A stretch of 64,000 nucleotides of DNA, from the IMG/VR virus record IMGVR_UViG_3300043418_000114, positions 248,001 to 312,000 of that record. One strand, given 5' to 3'. Positions 1-64,000 of this stretch are shown here, one piece after another (position 1 is the first letter of the stretch; the number at the start of each line of letters is the position of its first letter). The notes under the pieces are model-generated. The model was given only the letters and a program-made list of their open reading frames with translations, was not told the origin of the DNA and did not search any database. The translations under genes were made by a program, and so were the position numbers.

Positions 1-2
1 AT

Positions 3-362
3 CGTACCAGTTGGGAAAACATCAGTAGAGATTGGCTAAGTCGTTGGCCTGATATTCCATTCTTGGCAACAGTAAATGTAGGCAATGAAAAGATATTGTA
101 TTATGAGATTCTTGGCATGCAACGATATACTGACAGATTGCCACTAGATGATCCATTCAGACAAAATCAAAAGTCATTCTACTTGCATCCCAAATTAGTC
201 AAAGAAATGTACACGTGGCAATATGCATGGTATACCACTAACTATGTTGGATTTCAACGTGAAGAAATGGACATGGATGTTGAAGTCAAGAAACAAATTG
301 AAGACTACTGGGCTAAAGGATATTGGCTTGGCAAGGGCAACACTGACAGGACAACAGTATGA
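3..362 (+). CDS. hypothetical protein, 5'-truncated by the window edge; first visible gene of the fabF operon
   Basis: Frame 3 is open from position 3 (RTSWENISRDWLSRWPDIPFLATV...), so the track start at 63 is probably internal. The stop overlaps the next start (ATGA). Confidence 0.7.
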   Translation, partial: RTSWENISRDWLSRWPDIPFLATVNVGNEKILYYEILGMQRYTDRLPLDDPFRQNQKSFYLHPKLVKEMYTWQYAWYTTNYVGFQREEMDMDVEVKKQIEDYWAKGYWLGKGNTDRTTV

Positions 363-1561
363 CAGACATAGCCATTATTGGAGTAGGTATTGTTGACAGT
401 TTAGGTTTCAACAAAGACGAATGCTGGAACAACATGCTCAACGGTGTTGTTGGACTAAGCCCTAATGTTCTATTCAATAGAGAACAATATCCTATATCAA
501 AAATCAATAGTGTTCATAGCGTAGACTTGAACAAGATAACACTTGCCGAGTTCACTGACAAAGAAAGACAGAATATGGATCGCATCTTTTTGCTTTCCAT
601 GCATTCAATATTAGACTGTATCAAAGACAGTAATGTTACATCCACTGATGTTTCAATGATTGTAGGCATGACTAGTTCTATGAAGAATTTAGAACTAGAA
701 TCTTGGAACAGATTACTCAATAATAAACGCACTGCGCCTAGACAAATGTACTTTGCAATGCGTGATACTATCACATCGACAATCACTCGAATGTTTGGGT
801 ATACGGGTGCAACAAGTACCATGAGTAACATGTGTACTACATCTATAAGTTCGTTAGATTATGCTGTGCGTTTGTTAAACGACAACGACTGTGCATATTC
901 ATTAGTCACTGGAGTAGATTCGTTCGTACACCCTCTTGACATGTATGTTATGCAATCAATGGGTGCAACATGCATTGACGAAAATCCATTAACCAAACCA
1001 TTTGACGAGAATCGTAATGGTATCACATTAGGTGAAGGCAGTTGTTCATTCATGCTAACCACCTTAGCTAATGCTAAAAATAACAATCATAAAATCTATG
1101 GCATTATTAAGGGAATAGGTCACGGTACTGAATCTGTGCATGAAACTGACATGAGTACAGATGGTATTGGTTCACGCAATGCTATCAACATGGCACTAAG
1201 AAAAGCAAACTTGTCCAGTGCCGATATTGGATACGTTAATTGTCATGCAACAGGAACACCTCAAGGAGATACTGTCGAATATGATATTGTCAGTAGCATG
1301 TTCCCAAACGTAACAGTAGGTGCAAACAAATCAAATATCGGACACACCATGGGTGCGTGTGGTATGCTTGAGTTGTTCTACACGATCATGGCGTTGAATC
1401 GTCAGGTAGCACCACCTATCGCTAATTTAATTACCCCTATAGGTCATTCAATAAATATCCCAATGACCATGCAAACAATTGACACTATGTATGCCCTAAA
1501 GAATTCTTTTGGCTTTGGTGGCAAAAGTAGTTGCGTTGTCATTGAACGGGGAACATTATGA
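359..1561 (+). CDS. fabF: beta-ketoacyl-ACP synthase (FabF/FabB-like ketosynthase)
   Basis: N-terminal IAIIGVGIV, catalytic Cys (SNMCTTS), KPFDENRNGITLGEG, His (YVNCHATGTPQGD), His (KSNIGHTMGACG) and C-terminal KNSFGFGG. The Cys-His-His triad is intact. Confidence 0.93.
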   Translation: MTDIAIIGVGIVDSLGFNKDECWNNMLNGVVGLSPNVLFNREQYPISKINSVHSVDLNKITLAEFTDKERQNMDRIFLLSMHSILDCIKDSNVTSTDVSMIVGMTSSMKNLELESWNRLLNNKRTAPRQMYFAMRDTITSTITRMFGYTGATSTMSNMCTTSISSLDYAVRLLNDNDCAYSLVTGVDSFVHPLDMYVMQSMGATCIDENPLTKPFDENRNGITLGEGSCSFMLTTLANAKNNNHKIYGIIKGIGHGTESVHETDMSTDGIGSRNAINMALRKANLSSADIGYVNCHATGTPQGDTVEYDIVSSMFPNVTVGANKSNIGHTMGACGMLELFYTIMALNRQVAPPIANLITPIGHSINIPMTMQTIDTMYALKNSFGFGGKSSCVVIERGTL

Positions 1562-2337
1562 AGTTAGCAATGGTTTCAGCACATACAGTTGACTTTTACC
1601 ATTTTTTCAAAATTCAATATGCAATGATGCAGATGTATGACCCATTGGTTAAAATCACTGTAGCAAAGAGTGATACATTCGAGCAGTTCAATGAGAAGGT
1701 TGATTGGGTAGATTTAGGATATCCTGATTTCTTGCATCCAATGCATCGTAACTATACAACCAAATTCAACTTTGCACGTGCTCCGTTGGCACAATCAGTA
1801 GATGCAGACCGAGTAGCATGGGTAGATGCAGATATATTGCCTCTAGTTCCAACCGCTATTAGCAACTTCATGACTGTAAGTGACAAGCCCACAGTAGCAC
1901 ACAATGTATACATGAGCGATGAACAATATGATGGGTGGAATAGTCTTACTGAATGGTATGGAGTTGGTAAGTTACCATGTTATAATTGCGGATTGGTTGC
2001 GGCTAATCGTGATGATAGTTTTTGGAATGAATGGGCAGATGCTAAAAAGATGCTGTACCTAAGTAGACTCGATTACTTCTTAACGTATGAGGGTGATTAT
2101 CATTATGGAATCCCACTCAGAATGTTCTTCATTGACCAAATAGCACTTAATTATGTTATCAACAAAGATGTGAGTAGATTCCACTGTGTTGATAGTAGTA
2201 ATAACTGGCAACCACTTGATCCAAATGGCAACATGTTTAAAGACACAATCAGAATGCCATTCGATACAAAGATATTACATCTAAGTGGACCATCAAAGAA
2301 AAGTCTTTTAATAAACAAGGAAACAATAAATGTATAA
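1558..2337 (+). CDS. GT-A fold glycosyltransferase, GT8-like
   Basis: DxD motif (WVDADIL), YNCGLV (cf. YFNSGV), DQIALNYV (cf. DQDILN) and ILHLSG (cf. IIHFTG). Confidence 0.75.
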   Translation: MKLAMVSAHTVDFYHFFKIQYAMMQMYDPLVKITVAKSDTFEQFNEKVDWVDLGYPDFLHPMHRNYTTKFNFARAPLAQSVDADRVAWVDADILPLVPTAISNFMTVSDKPTVAHNVYMSDEQYDGWNSLTEWYGVGKLPCYNCGLVAANRDDSFWNEWADAKKMLYLSRLDYFLTYEGDYHYGIPLRMFFIDQIALNYVINKDVSRFHCVDSSNNWQPLDPNGNMFKDTIRMPFDTKILHLSGPSKKSLLINKETINV

Positions 2338-3094
2338 ACCATTTGATTTAACAGGTAAAGTAGTTGCTGTAGTGGGCGGCAATCAAGGCATTGGCTTTGG
2401 AGTAGCCGAAGCATTAGCACAAGCAGGAGCTACCGTTGTTATCGGTGGACGCAGAACAGAATGGAATCAAAAAGCCGCTGAGAAAATTGGTGGTGATTAT
2501 ATTGACGTTGATGCCACTGTAGAAGAATCAGTTGTCAACTATATGAATACTGTAGTTGAGCGTCATGGCAGATTAGATGCTTGTTTCGCTATCTTGGGTG
2601 GTGCAACAATTAGTCCTGCCCCATTCGACTTAACCCCGCTTGAATGGTGGGAGAATGATATTCAAAAGAATCTAACTAGTGTATACTTGTGTTTCCGTGA
2701 AGCATCTAATCACATGATTAAGCTAGGAAACGGCGGGTCATTGGTTAGTATTGCATCTATTACATCAATTGGATCTAGTGCATATATTAGTGCATATGCA
2801 AGTGCTAAAGCAGGATTGATTGGATTGACTAATTCATTGTGTCGCAAGCTAGGAGAGTACAAGATTCGTATCAATAGCATCATGTCGGGCGTTATTGACA
2901 CAAAAGAATCACATGCTAACTTACCTGAACAGTTTAGACAACACATGATTAACCACTCAGTGTTTAATCGTCTAGGTGCAGTAGAAGACTTTGGTGGGCT
3001 TGCTGTGTATCTAGCTAGTGATGCATCATCATATCATACCGCTGATGTTATGTTACTCGACGGTGGACAAACAAAGACAATCATGGTAGTATGA
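2330..3094 (+). CDS. short-chain dehydrogenase/reductase (FabG-like)
   Basis: Rossmann motif VVGGNQGIG, catalytic Ser (IASITS), YxxxK (YASAK), IRINSI and C-terminal DGG. Confidence 0.92.
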   Translation: MYKPFDLTGKVVAVVGGNQGIGFGVAEALAQAGATVVIGGRRTEWNQKAAEKIGGDYIDVDATVEESVVNYMNTVVERHGRLDACFAILGGATISPAPFDLTPLEWWENDIQKNLTSVYLCFREASNHMIKLGNGGSLVSIASITSIGSSAYISAYASAKAGLIGLTNSLCRKLGEYKIRINSIMSGVIDTKESHANLPEQFRQHMINHSVFNRLGAVEDFGGLAVYLASDASSYHTADVMLLDGGQTKTIMVV

Positions 3095-4032
3095 CATTAG
3101 AACCTACTGTTTGGTATGCTGGTCGCAACAACTATAAGAAGCATACGTATGAACCTGACTACTTTGGGCCAAAGATGGGAAGATTCACTACTGAGTTACT
3201 TGATGTTGAGACCAGAGACTTAACCAATATCCATGATATCATCGCTGATGACTTAGGAATAAGACAAACCAAAACTGTCGAGGTCTTATTCAGTGGCGGT
3301 ATGGATAGCGAATGTGTAATTCGCAGTTGCCTACACAGTAAGATTCCAGTTCGTGCATTGACTGCTAGATTCATGGTTCGTGGCTATCCAGTCAATACAC
3401 ATGACTTGTATTACGCTGAGAAATTTTGCAGAGAACACAACGTAGAGCAAGTGTTTGTTGACTTGGATGCAGTTACTTTCTTTGAGAGTGGCAAGTTCGC
3501 TGATTATATTGTGCCTTACAACATTTGGTATCCGCATGTCGCAGTACACTTTTGGATATTCGAACAAGCTACTGGATTCCCTGTATTAGGTGGAGAGTAT
3601 AGTTGGCCATGGGCGACTGAAAAGATTATAAGCCCTCATAGAATTCCATTCATGTCATACGATAGATTCATGCATGACCGAGGTATACACGGGATTGGCA
3701 GTATGCTAGGCAATAGTCTAGAAAGTAACTGTTTATTCATTAAGAATCATCTACAAATCGTCCGTAGTGCGCCAGCAGGGTATTACAGAGGAGAAGATGA
3801 TAAGATAACCATACTCAAGCAAGTATTGTACAAGCAAATGGGGTTTGGTGACTTAGAATTGCGTATGAAAAACTACGGATGGGATATGGTAGGCAAAGAC
3901 ATATTTGATTTATGGAAATACTGCGGGGATGTAGTTGATCAATACGGTGAATCCAAGGCAGTCATTAAATGGGGCAATTTTATTGCCGAAGCAATGAATG
4001 GTGCACCAGGAAGTAATGACAGACACATATGA
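3091..4032 (+). CDS. PP-loop (adenine nucleotide alpha-hydrolase-like) protein
   Basis: VLFSGGMDSE matches the SGGxDS PP-loop. DLYYAEKFC resembles the helix that follows in this superfamily. Confidence 0.6.
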   Translation: MTLEPTVWYAGRNNYKKHTYEPDYFGPKMGRFTTELLDVETRDLTNIHDIIADDLGIRQTKTVEVLFSGGMDSECVIRSCLHSKIPVRALTARFMVRGYPVNTHDLYYAEKFCREHNVEQVFVDLDAVTFFESGKFADYIVPYNIWYPHVAVHFWIFEQATGFPVLGGEYSWPWATEKIISPHRIPFMSYDRFMHDRGIHGIGSMLGNSLESNCLFIKNHLQIVRSAPAGYYRGEDDKITILKQVLYKQMGFGDLELRMKNYGWDMVGKDIFDLWKYCGDVVDQYGESKAVIKWGNFIAEAMNGAPGSNDRHI

Positions 4033-4562
4033 ACTACGATGCATTCAGTCATGGTCAGATGAAAAGCAAGTTATGGCTTGCTGAAAAACTCGAACCATAC
4101 CTTATAAACGAAAATATCGTAGTATTGGGTAGTTGGTATAATGTTACTGCATTGGTGTTAAAGTGTCGAAACTACAATGGCAAGATATACGGCATAGATA
4201 TAGACCCTGAAGTTAAATCAATTGCAGATAAGATTTGTAGTCAATGGGTTATAGAAGGCTCAGTTGAAAATATTACAGGTGATGCTAATAATATCACAGT
4301 ACCATATGATACCATTATTAACTGTAGTAGTGAGCATATGACTACTGAGTGGTTTGATGCGATTAAACCAGGGACACTCGTTTGTATTCAGTCTAGTGAT
4401 GTGACTGATCCTGAGTATCCCTGGTTAATTAAAACTGCTAGTGCCGATATAGAATCGTTCAAGCAAAAATATAACCTGTCAAAAGCCCTTTTCTGCGACA
4501 CACTGAGAATTCAGTACGGCGATTGGGGCTATGACAGGTTTATGTTAATTGGCGTTAAATAG
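4029..4562 (+). CDS. class I SAM-dependent methyltransferase-like protein
   Basis: Motif I-like VVLGSWY, acidic strand end GIDIDP, GDAN and IINCSSEHM. Confidence 0.65.
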   Translation: MNYDAFSHGQMKSKLWLAEKLEPYLINENIVVLGSWYNVTALVLKCRNYNGKIYGIDIDPEVKSIADKICSQWVIEGSVENITGDANNITVPYDTIINCSSEHMTTEWFDAIKPGTLVCIQSSDVTDPEYPWLIKTASADIESFKQKYNLSKALFCDTLRIQYGDWGYDRFMLIGVK

Positions 4563-4683
4563 CTTCGTAGTCTTCTTTACCAACGCCACATTCTGGACAG
4601 AGAAAATCTGCTGGCAATTCATCCCACTTGCCTTCTGTTTCTTCATCGTGGACATGTCCACAAACTACACATACGTGTTCCAT
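4555..4683 (-). CDS. rubredoxin, 42 aa (not in the ORF track)
   Basis: My translation is MEHVCVVCGHVHDEETEGKWDELPADFLCPECGVGKEDYEAI*. It has two CxxCG motifs and W..LP..F.CP.CG, and starts 1 nt after the rubrerythrin stop. Confidence 0.92.
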   Translation of the reverse strand: MEHVCVVCGHVHDEETEGKWDELPADFLCPECGVGKEDYEAI

Positions 4684-4684
4684 A

Positions 4685-5137
4685 TTACAATCCCTCCAAT
4701 ACTTTTTGATATGCTTCTGCGTGGCGCTTTTCTACTTTTGCAAGTGCCGCAAAACGCTTTTCTGCTTTCTGCAATACTTCTTTGAATTGGGCCGCATGTT
4801 CTTTTGATTCTTCAATCTGATGACGAGCTTCTTCTGCCGCGGCAATATTGCCTTCGAATTCTGCTTTCTCTTTGAATTCAGGATACATGACTTCAAACTC
4901 ATGTGTCTCGCCTTCAATCGCCATTTCTAAACAAGTGTGAGTGTCAGGCTTGCCAACTAACAATTCTAAATGTCCCCACGCATGTAGTAATTCTTGATCC
5001 GCGGTATGCTCGAAGTGTTTTGCAACATCCTCATAGCCTTCTTCTCGTGCGATTTTTGCAAAGTAACGATACTTTGTATGTGCTTGACTTTCACCCGCAA
5101 AAGCGGCTTGTAAATTCAATAGTGTCTCTGATGACAT
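4685..5137 (-). CDS. rbr: rubrerythrin (ferritin-like diiron domain, no fused rubredoxin)
   Basis: NLQAAFAGESQA, QELLHA (ExxH), GETHE..MYP and ESKEH / VEKRH. Strong SD AAGGAG upstream. Confidence 0.92.
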   Translation of the reverse strand: MSSETLLNLQAAFAGESQAHTKYRYFAKIAREEGYEDVAKHFEHTADQELLHAWGHLELLVGKPDTHTCLEMAIEGETHEFEVMYPEFKEKAEFEGNIAAAEEARHQIEESKEHAAQFKEVLQKAEKRFAALAKVEKRHAEAYQKVLEGL

Positions 5138-5148
5138 AGTTTTCTCCT

Positions 5149-5451
5149 TTAAATATCTTCTGTTGGCGTTAAACCATTACTGTGTTTGTCTGTAGTCTTC
5201 TCTACATCTTGAAACAATCGTTTCTCTTGTGCGGTGCGCTCTTTAAAAATTTTACGAGGATTACCACAAAGCATACATCCAGGTTGACCACAATCCATTG
5301 CGTGATGTTTTGCCAAACGATGAGGCTCTTTTACTGCTTTGTCTTTGTTAGTAAGACCGTGTGCTTTTGCAATCTTAACTTGCTTCTTCACAGCAGTTTC
5401 GTCACGAAAGCGACGACGACTATTCAAATATTTTGCTAACTCATTACTCAT
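5149..5451 (-). CDS. hypothetical basic protein with His/Cys cluster
   Basis: ORF contiguous with its neighbours; contains HHAMDCGQPGCMLCGNPRK. Confidence 0.7.
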   Translation of the reverse strand: MSNELAKYLNSRRRFRDETAVKKQVKIAKAHGLTNKDKAVKEPHRLAKHHAMDCGQPGCMLCGNPRKIFKERTAQEKRLFQDVEKTTDKHSNGLTPTEDI

Positions 5452-6026
5452 AACATTATGTCCTTATCGTTATCCTCTTTTACTAACCAACCTAACTTAA
5501 ACAAATCATTGCGTATCTCGTCGGTTACTACACTCTCTGAAACAACCGCTTTTGACTGTAGATAGTATTCTTGCTGTTCTTTAGTCATTTGCCTAAATTG
5601 ATCATCATCTACATCTTTTGCATCCCTGATGCCAGAACAGTACCAGTCGATGTAGTCACCCTTTTGTTGCATGTTAGCTATGATGCCACCAGCACTTCGC
5701 CAACTTGCACTCCATGTTTTGTCAGTCAATATAGGCCAAACATCATTCTTAATGAATTCGTTGTTGCATATTGCCGCATATAAATGCTGTGCATATACAT
5801 CGTCTGCACGTACTTTGTCAAGAATCCATTGCGTAGTTCTCAAATCGTATTCCATGTTGTCTGTTTGCCATTCAACTGTTGATTCAAGTTCTGCTCTACG
5901 TTGGTCCCATGTCTTGAAATAGTCAATCCTCTCCTGAGCTTCCTCAGCAGATGTTGTTCCTTCTTCAACACGTTTAAGTTCACAGTCAATGTTGAATTGA
6001 CCACGTGCTGGACTCTTGCTTAACAT
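5448..6026 (-). CDS. hypothetical protein
   Basis: 192-aa ORF packed between metK and the next gene (1-nt gap on one side, ATGA overlap on the other). Confidence 0.75.
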   Translation of the reverse strand: MLSKSPARGQFNIDCELKRVEEGTTSAEEAQERIDYFKTWDQRRAELESTVEWQTDNMEYDLRTTQWILDKVRADDVYAQHLYAAICNNEFIKNDVWPILTDKTWSASWRSAGGIIANMQQKGDYIDWYCSGIRDAKDVDDDQFRQMTKEQQEYYLQSKAVVSESVVTDEIRNDLFKLGWLVKEDNDKDIML

Positions 6027-6027
6027 A

Positions 6028-7128
6028 TTAGAATAAATCTACCTTCTCCCACGGTAAATCTTTCTTGCCAAAGTGACCGTAGTTAGTTGTACGACCGTAG
6101 ATTGGTTTGAACAAATCAAACCGCTCAATGATGCCTTTTGGTGTCAAGTCTACATTGTCTTGTACCCACTTAGTTAAGTCTCGTGCTTGTTTAGCATCGG
6201 CAGTTTCAATGTAGAAACTCATTGGATCTTTCATACCAATAGCATAACTGACTTGACATGTTGCCCAGTTAGCACGACCTGTTGCTACAATGTTCTTAGC
6301 AATATAGCGCATCATGTACGCCGCCGAGCGGTCAACTTTCGTAGGATCTTTACCACTAAATGCACCACCGCCATGGGGACTATAGCCACCATAAGTATCA
6401 ACAATGATTTTTCTTCCGGTGAGTCCAGTGTCACCATCAGGACCACCAATAACAAAACGCCCAGTAGGATTAATGTAATACTCAGTATCATTGTCTAGAT
6501 ATTGTGGTGGTAAAATTGCACGAATAACTTCTTTTACCGCTAAACGTAAAGAATTGATTTCAGTGTCTTCGGTGTGTTGAGTAGAACATACAACTTTAGC
6601 GATGCGTTTTGGTGTGCCATCGTCGTTATATTCAAACGTTACTTGACTCTTGGCATCTGGTCCTAGGCATGTCATTGTGCCATTCTTTCGAAGTCTTGTT
6701 AATTCTTCAACAATACGATGTGACCAGTAGATTGCACTTGGCATGTAATTGTCTGTCTCGTTACATGCGTAGCCAAACATTAGACCTTGATCACCTGCAC
6801 CAAAGTTATCAGTGCCCAACGCAATGTCTGCACTCTGACCATGTAGTAAATTGGTCACTTGAACAGTTCGCCAATTAAAGCCTTTTTGTTCGTAACCAAT
6901 ATTCTTAATCACTTTACGTACAGCGGCGTCGACCTCTACATCATGTAGAATGCCTTTATATTCGCCTGCCAACACGACTCGATTAGTAGTAACAAGAGTC
7001 TCACATGCACAACGTAGTGCAGAGTCTTCCTTTGACATTACTAAATCCAAAATTGCATCAGATATGGCATCTGCCACTTTATCTGGATGTCCTTCACTAA
7101 CACTCTCACTTGTAAACAAATAACTCAT
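6028..7128 (-). CDS. metK: S-adenosylmethionine synthetase
   Basis: FTSESVSEGHPDK, GAGDQG, GRFVIGGP.GDTGLTGRKIIVDTYGG and GGGAFSGKD. Confidence 0.98.
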   Translation of the reverse strand: MSYLFTSESVSEGHPDKVADAISDAILDLVMSKEDSALRCACETLVTTNRVVLAGEYKGILHDVEVDAAVRKVIKNIGYEQKGFNWRTVQVTNLLHGQSADIALGTDNFGAGDQGLMFGYACNETDNYMPSAIYWSHRIVEELTRLRKNGTMTCLGPDAKSQVTFEYNDDGTPKRIAKVVCSTQHTEDTEINSLRLAVKEVIRAILPPQYLDNDTEYYINPTGRFVIGGPDGDTGLTGRKIIVDTYGGYSPHGGGAFSGKDPTKVDRSAAYMMRYIAKNIVATGRANWATCQVSYAIGMKDPMSFYIETADAKQARDLTKWVQDNVDLTPKGIIERFDLFKPIYGRTTNYGHFGKKDLPWEKVDLF

Positions 7129-7173
7129 TGATTTCCTTTGTTAGATATTTACTATGATATCAGTCTGCGTGAA

Positions 7174-7746
7174 TTATTTCAACTTTTTCGGCTTAGTTTT
7201 CTTGGGAGCTATACGTTTTACTTTACTGTAAAACACGTGATTGCCGATAGTAGCAACGTGATAATATGGCCAAATAGGATTAACGCTTGTATTATGAAAA
7301 AACAACGTTGAATTTGGAACAACATCCACATAACGATTGTTTACCATAACATCATACGCTACCTGTTTTGCTTGCTGATATCGTTGGTTGTTGACTGGTT
7401 CTCCTTTGCCTTCGCATACCCAACTAAACTGACAAATTATCTTGTCTTGTATAGTTGTTCTTTGGTATACCACTTGACATGGATTACTTCCAAAACCGTG
7501 ACGTACTCTGTTCAATACTACTCTCGCAACTGCGGCTTGACCATCGATTGATTCATGACCAGCTTCGTAGTATATGTTCTTTGCCATACATGCAATTTGT
7601 TTTGCATCTATTTTAGTCAAAGAAATCTGTGCTTGTTCGCCGTAATTGTTAGCTGGAGGAGCATTTACTTTGCTCGTTCCTAGTAAACATATTACTGCAA
7701 TTAAACCCAAAAATAACATCTTGGGTAGGTTACTCAGTATTTGCAT
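7174..7746 (-). CDS. SleB/Hydrolase_2-family cell wall hydrolase with N-terminal hydrophobic segment
   Basis: CMAKNIYYEA (catalytic Glu), VVLNRV, QFSW and IGNHVFY. I moved the start to ATG 7746 because GAAAGGA lies just upstream. Confidence 0.88.
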   Translation of the reverse strand: MQILSNLPKMLFLGLIAVICLLGTSKVNAPPANNYGEQAQISLTKIDAKQIACMAKNIYYEAGHESIDGQAAVARVVLNRVRHGFGSNPCQVVYQRTTIQDKIICQFSWVCEGKGEPVNNQRYQQAKQVAYDVMVNNRYVDVVPNSTLFFHNTSVNPIWPYYHVATIGNHVFYSKVKRIAPKKTKPKKLK

Positions 7747-7805
7747 ACTTTTCCTTTCTACCATAGCATTATACTATGGCTTATTGATAAACCAAAGTAT
7801 ATTGG

Positions 7806-10166
7806 TTATTGCATCCAGCAATCACAGTTGCAACGGACGACTTGGTCTATTGCATCTGGCACGCTTAGTGTAGCAGGTGATAGAACACCTGATGTAAATG
7901 CAGTGCTTAGGTTTGGTGGAATCAGACTCTGATATTCAGAGCCAGCGAGACTACCTGGAACGTCGGTTTGGCCAACGTCTAATGGTGCACCAGGACCTGT
8001 TGGTGCAAATGGCGCATCGACGTTTCCAGTGCTTACCATGGTAGCTACCATGAATGCGTTGCCAACTGGATCAAAATAACCAGATGGAACAGGCACAACA
8101 GTTGTATCCATACCCGTTGCTGGGTCTGCTAACGTAACTGCTAATGTGGTAGGAGTAGGAGCGCCATTTGCTAATAGTGTCTTAACTTCTAATGGCGTCG
8201 ATTCAGGGATATTGTTATCTAAGTGAATGCCAATTTCCTGTAATCTTGCTTGGTTTCTTTCTTGTCTGCACATTCCAATTAGACTCTGACCGCCAGGCGT
8301 TGACGTATCACTAATAGCTTCTAACGTCTGTGCGCCCATATTTGGCTCAGTGTCTATTGCAAGTGCTGGCACTAAATCAATAAATCCAACTAATGATGTT
8401 GGGAATGCTCCCATTGCGGTAGGTGGACTTGAAATTTGTACGGGAACGATGCCATTGAATCTAGCACGTTGTTCGATTGTCAGTTGTGTACCAACTTGAT
8501 TCCATGCAGTATTCAAGTTGTTTGAAACAGTTGGGTGACTATTTAGAATGGCGGCAATTTCTGCATTCGCTTGATCTATGTAGCCTTGAACAACTGCATC
8601 TGAATAGGTAATGTTGTCAATAACTGCATCGTACAAGTTCTGATATATTGTTGACAAGTTAGCTGTTTGTAATTGCTGAATGTTACTATATATTGTGCTG
8701 ACTGGATAAGGCAAGCAAGACATAGCACCAAAGAAATCGCTGAATGTGTATGAGCCATTCGGGCCACTTCCTAATGCCATCGCACTCAATGCTTGCGTGG
8801 CAAGAGTAGTATCTGTTGGTACATTTGTACCTGCGACTTGATTCAGGCCAGCAGTAGTTTCAATGTTCGCTACAACCTGTGCAAGTTTCTCAATTGGAAT
8901 CGCATTTATATTCTTGATTTGGCGCATCGACACGCTGAATGCACCAGCACCTTGTGCTACATCATTTGGAAGAATTCCAACCAAATAGGATCCAAATCCT
9001 TCTGGCAATACTTGAGGGTTTACTGTTGCAGTTGATGTTAACGGTGCACCTGGTACACTAAGTGTACCTACTTGAGCTTTTACTGCTGGACTAGTAATAC
9101 TAGCGTGTAATCCACCTGCGTTATATATTGGATAGTAAGTCTTACTGTTTGTAGGCCCAGGTAGTGCATTGTAAAGTGGCACTGTTAGTGTTTGATAGCT
9201 ATTTGGAAATAGCATTATTGGATTCAACAAGTCTGCAAGAGTATTCAACCCTTTTGTTTTGCAGTTTAGTCCAGTTGTTACATCGATCAAGTCTACGCCA
9301 ATGATTATCAAGAATGCGGCGTAAATCTTTTGTTCTTGTTCAGTGGTAGCAGGTTTACCAGCCACTATCTGATTCACTTCACTTGGGGTAAGTCCACTGG
9401 CAATTAATGCAACACTCACCGATTGAGTTATTGCATTGTGTTTGTTCATCGTTGCCAACAAATTGGATGGCATGCCAAATGATGCAATCGTCTTCGTGTC
9501 GATTACTTTTCCAGATGCGACTAAGTCCTGTCCAAATACATTGGTTGCCAGACTTACACCGGCAATGTCTGCACTAATCAAATCATCCATGTTACTGAAT
9601 GTGCCGTTTAGGAAACCCAAACTCTGAACAACTGTGTTGATTGCACTATTTGAATAGTTAACATAGCTTTGTGCCATTGAAAAACTTGACACAAACTCTT
9701 TATAGTCAATTGACGAGTTCGATGGATTGTTGTTCCAGTTAAATTCGTTCCATGCTTGCAATGCAATCAAGCGAATGAAGCCATGTTGTGTGATTGCTTT
9801 GTTTGTATGATCATATGGCAACCACTTAGCTGTTTGACTTGCAGAATTTCCAGTATTGATTAAACCAGTGTACGTATAGGTTGGCGGCTTGCTATTACCC
9901 AATGCTGGAATAGAAGTTGCACCAATCGAAATAAGATTATCATACGTAGCATCTGACATTAAGCCAAGGGTATATGCCTGAAATATTGCATCAGTTAACT
10001 TACTGAGGCATGTATTCGTAACAATGCTACCTGGTGTATAATCATCATTAGTATGACTAGTTCCCACATATTGAGGAACTTGTTGATTGATTTTTAGACC
10101 TGTGTTTTGTAGTACAGACCCTAGTGCATTTACGCCTAGTGGACTTTGTTTGCCAGTATTGCTCAT
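7806..10166 (-). CDS. large hypothetical protein, probably virion-associated
   Basis: 786-aa ORF coupled (ATGA overlap) to the PAAR gene; S/T/A/N-rich; ends VRCNCDCWMQ. Confidence 0.7.
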   Translation of the reverse strand: MSNTGKQSPLGVNALGSVLQNTGLKINQQVPQYVGTSHTNDDYTPGSIVTNTCLSKLTDAIFQAYTLGLMSDATYDNLISIGATSIPALGNSKPPTYTYTGLINTGNSASQTAKWLPYDHTNKAITQHGFIRLIALQAWNEFNWNNNPSNSSIDYKEFVSSFSMAQSYVNYSNSAINTVVQSLGFLNGTFSNMDDLISADIAGVSLATNVFGQDLVASGKVIDTKTIASFGMPSNLLATMNKHNAITQSVSVALIASGLTPSEVNQIVAGKPATTEQEQKIYAAFLIIIGVDLIDVTTGLNCKTKGLNTLADLLNPIMLFPNSYQTLTVPLYNALPGPTNSKTYYPIYNAGGLHASITSPAVKAQVGTLSVPGAPLTSTATVNPQVLPEGFGSYLVGILPNDVAQGAGAFSVSMRQIKNINAIPIEKLAQVVANIETTAGLNQVAGTNVPTDTTLATQALSAMALGSGPNGSYTFSDFFGAMSCLPYPVSTIYSNIQQLQTANLSTIYQNLYDAVIDNITYSDAVVQGYIDQANAEIAAILNSHPTVSNNLNTAWNQVGTQLTIEQRARFNGIVPVQISSPPTAMGAFPTSLVGFIDLVPALAIDTEPNMGAQTLEAISDTSTPGGQSLIGMCRQERNQARLQEIGIHLDNNIPESTPLEVKTLLANGAPTPTTLAVTLADPATGMDTTVVPVPSGYFDPVGNAFMVATMVSTGNVDAPFAPTGPGAPLDVGQTDVPGSLAGSEYQSLIPPNLSTAFTSGVLSPATLSVPDAIDQVVRCNCDCWMQ

Positions 10167-10444
10167 GGGACGTTAACGTTCGGGCTACCTTCAACGATAC
10201 TATGACCGCAACTATTGCCTGATCCTACTTTAAGTACTTGACTTCCCTCTGCAAATACTGTTGGACTTGCAGAGGTTGTCTTTGCCGCATCGTGTGGTGG
10301 ATGTGGCTTACCCCATGGTGCATGGGGTGTTATTTGACTAACATGTAAGCCGACAGGGATGCCATTGGCAAACACTGTGCCAGCACCTCTCATAATTTTG
10401 CCACCCACTTGGTTTGCATCATTCTGTCTGCTTATCTGAGCCAT
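10163..10444 (-). CDS. PAAR-like baseplate spike tip protein
   Basis: 93 aa with PHAPWGKPHPPH, SPTVFAEG, V.KVG...SCGH.I..GS.NV, the typical PAAR pattern. Confidence 0.85.
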   Translation of the reverse strand: MAQISRQNDANQVGGKIMRGAGTVFANGIPVGLHVSQITPHAPWGKPHPPHDAAKTTSASPTVFAEGSQVLKVGSGNSCGHSIVEGSPNVNVP

Positions 10445-10445
10445 A

Positions 10446-10754
10446 TTATCCTAAGATTAGTTTCTTCTCTGGCACTTTGATGCCAGTAGTTGCTTCCAAG
10501 TACTTCATCTTTACTGAGTCATCAGTCTTAGATACAAGAGAAACACTATTAGTATTTAGCTTAATTTCTTCTGCTGGATCCGCAGTAAAAAGACTAGGCA
10601 CTAAACCCATGCCTTGTGGACCAGGAGCAATAGATACTGGTTCTTCTAAGATGATCCAATTACTACTTGATTCTTTGACTTTAGCTACCATTTCTTCGCC
10701 AGAGTTCATTTTGAATGTATATACTTGATTTGTTTCTAGTGCTAGTTGTGTCAT
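10446..10754 (-). CDS. conserved-type small phage protein
   Basis: 102-aa beta-rich ORF (TFKMNSGEEMVAKV) that abuts its neighbours on both sides. Confidence 0.7.
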   Translation of the reverse strand: MTQLALETNQVYTFKMNSGEEMVAKVKESSSNWIILEEPVSIAPGPQGMGLVPSLFTADPAEEIKLNTNSVSLVSKTDDSVKMKYLEATTGIKVPEKKLILG

Positions 10755-10984
10755 TACACGCTTTCAGTTAGTTTCTTTTTGAGTTCATTAAATCCGCCGA
10801 CCAATTCGCCATCGATGACGATTTGCGGTACTGTACGTGCAGATGGAATTGCTTCCAATAATTCTTCTTTGGTGTACCCATCACCAATTTTACGTTCTTC
10901 AAACTGAATGCCCTTTTGTGTTAAAAGTGCTTTAGCTTGATCACAGTAAGGGCAGTGGTACTTAGACCATACGATTGCTTTCAT
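10754..10984 (-). CDS. glutaredoxin
   Basis: CPYC active site, cis-Pro loop TVPQI and GGF. Confidence 0.95.
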   Translation of the reverse strand: MKAIVWSKYHCPYCDQAKALLTQKGIQFEERKIGDGYTKEELLEAIPSARTVPQIVIDGELVGGFNELKKKLTESV

Positions 10985-11538
10985 TTTATTTCCTTAGATA
11001 GTTTTTTATTTACGTAAATTCGTATACGTTCTTTAAATAGTTCAACTCGTGTTGGCTTATAATCTAGCCAGTCACCAGTGATTTGAGCCAGACGTTTCAA
11101 TTCTTCCTTCTGGCGTTGATTCTCTGCATAAAGTTCATTCCACTTTGGATCAGTGTGTTCTGGCATCGGAGGTAATTCCTGACGTGGACTAGATACAATA
11201 CTACATACCGGCGCATGAATTTCTTTCACGGTGTACTTTCTGATTTTCTCACCTGCTTTTGGTGAGAAACGTCCAACGAATTCTGATAGCCAGTACATGA
11301 ACTTGACCGAGCGGCATTCATACTTTTCATCAATCGCATGAGTGTGACTAAGAATAGCCGACATGTCGTTGATCGCTTTATTCATATCGCTCTTTTCTAG
11401 TACCTGTAGTCTAAACTTATAGCTTTTAAGATTTGATTGGGCGGCTTGCTTTGTCCACTCACTAGCTTCTGGATTTGCTATCAATTCTTCTTGTAGTTTG
11501 ATCTTTTCTTTTAGTTTTCCTACCATATCTATTTTCAT
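10981..11538 (-). CDS. hypothetical protein
   Basis: 185-aa ORF between nrdB and glutaredoxin, with an SD (AGGAAA) and an ATGA overlap. Confidence 0.7.
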   Translation of the reverse strand: MKIDMVGKLKEKIKLQEELIANPEASEWTKQAAQSNLKSYKFRLQVLEKSDMNKAINDMSAILSHTHAIDEKYECRSVKFMYWLSEFVGRFSPKAGEKIRKYTVKEIHAPVCSIVSSPRQELPPMPEHTDPKWNELYAENQRQKEELKRLAQITGDWLDYKPTRVELFKERIRIYVNKKLSKEIK

Positions 11539-11547
11539 AATATTTCC

Positions 11548-12648
11548 TTAAATGTTTGGTAGTGAGTCATAGTCTAATGAATCACTCATTACACCAATGA
11601 CGTAGTTTGTACTTTCGTTTTCCTGTAACGCAGTTTGTTTCTTGCTAGTATCGCTATGCTTGTTAAACCATGGGATAGGAGTAGACTTTGGTGCAGGGGC
11701 TAAGTATTTAATGCCGATATCGTGTAGTGCACCTTTTGCTGTGTAGTCTACAAAATCTTTCAATACTGTTGCATTCAATCCAATAACTGGACCCATCTTG
11801 AATAGATAATCTGCCCATGCTTTTTCTTCACGGATAACGTCCATGTACAATGCATAGACTTCTTCACGGCATTCTTCTGCTACCCTAGCGAATCGAGGAT
11901 CTTCCTTGACAACTTGATTGATAATCCAAGCTGTCCAACCCTTGTGTAGCAATTCATCTTGTAGAATCAAACTGATAATGTTACCATTGCCAATGAAGAT
12001 TTTGTTTTCTACCATTGCTAAACTTGTAGCAAAGCTAACCATGAAGCGGAATGCTTCTAGTGCATAGCTTGCATGTAGAGCCATCCAAATTGCTTTGATG
12101 TGTTCGTGTTCAGTGATAACTTCACCAATCTCTTTGCGGCAATTAATACGATGTAGTGTGTCATAGTACATGCCGACACTAGATGCCATACTCACAATAG
12201 GCTGAGTATCATGGATAGTATTAAACACTTCCTTTGGCACATTGTAGATGTTACGAATGATGTGACTGTAACTGCGAGAGTGAATGTTAGTCTCAAAGAA
12301 CGACCAGTTACTCATTAATGCTTCTACTTCTGGAATAGAACACACTGGTGTAAACACTTGTGCTGGTGCGCGACCTTGTAAACTATCTAACGCAGTTTGG
12401 CGCAACACGTTACTTGTGAAAATATGTTTGACTGCATCCGATGCGTCTTTAAAGTCGCCAGCGTCTTTAGTTAGTGATACTTCTTCAGGGACCCAAAAGA
12501 AGCCACGTGCAGTCTGTTCATAATCTGCAATCTTTTTGTACTTTACTTCTTCGAATCGTTGAATAGTAACTGGACCTGCTGGGTCAAGAAACATTTTGCG
12601 AGATAGGTAGTCGGTAGGTGTGTTTAAGTTATATTGTTGTTTACTCAT
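11548..12648 (-). CDS. nrdB: ribonucleotide reductase class Ia beta subunit
   Basis: FWVPEEV, QTALDSLQGR (Asp ligand), ETNIHSRSY (radical Tyr), EAFRF and DELLH. Confidence 0.97.
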   Translation of the reverse strand: MSKQQYNLNTPTDYLSRKMFLDPAGPVTIQRFEEVKYKKIADYEQTARGFFWVPEEVSLTKDAGDFKDASDAVKHIFTSNVLRQTALDSLQGRAPAQVFTPVCSIPEVEALMSNWSFFETNIHSRSYSHIIRNIYNVPKEVFNTIHDTQPIVSMASSVGMYYDTLHRINCRKEIGEVITEHEHIKAIWMALHASYALEAFRFMVSFATSLAMVENKIFIGNGNIISLILQDELLHKGWTAWIINQVVKEDPRFARVAEECREEVYALYMDVIREEKAWADYLFKMGPVIGLNATVLKDFVDYTAKGALHDIGIKYLAPAPKSTPIPWFNKHSDTSKKQTALQENESTNYVIGVMSDSLDYDSLPNI

Positions 12649-14969
12649 AATTTACATGCTTCACATGAATCTTCGTCATCAAAGTCAATAACTTCCAATG
12701 GACCTGATGTTGTTTCGTCTTGTTGCTTGCTACCAGCTTTGTTAATCAAGCTATAATAAAAGGTCTTAATTCCCCACATGTGTGACTGCATCAAGTTCTT
12801 AGCAATTAGTGTGGTAGGTACTTTTCTGTCAGGGAAGTGAGCAGGGTTATAGAATGTGTTGGTTGAAATAGATTGATCAACATATGCTTGAATAACTGCA
12901 CTAGTCTTTAGATATGCTTCACAATCTGTTTGTTCCCACATTAATTGATAATTCTTGCGAACCTTTGGATTGTGGTACTCAGGCACAACCTGAATGAATG
13001 AACCAGCTTTTGATTCTTTAACAGTAATCAAACTCATTGGCATTTCGATGCCATTAGTTGAGTTGATAGCAACGGAGCTAGATTCTACAGGAGCAACCGC
13101 GCCATTGGTAGCATTACGAACGCCATATTGAATCATGTCTTTACGTAGTGGTTCCCAATCAAGTTCAGGAGTAAAGTCTGTAAGTTCGTTAACGCCGTTA
13201 GCACGTAATTCCCATGGGAATTTACCTTGACCATAACGTGTCTTGTCGCTATGCAAACATGCACCACGTTCTTTAGCTAGCTCAACACTTGATTCAGTGA
13301 GATAGAACATTTGATGTTCCATCCATGACTTGACTTCTGCTAATGCGTCTTTGTCGCCATACTTCATTCCGCGTTTGGCATGCCAGTACGCTAAGTTAGT
13401 AATACCAACTCCAATAGGACGAATTTCTTCATTACTCAAACGAGATTGGACAGAGAGAAAATCTTGATAATCCAAAATGTTGTTAAGAGAACGGTGAAGT
13501 ATACGACAAGCACGGCGCATATCTTCAGGGTTACGGAACGCACCCCAGTTAATCGATCCCAAAGTACATAGAGCAATGCGACCATTGTCATCATCGAGGC
13601 GCTTAAAAGACTTAGTAGGTAATAAAATTTCACAGCAAAGGTTACTCTGGTAAATGGTATGGTATTCGGGGTCAAACGGACCTTGGTTCATAACGTTGTC
13701 TATGAATACCAAATAGATACGTCCAGTGTCTGTGCGCTCTTTGAGAATGCCTCCCTTGAAGACTTCCTCTGCCGCCATTACTTTCTTGCGAAGGTTTTTA
13801 TTTTTTTCATACTTAACATATAGTTCTTCGAACAACGCTGTATTGCTGTAGAACGCTTCGTAGAGGTCGGGAACTTCATTAGGGTCAAAGAAGGTAATAT
13901 TCTCTTTATTCTTGAATCGTCTCCAAAAGAATGCAGAAAGCACCACACCGTAATCCATGAAGCGGACTCTCGTTTCGTCAGTTCCTTGGTTGTTTTTGAG
14001 AACAATAAGGTCATCGAATTGAAGATGCCAGATGGGATAGAAAACCGTAGCAGAAGCATTTCTGATTCCTCCTTGTGAACAACTACGCAAATCACCGAAC
14101 CACTTCTTTAAGAAGGGAATCATGCCAGTGTGTTGAATTTCGCCGCCACGAATCGGTGAACCCAGTGAACGTAGACGACCAATCTCTAAGCCGATGCCAG
14201 CACGTTTGCTAGCATACTTAGCCATCATTTCTCCGGATGCAAATATGCTATCCAAATCATCGTCACTACGGATAAGAACACATGAGCTAAACTGTTTAGT
14301 TGGAGTACCCAAGCCAGCCAGAACAGGAGTAGCAAGAGTAAATAAACCGTCACTCGCACAGTTATAGTAATCTTTGATGTATCGCATACGAGCAGAATTA
14401 GGTTCTTCTTTATGGAAGACAGTTGCCGCGGCAACCATGTAGCGAACTTGTGGAGTTTCATAAGTTTGTTTTGTTGAGCGGTTGCGAACTAGGTATTTTT
14501 CAATCAATTGCTCGATTGCCGCATATGAATATGCTTCGTCCTTTTCATGGTCGATAAACGCATCCATTTTGTCCCAGTCTTCTTTTGTGTACCACTGTAG
14601 TAGTTCATCAGTGTATAGACCAGAGGCAACGTTCTTTACCACGATATCGTATAAGCTAGGTGGTACATAATCACCATATACGTCTTTGCGTAACATGCTT
14701 AGGCGCTGTTTTCCTGCAACGTACTGGTAGTTAGTATGCCCAACGTCTGGATTTGATTCCACGTCGATTAAATCGACAATAGCACGTAATGTAATGCTAT
14801 CAATCTCTTGCGTAGTAATGCCATCGTAAAAGTGTGGATTACTACGAATCTCAATCATTGACGGACTAACGTCAGCTATTCCTGCACAAATTTTTGCCAC
14901 TTGTGCTTGCCATTTTTCTAAATTTAATGGCTCCTTCTTACCGCTTCTCTTGGTAACGTTAATAATCAT
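12645..14969 (-). CDS. nrdA: ribonucleotide reductase class Ia alpha subunit with ATP cone
   Basis: VTKRSGKKE ATP cone, SSCVLI, QSNLCCEI, LCTLG, KTFYY and C-terminal CEAC. No intron or intein seen. Confidence 0.98.
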   Translation of the reverse strand: MIINVTKRSGKKEPLNLEKWQAQVAKICAGIADVSPSMIEIRSNPHFYDGITTQEIDSITLRAIVDLIDVESNPDVGHTNYQYVAGKQRLSMLRKDVYGDYVPPSLYDIVVKNVASGLYTDELLQWYTKEDWDKMDAFIDHEKDEAYSYAAIEQLIEKYLVRNRSTKQTYETPQVRYMVAAATVFHKEEPNSARMRYIKDYYNCASDGLFTLATPVLAGLGTPTKQFSSCVLIRSDDDLDSIFASGEMMAKYASKRAGIGLEIGRLRSLGSPIRGGEIQHTGMIPFLKKWFGDLRSCSQGGIRNASATVFYPIWHLQFDDLIVLKNNQGTDETRVRFMDYGVVLSAFFWRRFKNKENITFFDPNEVPDLYEAFYSNTALFEELYVKYEKNKNLRKKVMAAEEVFKGGILKERTDTGRIYLVFIDNVMNQGPFDPEYHTIYQSNLCCEILLPTKSFKRLDDDNGRIALCTLGSINWGAFRNPEDMRRACRILHRSLNNILDYQDFLSVQSRLSNEEIRPIGVGITNLAYWHAKRGMKYGDKDALAEVKSWMEHQMFYLTESSVELAKERGACLHSDKTRYGQGKFPWELRANGVNELTDFTPELDWEPLRKDMIQYGVRNATNGAVAPVESSSVAINSTNGIEMPMSLITVKESKAGSFIQVVPEYHNPKVRKNYQLMWEQTDCEAYLKTSAVIQAYVDQSISTNTFYNPAHFPDRKVPTTLIAKNLMQSHMWGIKTFYYSLINKAGSKQQDETTSGPLEVIDFDDEDSCEACKL

Positions 14970-14979
14970 TGTTCACCTG

Positions 14980-15417
14980 TTATAATTTTCTTTTTATTGT
15001 GTCTATGTCTAGCTTTTTGGCTATTGTAAAATCTTGTAGATTATTACTTAGCACAGTATCGGGCCAGTAATTAAGTATATATTTTGCGCCATCAACCAAG
15101 ACTAATACAACATCTTCACTATTATCGTCGGTTGCAATACAAAAGTCAACATCTTGTACATCCGTTAATAGTAAAGTATATATCATGCCCAATCCACGTG
15201 CGATTGTGCAATATTCATTGTCTGATAGTAGTTCCCACGGTCCAGGCCATGCTGATGGCTCTTGTGGATGCAGATAATGAGAGACAATAGGCGCAGATTG
15301 CCACCACTTGTCTATTTCTAGACATTTGGTTTCCAAATCCGCTTCTTTGAGTTTGTTTCGTAGATCGAACCAGTTTTGAAGTCTGGTTTCGTAATTGAGT
15401 TGGAATACGTTTATCAC
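14980..15417 (-). CDS. hypothetical phage protein
   Basis: 145-aa ORF with a GTG start, preceded by an ATAAGTA motif. Confidence 0.7.
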   Translation of the reverse strand: MINVFQLNYETRLQNWFDLRNKLKEADLETKCLEIDKWWQSAPIVSHYLHPQEPSAWPGPWELLSDNEYCTIARGLGMIYTLLLTDVQDVDFCIATDDNSEDVVLVLVDGAKYILNYWPDTVLSNNLQDFTIAKKLDIDTIKRKL

Positions 15418-15458
15418 ACTGTACTTATCTTTCGAGAAGCACAGTGTGATTTTGTGTA

Positions 15459-18400
15459 TTAGAATCGACCCACAGCTACTTCGATGACACCACTAGCGTC
15501 TTTGAAGTTTTCTAGTGATTTGCCGATGATAGTACCAGCTCGTGCCATGTTGTTTGCGATAGCGTGTCCGTTGCCAGCGGCAACTAACAAGTCACCCTTG
15601 TACACTGGACCCAATACTTTACATGGTACACGACCTTGTAGGGCAATATCAGCTACATACTCGGCTTCTAGTGCGCTATTCATTGTATATGCGGCATCAG
15701 TTGTTACAACACCAGCGACACGGAACGAGTCTGCTTCGGTTGATAGGGTAACTTCATGCTCACCACCAAACACTAGGACTGTACCAGGCTCATAATTAGC
15801 GTCAGCAACATACTTTTCTGACAAGTCAGCGTATGTAGCGTTCCACTTAGAACCCGCAGTCAATGTCCAGTTACCAGTTAAATAACCAGCAGTAACGTTA
15901 GCGCCTGAAGTCAAGTTGGTTGTTGTTAGTGCGGCATTACCTGAAACAGTTGTTGTACCCGAAACAGTCAAACTAGTTAATGTACCAACTGACGTAATGT
16001 TAGGTTGTGCGGCAGTCGAAACAGTGGCCGCATAACTTGATGTTGGGACACTTAATGTACCTGTTACGTTAGCACCAGGGATACCTGTCAAGCCAGTTGC
16101 TGGACCATAGAATGTTGAGATGACGTTGCCAGCGTTGACGTTACCAGTAACACTCAATGATGATAGTGTGCCAACTGACGTAATGTTAGGCTGTGCCGCC
16201 GTTGTTACAGTTGCCGCTGTTCCACTTACTGAGCCTGTGATTGTGGTTGTGACTGACAGACCTGATAGCGTACCTAAAGATGTAATATTAGGCTGAGCAG
16301 ATGTTGTGATCGTACCAGTTAGTAAAGTACCAGTGACGTTGCCACCAGTGATATTGCCAGTTGCAGAAACAACACCACCTGTTACAACGTTGCCGAATGT
16401 ACCATTCCCAGTTGCACTTACAGTAGATGCGATGACTGCCGCTGTGCCAATATTGCCAATGTTTGCATTACCAGATACTGACAATGAACTTAGGGTACCT
16501 AAACTCGTGATATTAGGCTGAGCGGCACTAGTTACAGTACCAGCAACACCTGCAGTAGCTACGTTCAAGTTTGCAACCTGGGTTGTAGATGTTACAACAA
16601 ATGGAGCAGTGCCAGTAGCAATAGAAGAAACATATTGACCAGCAGTGCCAATGTTACCCACGTTAGCATTACCTGAAACACTTAATGAAGTTAACGTGCC
16701 TACTGCTGTCAAATTAGAAGATACAACTGTTGAATTCAATGCAGAGCCACTTAGCGTTCCGGCTGGTGCAACCACAACCGCAGTATTTGCCGCTGTCAAT
16801 TGGCCTTGTTGATTAACAGTGAATGTTGGGATAGCAGTTGAACTACCATAACTTGCGGCAGTGACTGCTGTATTAGATATACTGAACTGTGTGCCAGTTA
16901 ATGTTAATCCTGTACCAGCAGTATAAGTACCAGCGCCAGAGAACTGAGTGAATGTAATTGGTGTAGTACCGACGGTAACTGGGTTAGTATCTGTACAGAC
17001 CCAACCAGTGTTATCGTTAACGGTACCGTCTGCAATGAAGACGAATGCACCTGCAATTTCTTGACCTGGGCTATTGTCAAAGTCAGTTGAACGAGTCAAC
17101 ACAGTGCCACTAGTATACGTGTAAATACCATTCCATACTGTATTCGCTTCATCTTTAACTAGAATACGTGTTCCTGAACTTGCAATGTTGACGCCGTCGA
17201 TTGTTGTATATGAACCAGTTGTGGTCAATGTAGCACCGACACCACCTGTACCGTTGTTATATGTAACAGTACCACCGGATGCTGATGCTAGTGTGCCTGT
17301 TGTACCGGCGACCGCAGATTGTTTAACTGATAGACCTTGTGCAGTTGTATCAACATAGTTCTTTGTAGCAACGTCAGTAGATGCAACGGGTTCTGCCACT
17401 GTAGTGATACGTGCATTGGCAACGTCAACTGTACCTGTGCCAGACGGTACCAACAAGATGCTCTTGTTAGTGCCAATTGCAGAGATTGTTAAGTTACTCG
17501 ATACACTTGATAGTGCGTTAGCTTTTACCGTACCGTTAGCGGTGATGTTTGCATTTGAGTAAATGCTACCATCAGTGCCAATATTGGCAATTTGAACGTT
17601 ACCAACACCATTATTGAAGAATACGAATCCATCTGCCGCGCCTGCACTGAAACGTGCATTGCCAGATGAGTAATCAGCTACTAAGCCGTCTGAAAATGCG
17701 CCGCCATATGTGCTTGTTGATATTAAACCATTAGCGACTGAGATATAACCGCCACCTGTGATGTTGCCGGTGGCACTGATTGCACCGCCGGAATAGATGT
17801 TACCTGCAATACCTACGCCGCCGCCAACGCGCAATGCGCCAGTTGATGTAGAAGTTGAAACTGTTGTCGGTTTGACATAGAATTGATTGCTTGCGTTAAT
17901 GAAACGCATAACTTCATTGTTGGACAAGAAACCGTTAGTAGCAAATACAATATCGTTAGTTGTTCCAGTTGAACCGGTTGCTATGACTAAATTACCGCCT
18001 AATCCAGTTCCAGTTACCGCTTTAGAGAAGATATAACCATCATTCTTACCAGTAATAGTATAATTGGCATCACTGAAATTTGAACCAGTGAAGCCCATGT
18101 CCATCCAGCCAGATATGTCATTCCCGTTATCACTATATGCGATCCAGTCAGCACTACCAGTTGCTGTTTGATTTAACAATGCGCCTTGGATATATTGAGC
18201 GCCAGCGTTTTCTGCAACAATTGTAGGTGAGGTTAGTGCAGTAGTTGTGGCACCATTACCTACATATAAAACACCGCCAATTACACCATTGCCATTTGCA
18301 GTCAGACTGCCATTGGCAATAATATTTCCTCCGATACCTACACCGCCGCCAACACGTAATGCGCCAGTGGCAGATGTAGTTGCCGCGGTTGTTGTCTCGA

Positions 18401-20225
18401 TATAGAATTGTCCGGTTGCGTTAATAAAACGCATTTTTTCATTTGACGACAAGAATCCACCAGTCGCAAATACGATATCATTTGTAGTACCAGTTGAGGC
18501 GGTGGCGATAACTAGATTGCCACCAAGTCCGGTACCTGTTACTGCCTTAGAGAAGATATAACCATCATTCTTGCCAGTGATTGTGTAGTTTGCATCACTG
18601 AAATTTGAACCAGTGAAGCCCATGTCCATCCAGCCAGCAACGTCATTGCCGTTATCACTGTATGCTGTGTAGTCACTAGAACCGGTATTCGCACTGTTCA
18701 CTAGACCAGCTTGAATATAGTCTGTGCCTGAAGATTTTGCTAATAGAACGGGGTTAGTGAATCCAGCCACCACGGATGGGTATCCAATCAACACTCGATT
18801 ATTTGCGATTACACTATCATTTGCAATTACATTAACTGTTGTAATTAAATTGCCAGTCGAGATGTTGCCGTTAACTTGTAAATTTGCAGTTACTAGTACG
18901 TTTGATGTTGAGATATTACCAGCACTCAAATTGCCTGTTGCAGTTATTGTGTTTGATAAAATGTTATTGGTAATGTTTAAATTATTGCCAGTAATGTTTG
19001 CGTTAGCGACTACATTGCCACCTGTGTTTATATTACCAGCACTCAAGTTACCAGTAGCGGCAATAGTACCTGCGGTGTTGATGTTCCCGCCAGTTAATTG
19101 ACCAGTTGCAATGATTGAAGTGGCACCTAAATTACCAACGTTCGCATTTGCAGAAACTGACAAATTACCAGCAGTATTCAAGTTGCCGCCAGAGATATTA
19201 CCAGTTGCAGTGATCAATCCAGCAGTGCCGATATTGGCGATGTTTGCATTGCCAGTTGCACTCAGTGTTCCATTGACTTGTAGACCTGTGCCACTAACGA
19301 TTGTTACGTTGATGTTACCTGCTACTGATGTGTTTACGTTGCCACTAGCTGTAGGAATATTTACGTTACTAGTGCCATTCGCTAGAGCACCAATTAAATT
19401 ACCAACTGTTGCGTTACCTACGACATTTAAATATCCAGAAGTATAGATACCTTCTGCGCCATCAGTAGTATCGATGCCTAAAATATTTGCTTTACCAGAC
19501 GACTGCCATGTAATAGCTGTTTGCGAGTTATCGTATAAATCCCAGCCAGTTGGATTTTCAATAGAACCCATGAAACCAGATTGAATGTAGAAAGCATAGT
19601 TGCCTAATCCTGAGCCAACTGCATTGCCCAATACACCAATATTATAACCACCAGAGTGTGTATCTGTTGCATAGCCACGTATACCCACTGCCGCACCCGT
19701 ATCACTACTTGATGTAACATTTGCTTGACCTTGAATACCCGTTGCACGAGTTGAACCCGATGTTTTAGATGTACCTGTAATACCTACGCCGGAGGTAGAT
19801 CCAGTATTTGCAGAAAACGTTCCAGCTACGTTAGCTCCAGTAGATGCAACTGTAAGGACGTTTGCAGTGCCAGCTACACTAACAGTAACATTACCACTTA
19901 CGCCTACGATATCTACGTTACTTGTTCCGTTAGCAATAGAAGAAACACTAATATCTCCAGCGTTCAATGTGCCAGTGACTGACAAGTTAGCCACAGTCAT
20001 TGTGTCATTAGTCTTGTCGTATACTAAACCAGCATCGCCGTTGATTGCGCCTTGATCATTGAACAACACCTGGGTATTACTACCTTGTACTGTAGGGAAT
20101 GTGGTTACGTTACCATCTGGTCCCTTTGTAGCCATTGTATTATTCTGATCGACGAATAGCGTTGTTTTACCTGCTGGAGGTGTTGCTATCGTATTTGCTG
20201 GTTCTTGTTTTAAAATTAAACTCAT
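15459..20225 (-). CDS. long fibre-like virion protein (1588 aa) with repeat modules and a C-terminal chaperone-like domain
   Basis: GN/T-rich beta repeats, AQPNITSxGTL repeats, a TKNYVD...QFSGAG module, an internal duplication and C-terminal YADLSEKY...VAVGRF. Confidence 0.75.
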   Translation of the reverse strand: MSLILKQEPANTIATPPAGKTTLFVDQNNTMATKGPDGNVTTFPTVQGSNTQVLFNDQGAINGDAGLVYDKTNDTMTVANLSVTGTLNAGDISVSSIANGTSNVDIVGVSGNVTVSVAGTANVLTVASTGANVAGTFSANTGSTSGVGITGTSKTSGSTRATGIQGQANVTSSSDTGAAVGIRGYATDTHSGGYNIGVLGNAVGSGLGNYAFYIQSGFMGSIENPTGWDLYDNSQTAITWQSSGKANILGIDTTDGAEGIYTSGYLNVVGNATVGNLIGALANGTSNVNIPTASGNVNTSVAGNINVTIVSGTGLQVNGTLSATGNANIANIGTAGLITATGNISGGNLNTAGNLSVSANANVGNLGATSIIATGQLTGGNINTAGTIAATGNLSAGNINTGGNVVANANITGNNLNITNNILSNTITATGNLSAGNISTSNVLVTANLQVNGNISTGNLITTVNVIANDSVIANNRVLIGYPSVVAGFTNPVLLAKSSGTDYIQAGLVNSANTGSSDYTAYSDNGNDVAGWMDMGFTGSNFSDANYTITGKNDGYIFSKAVTGTGLGGNLVIATASTGTTNDIVFATGGFLSSNEKMRFINATGQFYIETTTAATTSATGALRVGGGVGIGGNIIANGSLTANGNGVIGGVLYVGNGATTTALTSPTIVAENAGAQYIQGALLNQTATGSADWIAYSDNGNDISGWMDMGFTGSNFSDANYTITGKNDGYIFSKAVTGTGLGGNLVIATGSTGTTNDIVFATNGFLSNNEVMRFINASNQFYVKPTTVSTSTSTGALRVGGGVGIAGNIYSGGAISATGNITGGGYISVANGLISTSTYGGAFSDGLVADYSSGNARFSAGAADGFVFFNNGVGNVQIANIGTDGSIYSNANITANGTVKANALSSVSSNLTISAIGTNKSILLVPSGTGTVDVANARITTVAEPVASTDVATKNYVDTTAQGLSVKQSAVAGTTGTLASASGGTVTYNNGTGGVGATLTTTGSYTTIDGVNIASSGTRILVKDEANTVWNGIYTYTSGTVLTRSTDFDNSPGQEIAGAFVFIADGTVNDNTGWVCTDTNPVTVGTTPITFTQFSGAGTYTAGTGLTLTGTQFSISNTAVTAASYGSSTAIPTFTVNQQGQLTAANTAVVVAPAGTLSGSALNSTVVSSNLTAVGTLTSLSVSGNANVGNIGTAGQYVSSIATGTAPFVVTSTTQVANLNVATAGVAGTVTSAAQPNITSLGTLSSLSVSGNANIGNIGTAAVIASTVSATGNGTFGNVVTGGVVSATGNITGGNVTGTLLTGTITTSAQPNITSLGTLSGLSVTTTITGSVSGTAATVTTAAQPNITSVGTLSSLSVTGNVNAGNVISTFYGPATGLTGIPGANVTGTLSVPTSSYAATVSTAAQPNITSVGTLTSLTVSGTTTVSGNAALTTTNLTSGANVTAGYLTGNWTLTAGSKWNATYADLSEKYVADANYEPGTVLVFGGEHEVTLSTEADSFRVAGVVTTDAAYTMNSALEAEYVADIALQGRVPCKVLGPVYKGDLLVAAGNGHAIANNMARAGTIIGKSLENFKDASGVIEVAVGRF
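17800..18720 (-). repeat. intragenic tandem duplication, period 525 nt (175 codons)
   Basis: AYSDNGND..GWMDMGFTGSNFSDANYTITGKNDGYIFSKAVTGTGLGGNLVIAT occurs twice. TTAGAGAAGATATAACCATCATTCTT is found at 18022 and 18547. Confidence 0.92.
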
Positions 20226-20333
20226 TTTTCTTCCTTGCGTATGCGGTGTTGTGCTATTATATTATTTATCATTTCCACAACTTGACTGTATCCATTTATT
20301 GTTGGACCCGTCGTTATTCCTTTACTACAGTGT

Positions 20334-20702
20334 TTATTTTTCACCCATGTCTACCCAATTATTTGTATAATCGTCCCAACAATATAGGTTACCATCATCG
20401 GGATATGGTATAGGCGGTTGCCAAGTATATGTTTCGTTGTTCAACACCCAACTTGTATAAGGACGTGGTTCTAAAAATGCATCTCTCAACTGGTTATATA
20501 AAAATCCAACTCCTGCCATAGTTTTACGAAAACTACCATTGTATGATGTTTGTTTCCATGTAGTATCATTTCCATAAAGTGATTTACAAAACTCTATTCC
20601 TTTTTCTTCTGATTCACTGCCGTTGTCTAGCAGTTCATTATTGTGTACCACAATAACTTTTATCACTATATTGTTTTCGTTAAGTTGTGCAAAATGTGCC
20701 AT
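20334..20702 (-). CDS. small phage tail-associated protein (MAHFA family)
   Basis: MAHFAQLNENNIV...WKQTSYN...F..P.PY.SW....W.PP.P.P..G..Y.WD, a pattern commonly found beside Gly-rich fibre genes. Confidence 0.7.
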   Translation of the reverse strand: MAHFAQLNENNIVIKVIVVHNNELLDNGSESEEKGIEFCKSLYGNDTTWKQTSYNGSFRKTMAGVGFLYNQLRDAFLEPRPYTSWVLNNETYTWQPPIPYPDDGNLYCWDDYTNNWVDMGEK

Positions 20703-20731
20703 ATGTTATCCTTTAAAATATATAAAATATT

Positions 20732-22213
20732 TTAGAAAGTTATACTCCCTGAGCCGGTGAACGTATAAAATTTATATAAACCCGAGGTAGTAACTGTTGG
20801 AGAGCCGGTAGTCGATACGGCTGTAACTCCACTACTCACTCGTATGATTACAACACCTGACCCACCGGCAAGACCATTTGTGACGCCGCTATATCCGCCA
20901 CCACCGCCACCACCGCCAGTATTAGTTGTACCTGTTGTATAAGTCGTGCCCGATCCTGCTCCTTGTCCACCGCCGCCATATCCACCAGCACCGCCGGTAG
21001 AAGTATTGCGTTCAGTGCCAGCTCCACCACCACCTGCCAAATAATATGTAGTTGACACTAGTTGGCCCACAGTCGATCCTGAAAATGGATTTGCTACACC
21101 AACGCCTCCGTACCCGGCTGAGGTTTGACTATTAGCTGGTGTTTGTCCTGCTCCGCCTGCACCACCGCCGCCGCCACCGTTCTGAGAAGCATTGCCGCCG
21201 CTTGGGTTACCTGTTCCGCCGTCATATCCTTGTCGTGGTGCATCTACATAGCTTGATCCAGGATAAACACCCTTTCCGCCTACGCCACCTGAGATTGGGT
21301 TACTAGAAGCGCCGCCACCTGAACCGCCACCTGCTCCACCTTGATATACACCGTTATATCCGCCGCCGCCACCGCCGCCATATGCAGTAACCGTAGTCAA
21401 ACCTGTTCCCGATATGACAGAATTACTGCCAGTGCCAGACTGTGGAGAGCTGGTCGCTGTGCCGCCTGCACCAACAGTAATTGTGTAAGTTACCCCAGGA
21501 GTCATTGTGACGCTAGTAGCAGTTAAATAACCGCCAGCGCCACCGCCACCTGTGCCATAATTACCATATCCACCGCCTCCGCCACCTGCAACTACAACAT
21601 AATCTACAAGAACAACGCTAATAACATTTATACTAAATGCCCTCGCCACGCTTTGATTATAATTGTTAGTAGCAGTTATAGTAAAATTGTATGTTGTTTG
21701 TGTAGTTGGTGTTCCTGTAATTGCCCCTGTACTAGAATTTAGACTTAATCCTGTTGGCAAGGAACCTGATGTAACACTATAAGTTATACCTGTGCCGGTA
21801 GCACTAACCGATTGTGAATATGAGTAACCTACAGTTCCCGCAGGTAACGCTCCGGCGGCAGTTACCCAAACCGGTGGAGTGTTAAATAATATCCCTGCTG
21901 GCTTTGTAGCATTTGTACCATCTGTATTATAAAATAATAGATTGTATGTTCCAATGCTGGTTGCAGGGGTTGTAAATGTTAAACTTGTGCTATTGCCATA
22001 TGTTGTAGTACATGCAGTAGAATTGATGTATACTGTGATACCAGAGTTAAATCCAGTACCCGTGACTGTTATTGTTTGACTACCAGCCGGATCTGCCGCG
22101 GTAGCACTATTTGGATATGTTACTGCTGTTACCGCAACAGTCGGTGCTACGCCACTAGCAGTTAATACTGGCCCAAGTGCTGTTGATTGTAGTGTGGTTA
22201 AACTTTGCGCCAT
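20732..22213 (-). CDS. virion protein with IPT/TIG-like, Ig-like and glycine-rich domains
   Basis: ITVTGTGF (IPT-like), GSLPTGLSLNSSTGAITGTPT (putative Ig repeat) and VVAGGGGGG...GGSGVVIIR (Gly-rich domain). Confidence 0.75.
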   Translation of the reverse strand: MAQSLTTLQSTALGPVLTASGVAPTVAVTAVTYPNSATAADPAGSQTITVTGTGFNSGITVYINSTACTTTYGNSTSLTFTTPATSIGTYNLLFYNTDGTNATKPAGILFNTPPVWVTAAGALPAGTVGYSYSQSVSATGTGITYSVTSGSLPTGLSLNSSTGAITGTPTTQTTYNFTITATNNYNQSVARAFSINVISVVLVDYVVVAGGGGGGYGNYGTGGGGAGGYLTATSVTMTPGVTYTITVGAGGTATSSPQSGTGSNSVISGTGLTTVTAYGGGGGGGYNGVYQGGAGGGSGGGASSNPISGGVGGKGVYPGSSYVDAPRQGYDGGTGNPSGGNASQNGGGGGGAGGAGQTPANSQTSAGYGGVGVANPFSGSTVGQLVSTTYYLAGGGGAGTERNTSTGGAGGYGGGGQGAGSGTTYTTGTTNTGGGGGGGGYSGVTNGLAGGSGVVIIRVSSGVTAVSTTGSPTVTTSGLYKFYTFTGSGSITF

Positions 22214-23511
22214 TATATCTCCAATAATTTCCAGCCGTATGTGCTATTGCTGTATACTAATCCAAAACTACTTTGGTTTACCGTTACTAATAAATCTTGA
22301 GCAACTCCTTGAATGTTGCCACCGTTCCTGGCCACCGTTAAATTATTTGTGCCAAATGTTCCTGCTAGGTCATTAATACGAACAGTATCACCTAGAGTAG
22401 CAGTAGAAGGAAGTGTTAGTGTTTTTGCGCCGGCTGTAGTGTCAACAAAATATCCGTTGTTCTTAGTCATTGTGACGTTACTACTTACTATGCTCCATGT
22501 CATCGCACCTGATGCGGGCGCGGCAAATGAACCGTTGCCATACAATACATTACTTGAGCTACCATCTAAGTTTACAGTAGCAATATTGCCTAGACCAGAA
22601 ACATTTGATGTGCTTACTGAAATTGCGGCGAATGAACCGTTGCCATACAGTACATTGCTTGTACTACCGGTTAAGTTGACAGTAGCAATATTACCTATAC
22701 CAGATACGTTTGCTACAGCAACACTATTAGCTGTAGTTGCATAACTGACTGCACCCGATACATTAGCACCTTGGATGTTAGATAGTCCATTGCCGTTACC
22801 AGCCAAGAAAGGTGCAGTAAAGATACCGGTTGTTTTATTAAAAGTGAACCCACTATTACCGCCAAAGCCACCTGCATCATTGAATTGAACTTGTGTGTTA
22901 GAACCGCTAGGTGTTCCGCCACCACCACTGCCAGTAGTCCATGATAAATTGCCAGTGCCATCAGTTTGAAGATATTGACCTGACGTACCGCCGGTTATTT
23001 TTACGTTACTGACTGAACCAAGATTAGCAGTGCCTGACAATGACAATGCTACAGTGGATAATGTGCCTGTAACTTTATTGAATGTTAGATTAGCATTGCC
23101 AGTTGTTGTGCCATAGTCATTAAAAATGATTTGACTATTCGAACTACCGACGATACCATCGACTTGTACTAGGACACCATCGACAGTTAAACTACCATCT
23201 ACTACAATTGGTACGCTATAGATACCTTGATAGTTTGCGCTGATGCTTAAGTCGGTGCCTACAGGCACGTAAGTTGGCATTGGCGCGGGTGTTGTTGTAC
23301 TAGCTGGTGATACAAATGAGAGAGTACCGTTTCCGTCTGTTGACAAAAAGTAGCCACGTGAGCCACCTGTCATGCTTACATTACCGACTGCACCTAGATT
23401 AGAATTTCCTGTGACAGATAAATTTGTTCCAGATATATTTCCACTAGTTGCGTCTAGCGAAATATTGCCTGTAGAAAGGCCGTTCTTTACGTTGAAGTAT
23501 TTTACTGTCAC
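22213..23511 (-). CDS. fibre-like virion structural protein
   Basis: N-terminal FNVKNGL, GSNTQVQFN motif, C-terminal VDTTAGAKTLTLP...GD.VRINDLAG domain. Confidence 0.7.
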   Translation of the reverse strand: MTVKYFNVKNGLSTGNISLDATSGNISGTNLSVTGNSNLGAVGNVSMTGGSRGYFLSTDGNGTLSFVSPASTTTPAPMPTYVPVGTDLSISANYQGIYSVPIVVDGSLTVDGVLVQVDGIVGSSNSQIIFNDYGTTTGNANLTFNKVTGTLSTVALSLSGTANLGSVSNVKITGGTSGQYLQTDGTGNLSWTTGSGGGGTPSGSNTQVQFNDAGGFGGNSGFTFNKTTGIFTAPFLAGNGNGLSNIQGANVSGAVSYATTANSVAVANVSGIGNIATVNLTGSTSNVLYGNGSFAAISVSTSNVSGLGNIATVNLDGSSSNVLYGNGSFAAPASGAMTWSIVSSNVTMTKNNGYFVDTTAGAKTLTLPSTATLGDTVRINDLAGTFGTNNLTVARNGGNIQGVAQDLLVTVNQSSFGLVYSNSTYGWKLLEI

Positions 23512-23561
23512 AGTTCCATATTCCCTGTTGAGTAAAACTAATGAGGATTAATTCAGTAGTT

Positions 23562-26399
23562 TTACGTTTTGATATATCCCGCCACTACGTTAACTTTACA
23601 GTTAGCACTTGCTGATGTTGCATACAACGTCACGTTGCCCGAGACACCATTTACGTTTGCTGTAATATCAACAATATCGGCGGACACGTTAGAACACACA
23701 GAACCATAAATTGTGATGTATGCGCTAGTACCGTCATGAACCAATAGAGTTTCAACGGATTGATATCCGTTGTCTCCTGATGCACTAATAACATATTTAG
23801 CCGTTCTAAATGTTGCTGGTGCAAATTGGTCAATCACTGAGTTTGTGGTAACAGTGACGTTAGCACGTGAAGTGGTAATACCAGAAGATACTAGATTACC
23901 AGCAGTTACGTTACCTGATACACTCAAGTTGCCAGCAGTTACGTTGCCAGTTGCACTTACAAGACCACCAGTGATCAAGTTTGCGCCAGTGATGTTACCT
24001 GTAGCAGTAACTACAGCAGTGCCGATGTTACCAATGTTTGCGTTGCCAGATACAGACAATGAAGTTAGTGTGCCTAGCGATGTGACGTTCGGCTGAGAAG
24101 CAGTGGTTAATGTACCAGTGACTAATGTACCACTAATGTTGCCGCCAGTAATATTACCTGTGGCAGTGATTAGACCAGCTGTGCCGATATTGCCTACGTT
24201 GGCGTTACCTGACACAGATAATGATGTTAGAGTACCTAGCGATGTTACGTTTGGCTGAGCCGCTGTTGTTAGGTTACCAGCTACTGTAGTGAACACACCA
24301 CCAGTTGCGCCGATATTACCTACGTTTGCATTGCCAGTGGCACTGATTACACCACTAGTTACTAAGTTACCGCCAGTGATGTTGGCACTTGAGTTGATTG
24401 TTCCTGTCGCACTTATCGTGCCTGCAACGTTCATGCCTGTACCAGTAACTACAACTACGTTAGCGTTACCTGCACTAGAGATATTAACGTTAGCGTTAGA
24501 TACAACACTTACATTACTATTGCCGTTTGTGATGCTTGATGTACTGATAGTTGCCCAAGATAATGAACCTGAACCGTTTGTCTGTAGATATTGACCTGAA
24601 CTTCCGCCAGTGATTGTAACGTTACCGACTGCACCTAAGTTGCTTGTGCCAGTTACACTTAGTGTCCCACCGTTTACTGCACCAGTCGTTACTAAGTTAG
24701 CACCAGTTATGTTGCCAGATGCAGTAATAATACCCGTACCGATGTTACCTACGTTAGCGTTGCCAGTTGCACTCAAGGTTGTTGAGAATACGCCAGTAGC
24801 GCCTAAGTTACCCACGTTACTGTTACCAGTACCTGATAGATTACCAGCAAACAACGTAGCTGTAACGTTACCGCCAGTGATGTTACCAGTTGCACTGATG
24901 ATTCCAGCAGTGCCGATGTTACCAATATTGGCATTGCCAGATACACTTAGACTTGTTAGTGTGCCAACTGAGGTTACAGTTGGTTGTGCAGTGTTAATAC
25001 TGAAAGTGGTACCAGTTAATGTCAAACCTGTGCCGGCGGCGTATGATCCAGCACCAGAGAACTGGCTAAAGGTAATATTTGTTGTGCCGACGACAACTGG
25101 TGCGTTTGTAGTACATACCCAACCAGTATCCGCTTGAGTAGAACCATCTTCGACAAAGGTGAATGCTGATGGGATTTCAGAAGCAGTATCAAAATCAGTT
25201 GAACGAGTCAATACGAATGGTGCACCAGCAGAACCAGTGTTTGTTACTACATAGATACCGTTGTATGGAGCATTTGTGCTTGTTTCGTTCTTAACTAGAA
25301 TACGGTCATTAGTCGCCACAGTTACGCCATCGATTGTTAGAGCACCGTTTGCGTTAGCTGTGATAGTGGCACCGACACCACTTGTGCCGTTGTTGTATGT
25401 ATATGCCGCTAATGCTCCCGTAGTTGCAACACGGACCGATGCTTTTGGATCTAGACCAGTTGCAACTGAGTCAACGTAGTTCTTAGTAGCGGCATCTTGT
25501 GCGCCAACTGGATCAGCAACACTAGTGATGTTCTTGCTGTTCATGTTTAGGTTGCCACCAATAGACGCTACACCAGTAGCTGTCAATGTAGAAGCACCTA
25601 AGTTACCTACGTTAGCGTTGCCTGAAACTGATACAGTCGTCAGTGTACCTACGCTAGTAATGTTGGGCTGTGCGGCTGTAGTTAATGAGCCAGCAACAGT
25701 AGTGAACACGCCTCCTGTGGCACCAATGTTGCCAACGTTTGCATTGCCAGTGGCACTGATTACGCCGCCGGTTACTAAGTTTCCACCAATGACGTTACCA
25801 GTAGCTGTAATTAGACCAGCAGTGCCTATGTTACCAATGTTAGCGTTACCTGTTGCTGATATGACACCGCCAGTTACTAAATTACCACCAGTGATATTAC
25901 CAATGGCAGTGATTAGGCCGCCAGTGCCAATGTTACCTACGTTAGCATTTGCACTCGCAGATAGTGTTGTTGCAAATACACCAGTTGTGCCTAGATTGCC
26001 TACGTTAGCATTACCGGTAGCAGAGACTACACCGCCAGTGATAATGTTGCCTGCATTTAAGTTACCCGTGGCAGTAATCAAACCACTTGTGCCAATATTA
26101 CCGATGTTTGCATTACCTGACACAGAAACTGTTGTTAGTGTACCTACTGATGTAATGTTTGGTTGAGCGTTTGTTGTTACAGTACCGGCTGTTGTTGCGA
26201 ATGATGCATTGGCAATGGCACCGGTAATGTTTGCCGCTTGAATGTTACTTAACAGGTTACCAGAACCTGAGAAGAAGTTGGCAACAACTAAGTTACCTAA
26301 GTTAGCGTTACCTACGCCCGTAATATTACCAGATGCCGCATCTAGTACTATATTGCCTGTTGTAATACCATTCTTTACAACGAAATTTCTTGTAGTCAT
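23562..26399 (-). CDS. fibre-like virion structural protein (945 aa)
   Basis: FVVKNG N-terminus, GNANxGNxG repeats, TKNYVD module, C-terminal RTAKYVI...YQSVETLLVHDG domain. Confidence 0.72.
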   Translation of the reverse strand: MTTRNFVVKNGITTGNIVLDAASGNITGVGNANLGNLVVANFFSGSGNLLSNIQAANITGAIANASFATTAGTVTTNAQPNITSVGTLTTVSVSGNANIGNIGTSGLITATGNLNAGNIITGGVVSATGNANVGNLGTTGVFATTLSASANANVGNIGTGGLITAIGNITGGNLVTGGVISATGNANIGNIGTAGLITATGNVIGGNLVTGGVISATGNANVGNIGATGGVFTTVAGSLTTAAQPNITSVGTLTTVSVSGNANVGNLGASTLTATGVASIGGNLNMNSKNITSVADPVGAQDAATKNYVDSVATGLDPKASVRVATTGALAAYTYNNGTSGVGATITANANGALTIDGVTVATNDRILVKNETSTNAPYNGIYVVTNTGSAGAPFVLTRSTDFDTASEIPSAFTFVEDGSTQADTGWVCTTNAPVVVGTTNITFSQFSGAGSYAAGTGLTLTGTTFSINTAQPTVTSVGTLTSLSVSGNANIGNIGTAGIISATGNITGGNVTATLFAGNLSGTGNSNVGNLGATGVFSTTLSATGNANVGNIGTGIITASGNITGANLVTTGAVNGGTLSVTGTSNLGAVGNVTITGGSSGQYLQTNGSGSLSWATISTSSITNGNSNVSVVSNANVNISSAGNANVVVVTGTGMNVAGTISATGTINSSANITGGNLVTSGVISATGNANVGNIGATGGVFTTVAGNLTTAAQPNVTSLGTLTSLSVSGNANVGNIGTAGLITATGNITGGNISGTLVTGTLTTASQPNVTSLGTLTSLSVSGNANIGNIGTAVVTATGNITGANLITGGLVSATGNVTAGNLSVSGNVTAGNLVSSGITTSRANVTVTTNSVIDQFAPATFRTAKYVISASGDNGYQSVETLLVHDGTSAYITIYGSVCSNVSADIVDITANVNGVSGNVTLYATSASANCKVNVVAGYIKT

Positions 26400-26411
26400 T
26401 TTTTATCCTTG

Positions 26412-27998
26412 TTAATCCGGAACGTAAGTGCCCATTAAGTTTACTGTCGTGTTTGCACCGACGGCAGTAGCTAGAAGTTGAACATTTCCAGAAACTATCG
26501 TTGAAGCCAACGTTATTAAATCCACGCCTGCAGTAGAAAGACTACCATAGACTGTTATAATACTATTTATGCCATCATGAACCAAAAGCACTTCCAGTGC
26601 TTGATAGCCCAGATCGCTACCTGCTTTTATCGTATATTTTACCGATCTATACGAACTTGCGTTGAATGAGTCAACAATCGTGCCTGAGGTCACTATCACA
26701 GGTGCACGTTTGCTATATAAATCATTTGCCTTTAAATTGTTTGTATCTACCGTGCCAGTAACCGTTGCATTACTAGTAATCAAGTTATTCTGAATTGACA
26801 CTTGACCAGATGTTGATCCCAACGTTACGTTAGCGGCTAGACCTATGTTAATATCAGTAATTGTTGCGTTGAAAATACCTGCCATGGTACCGCTTGTAGA
26901 TATTGAGCCAGGCCCAACTGTTACTGTACTATTTGCAACTAGATTTGCGGCAGTGATTGTGCTGTTTGCTAATATATTGGCGGTTGTTATAGTATTGGTA
27001 GATGTAATATTACCCGTTACTGCTAATACATTAGTTGATGGCGCAAACGTAAAGTTAGTCGAACCTCCAAAACTGCCATTATCGTTATACTGTACGCTAT
27101 TCGTTGATCCACCTGGAGTTGAGAAATCAAATGGCTGTCCATTGGCATAATATAGATTGTCTGTTTTTAATCCAGTAGTCGAGATATTACCGAAAACATT
27201 TAACGTGCCGTATATGTTCGCTTCGTCTTGACCGACCACCAATATATTGGCTGTATCCACTATCATGTGGATAGTGTTATCCCAAACTTCAATCTGTGCA
27301 TTAGTATTAGAGACACTAGACTGATTCGTTATCGCATTGCCTGCTACTGAGAACTGTCCACCTTGGCCATTGGTAATAGTAAGATTACCATTGGCATCAT
27401 TGGAGATGACGCCATCACCCAAGTAAATAGTTGAATTAGCTAACCAGATATCTTTCCAACGATTTGTACTTGTACCTAAGTTATATGTTATATTGCCGTT
27501 TGGCAAAATATTACCGGTAACATTCAAGTTACCTGGTAACGCTAGATTTGAACTTGAATTGTCAAACGTGAAACCAGTGTGACCTGTATAGTCGCCGCCA
27601 CTTTCAAAAATTACTTGACTATTTCCTGCGCCTACATTTGATAATTCAATCAAAACACCATCTACTTCGAACGAGCCATCAATCTCTATTGGCTTGCTGA
27701 ATAGACCTTGAAAGTTTGCAGGTACAGTGAATTGTTCACCGACTGGAATATAGTAGGGCATTGGCGCCGCTGAATTTCCGGTACTACCTGTGCCCCATGA
27801 TAAGACACCATTACCATCCGTCGTCAATACGCTGTTAGCATTGCCACCAAGAATGGTAATGTTGCTAACAGGGCCTAAGTTCGATAAACCATTTACGTTG
27901 AGATTAGCCGCTGTAACGTCACCGTTAGCGGATATAACCTCGATAAATGATTCACCTACTGATAAACCACCGACGGTATTTAACGCTTTTAGTGCCAT
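26412..27998 (-). CDS. fibre-like virion structural protein
   Basis: LNTVGGLSVG N-terminus, LGTSTNRWKDIW, C-terminal YRSVKYTI...YQALEVLLVHDG domain shared with its neighbour. Confidence 0.72.
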   Translation of the reverse strand: MALKALNTVGGLSVGESFIEVISANGDVTAANLNVNGLSNLGPVSNITILGGNANSVLTTDGNGVLSWGTGSTGNSAAPMPYYIPVGEQFTVPANFQGLFSKPIEIDGSFEVDGVLIELSNVGAGNSQVIFESGGDYTGHTGFTFDNSSSNLALPGNLNVTGNILPNGNITYNLGTSTNRWKDIWLANSTIYLGDGVISNDANGNLTITNGQGGQFSVAGNAITNQSSVSNTNAQIEVWDNTIHMIVDTANILVVGQDEANIYGTLNVFGNISTTGLKTDNLYYANGQPFDFSTPGGSTNSVQYNDNGSFGGSTNFTFAPSTNVLAVTGNITSTNTITTANILANSTITAANLVANSTVTVGPGSISTSGTMAGIFNATITDINIGLAANVTLGSTSGQVSIQNNLITSNATVTGTVDTNNLKANDLYSKRAPVIVTSGTIVDSFNASSYRSVKYTIKAGSDLGYQALEVLLVHDGINSIITVYGSLSTAGVDLITLASTIVSGNVQLLATAVGANTTVNLMGTYVPD

Positions 27999-27999
27999 T

Positions 28000-30900
28000 T
28001 TATATCAATCTAATTTGTGTTGTCCATACGGTTGAGTTACTACTTGAAGGTGTAACTTGTAAGTTAACGAATGAGTTACCACCAGAGCTTGTAATTGCAA
28101 CAAGAAGCGCTCCTGTTGAACCACCTATGCGCTGACCTCCAAACTGGCCCCAGTCAACTGATGTACCATCAGTGACTGCTTGAATCGTACAGACACTGTA
28201 TTTAGATCCAACAGAGTCAGTTGATTTAACAAAATACTCGATACCAGTGATAGTTGAACTTGTTAATTGAATGTTCGCAATTGTTTGATTAGCCGTGATC
28301 GCTGATGTTGTTACAGTGAATGCTACGGTGCTTGTGTTGCCAACAACTACACTGCCGTTGGTCACTAAATTGCCAGCGATTACGTTACCAGTTACTGTTA
28401 CTAGACCACCAGTTGCGATATTACCAAATGTACCATTGCCGGTTACTGTAATTAGACCAGATGTGCCTAAATTACCTACATTGGCATTCCCTGTTGAGCT
28501 TAGTGTTGTTGCATATAAACCAGTTGTGCCAACATTACCAATATTCGCATTGCCTGTGACAGATAGAACACCACCTGTTACTAAGTTGCCACCTTGAATA
28601 TTACCTGTTGCGGTAATCAATCCAGCAGTACCTATGTTACCAATGTTAGCGTTGCCAGTTACTGTCAATACACCACTAGTTACAAGATTACCACCAATAA
28701 CGTTACCAGTAGCAGTTACGATACCAGCTGTTCCGATGTTGCCAATATTAGCATTACCAGTTACAGATAAGGCGCCGGATGTGTTTAAATTTCCACCATC
28801 AATGTTGCCAGTGGCGGTGATTAGGCCTGCAGTGCCTAAGTTACCTACATTAGCATTACCAGTTACGGTCAAAATACCTGCCGTTCCGATATTGCCTAAG
28901 TTTGCATTCGCGGTGGCGGAGATTGTTGTTGCGTAAACGCCGGTGGTGTCTAAGTTACCAACGTTGGCATTGCCAGTTACAGTCAGAATACCTGCTGTGC
29001 CAATGTTGCCAATGTTTGCGTTACCTGTTACTGTCAAGACACCACTTGTTACTAGATTAGCACCGACTACATTGCCGCCTGCTGTTACTAATCCTGTTGT
29101 TGTTAAGTTGCCGCCAGTAATGTTGCCAGTAGCAGTTACAACACCCGCAGTGCCAATATTACCTATGTTTGCGTTGCCAGAAACACTTAGACTTGTTAGT
29201 GTACCGACCGATGTAATAGTTGGTTGAGCAGTGTTGACACTAAACACAGTGCCTGTTAGTGTTAAACCAGTGCCAGCTTGATATGTACCTGCACCAGAGA
29301 ACTGGGTGAATGTAATATCAGTGGTGCCAACTGTAATCGGTTGATTTGTTGTACATACCCAACCAGTATCAGCTTGAGTTTGACCGCCTTCTACAAATGT
29401 GAAGGCACTTGACATTTCAGGGCCGGCGTCAAAGTCAGTTGAACGTGTCAACTGATACGATGTTGTTGCGTTACCTGCACGAGTAACAACGTAGATACCA
29501 TTGTATGGACTTGCGTTACTCGTACCTTCGTTCTTAATCAAAACACGTTGTGTTGCTGATACTGCATTGCCGTCAATAGACAATGCGCCATTTGTAGTAC
29601 CTGTCAGTGTCGCGCCTACACCACTAGTACCGTTATTGTATGTGTATGTTGGAAGAGCCGCGGCTGTAGCATAGAATACTGACGCCTTTGGATCTAGGCC
29701 AGTTGCAACAGTATCAACGTAATCTTTGGTTGCCGCATCTTGTGCGTTTACTGGGTTAGCTACGTCTGTTATCCAAACGTTACCCATGCTCAAATTGCCA
29801 CCAAAACTACCTGTTCCGGTTGCAACAAAATTATTTGTACCTAGATTGCCAGTGTTGGCATTGCCGCCTACACTTAATACACCTGTTGTGTTAAGATTAG
29901 CACCTTGAATATTACCAGTAGCAGTAATTAAACCACCTGTGCCGATATTGCCAATGTTAGCGTTACCGCCAACTGATAGAATGCCACCCGTATTGACGTT
30001 GCCAAATAGACCGTTGCCAGTGGCAGATACTGCACCGACAGTGTTTACATTGCCGAATGTACCGTTACCAGTAGCAGTTACTACACCTACGGTTGTTAAG
30101 TTGCCACCAGTGATATTACCAGTAGCAGTAATTAATCCACCTGTGCCGATATTACCTACGTTAGCATTGCCAGTTGCACTGATTGTGCCACTAGTGATGA
30201 CATTGCCAAATGTACCGTTACCAGTAGCAGTAATTAGTCCTGCTGTGCCTAGATTGCCTACATTGGCATTGCCGCTTGCAGAGAGAGTCGTTGCGAAGAC
30301 ACCAGTTGTATTTACGTTCGCAACATTGGCATTGCCACTTGCTGATATCATACCAACTGTGTTGATATTGCCACCATCTATATTGCCAGTGGCAGTTACA
30401 ACACCAGCAGTACCAATATTGCCCACATTGGCATTACCAGTTACTGTTAGAATACCACTAGTAGCAATGTTGCCACCGGTAATGTTGCCAGTAGCAGTGA
30501 TTATGCCAGCCGTACCGATGTTGCCGATGTTAGCATTACCAGTTACAGACAGAGCACCGCCCGTGTTTAAATTGCCGCCGCCGATGTTGCCAACAGCGGT
30601 GATTAATCCACTAGTGCCTAAGTTGCCCACGTTTGCATTAGCAGTGGAGCTTAATGACGTTGCATATACACCAGTTGTGCCTAGATTTCCTACGTTAGCA
30701 TTACCGCCAACACTCAATGCTCCGTTAGTATATAAGTTGCCACCAGATATGCTACCTGTACTGCTGATTGTGCCGGCAACATTTATGCCGGTAGTTGTTA
30801 CTAATACAACGTTCGCTGTTCCACCCACAGAGATAGCAACGTTGTCATTGATTGTTGGGATGCTAATATTTGAACTACCATTAGCAAGAGGACCCATCAA

Positions 30901-31347
30901 GTTACCGGCATAAATGTTGCCAGTAGCTGTAATAATTCGTGTGCCTAAGTTGCCTAAGTTAGCGTTACCACTTACACTCAAATAACCGTCGATGTTTGCA
31001 CCGGTTCCAGTGAACACAGCTAAGTTACTAGTACCCGCAGGTGATAATGTAATATTACCGTTGTTGTAAACTTGTAAATTTGCGTTACCGTTACTTAGAC
31101 TTGATGTACTGATGGTAACAAAGCTAAGGACGCCCGAACCATCTGTCTGAATAACTTGACCACTAGTACCACCAGTGATGTGTATATTAGCTATGTTTCC
31201 TAATGCTACGTTGCTGGTAGCTGTTAAGTTGATAACACCATTGGCAGTAATACTGCCTGTTGTAATATCACCGTTAGCTAAAATAATGTTGGATGCTATC
31301 TCGCCTACTGAGAAGCCACCAACTGAGTTCAATGCTTTAATTGCCAT
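28000..31347 (-). CDS. fibre-like virion structural protein (1115 aa)
   Basis: LNSVGGFSVG N-terminus, dozens of TGNANxGNxGTxG repeats, TKDYVD module. Confidence 0.72.
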   Translation of the reverse strand: MAIKALNSVGGFSVGEIASNIILANGDITTGSITANGVINLTATSNVALGNIANIHITGGTSGQVIQTDGSGVLSFVTISTSSLSNGNANLQVYNNGNITLSPAGTSNLAVFTGTGANIDGYLSVSGNANLGNLGTRIITATGNIYAGNLMGPLANGSSNISIPTINDNVAISVGGTANVVLVTTTGINVAGTISSTGSISGGNLYTNGALSVGGNANVGNLGTTGVYATSLSSTANANVGNLGTSGLITAVGNIGGGNLNTGGALSVTGNANIGNIGTAGIITATGNITGGNIATSGILTVTGNANVGNIGTAGVVTATGNIDGGNINTVGMISASGNANVANVNTTGVFATTLSASGNANVGNLGTAGLITATGNGTFGNVITSGTISATGNANVGNIGTGGLITATGNITGGNLTTVGVVTATGNGTFGNVNTVGAVSATGNGLFGNVNTGGILSVGGNANIGNIGTGGLITATGNIQGANLNTTGVLSVGGNANTGNLGTNNFVATGTGSFGGNLSMGNVWITDVANPVNAQDAATKDYVDTVATGLDPKASVFYATAAALPTYTYNNGTSGVGATLTGTTNGALSIDGNAVSATQRVLIKNEGTSNASPYNGIYVVTRAGNATTSYQLTRSTDFDAGPEMSSAFTFVEGGQTQADTGWVCTTNQPITVGTTDITFTQFSGAGTYQAGTGLTLTGTVFSVNTAQPTITSVGTLTSLSVSGNANIGNIGTAGVVTATGNITGGNLTTTGLVTAGGNVVGANLVTSGVLTVTGNANIGNIGTAGILTVTGNANVGNLDTTGVYATTISATANANLGNIGTAGILTVTGNANVGNLGTAGLITATGNIDGGNLNTSGALSVTGNANIGNIGTAGIVTATGNVIGGNLVTSGVLTVTGNANIGNIGTAGLITATGNIQGGNLVTGGVLSVTGNANIGNVGTTGLYATTLSSTGNANVGNLGTSGLITVTGNGTFGNIATGGLVTVTGNVIAGNLVTNGSVVVGNTSTVAFTVTTSAITANQTIANIQLTSSTITGIEYFVKSTDSVGSKYSVCTIQAVTDGTSVDWGQFGGQRIGGSTGALLVAITSSGGNSFVNLQVTPSSSNSTVWTTQIRLI

Positions 31348-31382
31348 TTTGACGTCCTTGTTATTATATTTATCTTAAAATC

Positions 31383-32957
31383 TTATTGGGTATACTTGGT
31401 AATCATCATTTTGTATGTCACCAGATTGTTCGTTGCACATACAATGTATAAATCCATAGATGGTGGATTAACTACATCACCTGGATTGAATGTAATGCCG
31501 AATGTGCCTACACCCCCATTGATTTGTAGACCCGCATATTCGTTAAACTGCACTTGATCTTGATAACAAAGTGCTGAAATCTTCAACGATTGACGCAATG
31601 AGCTAATAGGCTCAGTTGCAATAATCATATAGTCTGCACCGTATAGTCCATCAATTGGAATACTGAATAAGGTTTGATTTCCAGTGGTATCAGTCGTTGC
31701 AAAATATACACTAGTCGTACCAAACTCAAATGATCCTGATCCAATTTGAAATGAGTTTGCTATTAGTAATCCACCAACTTGTACTTCATGTGATACTTGG
31801 TTATATGTGAAGTTAGGACTACCCGCAAAGCCGCCGTTATAATTGAACTGTACGTTTGTGTTGGATCCACCTGGGTTGCCACCACCGCCACCACCTGCAT
31901 CTGTCCATGACAAGTTGCCGGTGCCGTCTGTTGTCATAACTTGACCAGTAAAGCCACCAAAGATTTTTAAATTGTCAATCTCGCCAATCTCAACGTCTGC
32001 TCCGTTAAAATCAACATTACCGTTTGCCGTTAGCTTGCCTGAATTAATCGTTAAATTGCCGCCAACTGATGCATTGCCAGTAACAAATAAGTTACCGGTT
32101 GTTGTTCTATTTGATGCTTGTACGTTAGCACCAGAAATGTTTCCTGTTACTACTAAGCTAGTTAGCGCGCCAACGCTTGTGATATTAGGCTGTGCGGCTT
32201 GTAGTACAGTGTTTGCCACTTCTGCAACAGGAACGATACCTGTTACATTTGCGCCGTTGATATGATTCAACTGAGCACCGTTACCCGTAAAGCCCTGTGC
32301 TTGCACGTTGCCAGTAACACCTAAACTAATCAGTGTACCAACACTAGTGATATTAGGTTGTGCGCTTGCTGATACAGTTTGTGTAGATAATGATGTTGTT
32401 GCTGTACCAGTCAAGTTACCAGTTACGTTTGTGACTGTGATATATTGTACGCCGAGTGTGTTAGTATCACTGTTGTAGGTAAAGCCTGGATCACCTCCAA
32501 ATTCACCTGCATTGTTAAACTGCACTTGAGTGTTTGATCCACCAGGTGATCCGTTTCCGCCGCCACCTCCCGCCGCGGCCCATGTCAACTGACCTAGGCC
32601 ATCCGTTTGTAGAAAGTATCCATTCAATCCACCAGTAATAGAAACACTCTCTATTGGACCCAAAAATGTCTCACCGTTGACTGTGAAGTTTGTCGTAGTC
32701 AACATACTATTTGCACTATCAAACGTCAAGTTAGCACTGGCACCTAATCCTGTGCCGTTGTTAAATTGAACTTGCGTATTTGATCCAGCTACGTATGGTT
32801 GGCCGTTAGCATATCGTAGATTATTAGTAAGTAGTGTGTTAGCTATGATGTAGTTTGAGTTTACATTACCTGTATATCGACCATTGGCGTCGATAATAGG
32901 AATAGCCGGTATACCTACTGAGTAGCCACTAATTGAGTTGAAAAGTTCAGATGCCAT
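31383..32957 (-). CDS. fibre-like virion structural protein
   Basis: FNSISGYSVG N-terminus, three GSNTxVQFN motifs, AQPNITSVG repeats. Confidence 0.72.
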   Translation of the reverse strand: MASELFNSISGYSVGIPAIPIIDANGRYTGNVNSNYIIANTLLTNNLRYANGQPYVAGSNTQVQFNNGTGLGASANLTFDSANSMLTTTNFTVNGETFLGPIESVSITGGLNGYFLQTDGLGQLTWAAAGGGGGNGSPGGSNTQVQFNNAGEFGGDPGFTYNSDTNTLGVQYITVTNVTGNLTGTATTSLSTQTVSASAQPNITSVGTLISLGVTGNVQAQGFTGNGAQLNHINGANVTGIVPVAEVANTVLQAAQPNITSVGALTSLVVTGNISGANVQASNRTTTGNLFVTGNASVGGNLTINSGKLTANGNVDFNGADVEIGEIDNLKIFGGFTGQVMTTDGTGNLSWTDAGGGGGGNPGGSNTNVQFNYNGGFAGSPNFTYNQVSHEVQVGGLLIANSFQIGSGSFEFGTTSVYFATTDTTGNQTLFSIPIDGLYGADYMIIATEPISSLRQSLKISALCYQDQVQFNEYAGLQINGGVGTFGITFNPGDVVNPPSMDLYIVCATNNLVTYKMMITKYTQ

Positions 32958-33049
32958 GTCTTTTATCCTGTTATATAATATTTATCAATTTTGGGTTTTT
33001 TAAAAGACGGTTTAAGTTACCTCGATAATCTTTATTTCATAAATAAAAG

Positions 33050-33415
33050 ATGCTTACTCAACAACCACATCGTCCTTTCTGTGAACAATGCAAAGTTAAT
33101 TTGGCGAAGGCTAATGGTATCAGTAAGCATGGATTTAAAAAATGGCACAAGTACTGTACCACATGTGCCAAGGCAGTGTATAATCCAAAGAATGGATACT
33201 TGCTTAACAAAAAACAAGAGTGTGATAGATGTGGGTTTGTGCCAGAAGATAGTTGTCAGTTAGATATTGCTTATATCGATGGCAATAGTAAGAATAAAAC
33301 TGATTCAAATATACAAACGCTATGCGCCAACTGCAACAGACTGCATCAAAAAAGTTTACGAGAAAAGAAAAAGTCCATTCTCAATATCACAGTTGACGCG
33401 GACGTAACGATTTAG
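33050..33415 (+). CDS. Zn-finger/HNH-like protein with a degenerate active site
   Basis: CxxC pairs (CEQC, CTTC, CDRC, CANC). LDIAYIDGN...SNIQTLCANCN aligns with the usual HHIDGN...NL..LC..CH pattern. Confidence 0.7.
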   Translation: MLTQQPHRPFCEQCKVNLAKANGISKHGFKKWHKYCTTCAKAVYNPKNGYLLNKKQECDRCGFVPEDSCQLDIAYIDGNSKNKTDSNIQTLCANCNRLHQKSLREKKKSILNITVDADVTI

Positions 33416-33783
33416 TAGCTTTTTTCTTCGACAATAGTTGAACCAACTAGTAGGTTGATTTCACGTTTAATTCTAGCACGAACATCGTTTTTTAGGTAGA
33501 CTTGTCTTGCGGCATTAACGAATCCATCACCAAACGCCTTTTCATCTTCCATGGCTCGTTTATACGTTTCGATGTGCCACAGTTCCTGATTGATATCATA
33601 TAAGTCATTTCGTAAATTTGTGATATCTGGCAATTCTAGGTTATCCAGAATACTAATCAATTGAACGTGTTCTTTCAATACGTTTTCACGCTTAGATTCA
33701 TCTCTAATGAATTGCAGTTTTAATTCTAAAATTGTGATTTTATCGATCAGTTCGCCAACTGAAATGGGTGCTAGTACTATCAT
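33412..33783 (-). CDS. DUF6165-like hypothetical protein
   Basis: PISVGELIDKITILELK...LW.IE...F...AR.VY..ND.R..IK..IN...GS..VEEKSY. Confidence 0.75.
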   Translation of the reverse strand: MIVLAPISVGELIDKITILELKLQFIRDESKRENVLKEHVQLISILDNLELPDITNLRNDLYDINQELWHIETYKRAMEDEKAFGDGFVNAARQVYLKNDVRARIKREINLLVGSTIVEEKSY

Positions 33784-33787
33784 AGAT

Positions 33788-34543
33788 TTACTTATGTTTT
33801 ACAAAGTCCCAGATAGATTTCTGTGCTTCAATGTATTGATCATATATCGCATACGCAGATATTGGTATTGGTCTGTTTGTAAGATTGCTGATAGTTTCTA
33901 ATGTCGTTTGTTTACTACTCAGTATGTCACTAAACTGGATTAATGTTACGTTTGTAATATCAACCATGTCGCCAATCTTGAAAGGATAATCAGTAACTTG
34001 TTGATGTTTATTTGCTCTATCCATAATCAGCTTCTGTATCATATCTGATGTTATACTTGGATCGAATGGATCTTTAGCACCATTGAAATAGGTTGGCGAT
34101 TCTTGTTGCCATAGTTGATGCCAATATGGAATTTCGTGATAGCTATCTACCTGAACTTTAAAATAGAAATTAGCTTCTATTAATAGTCTATCTTTCATAG
34201 GATCAATTTGTATGTATAAGACTTTACCTTTAGGATATTTCTCAAAGAATAAGTCGTGATCGATCACATAATGCTCAGTGAGTATTATTGGCAATTCTGG
34301 ATTTTCTGGATTCGTTTCTAAAAATCTAGAAAATAATTGCCCGTCTTTGAGTGTTGTTTTATCAAAATTCAGATCAAGTACTTGATTGGTTCCATTTCTC
34401 GTCACGTGAGCATTGCCATTTTTAGAAAACTCCACTTGATTGAGTGTGTTTGTGAACTCGGCTATTAACATACAAATAAATGATCCACTTGTTCCAGGTA
34501 GATATGATACAGTATATGCTTCGGTATCTGGGAATATTTTCAT
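33788..34543 (-). CDS. hypothetical protein with N-terminal beta-strand/Gly loop
   Basis: 251-aa AT-rich ORF; YTVSYLPGTSGSFI near the N-terminus. Confidence 0.65.
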   Translation of the reverse strand: MKIFPDTEAYTVSYLPGTSGSFICMLIAEFTNTLNQVEFSKNGNAHVTRNGTNQVLDLNFDKTTLKDGQLFSRFLETNPENPELPIILTEHYVIDHDLFFEKYPKGKVLYIQIDPMKDRLLIEANFYFKVQVDSYHEIPYWHQLWQQESPTYFNGAKDPFDPSITSDMIQKLIMDRANKHQQVTDYPFKIGDMVDITNVTLIQFSDILSSKQTTLETISNLTNRPIPISAYAIYDQYIEAQKSIWDFVKHK

Positions 34544-34568
34544 GTTTTATTTAATCGTAAATATACAC

Positions 34569-35303
34569 ATGGCTAACATTAAAAAGTTATATATTGTATT
34601 GGGAACTGGTGGTTCCAGGAAAGATTTCCTTACAGGATGGTTGGGCAAGTTGCCGTCTTTCATAGACACTAAATGGTATATTGACTTAACTTGTGGAGCC
34701 AGTTATAGCGATGCACATCGACTAAAGATTGTCGATACATCACCCAAACATACATTTGTTCATCTATTGGAAGAAATGGATATTAGATTCAGTGATGATG
34801 CTATATTAAACTTAGCCGTTAATTGTCATGGCATTAATCTAGCAGATAATCTAAAAGGATTATCAAAAAGTCAATATGAAATATTGAATGTAAACGTTAA
34901 TCCCAACACAAATGATACATTCTGGCAAAACTTTGTGAAGAATTTCCTTCACTATAATACTAGTATTGACCAGTTAGATGATTACATGAATCAATCTATT
35001 CTACAATATATACCACAAGTCGGTGACACACAAGAAGAAATAATATCTAATTTCTTCTCCAAAGATAATCCTAATTTTGAATCAAAGATGCTTATATCGA
35101 ACTACAATCAAGATGAAGTTATACAATTTGATTATAACGAGTTATTCGTGAAGTCAGGCAGTAGAATATTGTGTGATAGGCTAAAGCTACATGCACCAGA
35201 CAACGTACATGCATTCTGGGATGCAATGCTACCATTTGCTGATCCTCCTCCTGAAGTGGAATTCTTAGGCAAAGTTTGGAAAAAATCAGACTATATCAAA
35301 TAA
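34569..35303 (+). CDS. hypothetical protein with N-terminal beta-strand/Gly loop
   Basis: I moved the start to ATG 34569 (MANIKKLYIVLGTGGSRKDF) because the track start overlaps the opposite-strand gene. Confidence 0.65.
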   Translation: MANIKKLYIVLGTGGSRKDFLTGWLGKLPSFIDTKWYIDLTCGASYSDAHRLKIVDTSPKHTFVHLLEEMDIRFSDDAILNLAVNCHGINLADNLKGLSKSQYEILNVNVNPNTNDTFWQNFVKNFLHYNTSIDQLDDYMNQSILQYIPQVGDTQEEIISNFFSKDNPNFESKMLISNYNQDEVIQFDYNELFVKSGSRILCDRLKLHAPDNVHAFWDAMLPFADPPPEVEFLGKVWKKSDYIK

Positions 35304-35305
35304 AG

Positions 35306-35330
35306 AAAAAGGACTCCGAAGAGTCCTTTT
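35306..35330. terminator. bidirectional intrinsic terminator (UUCG tetraloop on the minus strand)
   Basis: AAAAA-GGACTC-CGAA-GAGTCC-TTTT lies between convergent genes. The minus strand reads GGACUC-UUCG-GAGUCC-UUUUU. Confidence 0.88.
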
Positions 35331-35345
35331 AATTTCCTTCCCGTT

Positions 35346-35363
35346 AACCCACCGTAGTGGGTT
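35346..35363 (-). other. C(UACG)G tetraloop hairpin in the major capsid 3' UTR
   Basis: The minus strand reads AACCCAC-TACG-GTGGGTT, a 7-bp perfect stem. Confidence 0.75.
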
Positions 35364-35386
35364 TCCCGAACAAGAAGATTCCTTGA

Positions 35387-36583
35387 TTATTGGAATGTCA
35401 AGTTCTGAACAGCGATTTCACCAACGTAGTCAGCGGCATTACCGAAGCTAGACGCTGTGTTAGTCAATTCGATGTAACCATAACGTGTCATGAATGATAC
35501 GACTGGTTCGAAACTTGTTGGATCTAGTACAACACCAGAACTCATCAATGGGATGTATGGGCAATAGAATGCCGCGGCATCAGTTTCGCTTGAACCCTTG
35601 TAACCAACCAATACTGGAGTAGTGTCTGGAGCATAAGAGTCAACGAACACGCGCATAGCGCCGTTCAATGTACCAACAAACTTAGTGTTTGTAGGAGCTT
35701 CGAATGTACCTTCTGTAGTACGAGCGAAAGCAGAAGTAGTTGCAGATTGCAATACTGTCAATGCGGCGCTAGAAACAACAGCCCAGTTACCTGCGCCACG
35801 ACGAGTGCGTTGAGCGATCAAGTTAGCAACACGGTTGATCAACACTGCCAAAGCGGCGTGTTCGTCACCAACGTATGTAGCTGTACCAGAAACGGTAGCT
35901 TGGTTGTATGTGTACTCAGTAGATGCTAGAGTACGTAGAGATAGCAAGATTTCTTGGTCGATTTCAGCAGTAATTTCTTGTGCTAGAGCGGCCATGATTT
36001 CTGCTTCTACGTCGATACCGTGCTGAGATTGTGCATCTTGCGCGGCTTCGAATGTCCAACGTGCTTGCAACTTACGTGACTTAGCTTCAACAGCTTGACG
36101 CAAGATTTGTACGCTGATTTGCTTACCACCGTTACCTTCTAGAGCCGCTGTATCGTTAGCAGTGTAAGAAGATGTAGATGTTGTACCATATGGAGTACGA
36201 GAATACGCTTGAGCGATCTTGAATGGTGACAATGCTTCTTCACCAGCTGTAACGCTAGTTTGTGCGGCAGAGTTGTCAGTCAAAGATTGAGCATAACGTA
36301 CACGTAGAGTGTGGATTTGACCAACTGGACCAGTCATTGGCTGAACGCCGACTAGTTCGTTAGCGATAACTGTAGGCATAACACGACGGATAACCGGTAG
36401 AATAACGCGGTTAAGAGTTGCAATGTTACCTGCAGTAGTTGTACCAGCTGATGATTCAGCCAATAGTTGCTTTTTGGTGTTTTCTAAGATAACACCCATT
36501 GTTGAGCGGCGTGTGCCCTTTAAGCCTTCAAGTAGGGCTTCTTTGGTCTCGTCCCAACGGCCTTCTAATAGAACTTTTGACAT
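35387..36583 (-). CDS. gp23: major capsid protein (T4 gp23-like)
   Basis: LPVIRRVMP...ELVGVQPMTGPVGQIHTLR, AKSRKLQARWTFEAAQD...HGID, EIDQEIL, YCPYIPL and TRYG. Confidence 0.97.
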   Translation of the reverse strand: MSKVLLEGRWDETKEALLEGLKGTRRSTMGVILENTKKQLLAESSAGTTTAGNIATLNRVILPVIRRVMPTVIANELVGVQPMTGPVGQIHTLRVRYAQSLTDNSAAQTSVTAGEEALSPFKIAQAYSRTPYGTTSTSSYTANDTAALEGNGGKQISVQILRQAVEAKSRKLQARWTFEAAQDAQSQHGIDVEAEIMAALAQEITAEIDQEILLSLRTLASTEYTYNQATVSGTATYVGDEHAALAVLINRVANLIAQRTRRGAGNWAVVSSAALTVLQSATTSAFARTTEGTFEAPTNTKFVGTLNGAMRVFVDSYAPDTTPVLVGYKGSSETDAAAFYCPYIPLMSSGVVLDPTSFEPVVSFMTRYGYIELTNTASSFGNAADYVGEIAVQNLTFQ

Positions 36584-36611
36584 GTTTAATTTCTCCTAAT
36601 ATATGTCGTTT

Positions 36612-37709
36612 TTATAGCCCTGCTAAACGCTTAATGTCGATAACGTTATCACGTTGTTCCACATCAACTTCTTGTTTGGCAGTTTGTTTATCCCCAGTAA
36701 TTACCTTTGATTCTGAAAGTTTTTGTTTTGCAACAATCTTTTCAGCGCCAGTGTTTAGTACTGCTGGAAGATACTTATCGAAAGCGGCTTGCAACTTAGT
36801 TGTCTGTACGCTTTCTAGTAAGCTACGCATTGTGCCTGCTTTTTCCTCGTTTAGAGTACCTAGCAATTCACTCATAGTCTTCTCACGTAGATTGGACTCT
36901 TTAATAATGCGAACTTCACGTTCTTTTGATTCCACTAATTTCTTAGCTTCGTTAACTTTTGCGGTTGATTCAGCTAATTGAGATTGCATATCTTCAACTT
37001 TAGCCATTAGCTTACGTGTTTCAGCCTTGTCATTTAGATGAGTAACTGAGAACTCGCTTGCGAATGATTCAAAAATACGACGACCAAAATTGTTCTCACG
37101 AGCAACTTTGATATCTTCTTTCAACTGGCTCATTTCGCCCTTTAGATGAGTAGTAACAGCGGCGCCAACTTTCTTAGCAGATTCAGCAACAAAACGTGCC
37201 TTCAATGCTTCTAATTGTTTACGGCCTTCTGCAACTAACTTGACCTTAGCTTCAACTACAGCTTGTTTGTCTTGAGCGAACTCTTTGATTTCACGTGCTA
37301 GAGCATGAACAATGAATTGTTCTAGCTTTTGCTGGCTTTCGTTTTGAATCTTGCGTTCTGCACGTAGTTCTTTGATTTCTTCGGCTAGTTTAGTAACCAT
37401 AAAATCATTGAACTTAGTTGCGCTTTCACGCAACTTCATTTTCGCTTGTACGCGGTCTTCGTTCATTGCTTGTCTTTCTGACTGGAATTCTTGAATTTCA
37501 GTAGCTAGACTTTCTGATACCATTTTATCAAGGGCTTCAACCATTACGACACGGTCGTGTTCGTAACGTTGTGCGAATTCCTCACGTAATTCAGCACGTA
37601 CTTGTTCCTTAGCTTCACCTAGTTTTGCTTCCCATGCTTCGTTTAAAGCAGAAGAAGTTTCTTCATTGATAAGGCCAGATTCAAGTAATGGTTTGATAGC
37701 ATCTAACAT
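36612..37709 (-). CDS. prohead core scaffolding protein (gp22-like)
   Basis: Coiled-coil, E/K-rich 365 aa located between the protease and the major capsid gene; ends DIKRLAGL. Confidence 0.85.
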   Translation of the reverse strand: MLDAIKPLLESGLINEETSSALNEAWEAKLGEAKEQVRAELREEFAQRYEHDRVVMVEALDKMVSESLATEIQEFQSERQAMNEDRVQAKMKLRESATKFNDFMVTKLAEEIKELRAERKIQNESQQKLEQFIVHALAREIKEFAQDKQAVVEAKVKLVAEGRKQLEALKARFVAESAKKVGAAVTTHLKGEMSQLKEDIKVARENNFGRRIFESFASEFSVTHLNDKAETRKLMAKVEDMQSQLAESTAKVNEAKKLVESKEREVRIIKESNLREKTMSELLGTLNEEKAGTMRSLLESVQTTKLQAAFDKYLPAVLNTGAEKIVAKQKLSESKVITGDKQTAKQEVDVEQRDNVIDIKRLAGL

Positions 37710-37721
37710 GCTTTGTTCCCC

Positions 37722-38357
37722 TTATTTAATTTTGAGATCCTTGATGAGGCGCATTACTTCCTCTTGAAGGTATCTCTGTACTTTTCTGTCACTCTGTGCG
37801 TCTTTTGCAATATCCAACATCTTATGACCATGACGCATATTCATCATACCTTCATAAATTGCTTTTGGATAAGCATTAGGCGCGCTCGGTTGAGCAACAA
37901 TATCCACGGTGACTATTTCAAAGTCACTGACACGGCCGTCCAAATCGTTCACGTTTCCGCTACCACGACTAGATACGCCAAGTTTGACACCACTCTCCAA
38001 CATGGTAGTTACTAACTGACCCATTGGAGTTGGTAAAATCTTTAATTTGCCGAAGCCATTAGCGCCGTCCATCCACATTTGAGTAATCATATGGGATACA
38101 CGGTCTAAGTTAATTTTTAGATCATCTGGATGGTCAACTTCGCCTAAGACTGAATAACCACCGGTAATTTGTTCGTTGAGAGCATTGACTGCGGCTTCGA
38201 TTTCAGAAACAGGGTAAACACGCTCATTGGCGTTTTTTACCCCACCCTGAATGAAAATCCCCTTCATATACAGAGATTTTCCTTTGCCTTCACCTTCACT
38301 TTCGACTACCATTCCGGCACGGTCGAAAGTTAGATGCTCTTTGAGATACAAAGCCAT
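37722..38357 (-). CDS. gp21: prohead maturation protease (gp21-like)
   Basis: GIFIQG...N.N.RVYP, GEVDHP, TPMG and GVSSRGSG (catalytic Ser). Confidence 0.95.
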   Translation of the reverse strand: MALYLKEHLTFDRAGMVVESEGEGKGKSLYMKGIFIQGGVKNANERVYPVSEIEAAVNALNEQITGGYSVLGEVDHPDDLKINLDRVSHMITQMWMDGANGFGKLKILPTPMGQLVTTMLESGVKLGVSSRGSGNVNDLDGRVSDFEIVTVDIVAQPSAPNAYPKAIYEGMMNMRHGHKMLDIAKDAQSDRKVQRYLQEEVMRLIKDLKIK

Positions 38358-38374
38358 TTTCTCTCAGATTCCGA

Positions 38375-39208
38375 TTAGATGCGCTTCTTAGCAGAACGTG
38401 ATTCTGCTACTGGGCTATTTGTGTTAACGCCTGATGCTTGTGACTTGACTGGAGCAGGAGCTTTTTCGCCCTTCTCAGAGAAGTTGTTTTGAGCAGGAGC
38501 GTTCTTGAATGAGCCAGCACCCTTAACTTGTGTTTCGCCCTTAGAACCGTAGTTGCTAGGAGCCTTTGGACCTGTTGGAACAGATTCAGATTCACCAGAG
38601 AACTTAACTGGAGCTACACCAGCTACTTTAACTTTTGGTTGATTCAATGAAACTGCTTTAGCGTTAGCGCCATTGTCGCCACCGATTTTAGAACCGTATA
38701 GACCTGGAACGTTCTTTAGAGAAACAGCTTCTGCTAGAGCTTCTTCACCGGCTTCTTCACCAGCTTCAAAGTCTTCTGCGCCTTCTTCGTCACTAGAACC
38801 GAAGTCTTCTTCGTCGCCAGCTTCTTCGTCACCATTGCTCATGATTTCTTCGAATTCAGCCATCAATTCATCTAGCTTGTCTTCGATAGAAATTAGACGT
38901 TCTTCAACTTCGCTTTCGCCATGTTCTTCTTCGCCTGCTTCGAAATCAACAACGTCATCACCGTCTTCGATTTCTAGGTCGTCAAATTCGTCGTCGCCTT
39001 CGACAACGCCAGATTCTTCTGCACCGATTTCGTCTAGCATGCCGCCAACTTGGCCGCCCATGCCTTCTTCGACAGATTCATCATCCATCATTGATTCGTA
39101 AATTTCACGTGATTTTTCAACCACGATATCGTGGAATAAGGCACGTGCTTGATCTTCATTTTCGTTGATGATTAAATCGATCAACGCTTCAAATTTTTTA
39201 TTGTCCAT
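38375..39208 (-). CDS. acidic prohead core protein
   Basis: Strongly D/E-rich middle region; located in the head module. Confidence 0.7.
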   Translation of the reverse strand: MDNKKFEALIDLIINENEDQARALFHDIVVEKSREIYESMMDDESVEEGMGGQVGGMLDEIGAEESGVVEGDDEFDDLEIEDGDDVVDFEAGEEEHGESEVEERLISIEDKLDELMAEFEEIMSNGDEEAGDEEDFGSSDEEGAEDFEAGEEAGEEALAEAVSLKNVPGLYGSKIGGDNGANAKAVSLNQPKVKVAGVAPVKFSGESESVPTGPKAPSNYGSKGETQVKGAGSFKNAPAQNNFSEKGEKAPAPVKSQASGVNTNSPVAESRSAKKRI

Positions 39209-39341
39209 TGTTTGTCTCCTGAATGAAATGGCTTATGTAGAATTATTTAGTGAGTAGCCACTAAATGTGTACATTAAGATAGTATTTTTTGCGTTTTTGT
39301 GTTTTTGACCAAATAATGGCCCAATATTTGGGCCATTATTC

Positions 39342-39569
39342 TTAAACGGTTGGTTGCTCTTGAACTGCCGACGCGCCGTATTGTTCGTGAACTTTCTTAA
39401 GATATTGCTTCTTTTCGTAGTTACGAACGTCCAACATCTTACGTAACTTGCGAATTTGACGTAAGGTTAATTTAGTTTTGCGACTTTCTTTCCATCTAGG
39501 GCTTGAGTTATCAGATGCAATATCTTGATAGCCCTGCACAGGCGCATCGAACATTTCCATTAGTTTCAT
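39342..39569 (-). CDS. small basic head-module protein (75 aa)
   Basis: I moved the start to ATG 39569 (MKLMEMFD...RKTKLTLRQIRKLRK) to avoid overlap with the portal gene. ATAAATA lies 5 nt upstream. Confidence 0.7.
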   Translation of the reverse strand: MKLMEMFDAPVQGYQDIASDNSSPRWKESRKTKLTLRQIRKLRKMLDVRNYEKKQYLKKVHEQYGASAVQEQPTV

Positions 39570-39588
39570 GCTTATATTTATCTTTCTA

Positions 39589-41379
39589 TTACATTCCAGT
39601 GCCACCAGGTGCTGGATTACCTGGCATTGGGCCGGCATCGCCTACTGCACCTGCTACTTCAGGACCCATCATGGTTTCATCGCCCATGTCTTCCATATCT
39701 TCCATCTCGTCAGCAGTGTTTTGATCGGTTTCAATGTCTCCAACAGATACGCCAACGCTACGTAGATCGTTACCCTTAGGATCAATGTCGGTGTCTTTGT
39801 TTTGTTCTTCACGCCACATTTTTTCGTTCTTATTAATTTCTTCTTCGGACAATCCTAAGAAACGTTCTAGCGCAAAACGCTTAGAGATATATGGATATTG
39901 TTCAATCGCAGTGAATGAACTCATACGTGCTGTATCTAACTCACTTTGGCGATATGCGGCAAAGTTTTGTGGAGGATTAAAGTTTAGAGAGAACAATGAA
40001 CTATCAATATTGAAACCTCTCCAACGCAAGAATAATTTAAATTCTTCGTCTAGCTTTTGACTGATATACTTCTGTAGACGTTCGCAATATTGATTGAAAC
40101 GGAACTCTTGAATCATCGCAGTACCAACACGACCATCGCTTAGAGGAGTTGTGTTATCATCAGGGCCTGTTGGCAAGTATGATGATGGCACACGCAAACC
40201 ACGAGCTAGTCTGTTGTTAAAGTATTTCAAGTCGTCAATCTCACCCAAGTTTTGACCACCTGGTAACAAGTCAACACTTGAACCACGACCATCAGCAGTG
40301 ACTGGGAAGAAGTAATCTTCGTTCATTGATAGTGGGTTGTATGTGGCGTCCAATACACTTGAACCACCTTGACTTGATGGAATACGGCGTTGGTGAATTT
40401 CGTTTTTGATACGATCAACGAATGCCATAGCCATGTGAGCAGGCATGTTACCAACGTCAATCTTGAACACTCGGCGCTCAGGCGCACGTTGTACACGATA
40501 GATAAGAACCGCGTCTTCTAGCAATTCTTTTTGCTTGTATACTTTGAAAATGTTTTCAAGTACAGACTGTCCAAATGGCCAGAAACGATCTAGGCCTTCG
40601 GTTAAACTCAAGTGGACAACGTGTTTAGCATCGATTGCGCTCTCAGTCTGTCCTAAGGTAAAACGGGATCCTGTCGTGTTATACGGCATCGCAGGTACAG
40701 TGTAACCAGATGATGGTGATCCACCGCCTGTGCCACCTAAACCTGTAGCTGGGTTTGCGGCAAAGTCTGTGTTAGTCTTTTGTGCCGCAGTTAAATTCTG
40801 TAAGTTAATGTTAATGTCTTTGATAACGTATTGCTCTGGCTTCTTACCTTCACTCTCGTTAACGATAACTTTGATGACCTTAGTCATGTCGATCCAGAAT
40901 AACTTAAAGTTTTCTGGGTCACGAATGAATACTTGATCACCGTATTTCAATGTATTACGGAATAATTTGAACGTTCTAGTATCAAATTCATTCAACTTAC
41001 ACCATTGAATCAATTGTGTTTTTAACAATTCGATTTCATGTGGTGTTGGATCTTCGTTGAATTCTAGATCAAATGGAGTCTTGTTATGTTCGTTTTTCTG
41101 TGTAGAGAACTCAGCGATAATGTCCAAACATGCGTTAATTTCAGCATCTACGTCCATCATTTCATACTGGTTATAACGCTCCACACGGTTAGGATGACCT
41201 GTATAAACTTCTGGCAACTTACTGCCGTAGTTTTTATAACCGAAAGAATCATTGTTCCAACCGCCAGTTGGCATGCCATTCTGACCTGGGCTACCATTCC
41301 ATGCGCCGCTATTGCTATTAGCACCGGAGATAGGGCTGGACACACCAGCTTTGTTCGTAAAACGTTTTTTATATGACAT
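39589..41379 (-). CDS. gp20: portal protein (T4 gp20-like)
   Basis: YEMMDVDAEI, EDAVLIYRVQRAPERRVFKIDVGNMP, EDYFFP..GRG..V..LPGGQNLGEIDDLKYF. Confidence 0.96.
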   Translation of the reverse strand: MSYKKRFTNKAGVSSPISGANSNSGAWNGSPGQNGMPTGGWNNDSFGYKNYGSKLPEVYTGHPNRVERYNQYEMMDVDAEINACLDIIAEFSTQKNEHNKTPFDLEFNEDPTPHEIELLKTQLIQWCKLNEFDTRTFKLFRNTLKYGDQVFIRDPENFKLFWIDMTKVIKVIVNESEGKKPEQYVIKDININLQNLTAAQKTNTDFAANPATGLGGTGGGSPSSGYTVPAMPYNTTGSRFTLGQTESAIDAKHVVHLSLTEGLDRFWPFGQSVLENIFKVYKQKELLEDAVLIYRVQRAPERRVFKIDVGNMPAHMAMAFVDRIKNEIHQRRIPSSQGGSSVLDATYNPLSMNEDYFFPVTADGRGSSVDLLPGGQNLGEIDDLKYFNNRLARGLRVPSSYLPTGPDDNTTPLSDGRVGTAMIQEFRFNQYCERLQKYISQKLDEEFKLFLRWRGFNIDSSLFSLNFNPPQNFAAYRQSELDTARMSSFTAIEQYPYISKRFALERFLGLSEEEINKNEKMWREEQNKDTDIDPKGNDLRSVGVSVGDIETDQNTADEMEDMEDMGDETMMGPEVAGAVGDAGPMPGNPAPGGTGM

Positions 41380-41408
41380 ATAGTGATTGACCTGACTAGT
41401 ATTTAGCG

Positions 41409-44237
41409 TTAGGCCATAGAATAATTTAATATCTTGCCTTGAATGTCGTTGCTATCGCCTAGTTTGTTAATCACTTGATCTAGCTTATCTGACATGGTTT
41501 CTACCATATCTGCAAGTAATCCAACGACTTCATCTGGTCCCTGGGCTGGACTAGAAGTTCCACTTGATAACGTTTCTTTCTTGATATCTTTGAAGTTTGC
41601 TTGTGGCACAACTGCTTCTCTGCCATGTAACATCACTGGATATCCAGATGATGGACCTGAGAATACGCCACCAGTTCTTGCGCCTTTTAGTTCAGCGTGA
41701 ATATGTCCAGCAGTAGATTTACTAGATGGATTGTTATATTCGTCTTGGACATAAGTGATACCCATGTCCATTAGCATTGCTGATAGTTGTTTACCCTCGT
41801 CTGGAGTAGGTTTTCTATCTAATACAAAATCGAATGCTTTACCAGCAGTATGTCCGCTAGTAGGTGCCTTTTCATTATGGAATCCATCATTAAACGCGGA
41901 GAAATATTTAAAGCCAGGAATTCCCTGAACTTGTTTTGCAATTTCGATCAAGCGTGGATCGACACCTGCACCTTCTTTTTGTACATCGCCTTTTTTTAGA
42001 GTCAACCCAGCTTCTTGTAATGATTGGGCGGATGATGGCGTTGCTTGTGATGCACCAGCACGTTGACCTTGTCTTGCTAATTTTGGATTGCCAAATGCGG
42101 CACCACCGCCAGTAGTTCCATATGCTGGTGCCGCACCTGATGCCGCTGATGCGCCCGCACCGCCACTCTTGCCACGAGCATATTCATCGAATTTTTTAAC
42201 TGCCTCAGAGAATGTATCTGACGCTAGCTTGTTTACTCCTGCCGCCTTTGTGAATTCCAATGCGGCGGTATCTAGTTTAATTGCCGCGGCTTGCTGTGAG
42301 CGTGTTAGGTCGACGTTATCCTTCGTTGACTTATCTTTTGCTTCACGATCGGCTTTGACTTTGGCTTCGAATTCAGAAAGGAACTTGTCTTCATTAAAGT
42401 TAGCTCCAAGTTTCTTTTGTTCTGCGGCTTTAGCTTTCTCATAGTCACGTAGCTGGGCCCTAACATCACCAGCCACAGCAGATGAATCACCTGCCATGCC
42501 AGTTGTGTCTGCACCAAGTCTTCTAGCGGCAGATACTTCGCTAACTGATCTAACGCCACCTTCTAGTGCTTTAACTGAGCGACTTGCTGTGGTTCCTCTG
42601 CCCGCTTCAATGTCTTCCATCGCGCCGCCTCTGCGACCCAAGGCGCGTCTTGCCTCAACGGATTCCATTGTTGTTACTGCTTTACCAGCACCATAATATT
42701 GTGCTGTACCAGTTGCTAAACGTGTGAAGCCTTTAGCTTGTAGGGACGTAGCTACTTCGAGCGCACGTTCCATTTCCTGTAATCTTTGTTTTGCTCCAGT
42801 ATCACCGCGATCTGCTTTATCTTGCTCATTGAGCATACCAGCACGTAGCTGTTCAATCGCCATAACTGCGTTACGTGCATCTTCCTGTTCTTTGCGAGTT
42901 GCACCAGTAATAGCGGCAATTTTATCTAGTTCTTCGATATAGGTAGCTGTACTCTTGGCTAGCTCTTTTGCATTCTTTTCTTCTAATAAACCAAGTCTAG
43001 ACTGTAGAGCCATGTACTTGGCAGTGTGTTCGTACTGTTCATCTAGTGTGATGCCCATACGTTGGAACATCTTACTAGCTTCTGATTCATATAGATTAGC
43101 TGTTACATCAGTGAACTTAGTAAGACCGTCGGCCATTGTCGAGCCGAACATCTTCATTTCTTTTGAGTTTGCGGCTACAACTGCCTTAAACTTATCGAAC
43201 TCAGCTACAGTCATTCCCATCTTGTGTAGCTTGTCGGCAACGTCTTCCATGCCGCCACTAGCGGTCATTGACATTTTACCTAGTTCATTAAAGCCTGCAA
43301 ATAACTTATCATTAAGTTGTGCGGCAATCTCGTTCAATTCGGCAAGTACGCTTGCCGTTTCCGCGGCAGCCGATGTTGCCAAACCTGCCGCAACTGCTAC
43401 CCCGCCAACTGCAACCGCGGCAAGCGATAGGCCACCGGTGAATGGCGCAAGTAAAACAGCGACACCAATGATGCCGGCGCCAAGACTAGTTAGTGACGTA
43501 CCGACTGTACGCATTGCTTTAGTCATTTCATTTGTTGCGGCAGTAACACCCTTTGCGCCAACTGCCATGCCACGTTCACCGTTGATCAGAGCTTTGCCCA
43601 TAGCCATGGATGCTTTGGCCATGCCGGTAAGCGCACCAACTGCTAGGGTGCCAGCGGCTTCTAATAATACAAGACCACCAGTAGCTAGTTTGCTACCCTT
43701 AGCCATGTCAAATAGACTGTCTTTGCCTGCTCCAACGATAGAATTCAAGGAATCTAGTTGTCTGCCATGCTCGGTTGTGTAGCTTCTAATTGCTTCACCA
43801 GGAGCAGTCATTGCTTTAGCGACACGTGCGGCAGTTTTTGCCATGTCGTTGTAAGCACTGTTAGTTTGTTCTATTTTATCCAGTTCTTCGGATAATAGTT
43901 TCTGTTGCTGTCTGCGTAAAAAAGCCTCTTCACCAACATCTTTTTTGATCTGGTTGATTGCTTCTTTCTTTTGCTGATTCTCGGCTTTACGTAAGTCTAC
44001 GCTTTCTTTGATAATGCCAAGTTCATCTCTGTAATATCCAAGTTGCTTAATTTCAGCTTCACGGATATCTTTACTAGCAATCTTTTGTTTTCTATGGTCT
44101 TCTTCTTCCCAAGACGCAATTTTCTTATCTTTTTCAAACTGATCATTAATAAGTTTGGACTGGTTACCAAAAGATTCAGCCAGCTGGCGCATGCCTTCTG
44201 ACAATTCTTCCATCGTTCGTTTAATTTCTTCGTCCAT
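41409..44237 (-). CDS. tape-measure-like protein with C-terminal M15/LAS-type peptidase domain
   Basis: Helical A/K/E-rich body, a hydrophobic stretch (GAGIIGVAVLLAPFTGGLSLAAVAV), H-x6-D (GHTAGKAFD) plus HIH, and a GGVF.GP.SGYPV.LHG.EAVVP tail. Confidence 0.75.
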   Translation of the reverse strand: MDEEIKRTMEELSEGMRQLAESFGNQSKLINDQFEKDKKIASWEEEDHRKQKIASKDIREAEIKQLGYYRDELGIIKESVDLRKAENQQKKEAINQIKKDVGEEAFLRRQQQKLLSEELDKIEQTNSAYNDMAKTAARVAKAMTAPGEAIRSYTTEHGRQLDSLNSIVGAGKDSLFDMAKGSKLATGGLVLLEAAGTLAVGALTGMAKASMAMGKALINGERGMAVGAKGVTAATNEMTKAMRTVGTSLTSLGAGIIGVAVLLAPFTGGLSLAAVAVGGVAVAAGLATSAAAETASVLAELNEIAAQLNDKLFAGFNELGKMSMTASGGMEDVADKLHKMGMTVAEFDKFKAVVAANSKEMKMFGSTMADGLTKFTDVTANLYESEASKMFQRMGITLDEQYEHTAKYMALQSRLGLLEEKNAKELAKSTATYIEELDKIAAITGATRKEQEDARNAVMAIEQLRAGMLNEQDKADRGDTGAKQRLQEMERALEVATSLQAKGFTRLATGTAQYYGAGKAVTTMESVEARRALGRRGGAMEDIEAGRGTTASRSVKALEGGVRSVSEVSAARRLGADTTGMAGDSSAVAGDVRAQLRDYEKAKAAEQKKLGANFNEDKFLSEFEAKVKADREAKDKSTKDNVDLTRSQQAAAIKLDTAALEFTKAAGVNKLASDTFSEAVKKFDEYARGKSGGAGASAASGAAPAYGTTGGGAAFGNPKLARQGQRAGASQATPSSAQSLQEAGLTLKKGDVQKEGAGVDPRLIEIAKQVQGIPGFKYFSAFNDGFHNEKAPTSGHTAGKAFDFVLDRKPTPDEGKQLSAMLMDMGITYVQDEYNNPSSKSTAGHIHAELKGARTGGVFSGPSSGYPVMLHGREAVVPQANFKDIKKETLSSGTSSPAQGPDEVVGLLADMVETMSDKLDQVINKLGDSNDIQGKILNYSMA

Positions 44238-44303
44238 ATTTCACCAATAAATAGTTATCACGTATTTATGCGTCCAGATTTGTCAAATATTTAGGAGAAA
44301 CAA

Positions 44304-45125
44304 ATGAACAACCCACTACGCCAGTATTTCCGCAGACCAGCCCTGTTTATCTCTTTGCCTAGCAAAGGTCAGCACTATCCGGCTGGTGCGATTGAAGTTC
44401 CAGAAAATGGAGAATTTCCAGTCTATCCAATGACTGCTATTGATGAAATTACTGCCAAAACGCCTGATGCACTTTTTAACGGCAGTGCAGTAGCGGAGAT
44501 TATTAGAAGTTGTGTGCCTGCAATCAAAGACCCATGGTCTATTCCAGCTACTGACTTAGATGCCATTTTGATCGGCATTCGTGCCGCATCTACTGGCAGT
44601 GAGATGGACATTGAATCTGTCTGTCCTGCATGTGAAGAAGTCAGTAAGTACGGCGTGAATCTAGTAGGTCTTCTAAACGATATCAAGGGTGATGCATATC
44701 TAGAAACTCTAAAACTAGGTGAACTAGTATTCCACTTTAAGCCACTAAGCTATCGTGAAGTGAATCAAGGCAATCTAGGTCAATTTGAACTCCAACGTGA
44801 AATTGCACAGTTAGAATCAATTGAAGATGACGTAGAGCGCACAAAGAAGTCCAATGAAACCATGAAGAAATTGACGGAAATGAATATTGGATTCATGGCT
44901 AATACTATCTCTAAGATTGATTTGCCAAATGAATCAGTAACTGAAAATGAGTTTATCGTCGAATATCTACACGGCTGTGATCGTGCATCATATGATGCCA
45001 TTCGTACCCAGATCGTAAAGATGCGTGAATCTGTGAACATCAAGCCACTGAAAATCAAATGTGTAGCTTGTAATAACGAATACAATCAACCACTAGCATT
45101 GAATGTAACTGATTTTTTCGTATAA
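44304..45125 (+). CDS. baseplate hub assembly / tail chaperone protein (T4 gp26-like)
   Basis: NPLRQYFRRP...LPSKG, YPMTAIDE, D.DAILIGIR.AS.G, CPAC and C-terminal C..C. Strong SD AGGAG. Confidence 0.8.
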   Translation: MNNPLRQYFRRPALFISLPSKGQHYPAGAIEVPENGEFPVYPMTAIDEITAKTPDALFNGSAVAEIIRSCVPAIKDPWSIPATDLDAILIGIRAASTGSEMDIESVCPACEEVSKYGVNLVGLLNDIKGDAYLETLKLGELVFHFKPLSYREVNQGNLGQFELQREIAQLESIEDDVERTKKSNETMKKLTEMNIGFMANTISKIDLPNESVTENEFIVEYLHGCDRASYDAIRTQIVKMRESVNIKPLKIKCVACNNEYNQPLALNVTDFFV

Positions 45126-45349
45126 GGCTTCTATCTCTACCACCTGAAAAGATCAAGGCATTAATAGAAGGCATGAAAAATGAGTGCAATGACGTTAAGA
45201 AAAACGCACTCAGATTATCTTGGTATATGAGAGGTGGTGTTTCATATGAGGATGTATTGAATATGTCCCAGACGGAGAGAGAAGCCATCGGAGCCATTAT
45301 TGAAGATAACTTAGAAACAACTAAGAAATCTCAGTTGCCATTCTTCTGA
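45113..45349 (+). CDS. gp51-like frame, probably reached by -1 frameshift (not in the ORF track)
   Basis: The -1 frame reads FFRIRLLSLPPEKIKALIEGMKNECNDVKKNALRLSWYMRGGVSYEDVLNMSQTEREAIGAIIEDNLETTKKSQLPFF*. It opens exactly at T TTT TTC (45113-45119); the first ATG is at 45173. Confidence 0.72.
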   Translation, partial: FFRIRLLSLPPEKIKALIEGMKNECNDVKKNALRLSWYMRGGVSYEDVLNMSQTEREAIGAIIEDNLETTKKSQLPFF

Positions 45350-45362
45350 TACACAAACAAAT

Positions 45363-45384
45363 ATAGGTACGGAGACGTACCTAT
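45363..45384 (+). terminator. hairpin with GAGA tetraloop, likely terminator of the gp26/gp51-like unit
   Basis: ATAGGTACG-GAGA-CGTACCTAT followed by TCATTTAT. Confidence 0.6.
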
Positions 45385-45559
45385 TCATTTATCTAAATTA
45401 CCAAATTTCTATTTTGATTTTATTGTTGATTTAACACTTATTACCACTTAGAGATGAACTACGTTCATCTAACAACTCACTTCGTTCGTTGTTAATTTTC
45501 ATTCTTATTAATTCTAAACACTTTTATTAACTTATTTTAACTATCCATCTTTGACATAC

Positions 45560-45925
45560 ACTTGCCGCTTTGAAGACGTAGTAGTGCTTCCAGCACTACT
45601 ACAAAAAAAGGTCATTTGCCATGCCCGTCATTCGCATCATTTTTCTCCCGTTTAATTGCCGTCTTTGTGACACTAAACGCTACCGGTTGCTCTGTAAAGT
45701 TTATGGAGCTGTAGTGAGCCTATCAGATTAAACCAATGGGTTCTGACGACTCCGCAACGCACATTCTATAGCTCAAAAATGAAGTCGCTATAGACTTGTT
45801 GAAGGTTCGCTTTGTCGATTGCCTTCTCGGTATGCCGATGAATATTGCTACTCATCTATACTCCAGAATCTGACGGCACAGCCGAACTGTACAGTCTCAA
45901 GGAGGACTCCCAACGGAGCCAACGA
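45560..45925 (-). ncRNA. putative structured non-coding RNA (family not recognised)
   Basis: No long ORF on its own strand. At least five hairpins, and three pair fully (through G-U) only on the minus strand; one has a GCAA tetraloop. Visibly GC-richer than the flanks. Confidence 0.55.
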
Positions 45926-45958
45926 ATTGTTTATTTTAGATGTTAGATATAAGTGGGG

Positions 45959-46483
45959 TTATTTTGACTTGGTGTCGGTTGTTGAATATGTTTTAAGTAT
46001 TTCAGTGTTATGCATAAAGAAACTATCAAATTCCATGATTATCCAGTCTCCGTATTTTTTTGATGTATAATAGACAAAATTATCAGTCTTCCATGTTAGT
46101 TTGCTTTGAACAGCAATGTAACGACCTTTGCGATTAAACTTCATAAACAGAAGATTAACATCGTCAGGGTCAGCTACTTCTAGAAGTTGATCCAGCCAAG
46201 CATCTAATACTTTACATTCCCCTGTAAGTAAAAGATGAAATGGGAAGTCAGCATAGAATTTACATTCAATGTTCATTTTACTGAACGATTCACCAGGAAT
46301 AACATCGCCCTTGAAAGTGCGAATCTGTCCCTCGTGTAGTACTTCTTTGCGTACTTGATTCTTCCCACCCACATAAGCACCAGAACCAGGAGCGCGGATG
46401 AATGATTCACCATATGCCTCTGATAGATATTTTGCGATTTCTCGTTCAAAACCTGAACCTTTTGCTTTCTGTGGACTTGTCAT
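45959..46483 (-). CDS. Holliday-junction resolvase-like PD-(D/E)XK nuclease
   Basis: KAKGSGFEREIAKYL, GDVI and IECK. Confidence 0.8.
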   Translation of the reverse strand: MTSPQKAKGSGFEREIAKYLSEAYGESFIRAPGSGAYVGGKNQVRKEVLHEGQIRTFKGDVIPGESFSKMNIECKFYADFPFHLLLTGECKVLDAWLDQLLEVADPDDVNLLFMKFNRKGRYIAVQSKLTWKTDNFVYYTSKKYGDWIIMEFDSFFMHNTEILKTYSTTDTKSK

Positions 46484-46518
46484 ACTCTTACTTATGCAGG
46501 TAAATTATCTGTTAAAAA

Positions 46519-48591
46519 TTATTCTGTCTCGGTAGCTGTGCTGTAGCTAGTGAAACCATTTTCTTTTATGACCTTGAGAACGTTTGGAACACGACCGGCT
46601 AGTTCTTCACGATGTGACACAAGCCAGATTGATTTGTGACGACGACGAGACATATCTTTTAGGATAGCTAGACTGTTTTCAACGCCCATTGTATCTAAGC
46701 CACTGTCGATCAATTCGTCAATGAATAGAGTATTGATAGGAGCGTATAAGTTTTCCCAAACATCACGGAAAGCAAAAGATAAGCCTAGAATCAAACGATT
46801 ACGTTCACCACGTGACAAGTTATCAAAGTCAAGTTCACGACCCAACTCAGTGATTTCAACTTGCAAATCGTTTTTAAATACAACATTGTGTGGCAAGCCA
46901 ATCTTATCAAGATAGTGTGTAAGTCGAGTATTCAGGTAACTCAAGTTCTGGTCAATGATCTTCTTACGAACAAACGAATCTTTACTGACCAACAAATCAA
47001 GCAAGAACTTTTGGTGTTCCATTGTTTTTGTCAATTCATTGATTCTGTCAAACTTTACTTCCTGAAGTGCATGAGACTCCATCTCTGCAATTTGATCTTG
47101 ATAAGGATCAGACTCACTCGCTTTGCTCTCAATCTGTAATAATAATGACGAGACCTTTGTTCGATGCTCAATTGCTTGGGCTTCGGTATCGTAATGAGTA
47201 GATGGACATGGGCCAAGAGTGACGCTAGCCGTATCAAAAAGCTGTTCACTGAATGGGTTATTTTCATTTTCCTTCTCCATGATTTGCTTTTTGATATTTT
47301 CAATCTCGGTAGATTGACGAATAGCTTCGGCTTCTGTCTTGTAATGAGTTGTTGGCTTCTCAATCACAAAGATTTCTTTGGATCGTAGTTCGTTCCACTC
47401 ATTCAATAATCTAGTTGCAGTCTCTTGAGCATCTGATAATAATTTTTTCTTATCTTCTAATACTTTGCCGTGTTGATCGTCATGGAAATGTTGACCACAT
47501 GCATAGCAAGTATGATCTTCCAATGATTGCACTTCTGCAACTAGCTTTTTAACTAGTGCATCTTCCTTGTCGATTTCTTTGGAAAGTCGTGCGATTTCTT
47601 TATCACGATCTGCTAGCTCTTTTGACTTTTGAATATGTTCTGCAAGGTCTTTGTGCGCCTGTAGTTCAGCAGTAAAATCAATATGACTTAACTCATCCAT
47701 TTTAAGTTTGAGTTGATCAATGTCTTTGTCTTGCTTTTGCATCCATGCAGTCTGTCTAGCGATCAATGCATCATATGCCTCTTGTTGTTTCTTTTTCTCG
47801 TTCCAAATAGTTAACTCTTTGTGAGCTAGTAATTCGGTATCGATATCAATTTTAATCAAGTCATCATATGACAGGGCAAGGTGAGATAAATCTTCATCAT
47901 GTTTTTTCAGCCATAGCGTTTGTCTACGCTTGAATGCTTCGATTTGTTCTTTAACTCGCTTGTTAGCTTCTTCGACTGCCTTAACACGGAACTCTTCCTG
48001 TTGAATTTCATCTTTGCTATTGCGAATCATTTCCTTGACAACTTCTGCTTTCTCTGATAGCAAAGTGATGCCCAACAATTGTTCAATGATTTCACGTTGT
48101 TCATTATTCTTAAGTGCCAAGAACGGTTGACTATAGGTATTCAAAACGACTATATGGCGGAACATTTCAGGTGTCATGTTAATAACACGTTCAATTGCCG
48201 CCTGAGTTTCTTTATTTTCGCCTTGCTGGTCTTCTGACGCTTTTTGTTGTTCATCATTCACGTAGAATTTCAACACATTGGGTTTACGTCCACGTTCGAT
48301 TTTGTACTTAGTACCATTGACCATGAATTCAAGTGTAACCATCATTGCTTTGCCGTTTGTACGATTGACAAGGTTATCTTTTCTGATATCATTGATTGGT
48401 ACACCAAAAAGAGCATACGACAGACCTTGAATTAGGGTGGTCTTGCCGGTACCATTACGAGCACCGTCGCCACCTAAGTCTAAGTTCTCGCCTAGAATGA
48501 GTGTTAATTCTTTTTTGTCAAAGTTGACTGCTTGTGTTACTTGCCCAATTGATAGGAAGTTGCGTAAAGTTATGTTTTGTAATGTAATCAT
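46519..48591 (-). CDS. gp46: recombination endonuclease ATPase subunit (gp46/SbcC/Rad50-like)
   Basis: Walker A NGTGKTT, Q-loop region, CYAC zinc hook, signature LSRGE, Walker B LFIDE and VSH. Confidence 0.95.
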   Translation of the reverse strand: MITLQNITLRNFLSIGQVTQAVNFDKKELTLILGENLDLGGDGARNGTGKTTLIQGLSYALFGVPINDIRKDNLVNRTNGKAMMVTLEFMVNGTKYKIERGRKPNVLKFYVNDEQQKASEDQQGENKETQAAIERVINMTPEMFRHIVVLNTYSQPFLALKNNEQREIIEQLLGITLLSEKAEVVKEMIRNSKDEIQQEEFRVKAVEEANKRVKEQIEAFKRRQTLWLKKHDEDLSHLALSYDDLIKIDIDTELLAHKELTIWNEKKKQQEAYDALIARQTAWMQKQDKDIDQLKLKMDELSHIDFTAELQAHKDLAEHIQKSKELADRDKEIARLSKEIDKEDALVKKLVAEVQSLEDHTCYACGQHFHDDQHGKVLEDKKKLLSDAQETATRLLNEWNELRSKEIFVIEKPTTHYKTEAEAIRQSTEIENIKKQIMEKENENNPFSEQLFDTASVTLGPCPSTHYDTEAQAIEHRTKVSSLLLQIESKASESDPYQDQIAEMESHALQEVKFDRINELTKTMEHQKFLLDLLVSKDSFVRKKIIDQNLSYLNTRLTHYLDKIGLPHNVVFKNDLQVEITELGRELDFDNLSRGERNRLILGLSFAFRDVWENLYAPINTLFIDELIDSGLDTMGVENSLAILKDMSRRRHKSIWLVSHREELAGRVPNVLKVIKENGFTSYSTATETE

Positions 48592-49178
48592 AGTTTTTCA
48601 AAATATTCATGTAGCTCTGGGATAAATCTAGCACTGATTATTACCCTAGTGTCTTCCCTCTCGCTGTATGGTCTATGTGGTATAGACACATTGACCCAAG
48701 CAGGAGTTGATGCATCTAATCTATCAATTTCTGTGTATGGCAAATCGTATTTTATCGTTCTTGCGCTGGTCAAGTCTGGATGATCCGCTATGATAGGTGC
48801 ATACTCTATAGTGGCATCGTACCATACAGTATATGTCCCCTCGCAGTTGAACAATGGTATATTCAATCCACATACTCTTTGTTCAGGATCAACGTGATCA
48901 ATATGAATGACTGGAATATTTGATGCTAATTTTGATGCTGTTGCAAGTAATGATATATCCCATCTATCAAAGAATCCAGTACTCTTTATCATGTCAACAT
49001 ATGTTGGAGAATAACTAGTAACTTCTTCCTTCGTCAATGGAATAAATTCCGACATTGGTGTTTGAGTGCCATCAAAACACGCAGGAACATATTTTTCAAC
49101 TAAGGGTTTTAATTCTTGTTGAATTTTTTCTAAATTATTTACTGTAGCTGTTTTGTATGTCCAGGATGGAATGTTCAT
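48588..49178 (-). CDS. putative 2OG-Fe(II) dioxygenase-like (DSBH) protein
   Basis: HxD (IHID), LNIPL, a distal His (SIPH) and RVIIS. ATGA overlaps on both sides. Confidence 0.55.
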   Translation of the reverse strand: MNIPSWTYKTATVNNLEKIQQELKPLVEKYVPACFDGTQTPMSEFIPLTKEEVTSYSPTYVDMIKSTGFFDRWDISLLATASKLASNIPVIHIDHVDPEQRVCGLNIPLFNCEGTYTVWYDATIEYAPIIADHPDLTSARTIKYDLPYTEIDRLDASTPAWVNVSIPHRPYSEREDTRVIISARFIPELHEYFEKL

Positions 49179-50191
49179 AAATTGTTATAAATGTCCAGTA
49201 GAATTTTTTTGTCGAATGAGTTAGATTCGATTGCATTGATTTGGTCGATGATAATTTGATCAACTGATTCAAATTTAATGCCGTCACTATTTTGTCCTTG
49301 TTCAATCGCTTCGCCCTTTACTGGAATCAACGACATTTCACGTAGTTTGTGTTCAGGGATTAGAGTCTCACGAATGAAGTTTGCTTCTTCATAACTAATA
49401 TCAATGTCTAGATGTACTCTAACATGTGAATCAATTAGTAGCAATCCTTCTGGATTCTCTAAGATTTCTGACAATTTGTAGACACGATAGATTGGCTGAC
49501 GTGGCCAAGAATAAAACTCTGGCTCTTGGTCCCACGCTAGTATCATCATGCCACGCGCATCATCACCAGCGTCTGCGTAGTTGTGAGGGAAGGCATTGCC
49601 AATGTACCAGATGTTTTTCTGTGCTTGTCGCTTGTGAAAATGACCAGAAAAGACTTTCTCAAACTGTCCAACGTGATCAGTATTTAATTCACCGTGATCT
49701 GGCATTTCTACCATGGCATTCATGTAGAAGTGTGGCAATTCAAAGTGACCAAACAGATACTTGCCAGACATTTTCTGTAATTTTTTGTAATCGTCGGCAA
49801 CTAGCCAAGGCGCAATCGTTACATTACCTTCTTGAAAGAAGTCGTTGATAATCTTGACATTAGGCAAGTGCTTGCCCCACTCAACTGAGTGAATGTCACG
49901 ACGATCACGGTAGTACAAGTCGTGATTGCCTGGAATAAAATAAACAGTTTCAAAACTATTACTCAGCTTCTCCAATGATTGGAGACCAAACTGTAGGGTT
50001 TGAATGTTAATACTAGCACGATGATGATTCCAATCACCTAGAAAAATGCAAGTCTCGCATCCTTCTGATTGTGCTTTCTTAATGAACCAATCGACAAAAT
50101 TGGCACAGTCTTGATTATGTTGCAAACTGTTTGACTTTAATCCAAAATGAATGTCAGTGAAAACAGCGGCTTTCTTAAATAGGTTGCTCAT
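49175..50191 (-). CDS. gp47: recombination endonuclease nuclease subunit (gp47/SbcD/Mre11-like)
   Basis: DIHFG, GDWNH, GNHD, GHFE and SGHFH metallophosphoesterase motifs. Confidence 0.95.
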   Translation of the reverse strand: MSNLFKKAAVFTDIHFGLKSNSLQHNQDCANFVDWFIKKAQSEGCETCIFLGDWNHHRASINIQTLQFGLQSLEKLSNSFETVYFIPGNHDLYYRDRRDIHSVEWGKHLPNVKIINDFFQEGNVTIAPWLVADDYKKLQKMSGKYLFGHFELPHFYMNAMVEMPDHGELNTDHVGQFEKVFSGHFHKRQAQKNIWYIGNAFPHNYADAGDDARGMMILAWDQEPEFYSWPRQPIYRVYKLSEILENPEGLLLIDSHVRVHLDIDISYEEANFIRETLIPEHKLREMSLIPVKGEAIEQGQNSDGIKFESVDQIIIDQINAIESNSFDKKILLDIYNNL

Positions 50192-50203
50192 AAGTGGTAG
50201 TAT

Positions 50204-50233
50204 AAAATAGAAAGAGGTTGTAAAACAACCTCT
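50204..50233 (-). terminator. hairpin downstream of the gp55-like gene
   Basis: The minus strand reads AGAGGTTG-TTTTA-CAACCTCT followed by TTCTATTTT. Confidence 0.55.
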
Positions 50234-50254
50234 ATGGTTAAATCAAAAGTGTTA

Positions 50255-51172
50255 TTATTCTTCGTAGCTCATTGAGCCACCCATTCCAGCACCTTGTCTA
50301 CTCCAACTTGGATTTAGACCATTCATTTCCAGAATGTCGTCTCGGATGTTTTGATTACGTTTCTCTGTGTTTAAAACGCGGCAGAAGCTATTTGTAATGG
50401 CGGCTGTATAGTAAGCAAAGGGATTGGCCGATTTAGCTTCGTTAAAGCGCAATCCAACGTAGGTAAGTTGAAGAATGGCTGAGTTACGCATCTCGTCGTT
50501 GTATGTGTAGCCACGCCAGTTGAACTTCATGGCATACTTTTCACACATCATGATATACATTCTGGCTAGCTTGTTAGTAACTTGACCATGATCCTTTGAG
50601 AACTCACCTGTCTCTAGATCACCTTTCCAGTGACTCTTGCCTACGCAATAAAATGTATTGTTTGCGTCGATCTTATAGTGTTGGAATGGAGGGAAATTGA
50701 CTTTGACATGAACCATGTCGTCAATCTCTGCTTTGGTTGTGGTATCTTCTAAGTCTGCAAAGATTTCATCTGGATCCGAATCTTCGAATTCGAAAATGTC
50801 TTTTGCGGTCTTCTTTTTAACAGTCTTGCGCGGCTGTTTTGGCGCAACTGGAATGTGGTCCCACGTCATGACACGAAACATTAAATCAGTGACGGGAATT
50901 GATAATGGGTCAGTCGTGCCTTTTGCCAGACCTTGCTCAACGTCCATTCTGGCGGCACGTGTCTCTCTTGCTTCCTGGATAGTTTCGGGCTTTAGTGCGT
51001 ATTCAAATGATTCTTCTAGTGTATTTTGTGGCAAATCAACGATAAAGTCGTAGCGGTGCTGGTCAGGTGCTGAAAATGTGCAGTAAGTTGTTTTGCTTTC
51101 GTGAATTTCTTTCAGGATATCTTTGTTGTTCAGATAATTTACTGGCTTTTTTGGTGTAGGTAATAGGGACAT
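50255..51172 (-). CDS. gp55: late transcription sigma factor (T4 gp55-like)
   Basis: NYLNNKDIL, NWRGYTYNDEM, FNEAKSANPFAYYT...NSF.R....EK. Confidence 0.88.
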   Translation of the reverse strand: MSLLPTPKKPVNYLNNKDILKEIHESKTTYCTFSAPDQHRYDFIVDLPQNTLEESFEYALKPETIQEARETRAARMDVEQGLAKGTTDPLSIPVTDLMFRVMTWDHIPVAPKQPRKTVKKKTAKDIFEFEDSDPDEIFADLEDTTTKAEIDDMVHVKVNFPPFQHYKIDANNTFYCVGKSHWKGDLETGEFSKDHGQVTNKLARMYIMMCEKYAMKFNWRGYTYNDEMRNSAILQLTYVGLRFNEAKSANPFAYYTAAITNSFCRVLNTEKRNQNIRDDILEMNGLNPSWSRQGAGMGGSMSYEE

Positions 51173-51197
51173 AATTCTCCGTGGTTATGGTGGGATT

Positions 51198-51226
51198 AGT
51201 ATAGCACAATTGTTGTAGAAATACAA
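51198..51226 (-). promoter_or_regulatory. sigma70-like promoter for the gp55-like gene
   Basis: The minus strand reads TTGTAT, 17 nt, TATACT, with TG at the extended -10 position. Confidence 0.65.
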
Positions 51227-51300
51227 CACTTTTCGGTGCAAAGAGACTGGAAACAGCACTTTATTTAGTAGATAAATATAAGCAAGGATATTCATATATT

Positions 51301-52974
51301 ATGGCTCAATACACTAGTACAAGCACAACTGGCGGCGGGATCGTTGTCAATTCTATTTTTGACACTGAAACAAACACAATAACGTACACTGCAACAGCGC
51401 CTAACGGCGCGGTGGCAACTGTTAGTCAAAATGCTAGCACCGGTCTCAATAACTCAGTGGTAACGTCCCTTAAGACACAACTATCTCAGGGCGGAGCAGA
51501 CGCGCAGACGTTTTCGATTGGGTTGTTACCCGCCCTTTCGGCAACATCTAACAACGTAATTGATCAATCAACAAAAGCAGACGCAACATCGACCGTCACA
51601 GGAAATCCACCTCCGCAGGAAGTCCAACCAATCCCTGTATCTCCGCTATCAGATGCAGATGCCGCTAAAGCCGAAGCATTCCAGCGCATACAAGAAAATA
51701 TGAGCAAACCAAAAGTTGATGTTCCATTGGATCAAATGATAGCTGATGTTAAAGCGGCACAAGATGCAAATGATGCCGCAAATGGAATAGTCAAAGATCC
51801 CGCAACGATTGCCCAAGAAGAAACTATCGCGGCTCAACTAGCGGCTATCGACGCAAACAGAAGTAACCCACAAGAAACACCGGCCCCAATCGAGGGACCG
51901 GTCCCAATATTCAAACAGGATCAGATCAATAAACAAATCGTATTACCTAATGATAATCCAACTGGTCCATCATATGATGATGAAGGCAACTTGATGCCAG
52001 GCTGGTCACTGGACGAAGAAAATAATCCAGTATGGATCGGAAATAACAAAGATGGAACAGTGTTCGTGGAACCAGCCGTTCAAGCTAGCGCCGCGGCAAG
52101 TCGTGCATCCGTCCAGGGCTTAAAGGCCAAAGCGCAATCACAGGCTACCCAACGCAATGCATCAGACTTTGCAAAAGCAGGCGACTGGCGTGTTCGATTA
52201 AGTCTTGCTCCTGGTGCAGATTATCTATACAAGTCACCTAACGCAACAGAACTTGGAATATTAAAGCCATTGGCAGCCACCGATGGCATCATTTTCCCAT
52301 ACACTCCAAGTATAAGTGTTGCATATAACGCATCTTATGACAATACCGAATTGACACATAGCAACTATAGAATGTATCAATACAAGTCAAGTAGTGTTGA
52401 TAATATCACGATTTCATGTGATTTTACTGCTCAAGACACACAGGAAGCAAACTACTTACTAGCGACGATTCACTTCCTACGAACAATCACGAAAATGTTC
52501 TATGGTCAAGATAAAGGACCTGCTCCTGGAACACCACCTCCACTGGTTTATCTAACCGGCTTAGGCGCATTCCAATTCGATAGACATCCACTAGCGATTA
52601 CCAATTTTAATTATACGTTGCCCAATGAGGTTGACTATATACGTGCTGGTGTACCTGCATCGCCACCTGGTGTCGCTAAAAATACACCTGGAGAAACCAA
52701 TAAGCCATCTCTATTCAGTCAAGTAACATCCGTTGCTAGTAGATTATTTGGATCTAATTTATTGGCCGGCGCACAAGCCGCCCCTCCAGCGTGGAAAACA
52801 ACCCAAACAGGAACAGTAACTGAGCCAACTTATGTACCTACCAAGATGCAGATACAAATAACAGCAGTGCCAATTGTTTCACGTGGAGATATTAGTAATA
52901 GATTCAGTTTGACTAAGTATGGAACAGGCGATTTATTGAGAGGTTCTAAGAATAATGCTGGAGGAATTTGGTAA
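51301..52974 (+). CDS. baseplate/tail-tube initiator-like protein (gp48/gp54-like C-terminal domain) with a long N-terminal extension
   Basis: GIIFPYTPSI...SNY..Y.Y.SS.VD.I.I.CDFTAQ...EANYLLA.IHFLR..TKMFYG...GTPPP. Confidence 0.65.
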   Translation: MAQYTSTSTTGGGIVVNSIFDTETNTITYTATAPNGAVATVSQNASTGLNNSVVTSLKTQLSQGGADAQTFSIGLLPALSATSNNVIDQSTKADATSTVTGNPPPQEVQPIPVSPLSDADAAKAEAFQRIQENMSKPKVDVPLDQMIADVKAAQDANDAANGIVKDPATIAQEETIAAQLAAIDANRSNPQETPAPIEGPVPIFKQDQINKQIVLPNDNPTGPSYDDEGNLMPGWSLDEENNPVWIGNNKDGTVFVEPAVQASAAASRASVQGLKAKAQSQATQRNASDFAKAGDWRVRLSLAPGADYLYKSPNATELGILKPLAATDGIIFPYTPSISVAYNASYDNTELTHSNYRMYQYKSSSVDNITISCDFTAQDTQEANYLLATIHFLRTITKMFYGQDKGPAPGTPPPLVYLTGLGAFQFDRHPLAITNFNYTLPNEVDYIRAGVPASPPGVAKNTPGETNKPSLFSQVTSVASRLFGSNLLAGAQAAPPAWKTTQTGTVTEPTYVPTKMQIQITAVPIVSRGDISNRFSLTKYGTGDLLRGSKNNAGGIW

Positions 52975-53294
52975 TGGCAGTTAATAACACAAACCCTTTA
53001 TATTCCGCGACGAGTCCATATAATGGAACAGGAATTGTAAATAATAAATTTTTAGATGTAATGGTCAATAGACCTATTCCAATGTTGGCAACTGATATCT
53101 ATTGGAATATTACACCGACTTATGAATATCGTCCTGATCTATTAGCATATGACTTATATAACGACAGTAGATTATGGTGGGTATTTGCACAACGTAATCC
53201 AAACAGATTGAAAGATCCATATTTTGATTTTGTTGCAGGAGTTGGAATTTATTTGCCAAAGCTAGACACATTACAACAGACACTAGGACTATAA
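52974..53294 (+). CDS. baseplate wedge protein (gp53/LysM-like)
   Basis: YEYRPDLLAYDLYNDSRLWWVF. TAATG overlap with the previous stop. Confidence 0.8.
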   Translation: MAVNNTNPLYSATSPYNGTGIVNNKFLDVMVNRPIPMLATDIYWNITPTYEYRPDLLAYDLYNDSRLWWVFAQRNPNRLKDPYFDFVAGVGIYLPKLDTLQQTLGL

Positions 53295-56159
53295 ATGTCA
53301 AAAGTAGATGATATTACCTCTGCGGCCAATGGCCTGAATGATATTTTAGGCACATTCGCCATCGATCAAAAAGCATTGCAAGACGATACGATTGCATTAA
53401 TGGCAGAGGATCCATGCTCACAGGGCGCAAGCGATAAACTCAAAGCCATTGTAGATAGAGCCGCCGAACTAAACGCACAGAAAACAGGATACGCCCAGTT
53501 ATTAGACACGTTGCAGTCTCAGTATGATAATCTTGGCATATTTGACTTTGGTGATAAGGCTGCCGCAAAGGCTGCCATTGATGCGACAAAGGCCGCATAT
53601 CTTAATATCAATACAATAGCTAAAGACTTTACAGGCCCAACTAAACGTGCTGATTTAACAGCGGCAATTGCCGCATGTCCAGTTGATGCAACTGCAGGTG
53701 AACAGGCGACTAGTCCAGCTAGCACTAATGCCGACCCTGCAACTGCAACAACAGATGCTAATGGTGCACCATCATCACAGGGTGAAAATCAATCAACTGA
53801 TGATAATCCAGATCCTACACAAAAAAGTCCACCATCTACCTCTACAACAACACCTGTACAGGAAGTCGTCGTTACTGCTAATAGACCAAAGAAACAAAAG
53901 CCTGGCATCAGAACGAAAAACCCACTAAGCAACTTCTCCAGTTACACGTATCAAATAACACTATACATGATTACCCCTGATGCATATCAGGCATTCGTGT
54001 TGTCCGATCGAACTAAAATCAATGCTATCAATAATACAACTAGCGCAGATGCGGCCAAAGCGGTCGGCGGTAACGGCGCGTATATTGTTGCACAATCGGG
54101 TGGCATAAACAACTCAACTTCTAAACGTCTTCCAAATTCGCCGTTTGATTACTACATCGACGATTTGAAGATGAACACTATGATCTCCAGTAGAGATACC
54201 AAGACTGAAACTAACACGACTGAATTTTCATTCAACGTGTATGAGCCTTATGGTTTCTCCTTTATTTCTGAATTGAAACGTGCAAGAGCCGCATTGACAT
54301 CATCATCAAATAAGTCAGCACAATTTAAAGACAATGAAGATCCTATGAAACAATTCTTTGTATTAGGAATTAAATTCAGAGGTTACGATAAAGATGGCAA
54401 AGTACTATCTGGCAACGAACACTTTGCTAGTGATACTGCAAATCCAGTTGGCAATAGTGATGGCGTATTCGAACGATTCTTTGACATTGCAATCAAGACG
54501 TTCAAGTTTAAGCTAGATGGCAAAACCACAGTCTATAACATCACTGCGGCATCATTGCCAATCATTGAAGCGGCAAGTTTAAAGCGTGGTACACTTGATA
54601 AAGATACTACCGTTACTGCAGGAACAGTGGGTGACGCAATCGACGATTTGATTTCTAAATTGAACAACATTGAAAAGCAAATGTTGAACAAAGAAAAACC
54701 AGACATTGAGAAAGCAAACACGTATGCAGTGAAGTTTCTTCCAGGTGCTGAGATTCTACAAAATGCAAAGTTAGCCACCAAGAACAACTTAGATAAGTCC
54801 AGATGGGCAGGTAATCCTATTAAAGATACCAAAGATGTTAATGCTAAACTCGAAGTATCAAGTACACCTAACAACACAGAAGTTACGGTGAAGATGGTCC
54901 AAGGTACTCCTATATTGCAACTGATTAGTGATTTGGTCAAGAATAGTAGTTATTTGGCAGATGCCATGATAGTGTTAAATGAAGCAAACTCACAGGGCAA
55001 TCAAGACATACAGAATAGTAAAAATCCAAAAACATTGCGTTGGTTCAATATATCACCAAACGTAGTTTGTACTGGATGGGACAAGAAACGTAACGACTAT
55101 GTATATGACATTACGTATGTGATTCAAACATACGAAACGCCTGCGGCAATCGCATTGTTAGCTGGCAAAGTAACACCATACTACGGACCACATAAACGTT
55201 ACGACTATCTCTACACAGGTCAAAACTCGGAAGTCATATCATATGAACAGCAAATGAATAATACATTCTTTGTTAACATGTATGAGAACCCAGATGATCC
55301 AGGTGCTAGTAAAGGACCTCCTGGCATATCAAAAGCTACTGGTAAACCATCAAACGTTTCTAACCAAAACAACGCTGACACTGGCCCACAATCGTTCGGT
55401 CCGTATCTAACTAGCTTGTTTGATCTTAGCGCATATGCAACTGCGAAGATGACGATTATGGGTGATCCAGATTACCTAATGCAAACCACATCAAGTGGAA
55501 CACAGCTAAGTGATGTGTATAACCAATTCTATGGTGTCGATGGCTTTACCATTAATCCAAACGGCGGACAAGTATTCGTCGAGGTTGATTTCAAAGAAGC
55601 AAAAGACTACAACAACGAAACAGGGTATTTAAAAATTAACGACAGTATTTTATTCTGGAATTATCCAAAAGAAGCACAGGTACAAGGAGTTAGTTATCAA
55701 CTACGTCAAGTAACAAGTGTGTTCAGTAAAGGTAAGTTTACACAGTCATTGGACATGTTTATGAATACGTTTGATGATTATCCAACATCAGATACAACAG
55801 ACGCAGGTAGAGAAAATCAATCTGACGCAGAAACAGCACGATTAGCTAGACAAAGTGCCGCATCAGGTCCTACTGGTCAGACCGCAAGCAATCCATCTGG
55901 TTCAACAACTGAACAAACTGCCGCAACATCAGACGCCGCAGGCTCATTGACGCCATCAACTGCGCCTGCCAATAACACACTGACTAGTCCAACGGGCGGA
56001 GTATCAGATCAACCTCCAACAGCGGCATCAATCATTGCTAATTCTCCAATTATTCAAGCATCTAACTCTGTACCTGTAATTAAAACAGTGCAAGATGATG
56101 ATAGTACTAGTGGAAATACTCCTACAATTGCATCCGATCAGGGAGGCAGAGAAAGTTAA
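53295..56159 (+). CDS. baseplate hub protein (gp27-like, tentative)
   Basis: Located between the gp53-like and gp5-like genes; F.VYEPYG.SF, KRYDYLYTGQNSEVISYE and MTIMGDPDYL. Confidence 0.55.
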   Translation: MSKVDDITSAANGLNDILGTFAIDQKALQDDTIALMAEDPCSQGASDKLKAIVDRAAELNAQKTGYAQLLDTLQSQYDNLGIFDFGDKAAAKAAIDATKAAYLNINTIAKDFTGPTKRADLTAAIAACPVDATAGEQATSPASTNADPATATTDANGAPSSQGENQSTDDNPDPTQKSPPSTSTTTPVQEVVVTANRPKKQKPGIRTKNPLSNFSSYTYQITLYMITPDAYQAFVLSDRTKINAINNTTSADAAKAVGGNGAYIVAQSGGINNSTSKRLPNSPFDYYIDDLKMNTMISSRDTKTETNTTEFSFNVYEPYGFSFISELKRARAALTSSSNKSAQFKDNEDPMKQFFVLGIKFRGYDKDGKVLSGNEHFASDTANPVGNSDGVFERFFDIAIKTFKFKLDGKTTVYNITAASLPIIEAASLKRGTLDKDTTVTAGTVGDAIDDLISKLNNIEKQMLNKEKPDIEKANTYAVKFLPGAEILQNAKLATKNNLDKSRWAGNPIKDTKDVNAKLEVSSTPNNTEVTVKMVQGTPILQLISDLVKNSSYLADAMIVLNEANSQGNQDIQNSKNPKTLRWFNISPNVVCTGWDKKRNDYVYDITYVIQTYETPAAIALLAGKVTPYYGPHKRYDYLYTGQNSEVISYEQQMNNTFFVNMYENPDDPGASKGPPGISKATGKPSNVSNQNNADTGPQSFGPYLTSLFDLSAYATAKMTIMGDPDYLMQTTSSGTQLSDVYNQFYGVDGFTINPNGGQVFVEVDFKEAKDYNNETGYLKINDSILFWNYPKEAQVQGVSYQLRQVTSVFSKGKFTQSLDMFMNTFDDYPTSDTTDAGRENQSDAETARLARQSAASGPTGQTASNPSGSTTEQTAATSDAAGSLTPSTAPANNTLTSPTGGVSDQPPTAASIIANSPIIQASNSVPVIKTVQDDDSTSGNTPTIASDQGGRES

Positions 56160-56161
56160 TC

Positions 56162-59100
56162 ATGGCAGATAATTTATTTAAAACAAGAGGTCAAGTTAAG
56201 TCAGCTAGTTCAGAAGCTGGTAGTGGCGTCACTAGATCATTGCCAGTTTATGGCATCGTAAAAAACAACATCGATGCAACTAGAACAGGCCAGCTACAAG
56301 TCTACATTGAAAACTTTGGATCAAGTAATCCAGACGATAGCAATTCATGGATACCAGTATCATACATGATGCCGTTTTATGGCGTGACTGCACCAACTGC
56401 ACCAAATACTGGCTACGGTGACTATGTTGGTAACCCAACAAGCTACGGCATGTGGTACAGTCCACCAGACATTGGCAGTAAAGTAATTTGTATTTTCATC
56501 AACGGTGACCCAGGTAGTGGTTTCTGGATTGGCTGTGTACCTCAGGCAGAAGCATTAACAATGGTACCTGCAATTGGTTCAAGTGATAATGTCACCATGA
56601 ACAAAGGCGAAGCAGATAGCTACGGCGGAGCAACACGCTTGCCAGTAACTAACATGAACACCAATGATACTAACAAAGCAGACAGTGCTAATTTCTTAAA
56701 CACTGCGAAGCCTGTTCACAGTTATGCCGCTAGTATTCTAGCACAGCAAGGTTTAATTCGTGATACAGTTAGAGGCACGATTGGCACTAGCGCACAGCGT
56801 GAAAGTCCTAGTAGAGTTGGATGGGGCGTCAATACACCAGGTCGACCAATTTATCAAGGTGGATTCAATGATGATAACTTGCTTGATAATATAAAGTCAA
56901 ACAAAGAAAAACTACAACTAATCAATCGTCGTGCTGGTCATTCTATCGTAATGGACGATGGTGATATCACTGGTAAAGATCAGTTGATTCGTTTGCGTAC
57001 TGCATTAGGTCATCAGATTTTAATGAGTGACGATGGACAAACTTTGTTCATTATACATAGTAACGGTCAAAGCTACATTGAGTTGGGCAAAGAGGGTACA
57101 ATTGACATGTATTCTACAAACTCAGTGAACGTTAGAACACAGGGCGATTTAAATCTACATGCAGACAACAACATTAACATTAATGCCGCAAAAGATTTAA
57201 ACATTTCTGCAAAGAATATGAATGTGAATACCGAAACTGATACTAACTTCCGTGTCGGTGGAAATTATAGCAACTACATTCAAGGCAATTACACTGTAAA
57301 AGTTGATAGCAGTTTAAGTTTATATGCAAGTGGCGAATCAAGTATTGCTAGCGCAGGCACAACTTACGTAACCGGTCCGTCCGCTGTTAACTTGAACACA
57401 GGTTCAGCATCGTTGGTTCCAGCAACAGTCTCTCCTATTCCAATTATTGCACAAACAGATACCTTATTTGATAAAGTCAAGGGATGGGCAGCCGCACCTG
57501 GAAAGTTGTTAACTATTGTAAGTCGTGCACCTGCACACGCTCCATGGGCTAGTGCAAATCAAGGTGTAGATGTTAAGGTTGATAATGATGCCGATGCATC
57601 ATTACCATCAGTACCATCTAGTTCAGTTGCCGCTGTGAACAATGCAACTGCCGGTGTGCCAGAAGTACCAACCGCTCCAGCATTGATTGCCACGGTTCCA
57701 GGTGCAAGTGCGGCCAGTTCTGCACTAGATGCTAGCACAACCGCATCATTAGTTGGTGCCGCGGCATCAACCGCATCAGCAACTGCCGCATCAGTGGTAA
57801 AGGCAGGAACAGGTACGATAACAGATGCCACTGGCAAACTAACCGCCGCGGTTGGATCATTGGCACAAACACCACAGCAACTAGAAACTGCCGGCATATT
57901 GAAGCCTGGCGCGGCATCAGTCGTGAATGGATTAGTTCAAGCTGGTAAATCAGTTACTGACGCCATGACTTCTAATCTATTCACTGGTAAGCCAGGCGCA
58001 CAATCATTAACTGCATTGGTAAACAACACCAAGGCACAAGTTGGTTCAGTAATTTCCAACATACAGTCTGCTCAAGCTGGATTGACACAAACCGGCGTGA
58101 TTACCGGCAAAGAATCGCCTACTCAGATTGCTGGTCTAGTGAGCGCGGCCGCGAGTAGCGGTGTGAAAGCAGTCACTGACTTTGTTAACAATGCATCAGG
58201 AAGTATCGGATCAGCAATCAGTGGAATTGGAAATAAGCTAACCGCCGGCCCAAGTTCAATCGCAGGTCAGATTAGTGCAGGCAACTTTGCCGCAGGACTT
58301 TCTAGCACAGTGACAGGTGGATTAAGTTCCATCGCCACCTCATTGAGTGGTATGGGAGCTAGTGCGATCAAGGGCGTTTCAGGCTTGTTAGATAGTGCTA
58401 AGGGTGTTGCTGGTTCAGCATTCGCCGCAATTACCAAATCGTTCAAGTCGTTTACACCAGGTGTGCCACAGAACCTAACAGAAATTGCCAAGAAGAATGC
58501 CGCAGAAGCATCTACAGCAGACGCCACAAGTGCCGGTTCAGGCGGACTATTTGATTCGATCAAGGGTGCCGCTAGCGGTGCACTATCATCTGCGAAGAAT
58601 GCATTGGCTAGCTTAACATCAGGTGCAGGATCAGGTGTAGGTAACTTACCAGGTGGCCTCGGTGCAATCACCTCCAATTTGAACAAGGCAGCCGATATTA
58701 CTGCAAAGGTTCCAGGTTTAGCTGGAGTTTCTGCACTAGCTAAATCAGCATCATCGGCAGTAAACAATGGAATTTCATTGGCAAAGAGTGCATCTAGTGC
58801 AGTTGCCAGCCTAACAAACACCGCGAATAGTATATCTGGTGGCATTGATAAGTTAACTAGCAGTGTTTCAGGCAGTGGTATACCTGGCGCAGGAGGTCTA
58901 GGAGGACTTGCGGCCAGCGCACAGGGCGCATTATCCAAGCTAGGTAGTACTAGCCTGTCATCCTTGGTGTCTGCTGGTCTTCCAGCAAGCGTAGGAGCCC
59001 AGTTGAATTCAGCTATCAGTTCGTTAAGTGCAGGCGGTCCGTTCCCGATCAAACTTCCAACGGTCGCATCGGACACAAGTAATCGTGCTAGCTTAGGTAC

Positions 59101-59410
59101 ACAGATCACTTCTGTTCTTGGAAACGCTAAGATTCCTGCTCCTAATTTCAATAAGAATGTGGACGCACAAAAAGCAGAAGCAGACCGTCTATCTGCGTTG
59201 GTAGAACAACAGCAGGCATTATTGAAGCAACTAGAAGAACAAAGCACCGTGGTTGACAAAGCACAGGATGCATTTGCTACCGCTAGAGATAGCTTACCGG
59301 CTGGCGACCCAGGAATCACTGCCGCGTTGGACGCATACAAAGCAGAAATGACTAAGCACAGTGAAATTGCAACAAAAATCAGAGCTATAGCAGATTCTGC
59401 GCTGGGATAA
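56162..59410 (+). CDS. baseplate central spike (gp5/VgrG-like) with a long Ala/Ser/Gly-rich C-terminal extension
   Basis: OB-fold (GIVKNNID..R.GQLQVYI, YGMW..PPDIGSKV), RRAGHSIVMDD, beta-helix repeats and APAHAPW. No lysozyme motif seen. Confidence 0.8.
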   Translation: MADNLFKTRGQVKSASSEAGSGVTRSLPVYGIVKNNIDATRTGQLQVYIENFGSSNPDDSNSWIPVSYMMPFYGVTAPTAPNTGYGDYVGNPTSYGMWYSPPDIGSKVICIFINGDPGSGFWIGCVPQAEALTMVPAIGSSDNVTMNKGEADSYGGATRLPVTNMNTNDTNKADSANFLNTAKPVHSYAASILAQQGLIRDTVRGTIGTSAQRESPSRVGWGVNTPGRPIYQGGFNDDNLLDNIKSNKEKLQLINRRAGHSIVMDDGDITGKDQLIRLRTALGHQILMSDDGQTLFIIHSNGQSYIELGKEGTIDMYSTNSVNVRTQGDLNLHADNNININAAKDLNISAKNMNVNTETDTNFRVGGNYSNYIQGNYTVKVDSSLSLYASGESSIASAGTTYVTGPSAVNLNTGSASLVPATVSPIPIIAQTDTLFDKVKGWAAAPGKLLTIVSRAPAHAPWASANQGVDVKVDNDADASLPSVPSSSVAAVNNATAGVPEVPTAPALIATVPGASAASSALDASTTASLVGAAASTASATAASVVKAGTGTITDATGKLTAAVGSLAQTPQQLETAGILKPGAASVVNGLVQAGKSVTDAMTSNLFTGKPGAQSLTALVNNTKAQVGSVISNIQSAQAGLTQTGVITGKESPTQIAGLVSAAASSGVKAVTDFVNNASGSIGSAISGIGNKLTAGPSSIAGQISAGNFAAGLSSTVTGGLSSIATSLSGMGASAIKGVSGLLDSAKGVAGSAFAAITKSFKSFTPGVPQNLTEIAKKNAAEASTADATSAGSGGLFDSIKGAASGALSSAKNALASLTSGAGSGVGNLPGGLGAITSNLNKAADITAKVPGLAGVSALAKSASSAVNNGISLAKSASSAVASLTNTANSISGGIDKLTSSVSGSGIPGAGGLGGLAASAQGALSKLGSTSLSSLVSAGLPASVGAQLNSAISSLSAGGPFPIKLPTVASDTSNRASLGTQITSVLGNAKIPAPNFNKNVDAQKAEADRLSALVEQQQALLKQLEEQSTVVDKAQDAFATARDSLPAGDPGITAALDAYKAEMTKHSEIATKIRAIADSALG

Positions 59411-59428
59411 ATATCATAGGGAATAATC

Positions 59429-59878
59429 ATGCCATCATATTACGGATTTAGCACAATAAACGCAAACAAACCACAGTCTACTAACTTAAACGCAGGGGTA
59501 GACGGTGGATATGGTGGCACAGTCAGACCTGTCGTGTTTGGTAAGAAGTATGTATTGGTTGACGAACAATTGATTATCCAAGACTTTATCAATGCATTGA
59601 ATATCCAACAGGGTCAGAAAGTGGGTCAACCTCAATATGGTACTACTATCTGGTCATTCATTTTTGAGCCAAACACACTGGACACTCAGACTAAACTACA
59701 AAACGAAATCCTTCGAGTGGCTAGCCAGGACCCACGAATGATCATTAATACGATCAATGTATATCCACAAGACAATGGCATCTTAATCGAAATCGAGATG
59801 GCTATTACGCCAATGAACAACGCATTTCAGTTGTCAGTATTTTTTGATAACCTAACAAATCGAGCGGTAGCACAGTAA
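59429..59878 (+). CDS. gp25: baseplate wedge subunit (gp25-like)
   Basis: DFINALNIQQGQKVGQPQYGT.IW..IFEP...DPR. Confidence 0.85.
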   Translation: MPSYYGFSTINANKPQSTNLNAGVDGGYGGTVRPVVFGKKYVLVDEQLIIQDFINALNIQQGQKVGQPQYGTTIWSFIFEPNTLDTQTKLQNEILRVASQDPRMIINTINVYPQDNGILIEIEMAITPMNNAFQLSVFFDNLTNRAVAQ

Positions 59879-59933
59879 TCCTTAAAAACCAGTGTTTTCA
59901 GGTATGATAAATACTTAAAAGAGAACACTATCC

Positions 59934-62900
59934 ATGGCTACAAGTTCAAGACAATCCGCACTATTTGGCGTTAATGACTGGCAGGCATTATATCAAACCT
60001 TCCGCCAGGCAGACTTTAGAAGTTATGACTATGAAACCATTCGCAAGAGTTTCATTGATTACTTACGTACCTATTATCCAGAGACATTCAATGACTACAT
60101 TGAATCGTCAGAATTTATTGCCTTACTTGACGTTATGGCGTTTATGGGTCAAGGTCTTGCTTTCCGCAACGACTTGAACACCCGTGAAAACTTCATTGAC
60201 ACCGCAGAGCGTAGAGATTCTGTAGTTAAGTTGGCCAACTTAGTTAGCTATAATCCAAAGCGCAACTTGTCTGGTCAAGGATATATCAAAGTCACCAGCA
60301 TTCAGACTACCCAAAATATCTCAGACTTGAATGGCTTTAATCTTTCTAATGTTCCTATCCTATGGAACGACCCTGCTAACCCAAACTGGCAAGAACAGTT
60401 CAACACTATCGTTAACGCCACACTAATCGATACTCAACGTGTTGGTCGACCTGGCAATAGTGCTACGATTCTAGGCGTAAAAACCGACGAATACGCAATG
60501 AATATTCCTGTTTCTAGTTTGCCGATTGTGCCATTTACCACATCAGTTAATGGTCAAGACATGAACTTTGAATTGGTATCAGTAACAAGTGTTGGTGAAG
60601 ACTATGTATATGAGTTGCCACCAGCACCAAGTCAAAAATTTAACATGTTGTATCGTAACGACAAGTTAGGTTATGGCAGTCCTAACACAGGATTCTTCTT
60701 CTATTTCAAACAAGGTTCCTTGTTGAATTATGATTTCATCCTTCAACAACAAATTAGTAACCAAGTAGTTGACATTGATATCCAAGGTATCAATAACACA
60801 GATACATGGTTATATCAGTTGAATGCAAACAATTCTCCTACTGGTCTTTGGAAACAAGTCGAAGATGTATATGCTGACGCTTATCTACAAACTGAATCTA
60901 GTATCAAGAATATCTTCTCAGTTACTTCACGTTTCAACGATCAAGTAACTTATGTGTTCGGTGATGGTGTTTTCAGTCAGATTCCAGTTGGTTCTTTCCG
61001 TGCATATGTTCGTTCAAGTAACGGATTGACATACACAATTGATCCTACTGAAATGCAGGGCGTGTTTGTCACATTCAACTATGTAAGTCGTTATGGTCGT
61101 ACTGAAACATTGACAATTGGTTTAGAACTAGCTACACCTGTTTCTAACGCACAGTCACGTGAAAGCATTGCTAACATTAAGCAAAATGCGCCAGCCCGTT
61201 ACTACACACAGAACCGTATGGTCAACGGTGAAGACTATAACAACTTCCCATACACTCTATACAGTTCAATCATCAAGTCAAAAGCTATCAATCGTAGCTC
61301 AGTTGGTGTATCTAAGAATCTAGACTTACTTGATCCAACTGGCAAGTATTCTAGTACCAATAGTTTCGCCAGTGACGGCGCAATGTATCTGAATGATGAT
61401 GACGGTGTGTTGGCATTTACTATCACGAATGCTGGCGATATCATTACATTCTTGACTGATTCATTGGCGGCTGTGTTGGCAGACAACAGAGCAATGCAAT
61501 ATTATATTCAGAACTATCCTCGTTACTCGATTAATTCTGCTAGTGGCGACGGAACAGTTTATTGGAATACAAGTACAGTTGACGCAAACAGCAACTCTGG
61601 ATATTTCTACAACACAATTAACAATGATAATACTCCTATTCCAGTAGGAACGTATTCTACTCACAATGTGAAGTACATCACCAAAGGTGCTATGTTGAAC
61701 TTTACAGCACCTCCTGGATATTACTTTGATAGTAACAACCGCTTGGTGCCTGGTATTGCAGGTCCTAGTTCTCTAACATCTATTTGGACAACTGCATTGA
61801 ATGTAATCGGCGACGGTTATAACAATGGCGTAGGACAGTTCAGCAACGGTAAAGGCCCAATCACACTTAACGGATATATTCCAAACGGCGCAATCTTAAA
61901 CACAGTTATTCCTGCGTTCAGCAGTTCATTGCCAAACTCCGTTGTTCAAGAGTGTATCACTAAACTTGAATTGAATCAAAGTTTCAGCTTGGTGTTTGAC
62001 AATAGCTTAACTATCGCTCAAGATCGTTGGAGCATTGGAACATACAATCAAAGCAATTACTTTGTAAACTTTTCCAGCAAGCCTGGAACAAACATGTACA
62101 CTGTAACATATCGCTCATTGGCATACTACTTCGGTAGTGTTAAGGACACTCGATTCACCTTTGAATTGGGTAAACTAGTTTACGATCCATTTAGCGGTAA
62201 GATTCTACAAGACTTCGTGAATGTGTTACAGACTAACACACAGCCAACCAGCAACTATCCATTGGCAACAAATGTCCAAGCTAGTGTTCTTGGTCAGACA
62301 GTTTTAAGCGATGGCTACATTAACGACTTTGAAGTTGAGATTGCAAGTATAGATGTTAATGATAGAACAGTTATCATGAATCCTGACTTCTTTACTCAAG
62401 TTACTGGCTATGTCAACGGTTCAGCTAACATAGGCATCTACACATTTTTTGAATTGATTCAAGATTCCGTTACGCTTTCAAATTATCAATTACTCGACAG
62501 TACTACTATCAATTATCAATTCAGTAATTCTACACAAATTGAAGTTGTTAAATATGAGTATCCAGTTGGTCAAGTGTTCTATGCATATGCCGAAAACAAA
62601 TTCTATACGACAGTGCAAGATCCAACAGTTCAAACGTTGGACTATTCATTAGTACCTCAGCCACAATATATCATGAAGCCAGGTCGTCAAGGATTGAATT
62701 TCCAATATCGTCACAACAGTAACAATACAACTCGTATTGATCCTGCGACTACAAACATTATCGACATGTACATTGTTACATTGGCATACTACACCGCGTA
62801 TCAGAACTACATTCAAGATACTACCAACACTATTCCTGAGCCTAATAAGCCAACGATCAATGATTTGAATCAGGAATATGGTAAGATTCAAGATTACAAA

Positions 62901-63308
62901 ATGTTGTCAGACAGCGTTGTATTAAACTCTGTTGTCTTTAAGCCATTATTTGGACCTAAGGCCGCACCAGCATTGCGTTCTACTATCAAGGTTATTAAGA
63001 ACCATGCGACAAACGCAAGTGATAGTGAGATTCGTAGTGCTGTGTTAGCAACTATGAACAACTATTTTAGTATCCAGAACTGGAACTTCGGTGATACGTT
63101 CTACTTCTCTGAGTTGAGTGCATACATTCATAATCAGATTGGTGAATTGGTAAGCTCCGTGGTACTAGTACCAAATGATCCTACAATGCACTTCGGTGAC
63201 TTGTATGAAATTAAATGCATGCCGTTTGAAATTTTTGTCAATGCGGCAACAGCGAACGATGTAGTAGTAATTGCAGGTCTTACACCAGCACAATTACAAA
63301 TAGCATAA
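59934..63308 (+). CDS. gp6: baseplate wedge subunit (gp6-like)
   Basis: DFRSYDYETIRK..IDYL, ENFIDTAERRDSV, ESIANIKQNAP..YYTQNRMVNGEDY. Confidence 0.88.
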   Translation: MATSSRQSALFGVNDWQALYQTFRQADFRSYDYETIRKSFIDYLRTYYPETFNDYIESSEFIALLDVMAFMGQGLAFRNDLNTRENFIDTAERRDSVVKLANLVSYNPKRNLSGQGYIKVTSIQTTQNISDLNGFNLSNVPILWNDPANPNWQEQFNTIVNATLIDTQRVGRPGNSATILGVKTDEYAMNIPVSSLPIVPFTTSVNGQDMNFELVSVTSVGEDYVYELPPAPSQKFNMLYRNDKLGYGSPNTGFFFYFKQGSLLNYDFILQQQISNQVVDIDIQGINNTDTWLYQLNANNSPTGLWKQVEDVYADAYLQTESSIKNIFSVTSRFNDQVTYVFGDGVFSQIPVGSFRAYVRSSNGLTYTIDPTEMQGVFVTFNYVSRYGRTETLTIGLELATPVSNAQSRESIANIKQNAPARYYTQNRMVNGEDYNNFPYTLYSSIIKSKAINRSSVGVSKNLDLLDPTGKYSSTNSFASDGAMYLNDDDGVLAFTITNAGDIITFLTDSLAAVLADNRAMQYYIQNYPRYSINSASGDGTVYWNTSTVDANSNSGYFYNTINNDNTPIPVGTYSTHNVKYITKGAMLNFTAPPGYYFDSNNRLVPGIAGPSSLTSIWTTALNVIGDGYNNGVGQFSNGKGPITLNGYIPNGAILNTVIPAFSSSLPNSVVQECITKLELNQSFSLVFDNSLTIAQDRWSIGTYNQSNYFVNFSSKPGTNMYTVTYRSLAYYFGSVKDTRFTFELGKLVYDPFSGKILQDFVNVLQTNTQPTSNYPLATNVQASVLGQTVLSDGYINDFEVEIASIDVNDRTVIMNPDFFTQVTGYVNGSANIGIYTFFELIQDSVTLSNYQLLDSTTINYQFSNSTQIEVVKYEYPVGQVFYAYAENKFYTTVQDPTVQTLDYSLVPQPQYIMKPGRQGLNFQYRHNSNNTTRIDPATTNIIDMYIVTLAYYTAYQNYIQDTTNTIPEPNKPTINDLNQEYGKIQDYKMLSDSVVLNSVVFKPLFGPKAAPALRSTIKVIKNHATNASDSEIRSAVLATMNNYFSIQNWNFGDTFYFSELSAYIHNQIGELVSSVVLVPNDPTMHFGDLYEIKCMPFEIFVNAATANDVVVIAGLTPAQLQIA

Positions 63309-63334
63309 GTACTATATAACAATAGAGACTTGAA

Positions 63335-64000
63335 ATGGCAAACAGAATTAGAACACTAAACTTTCTTCCAGAGATTTTTCAAACACCTACTAACGCTCAA
63401 TTTTTGAGTGCGACATTAGATCAATTAGTCGATCAGCCGAATGTGGCTAGAATGCAGGGATTTATTGGCAGTAAGTTTGGTTATGGTATCAATGCAAAAG
63501 ATTATTATGTAACTGAGCCTACAAAGGTTCGTACTGATTATCAATTGGAACCTGGCGTTGTTTTCACTAAAGCAAATGAAACAACAGCACAAGACTTCAT
63601 CAGCTATCCAGGCATTGTTGATGCATTGAAACTAGAAGGCGGTGTTACTAATAATAACAATCGTCTATTCAATAGTCAATTCTATTCATGGGATTCGTTT
63701 ACGGACCTAGATAAGATCATTAACTTTAACCAGTACTACTGGTTGCCAGAAGGTGCACCAAGTGTTAACGTTTCCAACAGTGTAGTGTACAACGCTACAG
63801 ACTACATTGTTACTAACTTAGCTAACGAGTATCTAATCTCTAGTCCTGCAAACATTCAGGGCGATATTAACCCTACGCTAACACTCTTGCGCGGCGGCAC
63901 TTACTCATTCACCGTATCACAACCAAGTCAGTTTTGGATTCAAGGCGCTCCTGGTGTAACCGGTTTCAGCCCAACACAACCTAACGTACAAACACGTGAC
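63335..64000 (+). CDS. large virion/baseplate protein, 3'-truncated by the window edge (not in the ORF track)
   Basis: MANRIRTLNFLPEIFQTPTNAQFLSATLDQL...; the frame stays open to the window end. Confidence 0.8.
   Translation, partial: MANRIRTLNFLPEIFQTPTNAQFLSATLDQLVDQPNVARMQGFIGSKFGYGINAKDYYVTEPTKVRTDYQLEPGVVFTKANETTAQDFISYPGIVDALKLEGGVTNNNNRLFNSQFYSWDSFTDLDKIINFNQYYWLPEGAPSVNVSNSVVYNATDYIVTNLANEYLISSPANIQGDINPTLTLLRGGTYSFTVSQPSQFWIQGAPGVTGFSPTQPNVQTRD

What the first reader, a model, noticed from the sequence alone, without database searches (positions are those of the whole stretch)
3..4562. Phage-encoded ketosynthase + glycosyltransferase + reductase + PP-loop + methyltransferase operon: a miniature biosynthetic cluster
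Seen in sequence: six co-oriented genes joined by overlaps (ATGA at 359, 1558, 3091 and 4029; 8 nt at 2330), so they are probably translated as a unit. Established: FabF with a Cys-His-His triad and an SDR are the condensation and ketoreduction steps of type II fatty-acid/polyketide synthesis; GT8 enzymes are retaining GT-A transferases. Inference: a glycosyltransferase placed between the ketosynthase and the reductase, followed by an adenylating-type enzyme and a methyltransferase, looks like a pathway making or attaching an acylated, methylated glycan or glycolipid. It could modify the virion fibres or the host surface (superinfection exclusion) rather than supply bulk fatty acids. The phage MetK could supply SAM.
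Basis: partly seen in the sequence, partly recalled or inferred. Interest (0 to 1): 0.8.

Follow-up and report, generated by a model that had tools for sequence, protein, structure and literature searches.

The report
Phage lipid-tailoring gene block
The six genes are real, but they are only the back half of a twelve-gene, gap-free block in an uncultured freshwater jumbo phage; the block is built around a virus-specific fatty-acid condensing enzyme and a membrane desaturase, and most likely remodels host envelope lipids rather than making one defined glycolipid.

Summary
Observation: confirmed, but cut off by the window edge. All five overlaps exist. The string continues 5.1 kb upstream, giving 12 co-oriented genes with no intergenic gap.

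Order of the block: DUF6492, Δ9 desaturase, 105-aa unknown, two AspH-type 2OG oxygenases, Baeyer-Villiger monooxygenase, GNAT, ketosynthase (KS), GT8-like GT-A, SDR, PP-loop enzyme, small methyltransferase-like protein.

Domain calls hold at superfamily level:
- The KS keeps the Cys-His-His triad, Lys335 and the GFGG loop.
- The PP-loop protein is a stand-alone asparagine-synthetase/β-lactam-synthetase-type adenylating enzyme, not QueC.

New findings:
- The KS belongs to a virus-only clade. 255 IMG/VR contigs encode a relative, and the 66 non-redundant KS in the tree form one clade (SH-aLRT 100).
- The best cellular relative among 185,579 genomes is 25-30% identical.
- The commonest neighbour of the KS is a Δ9-type desaturase: present in 36 of 91 loci, adjacent in 20, with up to 8 paralogues.

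The one-pathway reading is weak:
- GT, SDR, BVMO and DUF6492 accompany the KS only in close relatives (SDR also once, in L032).
- The PP-loop/methyltransferase pair occurs without a KS.
- No ACP was found in 74 kb.

Verdict: a modular, oxygen-dependent lipid/envelope-tailoring island. It is a new variant of known phage lipid auxiliary genes.

The parts
3..362 (+). 3' part (119 of 215 codons) of a GNAT-fold acyltransferase-like gene. The full gene is L001 9357-10004. It overlaps the KS start by ATGA.
   Evidence: Full ORF. Atlas features point to GNAT. The AF2 model (pLDDT 69) has GNAT acetyltransferases as all top-50 PDB hits. hhalign gives probability 94.8 to the ~200-aa KS-neighbour family f47. 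Relatives reach Pfam Acetyltransf_1.
359..1561 (+). FabF-like beta-ketoacyl synthase (400 aa) of a virus-specific clade, with Cys159-His296-His329.
   Evidence: Pfam and NCBIfam hits. Alignment to B. subtilis FabF 4ls5. Invariant residues. Tree. Best cellular relative 25-30% identical.
1558..2337 (+). GT-A fold, GT8-like glycosyltransferase (259 aa) with DAD motifs at residues 82 and 90.
   Evidence: No Pfam family. Atlas structure search gives TM 0.78-0.81 to LPS/GT8-type transferases. Motifs.
2330..3094 (+). Classical short-chain dehydrogenase/reductase (254 aa): GGNQGIG at residue 16, YASAK at residue 156.
   Evidence: adh_short_C2 3e-49 and PHROG 3142 'FabG-like' 6e-35. Below every NCBIfam cut-off, so the substrate is undefined. 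Motifs.
3091..4032 (+). Stand-alone PP-loop adenylating enzyme of the asparagine-synthetase B / beta-lactam-synthetase type (313 aa), with SGGMDS at residue 68 and no glutaminase domain.
   Evidence: AF2 model pLDDT 94. VIA Z 12-13 to AsnB, beta-lactam synthetase and carbapenam synthetase. AFDB clusters 'asparagine synthetase domain' TM 0.54-0.63. Motif invariant in 45 relatives.
4029..4562 (+). Small (177 aa) probable class I SAM-dependent methyltransferase. It is the conserved partner of the PP-loop enzyme.
   Evidence: Weak Pfam Methyltransf_25/31. The Atlas neighbour's model aligns with TM 0.78-0.81 to class I methyltransferases. A 53% identical homologue sits directly upstream of the PP-loop gene in L093, which has no KS.
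4555..4683 (-). Rubredoxin (42 aa), convergent with the block. Its 3' end overlaps the last 8 nt of the methyltransferase gene. It is a possible electron carrier for the di-iron enzymes or for rubrerythrin.
   Evidence: ORF. Pfam Rubredoxin 5e-09, above cut-off. Same arrangement in L008.
4685..5137 (-). Rubrerythrin (150 aa), a peroxide-detoxifying di-iron protein flanking the block.
   Evidence: Pfam Rubrerythrin 7e-18. In the relatives L002 and L093 this position holds AhpC plus a CMD/AhpD-like protein instead.
6028..7128 (-). S-adenosylmethionine synthetase MetK (context only; opposite strand).
   Evidence: Three Pfam MetK domains, 7e-33 to 2e-58.

Best explanation
The finding is the downstream half of a 12-gene, gap-free, same-strand block (L001 4504-14204, equal to window -5138 to 4562). 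It lies in the accessory island of a freshwater jumbo myophage. I read the block as a modular toolkit that tailors host envelope lipids during infection, not as one assembly line.

Core (partly shown, partly inferred):
- A virus-specific FabF-like ketosynthase keeps every catalytic and gating residue and the Arg127/Lys128 position of the FabF basic patch that I take to be ACP-docking. It should therefore condense host acyl-ACP with malonyl-ACP; no phage ACP was found.
- A membrane Δ9 (SCD/DesC-type) di-iron desaturase introduces cis double bonds.
- Together these two enzymes set acyl chain length and unsaturation. A GNAT-fold acyltransferase next to the KS may hand acyl groups on.

Phage-specific additions (function inferred only):
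- Two AspH/LpxO-family 2OG dioxygenases, a type I Baeyer-Villiger monooxygenase and an SDR would hydroxylate or oxidise.
- Two GT-A transferases, with a divergent dTDP-glucose 4,6-dehydratase upstream, would add sugar.
- A stand-alone AsnB-type adenylating enzyme and its small methyltransferase partner form an independently mobile pair whose substrate need not be the same.
- The convergent rubredoxin and rubrerythrin plausibly feed electrons to, or clean up after, the four O2-dependent enzymes.
For: - Gap-free 12-gene string.
- KS catalytic set C163/H303/H340/K335/D311/E314/T270/GFGG (E. coli numbering) conserved in the 29-member clade alignment: T270 in 27 of 29, the rest in all 29. K/R is kept at 127/128.
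- 255 IMG/VR contigs encode a KS relative. All 66 non-redundant phage KS form one clade apart from canonical FabF. Cellular genomes reach only 25-30% identity.
- The desaturase has HRLLTH/HTTHH/HNNHH boxes and hydrophobic helices. The His residues are invariant in 24 phage paralogues.
- The desaturase family is the top KS neighbour: 36 of 91 loci, adjacent in 20.
- GNAT, AspH-like, PP-loop and methyltransferase families recur with the KS in other lineages. L013 shares six of the twelve families.
- The PP-loop + methyltransferase pair occurs without a KS.
- AspH assignment; BVMO motif FKGKIIHTQYWD.
- Freshwater pelagimyophages were already reported to carry fabF plus stearoyl-CoA desaturase (PMC7029224). 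Cyanophage DesC-type desaturases are active on C16 lipids (PMC5776448).
Against: - No enzyme here has a demonstrated substrate.
- AspH-family oxygenases, GNATs, SDRs and methyltransferases act on many non-lipid substrates.
- Overlapping starts are common in phage genomes and do not prove a shared pathway.
- The full 12-gene order is conserved only in close relatives (KS 63-81% identical), which could reflect recent common descent.
- ACP use is inferred from conserved residues only.
- The rest of the 364-kb genome was not searched.
- The RNA evidence is inconclusive.
Confidence: 0.5

Rival explanations
1. One dedicated pathway. All twelve genes cooperate to build a single acylated, oxidised, methylated glycolipid or glycan, which decorates the host surface or the virion.
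For: - Unbroken translationally coupled string.
- Identical order in three phages with KS identity down to 63%.
- Two GT-A enzymes plus a divergent dTDP-glucose 4,6-dehydratase.
- Six of the twelve families co-occur again, in a different order, in L013.
- An ACP gene lies next to a PP-loop homologue in one related contig.
Against: - GT259, BVMO, DUF6492 and the 105-aa protein are never seen with the KS outside the close relatives; the SDR is seen once, in L032.
- The PP-loop + methyltransferase pair stands alone in L093.
- The 54%-identical KS of L009 sits with none of the other genes.
- No ACP, acyltransferase, dehydratase, thioesterase or aminotransferase in 74 kb.
- Identity to L008 varies from 47% to 97% along the block, which suggests mosaic history.
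Confidence: 0.2
2. A string of unrelated auxiliary genes. The genes are co-transcribed only because phage genomes are compact. The KS and desaturase tune membrane fluidity, while the oxygenases, GNAT, GTs and the PP-loop/methyltransferase pair modify unrelated targets such as proteins, nucleic acids or cell-wall sugars.
For: - In other phages the KS lies among classic auxiliary genes: Hsp20, ClpS, bilin reductase, AdoMet decarboxylase, nucleotidase, peroxiredoxin.
- The AspH-like family is reported as core to pelagimyophages irrespective of lipid genes.
- The PP-loop family is very large (at least 143 clusters) and is mostly found elsewhere.
Against: - The same families (desaturase, GNAT, AspH-like, PP-loop, methyltransferase) re-assemble around the KS in several unrelated phage lineages.
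- Related jumbo phages place desaturases, P450, radical-SAM and Fe-S assembly genes around the PP-loop gene.
- This is more clustering than random assortment predicts, although no background rate was computed.
Confidence: 0.2
3. A phage-encoded small-molecule (polyketide- or fatty-acid-derived) product. KS, SDR, BVMO and the tailoring enzymes would make a diffusible ester, lactone or amide used for signalling or antagonism.
For: The combination of KS, ketoreductase-type SDR, BVMO, adenylating enzyme, methyltransferase and GNAT is typical tailoring chemistry. In L009 a malonyl-CoA-decarboxylase-like GNAT sits just upstream of the KS, which resembles GNAT-type chain initiation.
Against: - No ACP, chain-length factor, thioesterase or cyclase was found.
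- The KS is FabF-like rather than PKS-like in all profile searches.
- Its most constant partner is an integral-membrane acyl desaturase.
Confidence: 0.07
4. Plain booster of bulk fatty-acid synthesis by a recently captured host FabF and FabG.
For: Viral 'fabF' and 'fabG' are routinely listed as fatty-acid auxiliary genes. The SDR hits PHROG 3142 'FabG-like'.
Against: - The KS scores 222 bits against the FabF equivalog model, whose cut-off is 494.
- It forms a virus-only clade.
- The best cellular identity is 25-30%.
- The SDR is below all FabG cut-offs.
Confidence: 0.03

Closest known systems
FabF (KAS II) of bacterial type II fatty-acid synthesis
   Same: Same fold and both Pfam domains. Cys-His-His triad, Lys335, Asp311/Glu314, Thr270 and the GFGG loop with the gating Phe are present, as are basic residues at 127/128.
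   Different: - Only about 25-30% identical to any cellular KS.
- Far below the FabF equivalog cut-off.
- Forms a separate virus-only clade.
- Clade-typical substitutions at Ile108 (mostly Gly/Ser), Arg206 (Gly), Asp265 (Glu) and Asn404 (Ser/Cys).
- No adjacent acpP, fabD or fabG-equivalog genes.
Phage lipid auxiliary genes: cyanophage DesC-type desaturase (vFAD) and the fabF + stearoyl-CoA desaturase pair noted in freshwater pelagimyophages
   Same: A Δ9-type His-box desaturase and a FabF-like gene carried by aquatic myophages, side by side.
   Different: Those reports list single genes or a pair. Here the pair is embedded in a 12-gene overlapping block with two AspH-like oxygenases, a BVMO, a GNAT, two GT-A enzymes, an SDR, an AsnB-type enzyme and a methyltransferase. 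The virus-only status of the KS clade and the arrays of up to 8 desaturase paralogues were not described in the papers I could read.
Asparagine synthetase B / beta-lactam synthetase / carbapenam synthetase (PP-loop synthetase domain)
   Same: SGGxDS PP-loop. About 245-258 residues superpose at Z 12-13.
   Different: No N-terminal glutaminase domain. Sequence identity is 10-12%, and Pfam and NCBIfam see only a sub-threshold QueC/NAD-synthetase-like N-terminus. Always paired with a ~180-aa methyltransferase-like protein.
GT8 LPS glycosyltransferases (WaaI/WaaJ type; comparison from my own knowledge of the family)
   Same: GT-A fold with DxD motifs. The best structural neighbours are annotated as LPS/GT8 transferases.
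   Different: No Pfam PF01501 hit at E <= 0.1. Donor, acceptor and stereochemistry are unknown.
Type II PKS/FAS biosynthetic gene clusters
   Same: A stand-alone KS next to a ketoreductase-type SDR and tailoring enzymes.
   Different: No ACP, chain-length factor, acyltransferase, dehydratase, cyclase or thioesterase in 74 kb. The KS is FabF-like, not PKS-like.

Membership tests
Elongating beta-ketoacyl-ACP synthase (FabF/KAS II) | Both thiolase-fold KS domains (Pfam PF00109 + PF02801) | tested here: met
   8.2e-25 and 5.8e-28, above cut-offs.
Elongating beta-ketoacyl-ACP synthase (FabF/KAS II) | Cys-His-His triad plus Lys335, Asp311, Glu314, Thr270 and the GFGG gating loop | tested here: met
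   All present in the window protein. All 29 clade members keep them, except Thr270, which 27 of 29 keep.
Elongating beta-ketoacyl-ACP synthase (FabF/KAS II) | Scores as a FabF equivalog / groups with canonical FabF | tested here: not met
   TIGR03150 gives 222 bits against a cut-off of 493.75. Separate clade, SH-aLRT 100. At most 30% identity to cellular KS.
Elongating beta-ketoacyl-ACP synthase (FabF/KAS II) | Uses acyl-ACP and malonyl-ACP | not testable with these tools
   Only indirect: K/R kept at positions 127/128. No phage ACP found in 74 kb.
GT8 glycosyltransferase | Match to the family profile (PF01501) | tested here: not met
   No hit at E <= 0.1.
GT8 glycosyltransferase | GT-A fold with DxD motif | tested here: met
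   TM 0.78-0.81 to LPS/GT8-annotated clusters. DAD at residues 82 and 90.
FabG (3-oxoacyl-ACP reductase) | Classical SDR with glycine-rich NAD(P)-binding motif (TGxxxGxG type) and Ser-Tyr-Lys | tested here: met
   adh_short_C2 3e-49. GGNQGIG at residue 16 and YASAK at residue 156.
FabG (3-oxoacyl-ACP reductase) | Reaches a FabG equivalog cut-off | tested here: not met
   Best FabG model 141 bits against a cut-off of 296. Sugar dehydrogenase models score as high.
PP-loop ATP pyrophosphatase, AsnB/beta-lactam-synthetase type | SGGxDS motif and synthetase-domain fold | tested here: met
   Motif invariant in 45 sequences. Z 12-13 over about 250 residues. AFDB 'asparagine synthetase domain' clusters, TM up to 0.63.
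PP-loop ATP pyrophosphatase, AsnB/beta-lactam-synthetase type | N-terminal class II glutaminase domain | tested here: not met
   The protein is 313 aa and aligns only to the C-terminal part, about residues 117-540, of the ~500-residue targets.
QueC (7-cyano-7-deazaguanine synthase) | Reaches the family cut-off | tested here: not met
   PF06508 18.7 bits against 22. TIGR00364 16.6 against 150. QueC ranks 36th by structure, Z 8.2.
Class I SAM-dependent methyltransferase | Profile match or Rossmann-like methyltransferase fold with motif I and an acidic residue after strand 2 | tested here: inconclusive
   Methyltransf_25 E 0.04, below cut-off. The fold is seen only through the model of a 0.99-scoring Atlas neighbour. 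VLGS at residue 32 and GIDID at residue 55 are compatible.
Delta-9 membrane acyl desaturase (SCD/DesC type), upstream gene L001 5403-6179 | HxxxxH, HxxHH, HxxHH boxes, transmembrane segments, PF00487 | tested here: met
   PF00487 4e-17. Boxes at residues 56, 93 and 221 and hydrophobic segments. His residues invariant or nearly so in 24 paralogues. Regiospecificity itself was not tested.
Type I Baeyer-Villiger monooxygenase, upstream gene L001 7942-9360 | FxGxxxHxxxW[P/D] fingerprint between two dinucleotide-binding motifs (fingerprint recalled from the literature) | tested here: met
   FKGKIIHTQYWD, GAGLAGIG and GSGATA read. Pfam Pyr_redox_3 and FMO-like.
Type II PKS/FAS gene cluster | Cluster-encoded ACP and partner enzymes (AT, DH/CLF, TE) | tested here: not met
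   phmmer with E. coli AcpP against all stop-to-stop ORFs of the window plus the upstream 9.6 kb gave nothing below E 3. Pfam scans of all block genes show none. The remaining ~290 kb of the genome was not examined.

The most novel reading that the evidence does not exclude
Aquatic phages carry an ancient, virus-only ketosynthase lineage. Together with arrays of up to eight Δ9-type desaturase paralogues, AspH-type oxygenases, a GNAT and (in this jumbo phage) a BVMO, glycosyltransferases and an amide-forming enzyme, it would constitute a genuine virus-encoded biosynthetic pathway. Its product would be an unusual polyunsaturated, oxygenated or glycosylated lipid that the host cannot make. That would be a first bacteriophage lipid biosynthetic gene cluster, analogous to the sphingolipid pathway of coccolithoviruses.
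Probability: 0.2. Interest if true: 0.85.

Novelty: new variant of a known kind. Interest (0 to 1): 0.6.

Why it matters
Phage lipid genes have so far been treated as single borrowed host genes. This analysis shows three things:
- The ketosynthase is a virus-specific lineage, present on hundreds of uncultured phage contigs.
- It is habitually coupled to membrane desaturases.
- In one jumbo-phage group it is embedded in a 12-gene oxygen-dependent tailoring block.

If the block rewrites host envelope lipids or LPS, it would be a new way for phages to control membrane fluidity, lysis timing or superinfection. It would also be a source of new condensing, desaturating and amide-forming enzymes. The idea can be tested directly by heterologous expression and lipidomics.

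Tried and rejected
- Megablast of window 1-8000 against 50,697 phage records found nothing.
- tblastn of the KS against the same records gave only hits of about 22-27% over the full length (one 34% partial hit), mostly to small or bacterial-like records. No isolate phage in that collection carries this clade.
- The promoter/terminator scan equalled the shuffled expectation, so it is uninformative.
- The idea that the 105-aa protein is an ACP was rejected. It has no PP-binding hit, its sequence does not resemble an ACP, and phmmer with AcpP was negative. Its function stays unknown.
- The QueC / 7-deazaguanine DNA-modification reading of the PP-loop gene was rejected. The fold is closer to AsnB and beta-lactam synthetase, and no other queuosine-pathway gene turned up in the Pfam-scanned genes of the block and its immediate flanks.
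- The LuxI-type acyl-homoserine-lactone synthase idea for the GNAT was rejected. All top-50 structural hits are ordinary N-acetyltransferases.
- The ~210-aa protein downstream of the KS in L005/L010/L013 (family f63) and the MCD-like protein of L009 showed no detectable homology to the window's GNAT.
- The first all-against-all hhalign run timed out.
- The desaturase alignment was too divergent for a collection scan, so no background frequency of desaturases in viral contigs was obtained.
- Single-sequence PDB search of the PP-loop protein gave only noise.
- Literature searches for jumbo or huge phages with these genes returned nothing relevant.

Full report
**What is there**

The window comes from a 364,247-bp IMG/VR viral contig (IMGVR_UViG_3300043418_000114). 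Locus L001 covers it with 9,642 bases of extra upstream sequence, so L001 position = window position + 9642. The major capsid protein (window 35387-36583, minus strand) is about 66% identical to those of jumbo myophages such as Vibrio phage 2.275.O and Pseudomonas phage PA5oct. This is therefore an uncultured jumbo phage. Sequencing runs that hold it are freshwater metagenomes.

ATGA overlaps lie at 359, 1558, 3091 and 4029, and an 8-nt overlap at 2330.

**The block is larger than the finding**

The first, truncated ORF (3-362) is the end of a 215-codon gene. Upstream of it lie six more plus-strand genes joined by the same 4- or 8-nt overlaps. The block runs from L001 4504 to 14204: twelve genes with no intergenic base. 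In order, the genes are:

1. DUF6492 protein, 300 aa (Pfam 7e-10).
2. FA_desaturase, 258 aa.
3. A 105-aa protein of unknown function.
4. A 274-aa protein (AspH-type oxygenase, see below).
5. A 212-aa protein (AspH-type oxygenase, see below).
6. A 472-aa flavin monooxygenase.
7. The 215-aa protein (GNAT fold, see below).
8. KS.
9. The 259-aa 'GT'.
10. SDR.
11. PP-loop protein.
12. The 177-aa 'methyltransferase'.

A dTDP-glucose 4,6-dehydratase homologue is divergently transcribed just upstream. Downstream, convergent with the block, are an unlisted 42-aa rubredoxin (4555-4683, minus strand; Pfam 5e-09), whose end overlaps the methyltransferase gene by 8 nt, and a rubrerythrin.

**Gene-by-gene evidence**

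*Ketosynthase*
- It has both KS Pfam domains and aligns end to end with FabF structures.
- In a 29-member alignment spanning 30-100% identity, Cys159, His296, His329, the Lys before the second His and the GFGG loop are invariant.
- Mapped onto E. coli FabF, C163, H303, H340, K335, D311, E314 and F400 are conserved throughout and T270 in 27 of 29. Positions 127/128 of FabF's basic patch, which I take to be ACP-docking, stay K/R.
- Ile108 becomes mostly Gly/Ser, Arg206 becomes Gly, and Asn404 becomes Ser/Cys.
- It should be an active decarboxylating condensing enzyme. However, it scores 222 bits against a FabF equivalog cut-off of 494.

*Desaturase*
- It has HRLLTH, HTTHH and HNNHH boxes and hydrophobic segments. 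This is the pattern of Δ9 SCD/DesC enzymes as described for cyanophage vFADs (PMC5776448).
- The histidines are invariant or nearly so in 24 phage paralogues.

*Flavin monooxygenase*
- It carries FKGKIIHTQYWD between two dinucleotide-binding motifs. From my own knowledge this is the type I Baeyer-Villiger fingerprint; the sequence was read.

*The 274-aa and 212-aa proteins*
- A profile of the 274-aa protein's family found 1,556 relatives. Of 46 sequences scanned (the window protein plus 45 of the relatives found), 34 match Pfam Asp_Arg_Hydrox. The profile also hits proline hydroxylase structures.
- The 212-aa protein matches the same profile (hhalign probability 92.7).
- The block therefore has two AspH/LpxO-family 2OG oxygenases.

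*The 215-aa protein*
- It is a GNAT fold. Evidence: Atlas features; a moderate AF2 model whose 50 best PDB matches are all GNATs; and relatives that reach Pfam Acetyltransf_1.

*The 259-aa protein*
- It has no Pfam hit. The ESM Atlas's stored model of this protein aligns to LPS/GT8-type GT-A transferases at TM 0.78-0.81, and it has DAD motifs.

*SDR*
- It is a classical SDR but lies below every FabG or sugar-dehydrogenase cut-off.

*PP-loop protein*
- It was modelled at pLDDT 94.
- It superposes best on the synthetase domains of asparagine synthetase B, beta-lactam synthetase and carbapenam synthetase (Z 12-13), ahead of LarE and NAD synthetase (about 9.5) and QueC (8.2).
- Its nearest AlphaFold clusters are stand-alone 'asparagine synthetase domain' proteins.
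- It is an adenylating, amide-forming type of enzyme without a glutaminase domain.

*The 177-aa protein*
- It is only probably a class I methyltransferase.

**The ketosynthase is a virus lineage**

- IMG/VR holds 255 contigs encoding a relative, of which 80 were fetched.
- In a maximum-likelihood tree of 117 sequences, all 66 non-redundant phage KS form one clade (SH-aLRT 100, stem 0.57). That clade is separate from the E. coli FabF group and from the other, presumably cellular, database KS.
- A scan of one genome for each of 185,579 bacterial and archaeal species used patterns taken from the clade's most conserved stretches. Its best 80 matches were only 25-30% identical.
- No record in the INPHARED phage collection exceeded about 27% over the full length.

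Caveats: the tree used a quick search with a single-matrix model. The comparison set was chosen by similarity to the query.

**What travels with the ketosynthase**

I called ORFs in 91 KS-bearing loci and clustered them. I then re-searched with iterated HMMs.

| Family | Loci (of 93 searched: 91 KS-bearing plus L092 and L093) | Notes |
|---|---|---|
| Δ9-type desaturase | 36 of the 91 KS-bearing (37 with L092) | Directly adjacent in 20; up to 8 paralogues per locus (L013) |
| GNAT | 13 | hhalign 94.8 to the ~200-aa family next to the KS in T4-like contigs |
| AspH-like oxygenase | 12 | |
| PP-loop enzyme | 8 | |
| Methyltransferase | 8 | |
| SDR | 6 | |
| GT259, BVMO | 5 each | Only in L001-L004 and L008 (KS 63-100% identical) |
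| 212-aa protein, 105-aa protein, DUF6492 | 4 each | Only in L001-L003 and L008 (KS 63-100% identical) |

Further observations:
- The next KS relative (L009, 54% identical) has none of these families. It does have a malonyl-CoA-decarboxylase-like GNAT just upstream.
- In many marine or freshwater T4-like contigs the KS sits among ordinary auxiliary genes: Hsp20, ClpS, bilin reductase, AdoMet decarboxylase, nucleotidase, peroxiredoxin. This matches the published note that freshwater pelagimyophages carry fabF, a stearoyl-CoA desaturase, speH and a 2OG oxygenase (PMC7029224).
- The PP-loop family is large, with at least 143 clusters at 90% identity.
- In L093 and in a 159-kb contig, a ~182-aa gene lies directly upstream of the PP-loop gene with no KS in sight. 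The L093 copy is 53% identical to the methyltransferase-like protein; the other contig's copy could not be compared because no DNA was held.
- In a related 345-kb phage the PP-loop gene lies among two desaturases, a P450, a radical-SAM enzyme and Fe-S assembly genes.
- Identity between L001 and L008 varies from 47% (DUF6492) to 97% (212-aa protein) along the block.

**Interpretation**

The firm core is the pairing of a virus-specific elongating KS with a membrane Δ9 desaturase. These two activities set acyl chain length and unsaturation. A looser shell of GNAT, AspH-type oxygenase, AsnB-type enzyme and methyltransferase re-assembles around that core in several lineages. This jumbo-phage group adds a BVMO, an SDR, two GT-A enzymes and a sugar dehydratase.

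Four of the twelve enzymes need O2 and reducing power. Peroxide-handling genes always flank the island: rubredoxin plus rubrerythrin here and in L008, and AhpC plus a CMD protein in L002 and L093.

I therefore favour a modular, oxygen-dependent lipid/envelope-tailoring island that draws on the host's ACP-bound acyl pool (confidence about 0.5). The alternatives are:
- a single glycolipid/glycan assembly line (0.2);
- a mere string of unrelated auxiliary genes (0.2);
- a diffusible polyketide-like product (0.07);
- bulk fatty-acid boosting by a captured host gene (0.03).

No ACP, acyltransferase, dehydratase, thioesterase or aminotransferase was found in the 74 kb examined. The other ~290 kb of the genome were not available to me.

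**Expression**

A freshwater metatranscriptome run (X3) contains contigs identical to parts of the KS, GT, SDR and PP-loop genes, including one that bridges the SDR/PP-loop junction. Another contig crosses the convergent methyltransferase/rubredoxin/rubrerythrin junction. DNA carry-over cannot be excluded, and contigs carry no strand. This is compatible with transcription in nature but does not prove co-transcription. Consensus promoter and terminator scans were at chance level.

**Novelty and score**

Phage fabF-like and desaturase genes are known as auxiliary metabolic genes. The papers I could search do not describe three things:
- the virus-only KS clade;
- its habitual coupling to, and the multiplication of, desaturases;
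- the 12-gene overlapping block.

I rate this a new variant of a known kind, interest 0.6. The most novel reading not excluded is a true phage-encoded lipid biosynthetic pathway making a lipid the host cannot make. I give that about a 0.2 chance.

Noticed in passing
window 4555-4683 (-): An unlisted 42-aa rubredoxin gene (CxxC...CxxC; Pfam 5e-09) lies between the methyltransferase gene and rubrerythrin. Its 3' end overlaps the methyltransferase gene's last 8 nt, tail to tail. It could be the electron carrier for the membrane di-iron desaturase or for rubrerythrin.
   Followed up: partly
L013 (8 copies), L010 (6), L014 (5), L032 (4): Some phage loci carry arrays of four to eight paralogous Δ9-type His-box desaturases around the KS, interleaved with AspH-like oxygenases. 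L010 also has a Rieske protein, an ATP-grasp enzyme and PP-loop paralogues. This is far more than membrane-fluidity tuning would seem to need.
   Followed up: partly
L093 6985-8474; ERZ1426690 contig; window 3091-4562: The PP-loop gene is paired with a ~180-aa gene in either order, without any KS. The L093 partner is a 53% identical homologue of the methyltransferase-like protein; the ERZ1426690 partner (182 aa) could not be compared because no DNA was held. In the ERZ1426690 contig an 86-aa PP-binding (ACP-like) gene and a Methyltransf_21 gene lie right behind the pair.
   Followed up: partly
L009 6200-6631: In the closest outgroup phage (KS 54% identical), the only notable neighbour of the KS is a 143-aa protein matching the catalytic GNAT-fold domain of malonyl-CoA decarboxylase (Pfam MCD 4.5e-07). 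This hints at a self-priming KS/decarboxylase pair.
   Followed up: no
L002 14167-15263; L093 9022-10601; window 4555-5137; L057-L066 family f10: Peroxide-handling genes flank the KS or PP-loop island in several different phages: rubredoxin plus rubrerythrin, AhpC plus a CMD/AhpD-like protein, or a peroxiredoxin. They look interchangeable at the same position.
   Followed up: no
15 loci, e.g. L025 4199-4609, L091; window 6028-7128 (-): SAM-related genes recur near the KS. AdoMet decarboxylase (family f4) appears in 15 loci of two different architectures, and MetK appears in this phage and in L002.
   Followed up: no
L001 versus L008, whole block: Protein identity between the two phages swings from 47-57% (DUF6492, GNAT, methyltransferase) and 63% (KS) to 91-97% (desaturase, both AspH-like proteins, SDR) within one syntenic block. 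This suggests recombination or very uneven constraint.
   Followed up: no
L092 (345-kb phage contig) 517-7430: A related jumbo phage has, next to its PP-loop gene, a cytochrome P450, two desaturases, two GNAT-like ~200-aa proteins, a B12-binding radical-SAM enzyme and NifU/Fe-S assembly genes. This is another oxygenase-rich variant of the same island.
   Followed up: no
window 1-6000, RNA run X3: A freshwater metatranscriptome holds contigs 100% identical to much of the block and to the convergent genes, so the phage was present, and possibly active, in an independent sample. DNA run X4 holds a 95-99% identical variant.
   Followed up: partly

What the first reader, a model, noticed from the sequence alone, without database searches (positions are those of the whole stretch)
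4555..5137. Hidden 42-aa rubredoxin completes a two-gene rubrerythrin/rubredoxin module
The ORF track misses a minus-strand gene at 4555-4683 with a clear rubredoxin signature (CVVCG...CPECG). It starts 1 nt after the rubrerythrin stop (TAA-T-ATG) and overlaps the convergent methyltransferase stop by 8 nt. The rubrerythrin lacks its own rubredoxin domain, so the phage seems to carry both the diiron peroxidase and its electron donor. That could protect Fe-dependent enzymes such as NrdB from peroxide during infection (inference).
Basis: partly seen in the sequence, partly recalled or inferred. Interest (0 to 1): 0.6.

Follow-up and report, generated by a model that had tools for sequence, protein, structure and literature searches.

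The report
Jumbo-phage rubrerythrin plus mini-rubredoxin gene pair
A 364-kb freshwater phage carries a real, conserved 42-residue rubredoxin gene directly behind a rubrerythrin gene: two thirds of a bacterial three-gene peroxide-detoxifying operon, without the reductase, so the pair probably runs on the host's enzyme.

Summary
ORF 4555-4683(-) encodes a 42-aa rubredoxin (Pfam PF00301, 36.5 bits, cut-off 23). It starts 1 nt after the stop of a 150-aa one-domain rubrerythrin (4685-5137). It overlaps a convergent ORF by 8 nt.

The gene is real. All 77 related viral contigs with enough downstream DNA have it behind rubrerythrin. All four Cys are invariant. Median dN/dS is about 0.2. A Shine-Dalgarno lies in the last rubrerythrin codons in 47 of 48 distinct upstream sequences, and stop and start overlap or nearly touch.

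It is not "hidden" elsewhere: public gene callers already name relatives "rubredoxin".

New here: the closest cellular relatives (58-66% identity, mostly Betaproteobacteria) form an operon of rbr, a full-length 54-aa rubredoxin and a NorW-like NADH:rubredoxin reductase, often beside an OxyR-like regulator. The phages kept only rbr and rub. They shortened the rubredoxin loop by 9-12 residues, fused the gene junction and have no reductase.

Best reading: a host-derived peroxide-reducing module that depends on a host reductase. The link to NrdB protection is untested. This is a new variant of a known system, of moderate interest.

The parts
4555..4683 (-). Mini-rubredoxin gene (42 aa plus stop). 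The predicted Fe ligands are Cys5, Cys8, Cys29 and Cys32, in CVVCG and CPECG knuckles 20 residues apart.
   Evidence: Pfam PF00301 scores 36.5 bits against a 23-bit cut-off. The best solved relative is P. aeruginosa rubredoxin 2 (2v3b_B, E 3.6e-10), with two gaps totalling 9 residues in the loop. The AF2 model has pLDDT 94.7, and every top fold match is a rubredoxin, TMq 0.77-0.85, including the 45-aa 6rxn. The gene is present in 77 of 77 relatives and the Cys are invariant in 57 distinct sequences. Pooled pN/pS is 0.36 and median dN/dS is 0.22.
4685..5137 (-). One-domain rubrerythrin gene (150 aa plus stop). Conserved diiron residues are E16, E49/H52, E77/E80 and E110/H114. Residues about 130-150 form a subfamily-specific C-terminal helical extension with a second E136-x-x-H139 motif.
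   Evidence: Pfam PF02915 scores 65.8 bits. The AF2 model has pLDDT 94.5 and four helices, the last spanning 98-149. VIA-align gives Z 14.4 and rmsd 1.6 over model residues 1-129 against 4di0 residues 5-140. Foldseek gives TM 0.75-0.82 to domain-swapped rubrerythrins and sulerythrin.
4681..4687 (-). Gene junction TAA-T-ATG: the rubrerythrin stop, one base, then the rubredoxin start.
   Evidence: Read from the sequence. Among 76 scored loci (75 relatives plus this window) the junction is TAATG (overlap of 1 nt) in 52, ATGA (overlap of 4 nt) in 14, +1 nt in 6 (this window among them) and +10 nt with an added GGAG in 4. In bacterial operons the gap is 5-264 nt.
4692..4697 (-). Shine-Dalgarno GGAGGG for the rubredoxin gene, embedded in the last rubrerythrin codons, 8 nt upstream of the ATG.
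   Evidence: Read from the sequence. GGAG, GAGG or AGGA is found upstream of the start in 47 of 48 distinct upstream sequences of relatives.
5144..5149 (-). Shine-Dalgarno AAGGAG upstream of the rubrerythrin ATG (5137-5135).
   Evidence: Read from the sequence.
4555..4562 (.). The 8-nt overlap of the rubredoxin 3' end with the convergent ORF 4029-4562(+). That ORF is 177 aa, with sub-threshold methyltransferase similarity only.
5149..6026 (-). Two co-oriented upstream ORFs: a 100-aa ORF (phrog_4499, unknown function) and a 192-aa ORF. They precede the pair in about a third of relatives. Rbr-Rd is the end of a long minus-strand gene string running from 10166 to 4555.
   Evidence: tblastn finds them upstream and co-oriented in 24-25 of 80 loci. 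A single 1247-nt, 100%-identical contig from a metatranscriptome library covers 4421-5667.

Best explanation
The two genes are a phage-borne, host-derived peroxide-reducing module.

- The 150-aa one-domain rubrerythrin is the diiron peroxidase.
- The 42-aa protein is its Fe(Cys)4 rubredoxin electron donor.
- The two are made together by translational coupling.

The pair descends from a bacterial operon, rbr - rubredoxin - NADH:rubredoxin reductase, seen mainly in Betaproteobacteria and often OxyR-linked. A lineage of large freshwater phages kept only the first two genes. It deleted 9-12 residues of the rubredoxin loop and fused the gene junction.

Because the phage has no reductase, the mini-rubredoxin must be reduced by a host enzyme. 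The most likely one is the host's own NorW-like rubredoxin reductase. The expected net effect is extra H2O2 removal in the infected cell.

Shown here: gene reality, family membership, conservation, coupling signals, bacterial operon context and absence of a phage reductase.

Inferred: iron binding, electron flow, peroxidase activity, the betaproteobacterial host and any benefit to the phage.
For: Family and fold
- Pfam hits are above threshold for both proteins.
- Both AF2 models have pLDDT of about 94-95. They match rubredoxins and one-domain or domain-swapped rubrerythrins.

Reality of the small gene
- It is present in 77 of 77 relatives.
- The Cys are invariant.
- Median dN/dS is about 0.22, with synonymous sites near saturation.
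- A Shine-Dalgarno is present in 47 of 48 distinct upstream sequences.
- Stop and start overlap or nearly touch in all scored loci.
- Public gene callers name relatives 'rubredoxin'.

Origin and function
- More than 599 bacterial relatives exist. Among the 80 best, excluding the probably misbinned phage contig L085, identity is 56-66%. Most are Burkholderiales and other Betaproteobacteria, with a few Moraxellaceae.
- Of those 80 loci, 76 have a rubredoxin directly downstream. All 75 bacterial ones have the canonical 29-residue spacing.
- At least 65 of 80 then have a NorW-like reductase of about 385-394 aa.
- 22 of 80 have an OxyR-like regulator upstream, divergent in most.
- Phage rubrerythrins form one side of a branch with 100% support against the bacterial ones.
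- Module GC is 42%, matching the phage (41%) and not the bacterial loci (59%).

No phage reductase
- The only Pyr_redox_2 hits in the genome are an FMO-like monooxygenase and a D-amino-acid-dehydrogenase-like protein.
- tblastn with two bacterial reductases finds nothing in the genome or in 80 phage loci.
- It also finds nothing in five large related records, two of them at least 98% complete.

RNA
- A 100%-identical 1247-nt contig spanning both genes is in a metatranscriptome library from a different sample and study.
Against: - There is no biochemical evidence. Iron (rather than zinc) binding, redox activity and peroxidase activity are all inferred.
- The canonical bridging Glu of helix D aligns to an invariant Ser111, with an invariant Glu110 one position earlier. 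The diiron site may therefore differ from characterised rubrerythrins.
- The loop deletion, and the His that replaces the aromatic residue after the first knuckle, could impair recognition by a host reductase.
- The RNA-library contig cannot show strand, and DNA carry-over is not excluded.
- The host is inferred only from similarity of this module.
- The tree is unrooted, so the direction of transfer is not proven.
- An OxyR-like neighbour is seen in only 22 of 80 bacterial loci.
Confidence: 0.7

Rival explanations
1. Split rubrerythrin. The mini-rubredoxin is not a diffusible carrier but an obligate, stoichiometric subunit. It docks on the rubrerythrin, perhaps on the subfamily-specific C-terminal helix 130-150, and so recreates the two-domain architecture of classical rubrerythrins. 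An external host donor then reduces the complex.
For: - 150 + 42 = 192 residues, close to classical two-domain rubrerythrins (1b71 is 191 aa).
- Tight translational coupling favours equimolar synthesis.
- The C-terminal extension lies where classical rubrerythrins continue into their rubredoxin-like domain.
- The small protein also hits Pfam RUBY_RBDX weakly (23.3 bits, below the 26.5 cut-off).
Against: - The small protein scores clearly better as a true rubredoxin than as the rubrerythrin C-terminal domain.
- It descends from a free-standing 54-aa rubredoxin that sits next to its own reductase in bacteria.
- No fused form was seen among the longer relatives inspected.
- The complex prediction gave no answer either way.
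Confidence: 0.2
2. The pair does a different redox job. One option is that the rubrerythrin-like protein, with its altered helix-D site, is an oxidase, oxygenase or iron-handling protein. Another is that the rubredoxin mainly feeds another phage iron enzyme, for example by keeping the NrdB diiron cofactor reduced.
For: - Ser111 replaces the canonical bridging Glu, and a second ExxH motif lies in the extension.
- The best solved relative of the small protein is the alkane-hydroxylase-system rubredoxin of P. aeruginosa.
- NrdA and NrdB are encoded 6.4-10 kb away on the same strand.
Against: - Six of seven diiron ligands are in register, and the fold matches peroxidase-type rubrerythrins.
- OxyR-like regulators adjoin the bacterial operon in 22 of 80 loci.
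- The pair stays together in both phages and bacteria. The neighbouring genes change: the downstream KAS/SDR block and MetK are absent from the flanks of all 80 relatives.
Confidence: 0.08
3. The small ORF encodes a zinc ribbon or a non-functional remnant, kept only as a by-product of neighbouring constraints such as the overlap with the convergent gene.
For: It is very short. It has lost 9 loop residues and two core aromatic residues relative to the operon rubredoxins. Weak zinc-ribbon Pfam hits also appear.
Against: - Purifying selection acts over the whole ORF.
- The CxxCG...CPxCGxxKxxY signature is invariant in 57 distinct sequences.
- A Shine-Dalgarno is conserved.
- In relatives the ORF lies in other contexts, without the convergent overlap seen here.
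- A natural 45-aa rubredoxin with a similar loop deletion has been solved (6rxn).
Confidence: 0.03

Closest known systems
Betaproteobacterial rbr - rubredoxin - NADH:rubredoxin reductase operon (e.g. loci in Polynucleobacter, Limnohabitans, Aquabacterium, Rhodoferax, Sideroxydans)
   Same: The 150-aa rubrerythrin subfamily is the same: 56-66% identity, the same Glu110/Ser111 site and the same C-terminal extension. The gene order is also the same, with rubredoxin directly behind rubrerythrin.
   Different: - The bacterial rubredoxin is full length (mostly 54-56 aa, 29 residues between the knuckles, an aromatic residue after CxxCG).
- The bacterial genes are 5-264 nt apart.
- A NorW-like reductase follows, and an OxyR-like regulator is often nearby.
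- The phage has a 42-aa rubredoxin (20 or 17 residues between the knuckles, CxxCGH), an overlapping or abutting junction, no reductase and no regulator.
- I found no paper characterising this bacterial operon.
Classical rubrerythrin / rubredoxin / NROR peroxide-reduction chain of anaerobes (D. vulgaris 1ryt/1b71, P. furiosus 1nnq, C. difficile 9fj2)
   Same: The diiron helical domain with E, ExxH and ExxE motifs is shared, and so is rubredoxin as the proximal electron donor. The predicted fold matches the domain-swapped forms (TM 0.78-0.82).
   Different: Classical forms carry their own C-terminal rubredoxin-like domain, which the phage protein lacks. The helix-D Glu is shifted by one residue, and there is a 20-residue helical extension.
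One-domain ('aerobic-type') rubrerythrins: B. pseudomallei 4di0/8fxd and sulerythrin 1j30 (Cardenas et al. 2016, PMC5114695)
   Same: These are the best structural matches (Z 14.2-14.4, rmsd 1.6-2.0). They have no rubredoxin domain.
   Different: That group is reported to co-localise with DUF3501 and an Fe-S oxidoreductase, not with rubredoxin. The phage genome has no DUF3501. The phage subfamily has a shorter B-C loop and a longer C-terminus.
Short rubredoxin of Desulfovibrio desulfuricans (6rxn, 45 aa)
   Same: It is a natural rubredoxin with a deletion in the same loop. It matches in both fold and sequence (E 8e-7; TMt 0.73).
   Different: It belongs to an independent lineage. The phage protein is shorter still (42 aa; some relatives have only 17 residues between the knuckles), and it is tied to a rubrerythrin gene.
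Rubrerythrin genes in deposited phage genomes (e.g. Pelagibacter phage Mosig)
   Same: It is a phage-encoded one-domain rubrerythrin (38.5% identity).
   Different: No rubredoxin gene is annotated next to it. Of 50,697 phage records, 7 match the rubrerythrin and 4 match the rubredoxin, and no record is on both lists.

Membership tests
Rubredoxin (Pfam PF00301) | Score above the curated family threshold | tested here: met
   It scores 36.5 bits against a 23-bit cut-off, E 5e-9, covering profile positions 2-46 of 47. The NCBIfam equivalog RubredRD gives 36.5 bits, below its 90-bit cut-off, as expected for a shortened protein.
Rubredoxin (Pfam PF00301) | Two Cys knuckles, CxxCG and CPxCG, supplying four Fe ligands | tested here: met
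   C5, C8, C29 and C32 are invariant in 57 distinct phage sequences and in 21 database relatives.
Rubredoxin (Pfam PF00301) | Canonical spacing of about 29 residues between the knuckles, and the aromatic core | tested here: not met
   The spacing is 20 residues here and 17 in a second phage variant. It is 29 in all 75 bacterial operon rubredoxins. W20, F27 and Y39 are kept, but the positions after the first knuckle are His. The 45-aa rubredoxin 6rxn is a solved precedent for such a deletion.
Rubredoxin (Pfam PF00301) | Rubredoxin fold | tested here: met
   The AF2 model has pLDDT 94.7. All top PDB fold matches are rubredoxins, TMq 0.77-0.85. Foldseek E-values are only about 2e-3 because the protein is so small.
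Rubredoxin (Pfam PF00301) | Binds one iron and cycles between Fe(II) and Fe(III) | not testable with these tools
   This needs purified protein, spectroscopy and metal analysis.
Rubrerythrin (Pfam PF02915) | Score above the family threshold and the helical ferritin-like fold | tested here: met
   It scores 65.8 bits against 22.8. VIA-align gives Z 14.4 and rmsd 1.6 over 127 residues to 4di0.
Rubrerythrin (Pfam PF02915) | Seven diiron ligands: E, ExxH, ExxE, ExxH | tested here: inconclusive
   E16, E49, H52, E77, E80 and H114 are invariant and in register. The last Glu aligns to an invariant Ser111, with an invariant Glu110 next to it. A second, canonical-looking E136xxH139 lies in the C-terminal extension.
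Rubrerythrin (Pfam PF02915) | C-terminal rubredoxin-like domain (classical form) | tested here: not met
   The protein ends at residue 150 in a helix with no Cys motif. This is the one-domain type.
Rubrerythrin (Pfam PF02915) | Peroxidase activity | not testable with these tools
   This needs an enzyme assay.
Complete NAD(P)H - reductase - rubredoxin - rubrerythrin chain | An own NAD(P)H:rubredoxin oxidoreductase | tested here: not met
   No homologue was found in the 364-kb genome, in 80 related loci or in five large related records. It is present in at least 65 of 80 bacterial loci.
'Aerobic-type' rubrerythrin gene cluster (Cardenas 2016) | Co-localisation with DUF3501 and an Fe-S oxidoreductase | tested here: not met
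   There is no DUF3501 in the genome. The neighbour is a rubredoxin instead.

The most novel reading that the evidence does not exclude
The phage and betaproteobacterial 150-aa proteins are a distinct 'split' rubrerythrin class. In it, the C-terminal helix with the second ExxH motif docks a separate rubredoxin subunit. The phages have pushed this to a minimal obligate heteromer, with the shortest natural rubredoxin known, which plugs into the host's reductase to reprogramme peroxide defence during jumbo-phage infection.
Probability: 0.2. Interest if true: 0.55.

Novelty: new variant of a known kind. Interest (0 to 1): 0.4.

Why it matters
- It adds a well-supported oxidative-stress auxiliary module to large freshwater phages. 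At least 137 viral contigs carry the rubrerythrin, several of them 200-520 kb.
- It is a clean example of how a phage trims a host operon: it keeps the catalytic protein and its small carrier, drops the reductase and regulator, shortens the carrier and couples translation.
- The 42-aa protein (17-20 residues between the knuckles) is a natural minimal rubredoxin. That could interest people who design small iron-sulfur redox proteins.
- The similarity to the betaproteobacterial operon gives a testable host prediction.
- The chemistry itself (rubredoxin to rubrerythrin to H2O2) is long known, so a specialist would not be very surprised.

Tried and rejected
- **Complex prediction.** Rubrerythrin with rubredoxin returned 'no answer', with a score of 0.01 against a mark of 0.32. 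I do not use it as evidence either way.
- **PHROGs.** No family matched either protein.
- **Megablast.** The region against deposited phage genomes gave no match.
- **Fused forms.** The longer database relatives (P0040, P0047, P0008, P0130, P0204) turned out to be upstream start miscalls, a partial duplication or C-terminal tails. None is a fusion.
- **A phage rubredoxin reductase.** The two Pyr_redox_2 hits are an FMO/Baeyer-Villiger-like monooxygenase and a D-amino-acid-dehydrogenase-like protein. tblastn and genome searches with bacterial reductases found nothing.
- **DUF3501 partner.** It is absent.
- **Rubredoxin serving the convergent KAS/SDR/monooxygenase block.** I rejected this because the block is absent from the flanks of all 80 relatives, which still keep the pair.
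- **C-terminal motif.** My first reading was that E136xxH139 is the true helix-D ligand pair after a 25-residue insertion. I dropped it once structural alignment put residues 1-129 onto the whole of 4di0 and profile alignments to P. furiosus rubrerythrin and sulerythrin were colinear.
- **Literature.** Searches found no paper linking rubrerythrin or rubredoxin with jumbo or huge phages. They also found none on the betaproteobacterial operon.
- **Searches not run.** The large representative protein search was not needed.
Full report
**1. Where the window lies**

The window is bases 248,001-312,000 of a 364,247-bp viral record with direct terminal repeats, estimated 100% complete. This is a jumbo phage. 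Near-identical DNA occurs in freshwater metagenomes.

**2. The observation**

The minus strand carries a 150-aa ORF (4685-5137) and a 42-aa ORF (4555-4683). The 42-aa ORF reads MEHVCVVCGH...CPECGVGKEDYEAI.

- The junction is TAA-T-ATG.
- The small ORF overlaps the convergent ORF 4029-4562 by 8 nt.
- A GGAGGG lies 8 nt upstream of the small ORF's ATG, inside the last rubrerythrin codons.

All stated coordinates are right. The "methyltransferase" label of the convergent ORF rests on sub-threshold hits only (E 0.04-0.09).

**3. What the two proteins are**

*The small protein.*
- It passes the Pfam Rubredoxin threshold (36.5 bits against 23). It scores lower on the rubrerythrin C-terminal domain model, RUBY_RBDX (23.3 bits, below its 26.5 cut-off).
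- Its best solved relative is P. aeruginosa rubredoxin 2 (E 3.6e-10). The alignment shows two gaps, 9 residues in all, in the loop between the Cys knuckles.
- The AF2 model has pLDDT 94.7. Its best fold matches are all rubredoxins (TMq 0.77-0.85), including the naturally short 45-aa rubredoxin 6rxn.

*The large protein.*
- It passes the Pfam Rubrerythrin threshold (65.8 bits).
- It is predicted as four helices, the last spanning residues 98-149 (pLDDT 94.5).
- Residues 1-129 superpose on the whole one-domain rubrerythrin of B. pseudomallei (Z 14.4, rmsd 1.6) and on sulerythrin.
- It has no rubredoxin-like domain.

Each family occurs once in the genome.

**4. Is the small gene real?**

A scan of viral contigs found 137 relatives of the rubrerythrin. 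The 80 best are 70-80% identical, and several lie on contigs of 200-520 kb.

- Three of the 80 loci are cut off within 70 nt of the rubrerythrin end. All 77 others carry the small ORF behind rubrerythrin.
- In two loci a further small hydrophobic ORF is inserted between the two genes.
- Junction types among 76 scored loci (75 relatives plus this window): TAATG overlap in 52, ATGA overlap in 14, +1 nt in 6, and +10 nt with an added GGAG in 4.
- A Shine-Dalgarno core lies upstream of the start in 47 of 48 distinct upstream sequences.
- The motif C-x2-C-G-H...C-P-E-C-G-x-x-K-x-x-Y is invariant in 57 distinct sequences.
- Synonymous sites are near saturation (pS 0.73) while pN is 0.27. Median dN/dS is 0.22, and third codon positions vary most.
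- Public gene callers already call relatives of 42-47 aa and name them "rubredoxin". The gene is hidden only from an ORF list with a length cut-off.
- A metatranscriptome library from another sample and study holds a 1247-nt contig, identical to window 4421-5667, that spans both genes. This shows presence in an RNA library. It does not prove transcription or show the strand.

**5. Where the pair comes from**

A scan of one genome per prokaryotic species found at least 599 relatives. The best 80 match over the full 150 residues. One of them (L085) is treated separately below. The other 79 are 56-66% identical. Nearly all are Betaproteobacteria (Limnohabitans, Polynucleobacter, Rhodoferax, Polaromonas, Aquabacterium, Sideroxydans/Gallionellaceae, Aromatoleum, Zoogloea), with a few Moraxellaceae and other Gammaproteobacteria.

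- In 76 of these 80 loci a rubredoxin gene follows rubrerythrin.
- In the 75 bacterial ones it has the canonical 29-residue spacing and is mostly 54-56 aa. The intergenic gap is 5-264 nt.
- At least 65 of 80 loci then have a 382-394-aa protein that best matches NADH:(flavo)rubredoxin reductase NorW (E 1e-88 to 1e-104).
- In 22 of 80 an OxyR-like regulator lies upstream, divergent in most.

This is a complete NADH-to-peroxide electron chain with a peroxide-type regulator. It is the strongest contextual evidence for function.

In a maximum-likelihood tree, the 62 phage-type rubrerythrins form one side of a branch with 100% support against the 79 bacterial ones (quick search, unrooted).

The one "bacterial" locus with a phage-type 42-aa rubredoxin is L085, binned as an Aquiluna MAG. 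It has 41% GC and falls inside the phage group, so it is probably a misbinned phage contig.

The module's GC (42%) equals that of the phage (41%) and not that of the bacterial loci (59%). The acquisition is therefore old.

**6. What the phages changed**

- *No reductase.* The only Pyr_redox_2 hits in the genome are a flavin monooxygenase-like protein and a D-amino-acid-dehydrogenase-like protein. tblastn with two bacterial reductases finds nothing in the genome or in the 80 loci. It also finds nothing in five large related records, two of them 98-100% complete.
- *No regulator.*
- *A shorter rubredoxin.* The knuckles are 20 residues apart in 56 loci and 17 in 20 loci, never 29. His replaces the aromatic residue after the first knuckle.
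- *A fused junction.* The stop and start overlap or abut.

The pair moves as a unit. Only 24-26 of 80 relatives share the upstream genes of this window. None shares MetK or the downstream KAS/SDR block. No fused rubrerythrin-rubredoxin was seen.

**7. Mechanism proposed**

A host NADH:rubredoxin reductase reduces the phage mini-rubredoxin. The mini-rubredoxin reduces the diiron site of the phage rubrerythrin, which reduces H2O2 to water. Coupled translation gives matched amounts of the two proteins.

The steps after [quoted passage not shown] are inferred from the established biochemistry of rubredoxin/rubrerythrin systems in anaerobes. That biochemistry is my own knowledge, and the family names are confirmed.

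A betaproteobacterial host is inferred from similarity alone.

**8. Open points**

- Profile alignments to P. furiosus rubrerythrin and sulerythrin are colinear. They put the canonical bridging Glu of helix D on an invariant Ser111, with an invariant Glu110 one residue before it.
- Residues 130-150 extend the last helix beyond the end of the solved one-domain proteins. They carry a second, canonical-looking V-E136-K-R-H139-A-x-A-Y143 motif.
- Both features are shared with the bacterial operon proteins.
- They may mark a docking site for the separate rubredoxin, or an altered metal site. The complex prediction gave no answer.

**9. Comparison with what is known**

The chemistry and both families are long known. 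One-domain rubrerythrins have been described, but in association with DUF3501 and an Fe-S oxidoreductase (PMC5114695). The phage genome has no DUF3501.

Deposited phage genomes rarely have either gene. Of 50,697 records, 7 match the rubrerythrin and 4 match the rubredoxin, and no record is on both lists. Pelagibacter phage Mosig has a rubrerythrin with no rubredoxin annotated beside it. PHROGs has no family for either protein.

I found no paper on this pair in phages or on the betaproteobacterial operon. A few vibriophage papers mention a "rubredoxin-type fold protein" as an auxiliary gene, without a rubrerythrin.

**10. Verdict**

- This is a new variant of a known system: two of three genes, a miniaturised carrier and a fused junction. 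It is widespread in metagenomic phage contigs and already auto-annotated there.
- Interest is moderate.

Noticed in passing
window 359-4562 (+), plus G000:C1:246312-246920 just upstream of the window (L082:1489-2907): A co-oriented block that may be a small biosynthetic cluster. It holds a beta-ketoacyl synthase-like gene (359-1561), an SDR/enoyl-ACP-reductase-like gene (2330-3094) and an FMO/Baeyer-Villiger-like flavin monooxygenase (472 aa). It also has three ORFs with no family hit. None of it appears in the flanks of the 80 related loci.
   Followed up: partly
window 6028-7128 (-): A full-length S-adenosylmethionine synthetase (MetK) gene. It sits inside a gene string (orf786 - cell-wall hydrolase - orf192 - orf100 - Rbr - Rd) that 23-26 relatives share without MetK, so it looks like an insertion specific to this phage.
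   Followed up: partly
window 4685-5137 (-), residues 110-114 and 130-150: The rubrerythrin subfamily (phage and betaproteobacterial) has an invariant Ser where the canonical bridging Glu of helix D aligns, with an invariant Glu one residue earlier. It also has a 20-residue C-terminal helical extension with a second ExxHAxxY motif that resembles helix D of other rubrerythrins. This is unexplained.
   Followed up: partly
L085 (contig CAZKLA010000025.1, labelled an uncultured Aquiluna MAG): This 20-kb contig has 41% GC, a phage-type 42-aa rubredoxin with a TAATG junction, and a rubrerythrin that falls inside the phage group. It is probably a phage contig binned into an actinobacterial MAG.
   Followed up: partly
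L046:4445-4620 and L048 (related viral contigs): A hydrophobic ORF of about 58 aa is inserted between rubrerythrin and rubredoxin. All three genes overlap by 1-4 nt.
   Followed up: no
protein P0008 (227 aa, from a 973-bp contig): A rubrerythrin relative with a partial duplication of the N-terminal half in front of a complete copy.
   Followed up: no
window 11548-14969 (-) and 7174-7764 (-): Ribonucleotide reductase small and large subunits of the NrdB/NrdA type, the large one with an ATP cone. There is also a SleB-like cell-wall hydrolase (Hydrolase_2).
   Followed up: no
G000:C1:136458-137636 (L083:1492-2670): A 392-aa D-amino-acid-dehydrogenase-like FAD enzyme encoded by the phage. It scores 465 bits on NCBIfam PRK12409, just under the 494-bit cut-off.
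   Followed up: no
window 5149-5451 (-): The 100-aa ORF directly upstream of rubrerythrin matches phrog_4499 (unknown function, E 1.8e-11). It contains a CGQPGCMLCG motif. It precedes the pair in 25 of 80 relatives.
   Followed up: no

Follow-up and report, generated by a model that had tools for sequence, protein, structure and literature searches.

Late transcription in bacteriophage T4 depends on a lone 8-bp -10-like box, TATAAATA, which spans positions -13 to -6, lacks a -35 element and is read with the phage proteins gp55, gp33 and gp45 (PMC2988020). In the RaK2-like jumbo phages vB_PcaM_CBB and GAP32, an ATAAATA motif before structural genes has been predicted to be the late promoter, in phages with a gp55-like sigma factor but with no gp33 or gp45 detected in CBB (PMC5259590). 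Leaderless transcripts, in turn, have been described in the Thermus phage phiYS40, a large myovirus in which most middle and late transcripts lack a leader (review PMC3594737), and in Deinococcus-Thermus, where a -10 motif lies at a fixed short distance from the ORF, TANNNT being found about 6–7 bp upstream in Deinococcus (PMC12340547). The lambda cI transcript from PRM is likewise leaderless. Leaderless mRNAs and T4-type late promoters are thus each established, but we found no description of the two together: a literature search for TATAAATA combined with leaderless returned no papers, and the CBB paper does not mention any fusion of its promoter to start codons or leaderless mRNAs.

We followed up a first-pass annotation of a 64,000-nt stretch (hereafter the window; positions 248,001 to 312,000 of IMG/VR record IMGVR_UViG_3300043418_000114; window coordinates are prefixed w where needed), which had noted a late-promoter motif only 4–5 nt before the start codon of seven genes. 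The window is part of a 364,247-bp genome of an uncultured freshwater jumbo phage related to RaK2/BF-type phages, whose major capsid protein (MCP) gene is related to those of Serratia phage BF, XbC2 and A4. The observation held at every one of the seven sites, and the pattern proved to be much larger, extending to about 30 genes genome-wide, of which 6–7 are in the window. With the first base of each start codon as coordinate, the sites are w15417(-) ATAAGTA-CAGT-GTG, w33050(+) ATAAATA-AAAG-ATG, w33783(-) ATAAGTA-AATCT-ATG, w34543(-) TTAAATA-AAAC-ATG, w34569(+) GTAAATA-TACAC-ATG, w39569(-) ATAAATA-TAAGC-ATG and w46483(-) ATAAGTA-AGAGT-ATG. None of the six ATG sites has a Shine-Dalgarno sequence (SD) in a systematic scan; the GTG site was outside that scan and shows none by eye.

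The individual sites differ in how well they are supported. The box at 39575–39581 (-), (G)ATAAATA, lies 5 nt before the ATG of a 75-aa gene (39342–39569) just downstream of the portal gene, to which phrog_13986 aligns from residue 2. In 35 orthologues of this gene (44–80% aa identity), 27 have the box at a motif-to-start distance (d) of 5, 2 at d=4, 2 at d=6 and 2 at d=7, so that 31 of 35 keep it 4–6 nt from the ATG, with variable spacer letters; the two exceptions are SD-led, and one of them uses TTG. The box at 33039–33045 (+), ATAAATA, lies 4 nt before the ATG of a 121-aa HNH endonuclease gene (33050–33415; HNH by PHROG and Pfam), and 15 of 17 IMG/VR orthologues (53–76% aa identity) keep TAAATA 4–5 nt before ATG with different spacer letters. 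Most of these follow an A-run/hairpin/T-run, although the terminator-like hairpins are weak in several loci (0 to -12 kcal/mol) and serve only as supporting detail. The ATAAGTA box at 46489–46495 (-) lies 5 nt before the ATG of a 174-aa PDDEXK/RusA-like nuclease gene (45959–46483), to which PF24608 and phrog_244 align from residues 1–5, and the orthologue in G001, one of two environmental relatives analysed here, keeps TAAGTA-TGATT-ATG (79% aa identity).

Two further sites form a back-to-back pair, with a TTAAATA box at 34548–34554 (-), 4 nt before the ATG of a 251-aa gene (33788–34543), and a GTAAATA box at 34557–34563 (+), 5 nt before the ATG of a 244-aa gene (34569–35303). The whole intergenic space of this divergent pair is 25 nt (34544–34568), with no SD and no room for a leader at w34543. 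A search for orthologues of the pair gave one distant hit (31% identity) in a different context, and none among the MCP-flanking loci of 80 relatives. The ATAAGTA box at 33789–33795 (-), 5 nt before the ATG of a 123-aa DUF6165 gene (33412–33783), overlaps the stop codon of the upstream gene and is the weakest of the ATG cases, as its orthologues do not keep the box: among the orthologous loci, L012 has a GGAG-type SD, and L015–L017 have TATAAA or TATAAT 3 nt from ATG. Finally, the ATAAGTA box at 15422–15428 (-) lies 4 nt before the GTG (15415–15417) of a 145-aa ORF (14980–15417), and this GTG lies in the 3' arm of a hairpin, CACACTGT-N18-ACAGTGTG. This case is atypical, because genome-wide the peak is seen for ATG only (32 ATG against 2 GTG and 2 TTG at d=4–5), although its G001 orthologue does keep ATAAGTA-GAAT-GTG.

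Next, we examined the motif itself. The top enriched word upstream of genes is (T)GATAAATA, and GATAAATA occurs 43 times in the genome, 32 of them within 60 nt upstream of starts; T4's exact octamer TATAAATA is not enriched (17 occurrences against 28 for the control). No conserved positions appear further upstream than the T three bases before TAAATA, consistent with a box lacking a -35 element. A gp55-like late sigma factor gene (305 aa), the presumed reader of the box, lies in the window at 50255–51172 (-), supported by tblastn with T4 gp55 (E=8.6e-6), by phrog_12791, 'sigma factor for late transcription' (E=1.8e-71), and by phrog_234 (E=1.2e-22). A search of the genome with T4 gp45, which could miss divergent homologues, returned nothing.

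The box also precedes virion genes in a leadered arrangement, 15–25 nt upstream of portal, baseplate and virion structural genes that have an SD. In the window, TAAATA at 41400–41405 (-) lies 20 nt before the ATG of the portal gene (39589–41379; phrog_213, E=1e-105), and (GA)TAAATA at 59908–59913 (+) lies 20 nt before the ATG of a 1124-aa baseplate wedge gene (59934–63308). Similarly, GATAAATA at 32979–32986 (-) lies 21 nt before the ATG of a 524-aa gene (31383–32957) with an AGGA SD, and GATAAATA at 31367–31374 (-) lies 19 nt before the ATG of a 1115-aa gene (28000–31347) with an AAGGA SD. A gene for ribosomal protein bS21 also has the box upstream.

We subsequently tested the genome-wide distribution of motif-to-start distances, for which a peak at 4–5 nt had been predicted beforehand. 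The distribution is bimodal, with a sharp peak at 4–5 nt and a second hump at 17–25 nt accompanied by an SD. Using our own gene calls over the whole genome, TAA[AG]TA ends 4–6 nt before a start 23 times, whereas five hundred dinucleotide shuffles give 2.8 +/- 1.7 (maximum 9), and TAAATA is the only non-SD hexamer among the top hexamers at that offset. Independently of any gene caller, 384 TAA[AG]TA sites are followed by an ATG that opens at least 50 codons 13 times at d=4 and 19 times at d=5, other distances giving about 1–2, and eight control hexamers of the same composition show no comparable peak. For TAAATA alone, d=4 and d=5 together give 27 against 1.27 per position (P=7e-19). None of 38 candidates has an SD, only 6 of 38 have a downstream in-frame start with an SD within 30 codons, and in 31 of 38 the ATG is the first in-frame start after a stop. 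Family profiles and orthologue alignments begin at residues 1–7.

The spacing matches T4 geometry: with the box at -13 to -6, the A of the ATG falls at +1 for d=5 or at -1 for d=4. The base preceding the ATG is a pyrimidine in 40 of 45 d=5 cases and in 10 of 11 d=6 cases across three genomes, against about 47% for all starts, which is the usual -1Y/+1R signature of a start site. However, d=4 is nearly as common as d=5 and requires initiation one base closer to the box, and its -1 base is often G (13 of 38) rather than a pyrimidine. Some of these genes must also carry their own promoter, since two divergent pairs have only 25 nt and 41 nt between their ATGs, and gene g66011 sits about 8 nt after a strong terminator (-18 kcal/mol), an arrangement conserved in G001. 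The genes are unrelated to each other, only three HNH genes being weak paralogues, which led us to reject the idea that the class is one repeated mobile element.

To establish how widely the arrangement is shared, we applied the same test to other genomes. The two environmental relatives, G001 and G003, give 19 and 25 at d=4 and 5 (P=4e-11 and 2e-18), while BF gives 2 and T4 gives 3, neither significant. BF's two cases have annotated SD-led starts 24–27 nt downstream, and two of the three T4 cases, those compared with the annotation, lie inside the annotated genes mobB and nrdG. In 17 orthologue pairs, 10 keep the box, against 7 of 162 for other genes, and sequence identity peaks at -13 to -6. 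Orthologues were found to switch between box-5-ATG, box-17-SD-ATG and SD-only forms. The trait is clade-specific rather than a general T4-like feature.

Additionally, the same fusion was found for sigma-70-type promoters (TTGACA-17-TATAAT-6-ATG). TATAAT-N6-ATG peaks in the same three genomes (9, 9 and 15), with consensus -35 boxes or TGn extended -10 elements, showing that the layout is not specific to late promoters.

The interpretation put forward in the first-pass annotation, of systematic leaderless late mRNAs with two expression tiers set by leader architecture, is supported only in part. We consider it likely that the heptamer is this phage's version of the T4-type late promoter, presumably read by host RNA polymerase carrying the gp55-like sigma factor, and that it is used in two layouts, one with a short SD-bearing leader and one fused to the ATG. 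In the fused layout, transcripts would begin at, or 1 nt from, the start codon, carry no SD and be translated as leaderless mRNAs through recognition of a 5'-terminal AUG by the ribosome; with the sigma-70-type promoters fused in the same way, leaderless expression would be a general trait of this phage-host system, not only a late-gene device. Our data directly establish the motif enrichment, the exact spacing, the absence of an SD, the position of the ATG as first in-frame start, the replication in two relatives, the conservation among orthologues and the absence of the pattern in BF and T4, whereas the start sites themselves, the late timing (by analogy only) and the translation mechanism are inferred from sequence. 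The two-tier idea is plausible but unproven and fits gene functions only loosely, as the fused set holds terminase, nucleases, DHFR and a methyltransferase but also three virion proteins, and DHFR is an early gene in T4. Six metatranscriptome runs contain parts of the window, and the four examined consist of assembled Logan contigs, which cannot show 5' ends; in these, contigs of the MCP cluster have far higher word depth than those over w33127–35041, but such depth cannot rank genes and is not used here as evidence for expression tiers.

Among alternative explanations, the one that survives best, although we regard it as unlikely, is that the transcripts are leaderless but the box is read by host sigma-70 or another sigma factor as a weak -10 element (NATAAA or ATAAAT), in which case these genes would not be specifically late. 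In line with this, the phage clearly also uses sigma-70-type promoters fused to ATG, the set includes functions that are early in T4, such as DHFR and a methyltransferase, and the fused boxes match the extended GATAAATA consensus less well, with G two bases before TAAATA in 30% against 55% in the leadered class; with d=4, as inferred from the sequence, NATAAA would sit at -12 to -7 with A at -11. However, the core TAAATA and the preferred A before it are the same in both layouts, orthologues convert between box-5-ATG and box-17-SD-ATG using the same box, and seven fused cases carry the full GATAAATA. The box also lacks T at -7 or A at -11, depending on the register, and no -35 or TGn element accompanies it, unlike the TATAAT class.

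Less likely still, the box may act at the RNA level as an SD-independent translation signal inside polycistronic mRNAs, for example an A/U-rich enhancer or re-initiation signal. The element occupies the position where an SD would normally be, and 17 of 23 cases lie 3–66 nt behind a same-strand gene and could therefore also be translated from read-through polycistronic RNA. Against this, it is the same sequence, with the same flanking preference, as the box found 15–25 nt upstream of SD-bearing virion genes, several cases are first genes after a divergent neighbour or a strong terminator, the spacing equals the promoter-to-start-site geometry, the -1 pyrimidine signature fits a start site, and the parallel TATAAT-N6-ATG class carries -35 boxes, which can only be DNA signals. 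The related idea that the box's TAA is simply the upstream gene's stop codon was rejected, as this holds for only 2 of 23 cases.

It is very unlikely that the box is a promoter for downstream genes only, with initiation inside or after the ATG and the adjacent gene made only from read-through RNA. Intergenic gaps are indeed short (median 14.5 nt), so that promoters placed between genes must lie near the next ATG, but compaction alone predicts a broad 0–6 nt spread, whereas the observed counts for d=0 to d=7 are 0, 1, 1, 0, 12, 15, 3 and 1, the spacing is held at 5 nt in 27 of 35 orthologues of the w39569 gene, and both members of the divergent pairs have no other source of mRNA within 25–41 nt. 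Chance in AT-rich sequence or wrongly chosen start codons, for which one could cite our crude gene caller (445 calls, with small genes missed) and the upstream in-frame ATGs found ahead of SD-led annotated starts in BF, is effectively refuted by the shuffles, control hexamers and caller-independent test, by the replication and conservation, and by the scarcity of SD-led alternatives.

A more speculative reading, which we consider unlikely, is that a clade of freshwater RaK2-like jumbo phages has rewired roughly 5–8% of its genes to leaderless expression from both early (sigma-70-type) and late (gp55-type) promoters, and that its bS21, encoded behind a late-type GATAAATA box, would remodel host ribosomes to favour these SD-less, 5'-AUG mRNAs, a phage-driven switch of initiation mode. 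The three genomes with the leaderless architecture have bS21 and the three cultured relatives without it lack bS21, but this is a single phylogenetic contrast. The best hits to the phage bS21 are short contigs binned into Polynucleobacter and Chitinophagales MAGs, which may themselves be phage DNA.

If confirmed, the position of a late promoter can choose the translation mode, a second way to set late-gene output that follows a simple sequence rule, box-N4-5-ATG or TATAAT-N6-ATG. This rule would improve start-codon and promoter annotation in uncultured jumbo phages, since SD-biased callers push such starts downstream, as our own caller did for 9 genes. Related genomes with and without the trait, and with and without a phage bS21 gene, also form a natural comparison set for studying how phages exploit or alter host translation initiation.

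Compared with T4, this phage shares a lone -10-like box without a -35 element, a gp55-family sigma factor and the placement of the box before virion genes, but differs in its consensus and in the fused class: in T4, ATAAATA-N3-6-ATG occurs 3 times against 5 for the control, the three long-ORF cases above being TAAATA-N5-ATG, and leaders are about 23–29 nt. With CBB and GAP32 it shares the core motif before structural genes and a gp55-like sigma factor, whereas the cultured relatives BF, XbC2 and A4 have only 2–4 ATAAATA-N4-5-ATG strings, equal to the control. phiYS40 infects a Thermus host, where leaderless genes are common, its promoters are not gp55-type, and it is reported to shift the host's IF2 and IF3 levels, which is comparable in logic to the proposed role of bS21; here, a search with IF3_C (PF00707) found nothing in the genome, a bS21 gene is present, and only about 5–8% of genes are of the inferred leaderless type, coexisting with a strong SD class. 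The TATAAT-N6-ATG class has the geometry of the Deinococcus-Thermus -10 motif, but in those bacteria, as for lambda cI, the host's housekeeping sigma factor is used, whereas the main class described here uses a phage late-type box with its own register of 4–5 nt after TAAATA.

The genome under study is a 364,247-bp virus record with direct terminal repeats and a G+C content of 41%, in which the 64-kb window spans G000:C1:248001-312000 (in the following, positions prefixed w refer to the window and those prefixed g to the whole genome). Its major capsid protein (MCP) gene (w35387-36583, minus strand) is 73% identical at the DNA level to those of Serratia phage BF, Yersinia phage fHe-Yen9-04 and Erwinia pEa_SNUABM phages, with shorter matches to Xanthomonas XbC2 and E. 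coli phage A4, so this is a RaK2-like jumbo myovirus. The DNA and RNA runs that contain it are freshwater metagenomes. Contigs of one metatranscriptome (X3) match the MCP gene, the adjacent phrog_10922 gene and neighbouring head genes (w35694-38500) at 100% identity, so the phage was transcriptionally active in that lake sample, while three further runs (X6, X8 and X12) contain diverged strains.

We first examined the proposal of the first-pass annotation that a late-promoter motif lies only 4–5 nt before the start codon of seven genes. This observation held, with all seven motif-spacer-start strings found at w15417, w33050, w33783, w34543, w34569, w39569 and w46483, each coordinate marking the start codon. 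To place these sites in a genome-wide context, we called genes with a crude procedure based on dicodon log-odds, greedy selection and a choice of start aware of the Shine-Dalgarno sequence (SD), which gave 445 genes without the use of an alternative genetic code. The most enriched words in the 60 nt upstream of starts are ATAAATA and GATAAATA; the latter occurs 43 times on both strands, with 32 of these occurrences upstream of starts, whereas T4's own TATAAATA is not enriched, with 17 occurrences against 28 for the reversed control. A genome-wide histogram of motif-to-start distances, which had been suggested beforehand as a test, showed that the distance from the end of TAA[AG]TA to the start codon (d) is bimodal, with one peak at 4–6 nt (23 genes) and a second at about 17–25 nt. 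Shuffling the last 30 nt while preserving dinucleotides gave 2.8 +/- 1.7 genes (maximum 9) for the first peak, and TAAATA is the only non-SD hexamer among the top hexamers at that offset. A separate word, TTCGGAGTTG, is enriched 4–6 nt before starts, upstream of genes outside the window. We also performed a caller-independent count of any ATG that opens at least 50 codons, which gave 13 cases at d=4 and 19 at d=5, against 1–2 at other distances, while eight control hexamers of the same composition showed no comparable peak. For TAAATA alone, 27 cases at d=4+5 compare with 1.27 per position (P=7e-19).

To determine whether these ATGs are real starts, we inspected 38 candidates. In 31 of 38 the ATG is the first in-frame start after a stop, none has an SD, and only 6 have any downstream in-frame start with an SD within 30 codons. 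Family profiles begin at the N-terminus for w39569, w46483, w33783, DHFR and a DNA-binding protein, and tblastn alignments to relatives start at residue 1 for most candidates. The genes are unrelated to each other, apart from three weakly similar HNH genes. The possibility that the TAA of the box merely serves as the stop codon of the upstream gene was rejected, since this is the case in only 2 of 23 genes.

Some of these genes must have their own promoter. The genes starting at w34543 and w34569 are divergent, with only 25 nt between their ATGs, and each has a box 4–5 nt away, the two boxes being separated by 4 nt. A second divergent pair, g242820 and g242862, has 41 nt between ATGs, and g66011 follows a strong bidirectional terminator (-18 kcal/mol) by about 8 nt, an arrangement that is conserved in the relative G001. 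At w15418-15451 (minus strand), an 8-bp inverted repeat, CACACTGT-N18-ACAGTGTG, has a 3' arm containing the GTG start of the 14980-15417 ORF and part of the spacer, which could occlude the start in read-through RNA but not in a transcript that starts at the box. The small HNH endonuclease gene at w33050-33415 (plus strand) has atypical codon usage (coding score -8.5), sits in varying contexts in relatives and has two weak paralogues elsewhere in the genome, so it is probably a mobile homing-type gene that carries its own fused promoter.

Next, we asked whether the arrangement is found in other phages. An MCP search found 80 environmental relatives at 78–97% amino acid identity, of which we retrieved two large metagenomic contigs whole, G001 (303 kb) and G003 (374 kb), together with BF and T4. 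TAAATA at d=4+5 before an ATG opening at least 50 codons occurs 19 times in G001 (P=4e-11) and 25 times in G003 (P=2e-18), compared with 27 in our genome, whereas the counts in BF (2) and T4 (3) are not significant. The two BF cases are upstream in-frame ATGs ahead of annotated, GGAG-led starts, and two of the three T4 cases, leaving aside a third near 113.4 kb, lie inside mobB and nrdG. In BF, XbC2 and A4, ATAAATA-N4-5-ATG strings number 2–4, equal to the control. Orthologue by orthologue, the box and its spacing persist while the spacer letters change. Of 35 orthologues of w39569, down to 45% amino acid identity, 27 have the box at d=5, 2 at d=4, 2 at d=6 and 2 at d=7, and the two exceptions are SD-led, one of them using TTG. 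The HNH gene w33050 keeps the arrangement in 15 of 17 orthologues, w46483 keeps even its TAAGTA variant in G001, and w15417 keeps ATAAGTA-N4-GTG in G001. Over all orthologue pairs, 10 of 17 fused genes keep the box, against 7 of 162 other genes, and upstream identity peaks at -13 to -6. Several orthologues switch between box-5-ATG, box-17-SD-ATG and SD-only forms, as expected if the box is the same promoter in both layouts.

Additionally, we found an extension that the first-pass annotation had not included. TATAAT followed by exactly 6 nt and an ATG that opens a long ORF is also over-represented, with 9 cases in our genome (P=1e-5), 9 in G001 (P=1e-4) and 15 in G003 (P=1e-10), while BF and T4 show no such excess. 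Many of these are textbook sigma-70 promoters, such as TTGACA-17-TATAAT-6-ATG at g33975 (plus strand), directly after a terminator; others lie at g152818(+), g157515(+), g206823(-) and g75396(-), and a further start of this full sigma-70-type class (TTGACA-17-TATAAT or TGnTATAAT) is at g68861(+). In 11 of 33 cases a TGn extended -10 element is present. These sites form a second, early-type class of putative leaderless genes. Leaderless-type fusion is therefore a property of this phage clade, and presumably of its host's translation system, at both promoter classes, and is not specifically a late-gene device. Genome-wide, many genes outside the window are preceded by a repeated early-type leader, in which TATAAT about 30 nt before the start is followed by conserved ATTCAT...AACATTT and an AAGGA SD. 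The genome also encodes a ribosomal protein bS21 (PF01165, 51.7 bits; G000:C1:168190-168408, plus strand, locus L179:1483-1698) with a GATAAATA box about 43 nt upstream. This gene is present in our genome, G001 and G003 and absent from BF, XbC2 and A4, the same split as the leaderless-type architecture; however, this co-occurrence is a single phylogenetic contrast and only a lead, and the nearest bacterial-bin homologues do not resolve the host.

The fused genes include the large terminase, a PDDEXK/RusA-like nuclease, three HNH endonucleases, DHFR, a methyltransferase, a nucleotide-sugar epimerase and a DNA-binding protein, as well as DUF6165, many unknowns and three virion structural proteins. 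The leadered genes in the window are portal, baseplate and virion proteins. This loosely fits the earlier suggestion that leader architecture sets two expression tiers, which, resting on gene functions alone, we treat as a hypothesis. A TAAGTA box also lies 23 nt upstream of a 6,067-codon ORF that starts within w63335-64000 (plus strand) and continues beyond the window to about G000 329.5 kb. The MCP gene itself has no exact TAAATA box; within w36584-36625 (minus strand) it has CTATAAAAAC 22 nt before the start plus an AGGAG SD, and the nearest exact box on that strand is about 35 nt upstream of w39208, so the head genes may be one operon.

Taken together, the reading of these sites as late promoters that give leaderless mRNAs is partly supported. 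What the sequences show directly is the enrichment of the box, its spacing, the lack of an SD and the persistence of the layout among relatives, while the transcription start sites, the late timing and leaderless translation are inferred from sequence alone. In line with a late promoter, the window encodes a gp55-like sigma factor (w50255-51172), and the leadered class (15–25 nt, n=40) has the consensus tGA-TAAATA, usually with an SD, and precedes portal, baseplate wedge and virion structural genes. Across three genomes, the base before the ATG is a pyrimidine in 40 of 45 d=5 cases and 10 of 11 d=6 cases, against about 47% for all starts, which fits the usual preference for a pyrimidine at -1 and a purine at +1 of start sites; however, d=4 cases do not show this preference, with G at -1 in 13 of 38, a difference that we cannot explain. 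The same core was predicted as the late promoter of the relatives CBB and GAP32 (PMC5259590). In T4, the box occupies -13 to -6 (PMC2988020), the sixth base after the box is therefore +1, and a 5-nt spacer puts the A of the ATG at +1.

Follow-up and report, generated by a model that had tools for sequence, protein, structure and literature searches.

A large pseudoknotted RNA at a fixed locus in uncultivated aquatic jumbo phages

Large, intricately folded RNAs of unknown function are rare, and each one solved so far has opened a field, as RNase P, group I and II introns, HEARO and the RNA cages GOLLD and ROOL illustrate. GOLLD and ROOL are phage-borne RNAs of hundreds of nucleotides with many helices, several pseudoknots, GNRA-type loops and a disordered, poorly conserved internal linker; neither is the leader of a downstream gene and their function is unknown (PMC12286853). 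HEARO was likewise a large pseudoknotted RNA found strictly next to a nuclease gene, and was long of unknown function before it proved to be the guide RNA of IscB. OLE RNA, of similar size class and with densely conserved junctions, is found in Firmicutes with the partner genes oapA, oapB and oapC and likely acts as an RNP or oligomer, whereas ColE1 RNA II and T4 origin transcripts are structured transcripts followed by an A/T-rich stretch near replication and recombination genes. Finally, thousands of shorter candidate structured RNAs, averaging 67 nt, have been mined from IMG/VR (Fremin et al. 2023, PMC10690425). Here we describe an RNA of about 365-475 nt that matches none of the described families we searched and is conserved at the same genomic spot in hundreds of uncultivated aquatic jumbo phages.

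A conserved gene-free locus between convergent genes

We analyzed a 64,000-nt stretch (the window) of the 364-kb viral contig IMGVR_UViG_3300043418_000114. A crude tiling of ORFs indicated that the 609-nt stretch 45350-45958 is the only real gene-free gap above 250 nt in the window. On one side, read on the minus strand, lie an SbcD-like gene (49175-50191), a 196-aa ORF, an SbcC-like gene (46519-48591) and a 174-aa PDDEXK (PF24608)/RusA-like resolvase gene (45959-46483). On the other side, and converging with these, are a 58-aa ORF (orf58, 45173-45349, plus strand) and a gp26-like baseplate hub gene (44304-45125, plus strand). The 58-aa ORF has no Pfam or PHROG match yet is conserved in 190 of 200 related loci (52-100% identity), and by position it could be a gp51-like hub assembly factor. 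A 942-aa ORF at 41409-44237 (minus strand), also without a Pfam or PHROG hit but conserved in relatives (23-100% identity), occupies the position of a virion structural protein in PA5oct. GC content at 45600-45900 is 0.42-0.45, which is richer than the immediate flanks (0.30-0.33) but equal to the coding average.

To ask whether the gap is conserved, we searched IMG/VR with the resolvase protein, which gave 181 relatives; of the 80 loci fetched, every one carries the downstream element at 69-77% nucleotide identity over about 490 nt. An RNA core pattern recovered more than 120 further loci from IMG/VR, and a similar pattern recovered more than 120 metagenome contigs from lakes and from TARA and ENA marine assemblies, 119 of 120 of which have the RNA. 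In total more than 300 homologous loci were obtained, and the first 200 (viral) hold 129 distinct RNA sequences, about 74 effective. Among loci with enough flank, the PDDEXK gene is directly upstream on the same strand in 170 of 170 viral and 73 of 73 metagenome cases, and the orf58/gp26 genes converge downstream in 176 of 176 and 87 of 87. The flanking proteins have diverged to 57% (PDDEXK) and 37% (gp26). Contigs reach 525 kb and carry T4-like recombination and baseplate genes; the family is confined to this one clade of jumbo phages, in which the RNA is as conserved as the core proteins.

Outside this clade we found no copy. The core pattern gave three hits in 596 Gb representing one genome for each of 185,579 bacterial and archaeal species, none with the RNA or the flanking proteins, so these are chance. 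Blastn of the window copy and of a divergent copy (L102) against the 50,697 phage records of INPHARED returned only short chance hits. The nearest cultured relatives of the flanking proteins are jumbo phages (gp26 is about 32% identical to Atu_ph07 and PA5oct, and PDDEXK 47% identical to Salicola SCTP-2), yet neither nhmmer with filters off nor R1, a covariance model of the central domain of the RNA, found it in Atu_ph07, PA5oct, SCTP-2 or Phosso, where the PDDEXK homologue lives without it. In Agrobacterium phage Atu_ph07 this homologue (6068-6560, plus strand, of locus L201) appears to be split or mis-annotated in the RefSeq record as the small ORFs gp688 and gp689 on opposite strands, tblastn covering residues 1-117 only. 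The syntenic region of Pseudomonas phage PA5oct does contain a 660-nt unannotated A/T-rich gap near gp26 (6531-7195 of locus L202), but this shows no similarity to the family by nhmmer or R1. Sinorhizobium phage Phosso has a 1014-nt unannotated gap between RNase HI and the PDDEXK/HJ-resolvase homologue (2987-4000 of locus L207; PV764938 229759-230772), unique in INPHARED, which holds a hairpin whose loop (GAGCGAAUAGCGAAG) resembles that of P12 described below and a sub-threshold Rfam EGFOA match (29 bits, E 0.005); it may be another unannotated structured RNA in a cultured jumbo phage.

Covariation defines a double-pseudoknot fold on the minus strand

Several lines of evidence indicate that selection acts on an RNA read from the minus strand of 45925-45562. 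Conservation comes in blocks rather than with a 3-base period, and no conserved ORF is present, which rejects a protein-coding reading. Folding of the single sequence is only modestly better than shuffles (z = -2.8 on the minus strand and -2.1 on the plus strand), so the weight of proof is comparative. RNAalifold on 65 close sequences predicted 90 pairs, 49 of them with compensatory double changes. We then built a structure by hand, including two pseudoknots, and evaluated it on 46 sequences less than 86% identical to each other. In this set 87.6% of cells form standard pairs, against 30-42% when the 3' partners are slid by 1-3 columns; 65 of 94 pairs have changes on both sides; and the covariation score is 0.381 against 0.166 in shuffles, with 0 of 500 shuffles reaching any of the five measures. 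In the well-aligned helices G-U/U-G cells outnumber A-C/C-A cells 157 to 17, fixing the strand as the original prediction had argued from three G-U pairs, which are real.

That prediction, of a novel structured ncRNA read on the minus strand, is supported. All seven of its hairpins exist and are kept by compensatory changes in homologues: 45920-45905, 45892-45876, 45856-45837, GAAGG/CCUUC, 45794-45765, CGUUUA/UAAACG and 45602-45578. Its eighth helix, AGACU/AGUCU, proposed to close a multibranch domain, is not supported because its bases sit in other covarying helices (P3 and P7), and the prediction missed both pseudoknots and a 3' extension to about 45452. A long-range helix proposed by RNAalifold (columns 58-61/383-386 and 71-75/373-378 of alignment A1) was likewise dropped in favor of P2, which covaries.

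Read 5' to 3' on the minus strand, the RNA begins with P1 (45920-45905; 6 bp, loop GUUG), in which 5 of 6 pairs show double changes and one pair is G-U in 21 of 65 sequences. P2 (CUCC 45904-01 with GGAG 45864-61) is 98.4% paired, with CUCU/AGAG and other double changes, and encloses P3 (45896-45872), with double changes in 8 of 9 pairs. P4 (45856-45837) is capped by a GNRA-type loop, GCAA here and GCGA, GUGA or GUAA in relatives (G-Y-R-A in most homologues); 7 of its 8 pairs have 2-39 double changes among the 65 close homologues, although it is badly aligned in the distant set (34.7% paired) because stem length varies. The central domain (45832-45681) is closed by P5 (UACCG 45832-28 with CGGUA 45685-81) and carries P6 (45826-45801, almost invariant), P7 (45799-45761) and P8 (45758-54 with 45690-86), all 98-100% paired with many double changes. 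P8 holds the variable hairpin P9 (45752-45716) and the invariant junctions ACUACAG (45715-09) and AAACUUUACAG. R1 scores 146.5 bits here and nowhere else in the window.

Two pseudoknots lock the fold. In PK1, 45708-05 pairs with 45648-45 across the 3' strands of P8 and P5 and hairpin P10 (45679-45649); 4 of 4 PK1 pairs (90.2% paired) and 10 of 11 P10 pairs show double changes, and 45708-45645 emerged as mutual-information partners. In PK2, the P7 loop 45782-77 pairs with 45642-37 (5 of 6 pairs with double changes, 97.1% paired), again among the top mutual-information partners. The 3' strands of PK1 and PK2 lie two bases apart on one 12-nt strand. Mutual information adds a tertiary pair, G45709-C45784 (GC 85, AU 22, GU 20), and a possible base triple or alternative pair, as base 45698 follows the identity of 45832 and both are complementary to 45681.

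The 3' portion contains P11 (45602-45578), an 11-12 bp hairpin whose stem sequence is almost invariant across the family while the loop varies. In the upper 7 pairs, 5 never vary and pairing is 100%; with the 4-pair lower extension, 11 pairs are 92.7% paired. P11 occurs once in the window. It is not an intrinsic terminator, as no U-run follows it: the run of T lies 5' of the stem on the minus strand and a run of A follows it on the plus strand. P11 is flanked by segment iii (45629-45608), a small hairpin whose loop carries the motif K-C-AU-GGCAA, and by segment iv (45571-45562), a single-stranded second copy, K-C-GGCAA. A variable A/U-rich linker with length polymorphism (45561-45495) leads to twin hairpins, P12 (45493-45471) and P13 (45470-45452), both covarying stems. 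P12 has a GAA loop and two tandem G-A/A-G pairs kept in 124 and 119 of 129 sequences, and shows G-U 31 against A-C 11, which favors the minus strand; its loop motif occurs once in the window. P13 is strand-ambiguous and may double as terminator of the convergent operon. A terminator scan of the region called only a bidirectional intrinsic-terminator-like hairpin at 45363-45384, between the RNA and orf58, beside or within which a short motif of unknown role (TAAATGAATAG, minus strand, 45381-45393) is conserved across loci and in some relatives forms the hairpin loop.

Just 5' of P1, an A/T-rich motif (45925-45950) with the consensus TAAAAATT is near-invariant in the 65 close homologues, with TTTTAAC further upstream in a subset. 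It is a candidate dedicated promoter but is not established as one: the composite motif is found in only 34 of 187 loci by strict pattern and no sigma-70-like site was called here. The T4 late-promoter octamer TATAAATA is absent from all 64 kb (4.8 expected by chance) despite the T4-like late-gene neighbors, and the late promoter of this clade is probably different.

An unusual feature is that segments iii and iv change together while keeping identity rather than complementarity. The K position is G/G in 65 sequences, U/U in 36 and C/C in 9. The following 5-mer is GGCAA in both copies in most phages and becomes GGUAA (18 of 21), AGCAU (5 of 5), GAUAA (3 of 3), AGUAA, AGCAG or GGCAU in both copies in others, with several cases in which the copies differ only by C/U (AGC/AGU and AAC/AAU). 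Chance recurrence of a 5-mer in the 60-nt window is about 5%. No column inside the RNA covaries as a complement of either copy: the only recurrent complement, the P8 5' strand, does not follow the motif changes, and a linker UUACC motif leaves an A-C mismatch in the main type.

Possible functions

The simplest reading is that both copies of the motif are read by one outside partner. We propose, in the absence of transcript data and by inference alone, that this is a discrete trans-acting RNA rather than an mRNA leader, working as a rigid folded scaffold, alone, as a multimer or with protein, that displays the two motifs on either side of P11 to two copies, or two sites, of a common partner. 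That partner is most probably a nucleic acid read by base pairing, since tolerance of C/U differences points to pairing with a G. We consider this proposal as a whole about as likely as not, and are less sure of the partner details: no partner for segments iii and iv was found in the loci, and a protein partner such as a dimer, a symmetric RNA-RNA contact or competing alternative pairings could give the same co-variation. It is not a 5' leader, because the next downstream genes are on the opposite strand.

Among the alternatives, which sequence analysis cannot narrow decisively, a new large ribozyme that cuts itself to form a 3' end or processes another phage or host RNA is possible, though less likely. 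About 68 invariant columns are concentrated in unpaired junctions (ACUACAG, AAACUUUACAG, AUGUGCGUUGC) while stems vary freely, and together with the two pseudoknots, the tertiary pair and the possible triple this would suit a catalytic core equally well, an architecture typical of ribozymes such as glmS, HDV, RNase P and group I. However, no ribozyme model in Rfam matches, there is no exon context for splicing, no tRNA genes lie nearby for an RNase P-like role, and non-catalytic RNAs such as GOLLD, ROOL and OLE show equal complexity.

Only slightly less tenable is a cis-acting regulator, a riboswitch-like sensor or attenuator at the end of the recombination operon, in which segments iii and iv compete for one partner and the fold decides whether transcription or stability continues into the region antisense to orf58/gp26. 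Read-through would indeed be antisense to these genes, competing pairings produce same-sequence segments that change together, and P12, P13 and a terminator follow. Against this, no complementary third segment covaries with iii or iv, P11 and P13 lack U-runs on the minus strand, no minus-strand terminator adjoins the core, no Rfam riboswitch matches, and a 365-nt core with two pseudoknots is far larger than known aptamers.

A replication-origin primer RNA, forming a persistent hybrid in the downstream linker as ColE1 RNA II does, appears unlikely. The linker is 65-75% A+T, and the position between recombination genes (SbcCD, resolvase) and baseplate hub genes is analogous to that of T4 oriF (uvsY), which lies next to genes 25 and 26. 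Yet there is no GC-skew turning point at the locus within the 64 kb, T4 origins need no conserved RNA tertiary fold, and selection is plainly on RNA pairing including pseudoknots, which a primer does not need.

It is similarly doubtful that the RNA is a partner of the adjacent PDDEXK nuclease, with segments iii and iv as twin short guides for a dimeric enzyme. The two genes are invariably adjacent, about 46 nt apart, the two exposed motifs are identical, and resolvase-type PDDEXK enzymes act as dimers on two like strands. But the protein is a minimal PF24608 domain with no extra RNA-binding part, its homologues at 38-47% identity in SCTP-2, PA5oct, Phosso and Atu_ph07 have no such RNA next to them, and because the whole neighborhood is syntenic adjacency alone says little. 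More broadly, though less likely than the scaffold proposal, the RNA could be a new class of large catalytic or guide-like RNA, either a ribozyme whose double-pseudoknot core acts on a substrate held by the twin motifs or an RNA that directs the neighboring dimeric nuclease to two like strands; in both cases it would be a core replication/recombination component of a whole clade of jumbo phages. A DNA-level element (a packaging site or protein-binding palindromes) or a chance cluster of hairpins is effectively refuted by the G-U asymmetry, tandem G-A pairs, pseudoknots and compensatory changes, even though P11 is a perfect inverted repeat of invariant sequence.

Comparison with described RNAs

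Searches against the 4227 models of Rfam 15 gave no match at gathering scores on the whole window, only two chance hits outside the element at E up to 10 on 45300-46000, and only one chance sRNA hit at E up to 5 on 20 diverse homologues. ARAGORN found no tRNA or tmRNA gene in the 64 kb. The element is not a group I or II intron, as it lies between two complete convergent genes (the PDDEXK domain covers profile positions 2-159 of 164) and no intron model matches. No RNase P model matches either; the ACAGAGCAACCGG stretch only superficially recalls CR-IV, and its pairing partners here are P8 and P5. In the literature searched, including the GOLLD/ROOL papers and a 2026 preprint on noncoding sequence space, no description was found. 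Short pieces of this RNA may be among the 8,495 IMG/VR candidates, but the text of that study, its supplements aside, describes no 365-475-nt pseudoknotted RNA at a resolvase/gp26 junction (PMC10690425). We regard this as a new RNA class, widespread in lake and ocean viromes.

Of the systems introduced above, ColE1 RNA II and the T4 origin transcripts share the structured transcript followed by an A/T-rich stretch, but lack conserved pseudoknotted cores. OLE RNA shares the size class and dense junction conservation, but there is no model match and no oapA, oapB or oapC gene here. HEARO shares the strict adjacency to a nuclease gene, but the neighbor here is a resolvase-like protein rather than IscB or TnpB, no HEARO model matches, and there is no hypervariable guide at an end, the conserved twin motifs being only 5-7 nt. 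Compared with ROOL and GOLLD, the RNA has no sequence or structure match to their Rfam models, even with permissive filters, is shorter than GOLLD, is not next to tRNA islands (no tRNA in the 64 kb) and holds a fixed syntenic position in one phage clade rather than being scattered. Nevertheless, in its phage origin, its many helices and pseudoknots, its GNRA-type loop and its variable linker, we infer that it is in kind closest to these large ornate RNAs, without a detectable relationship to them.
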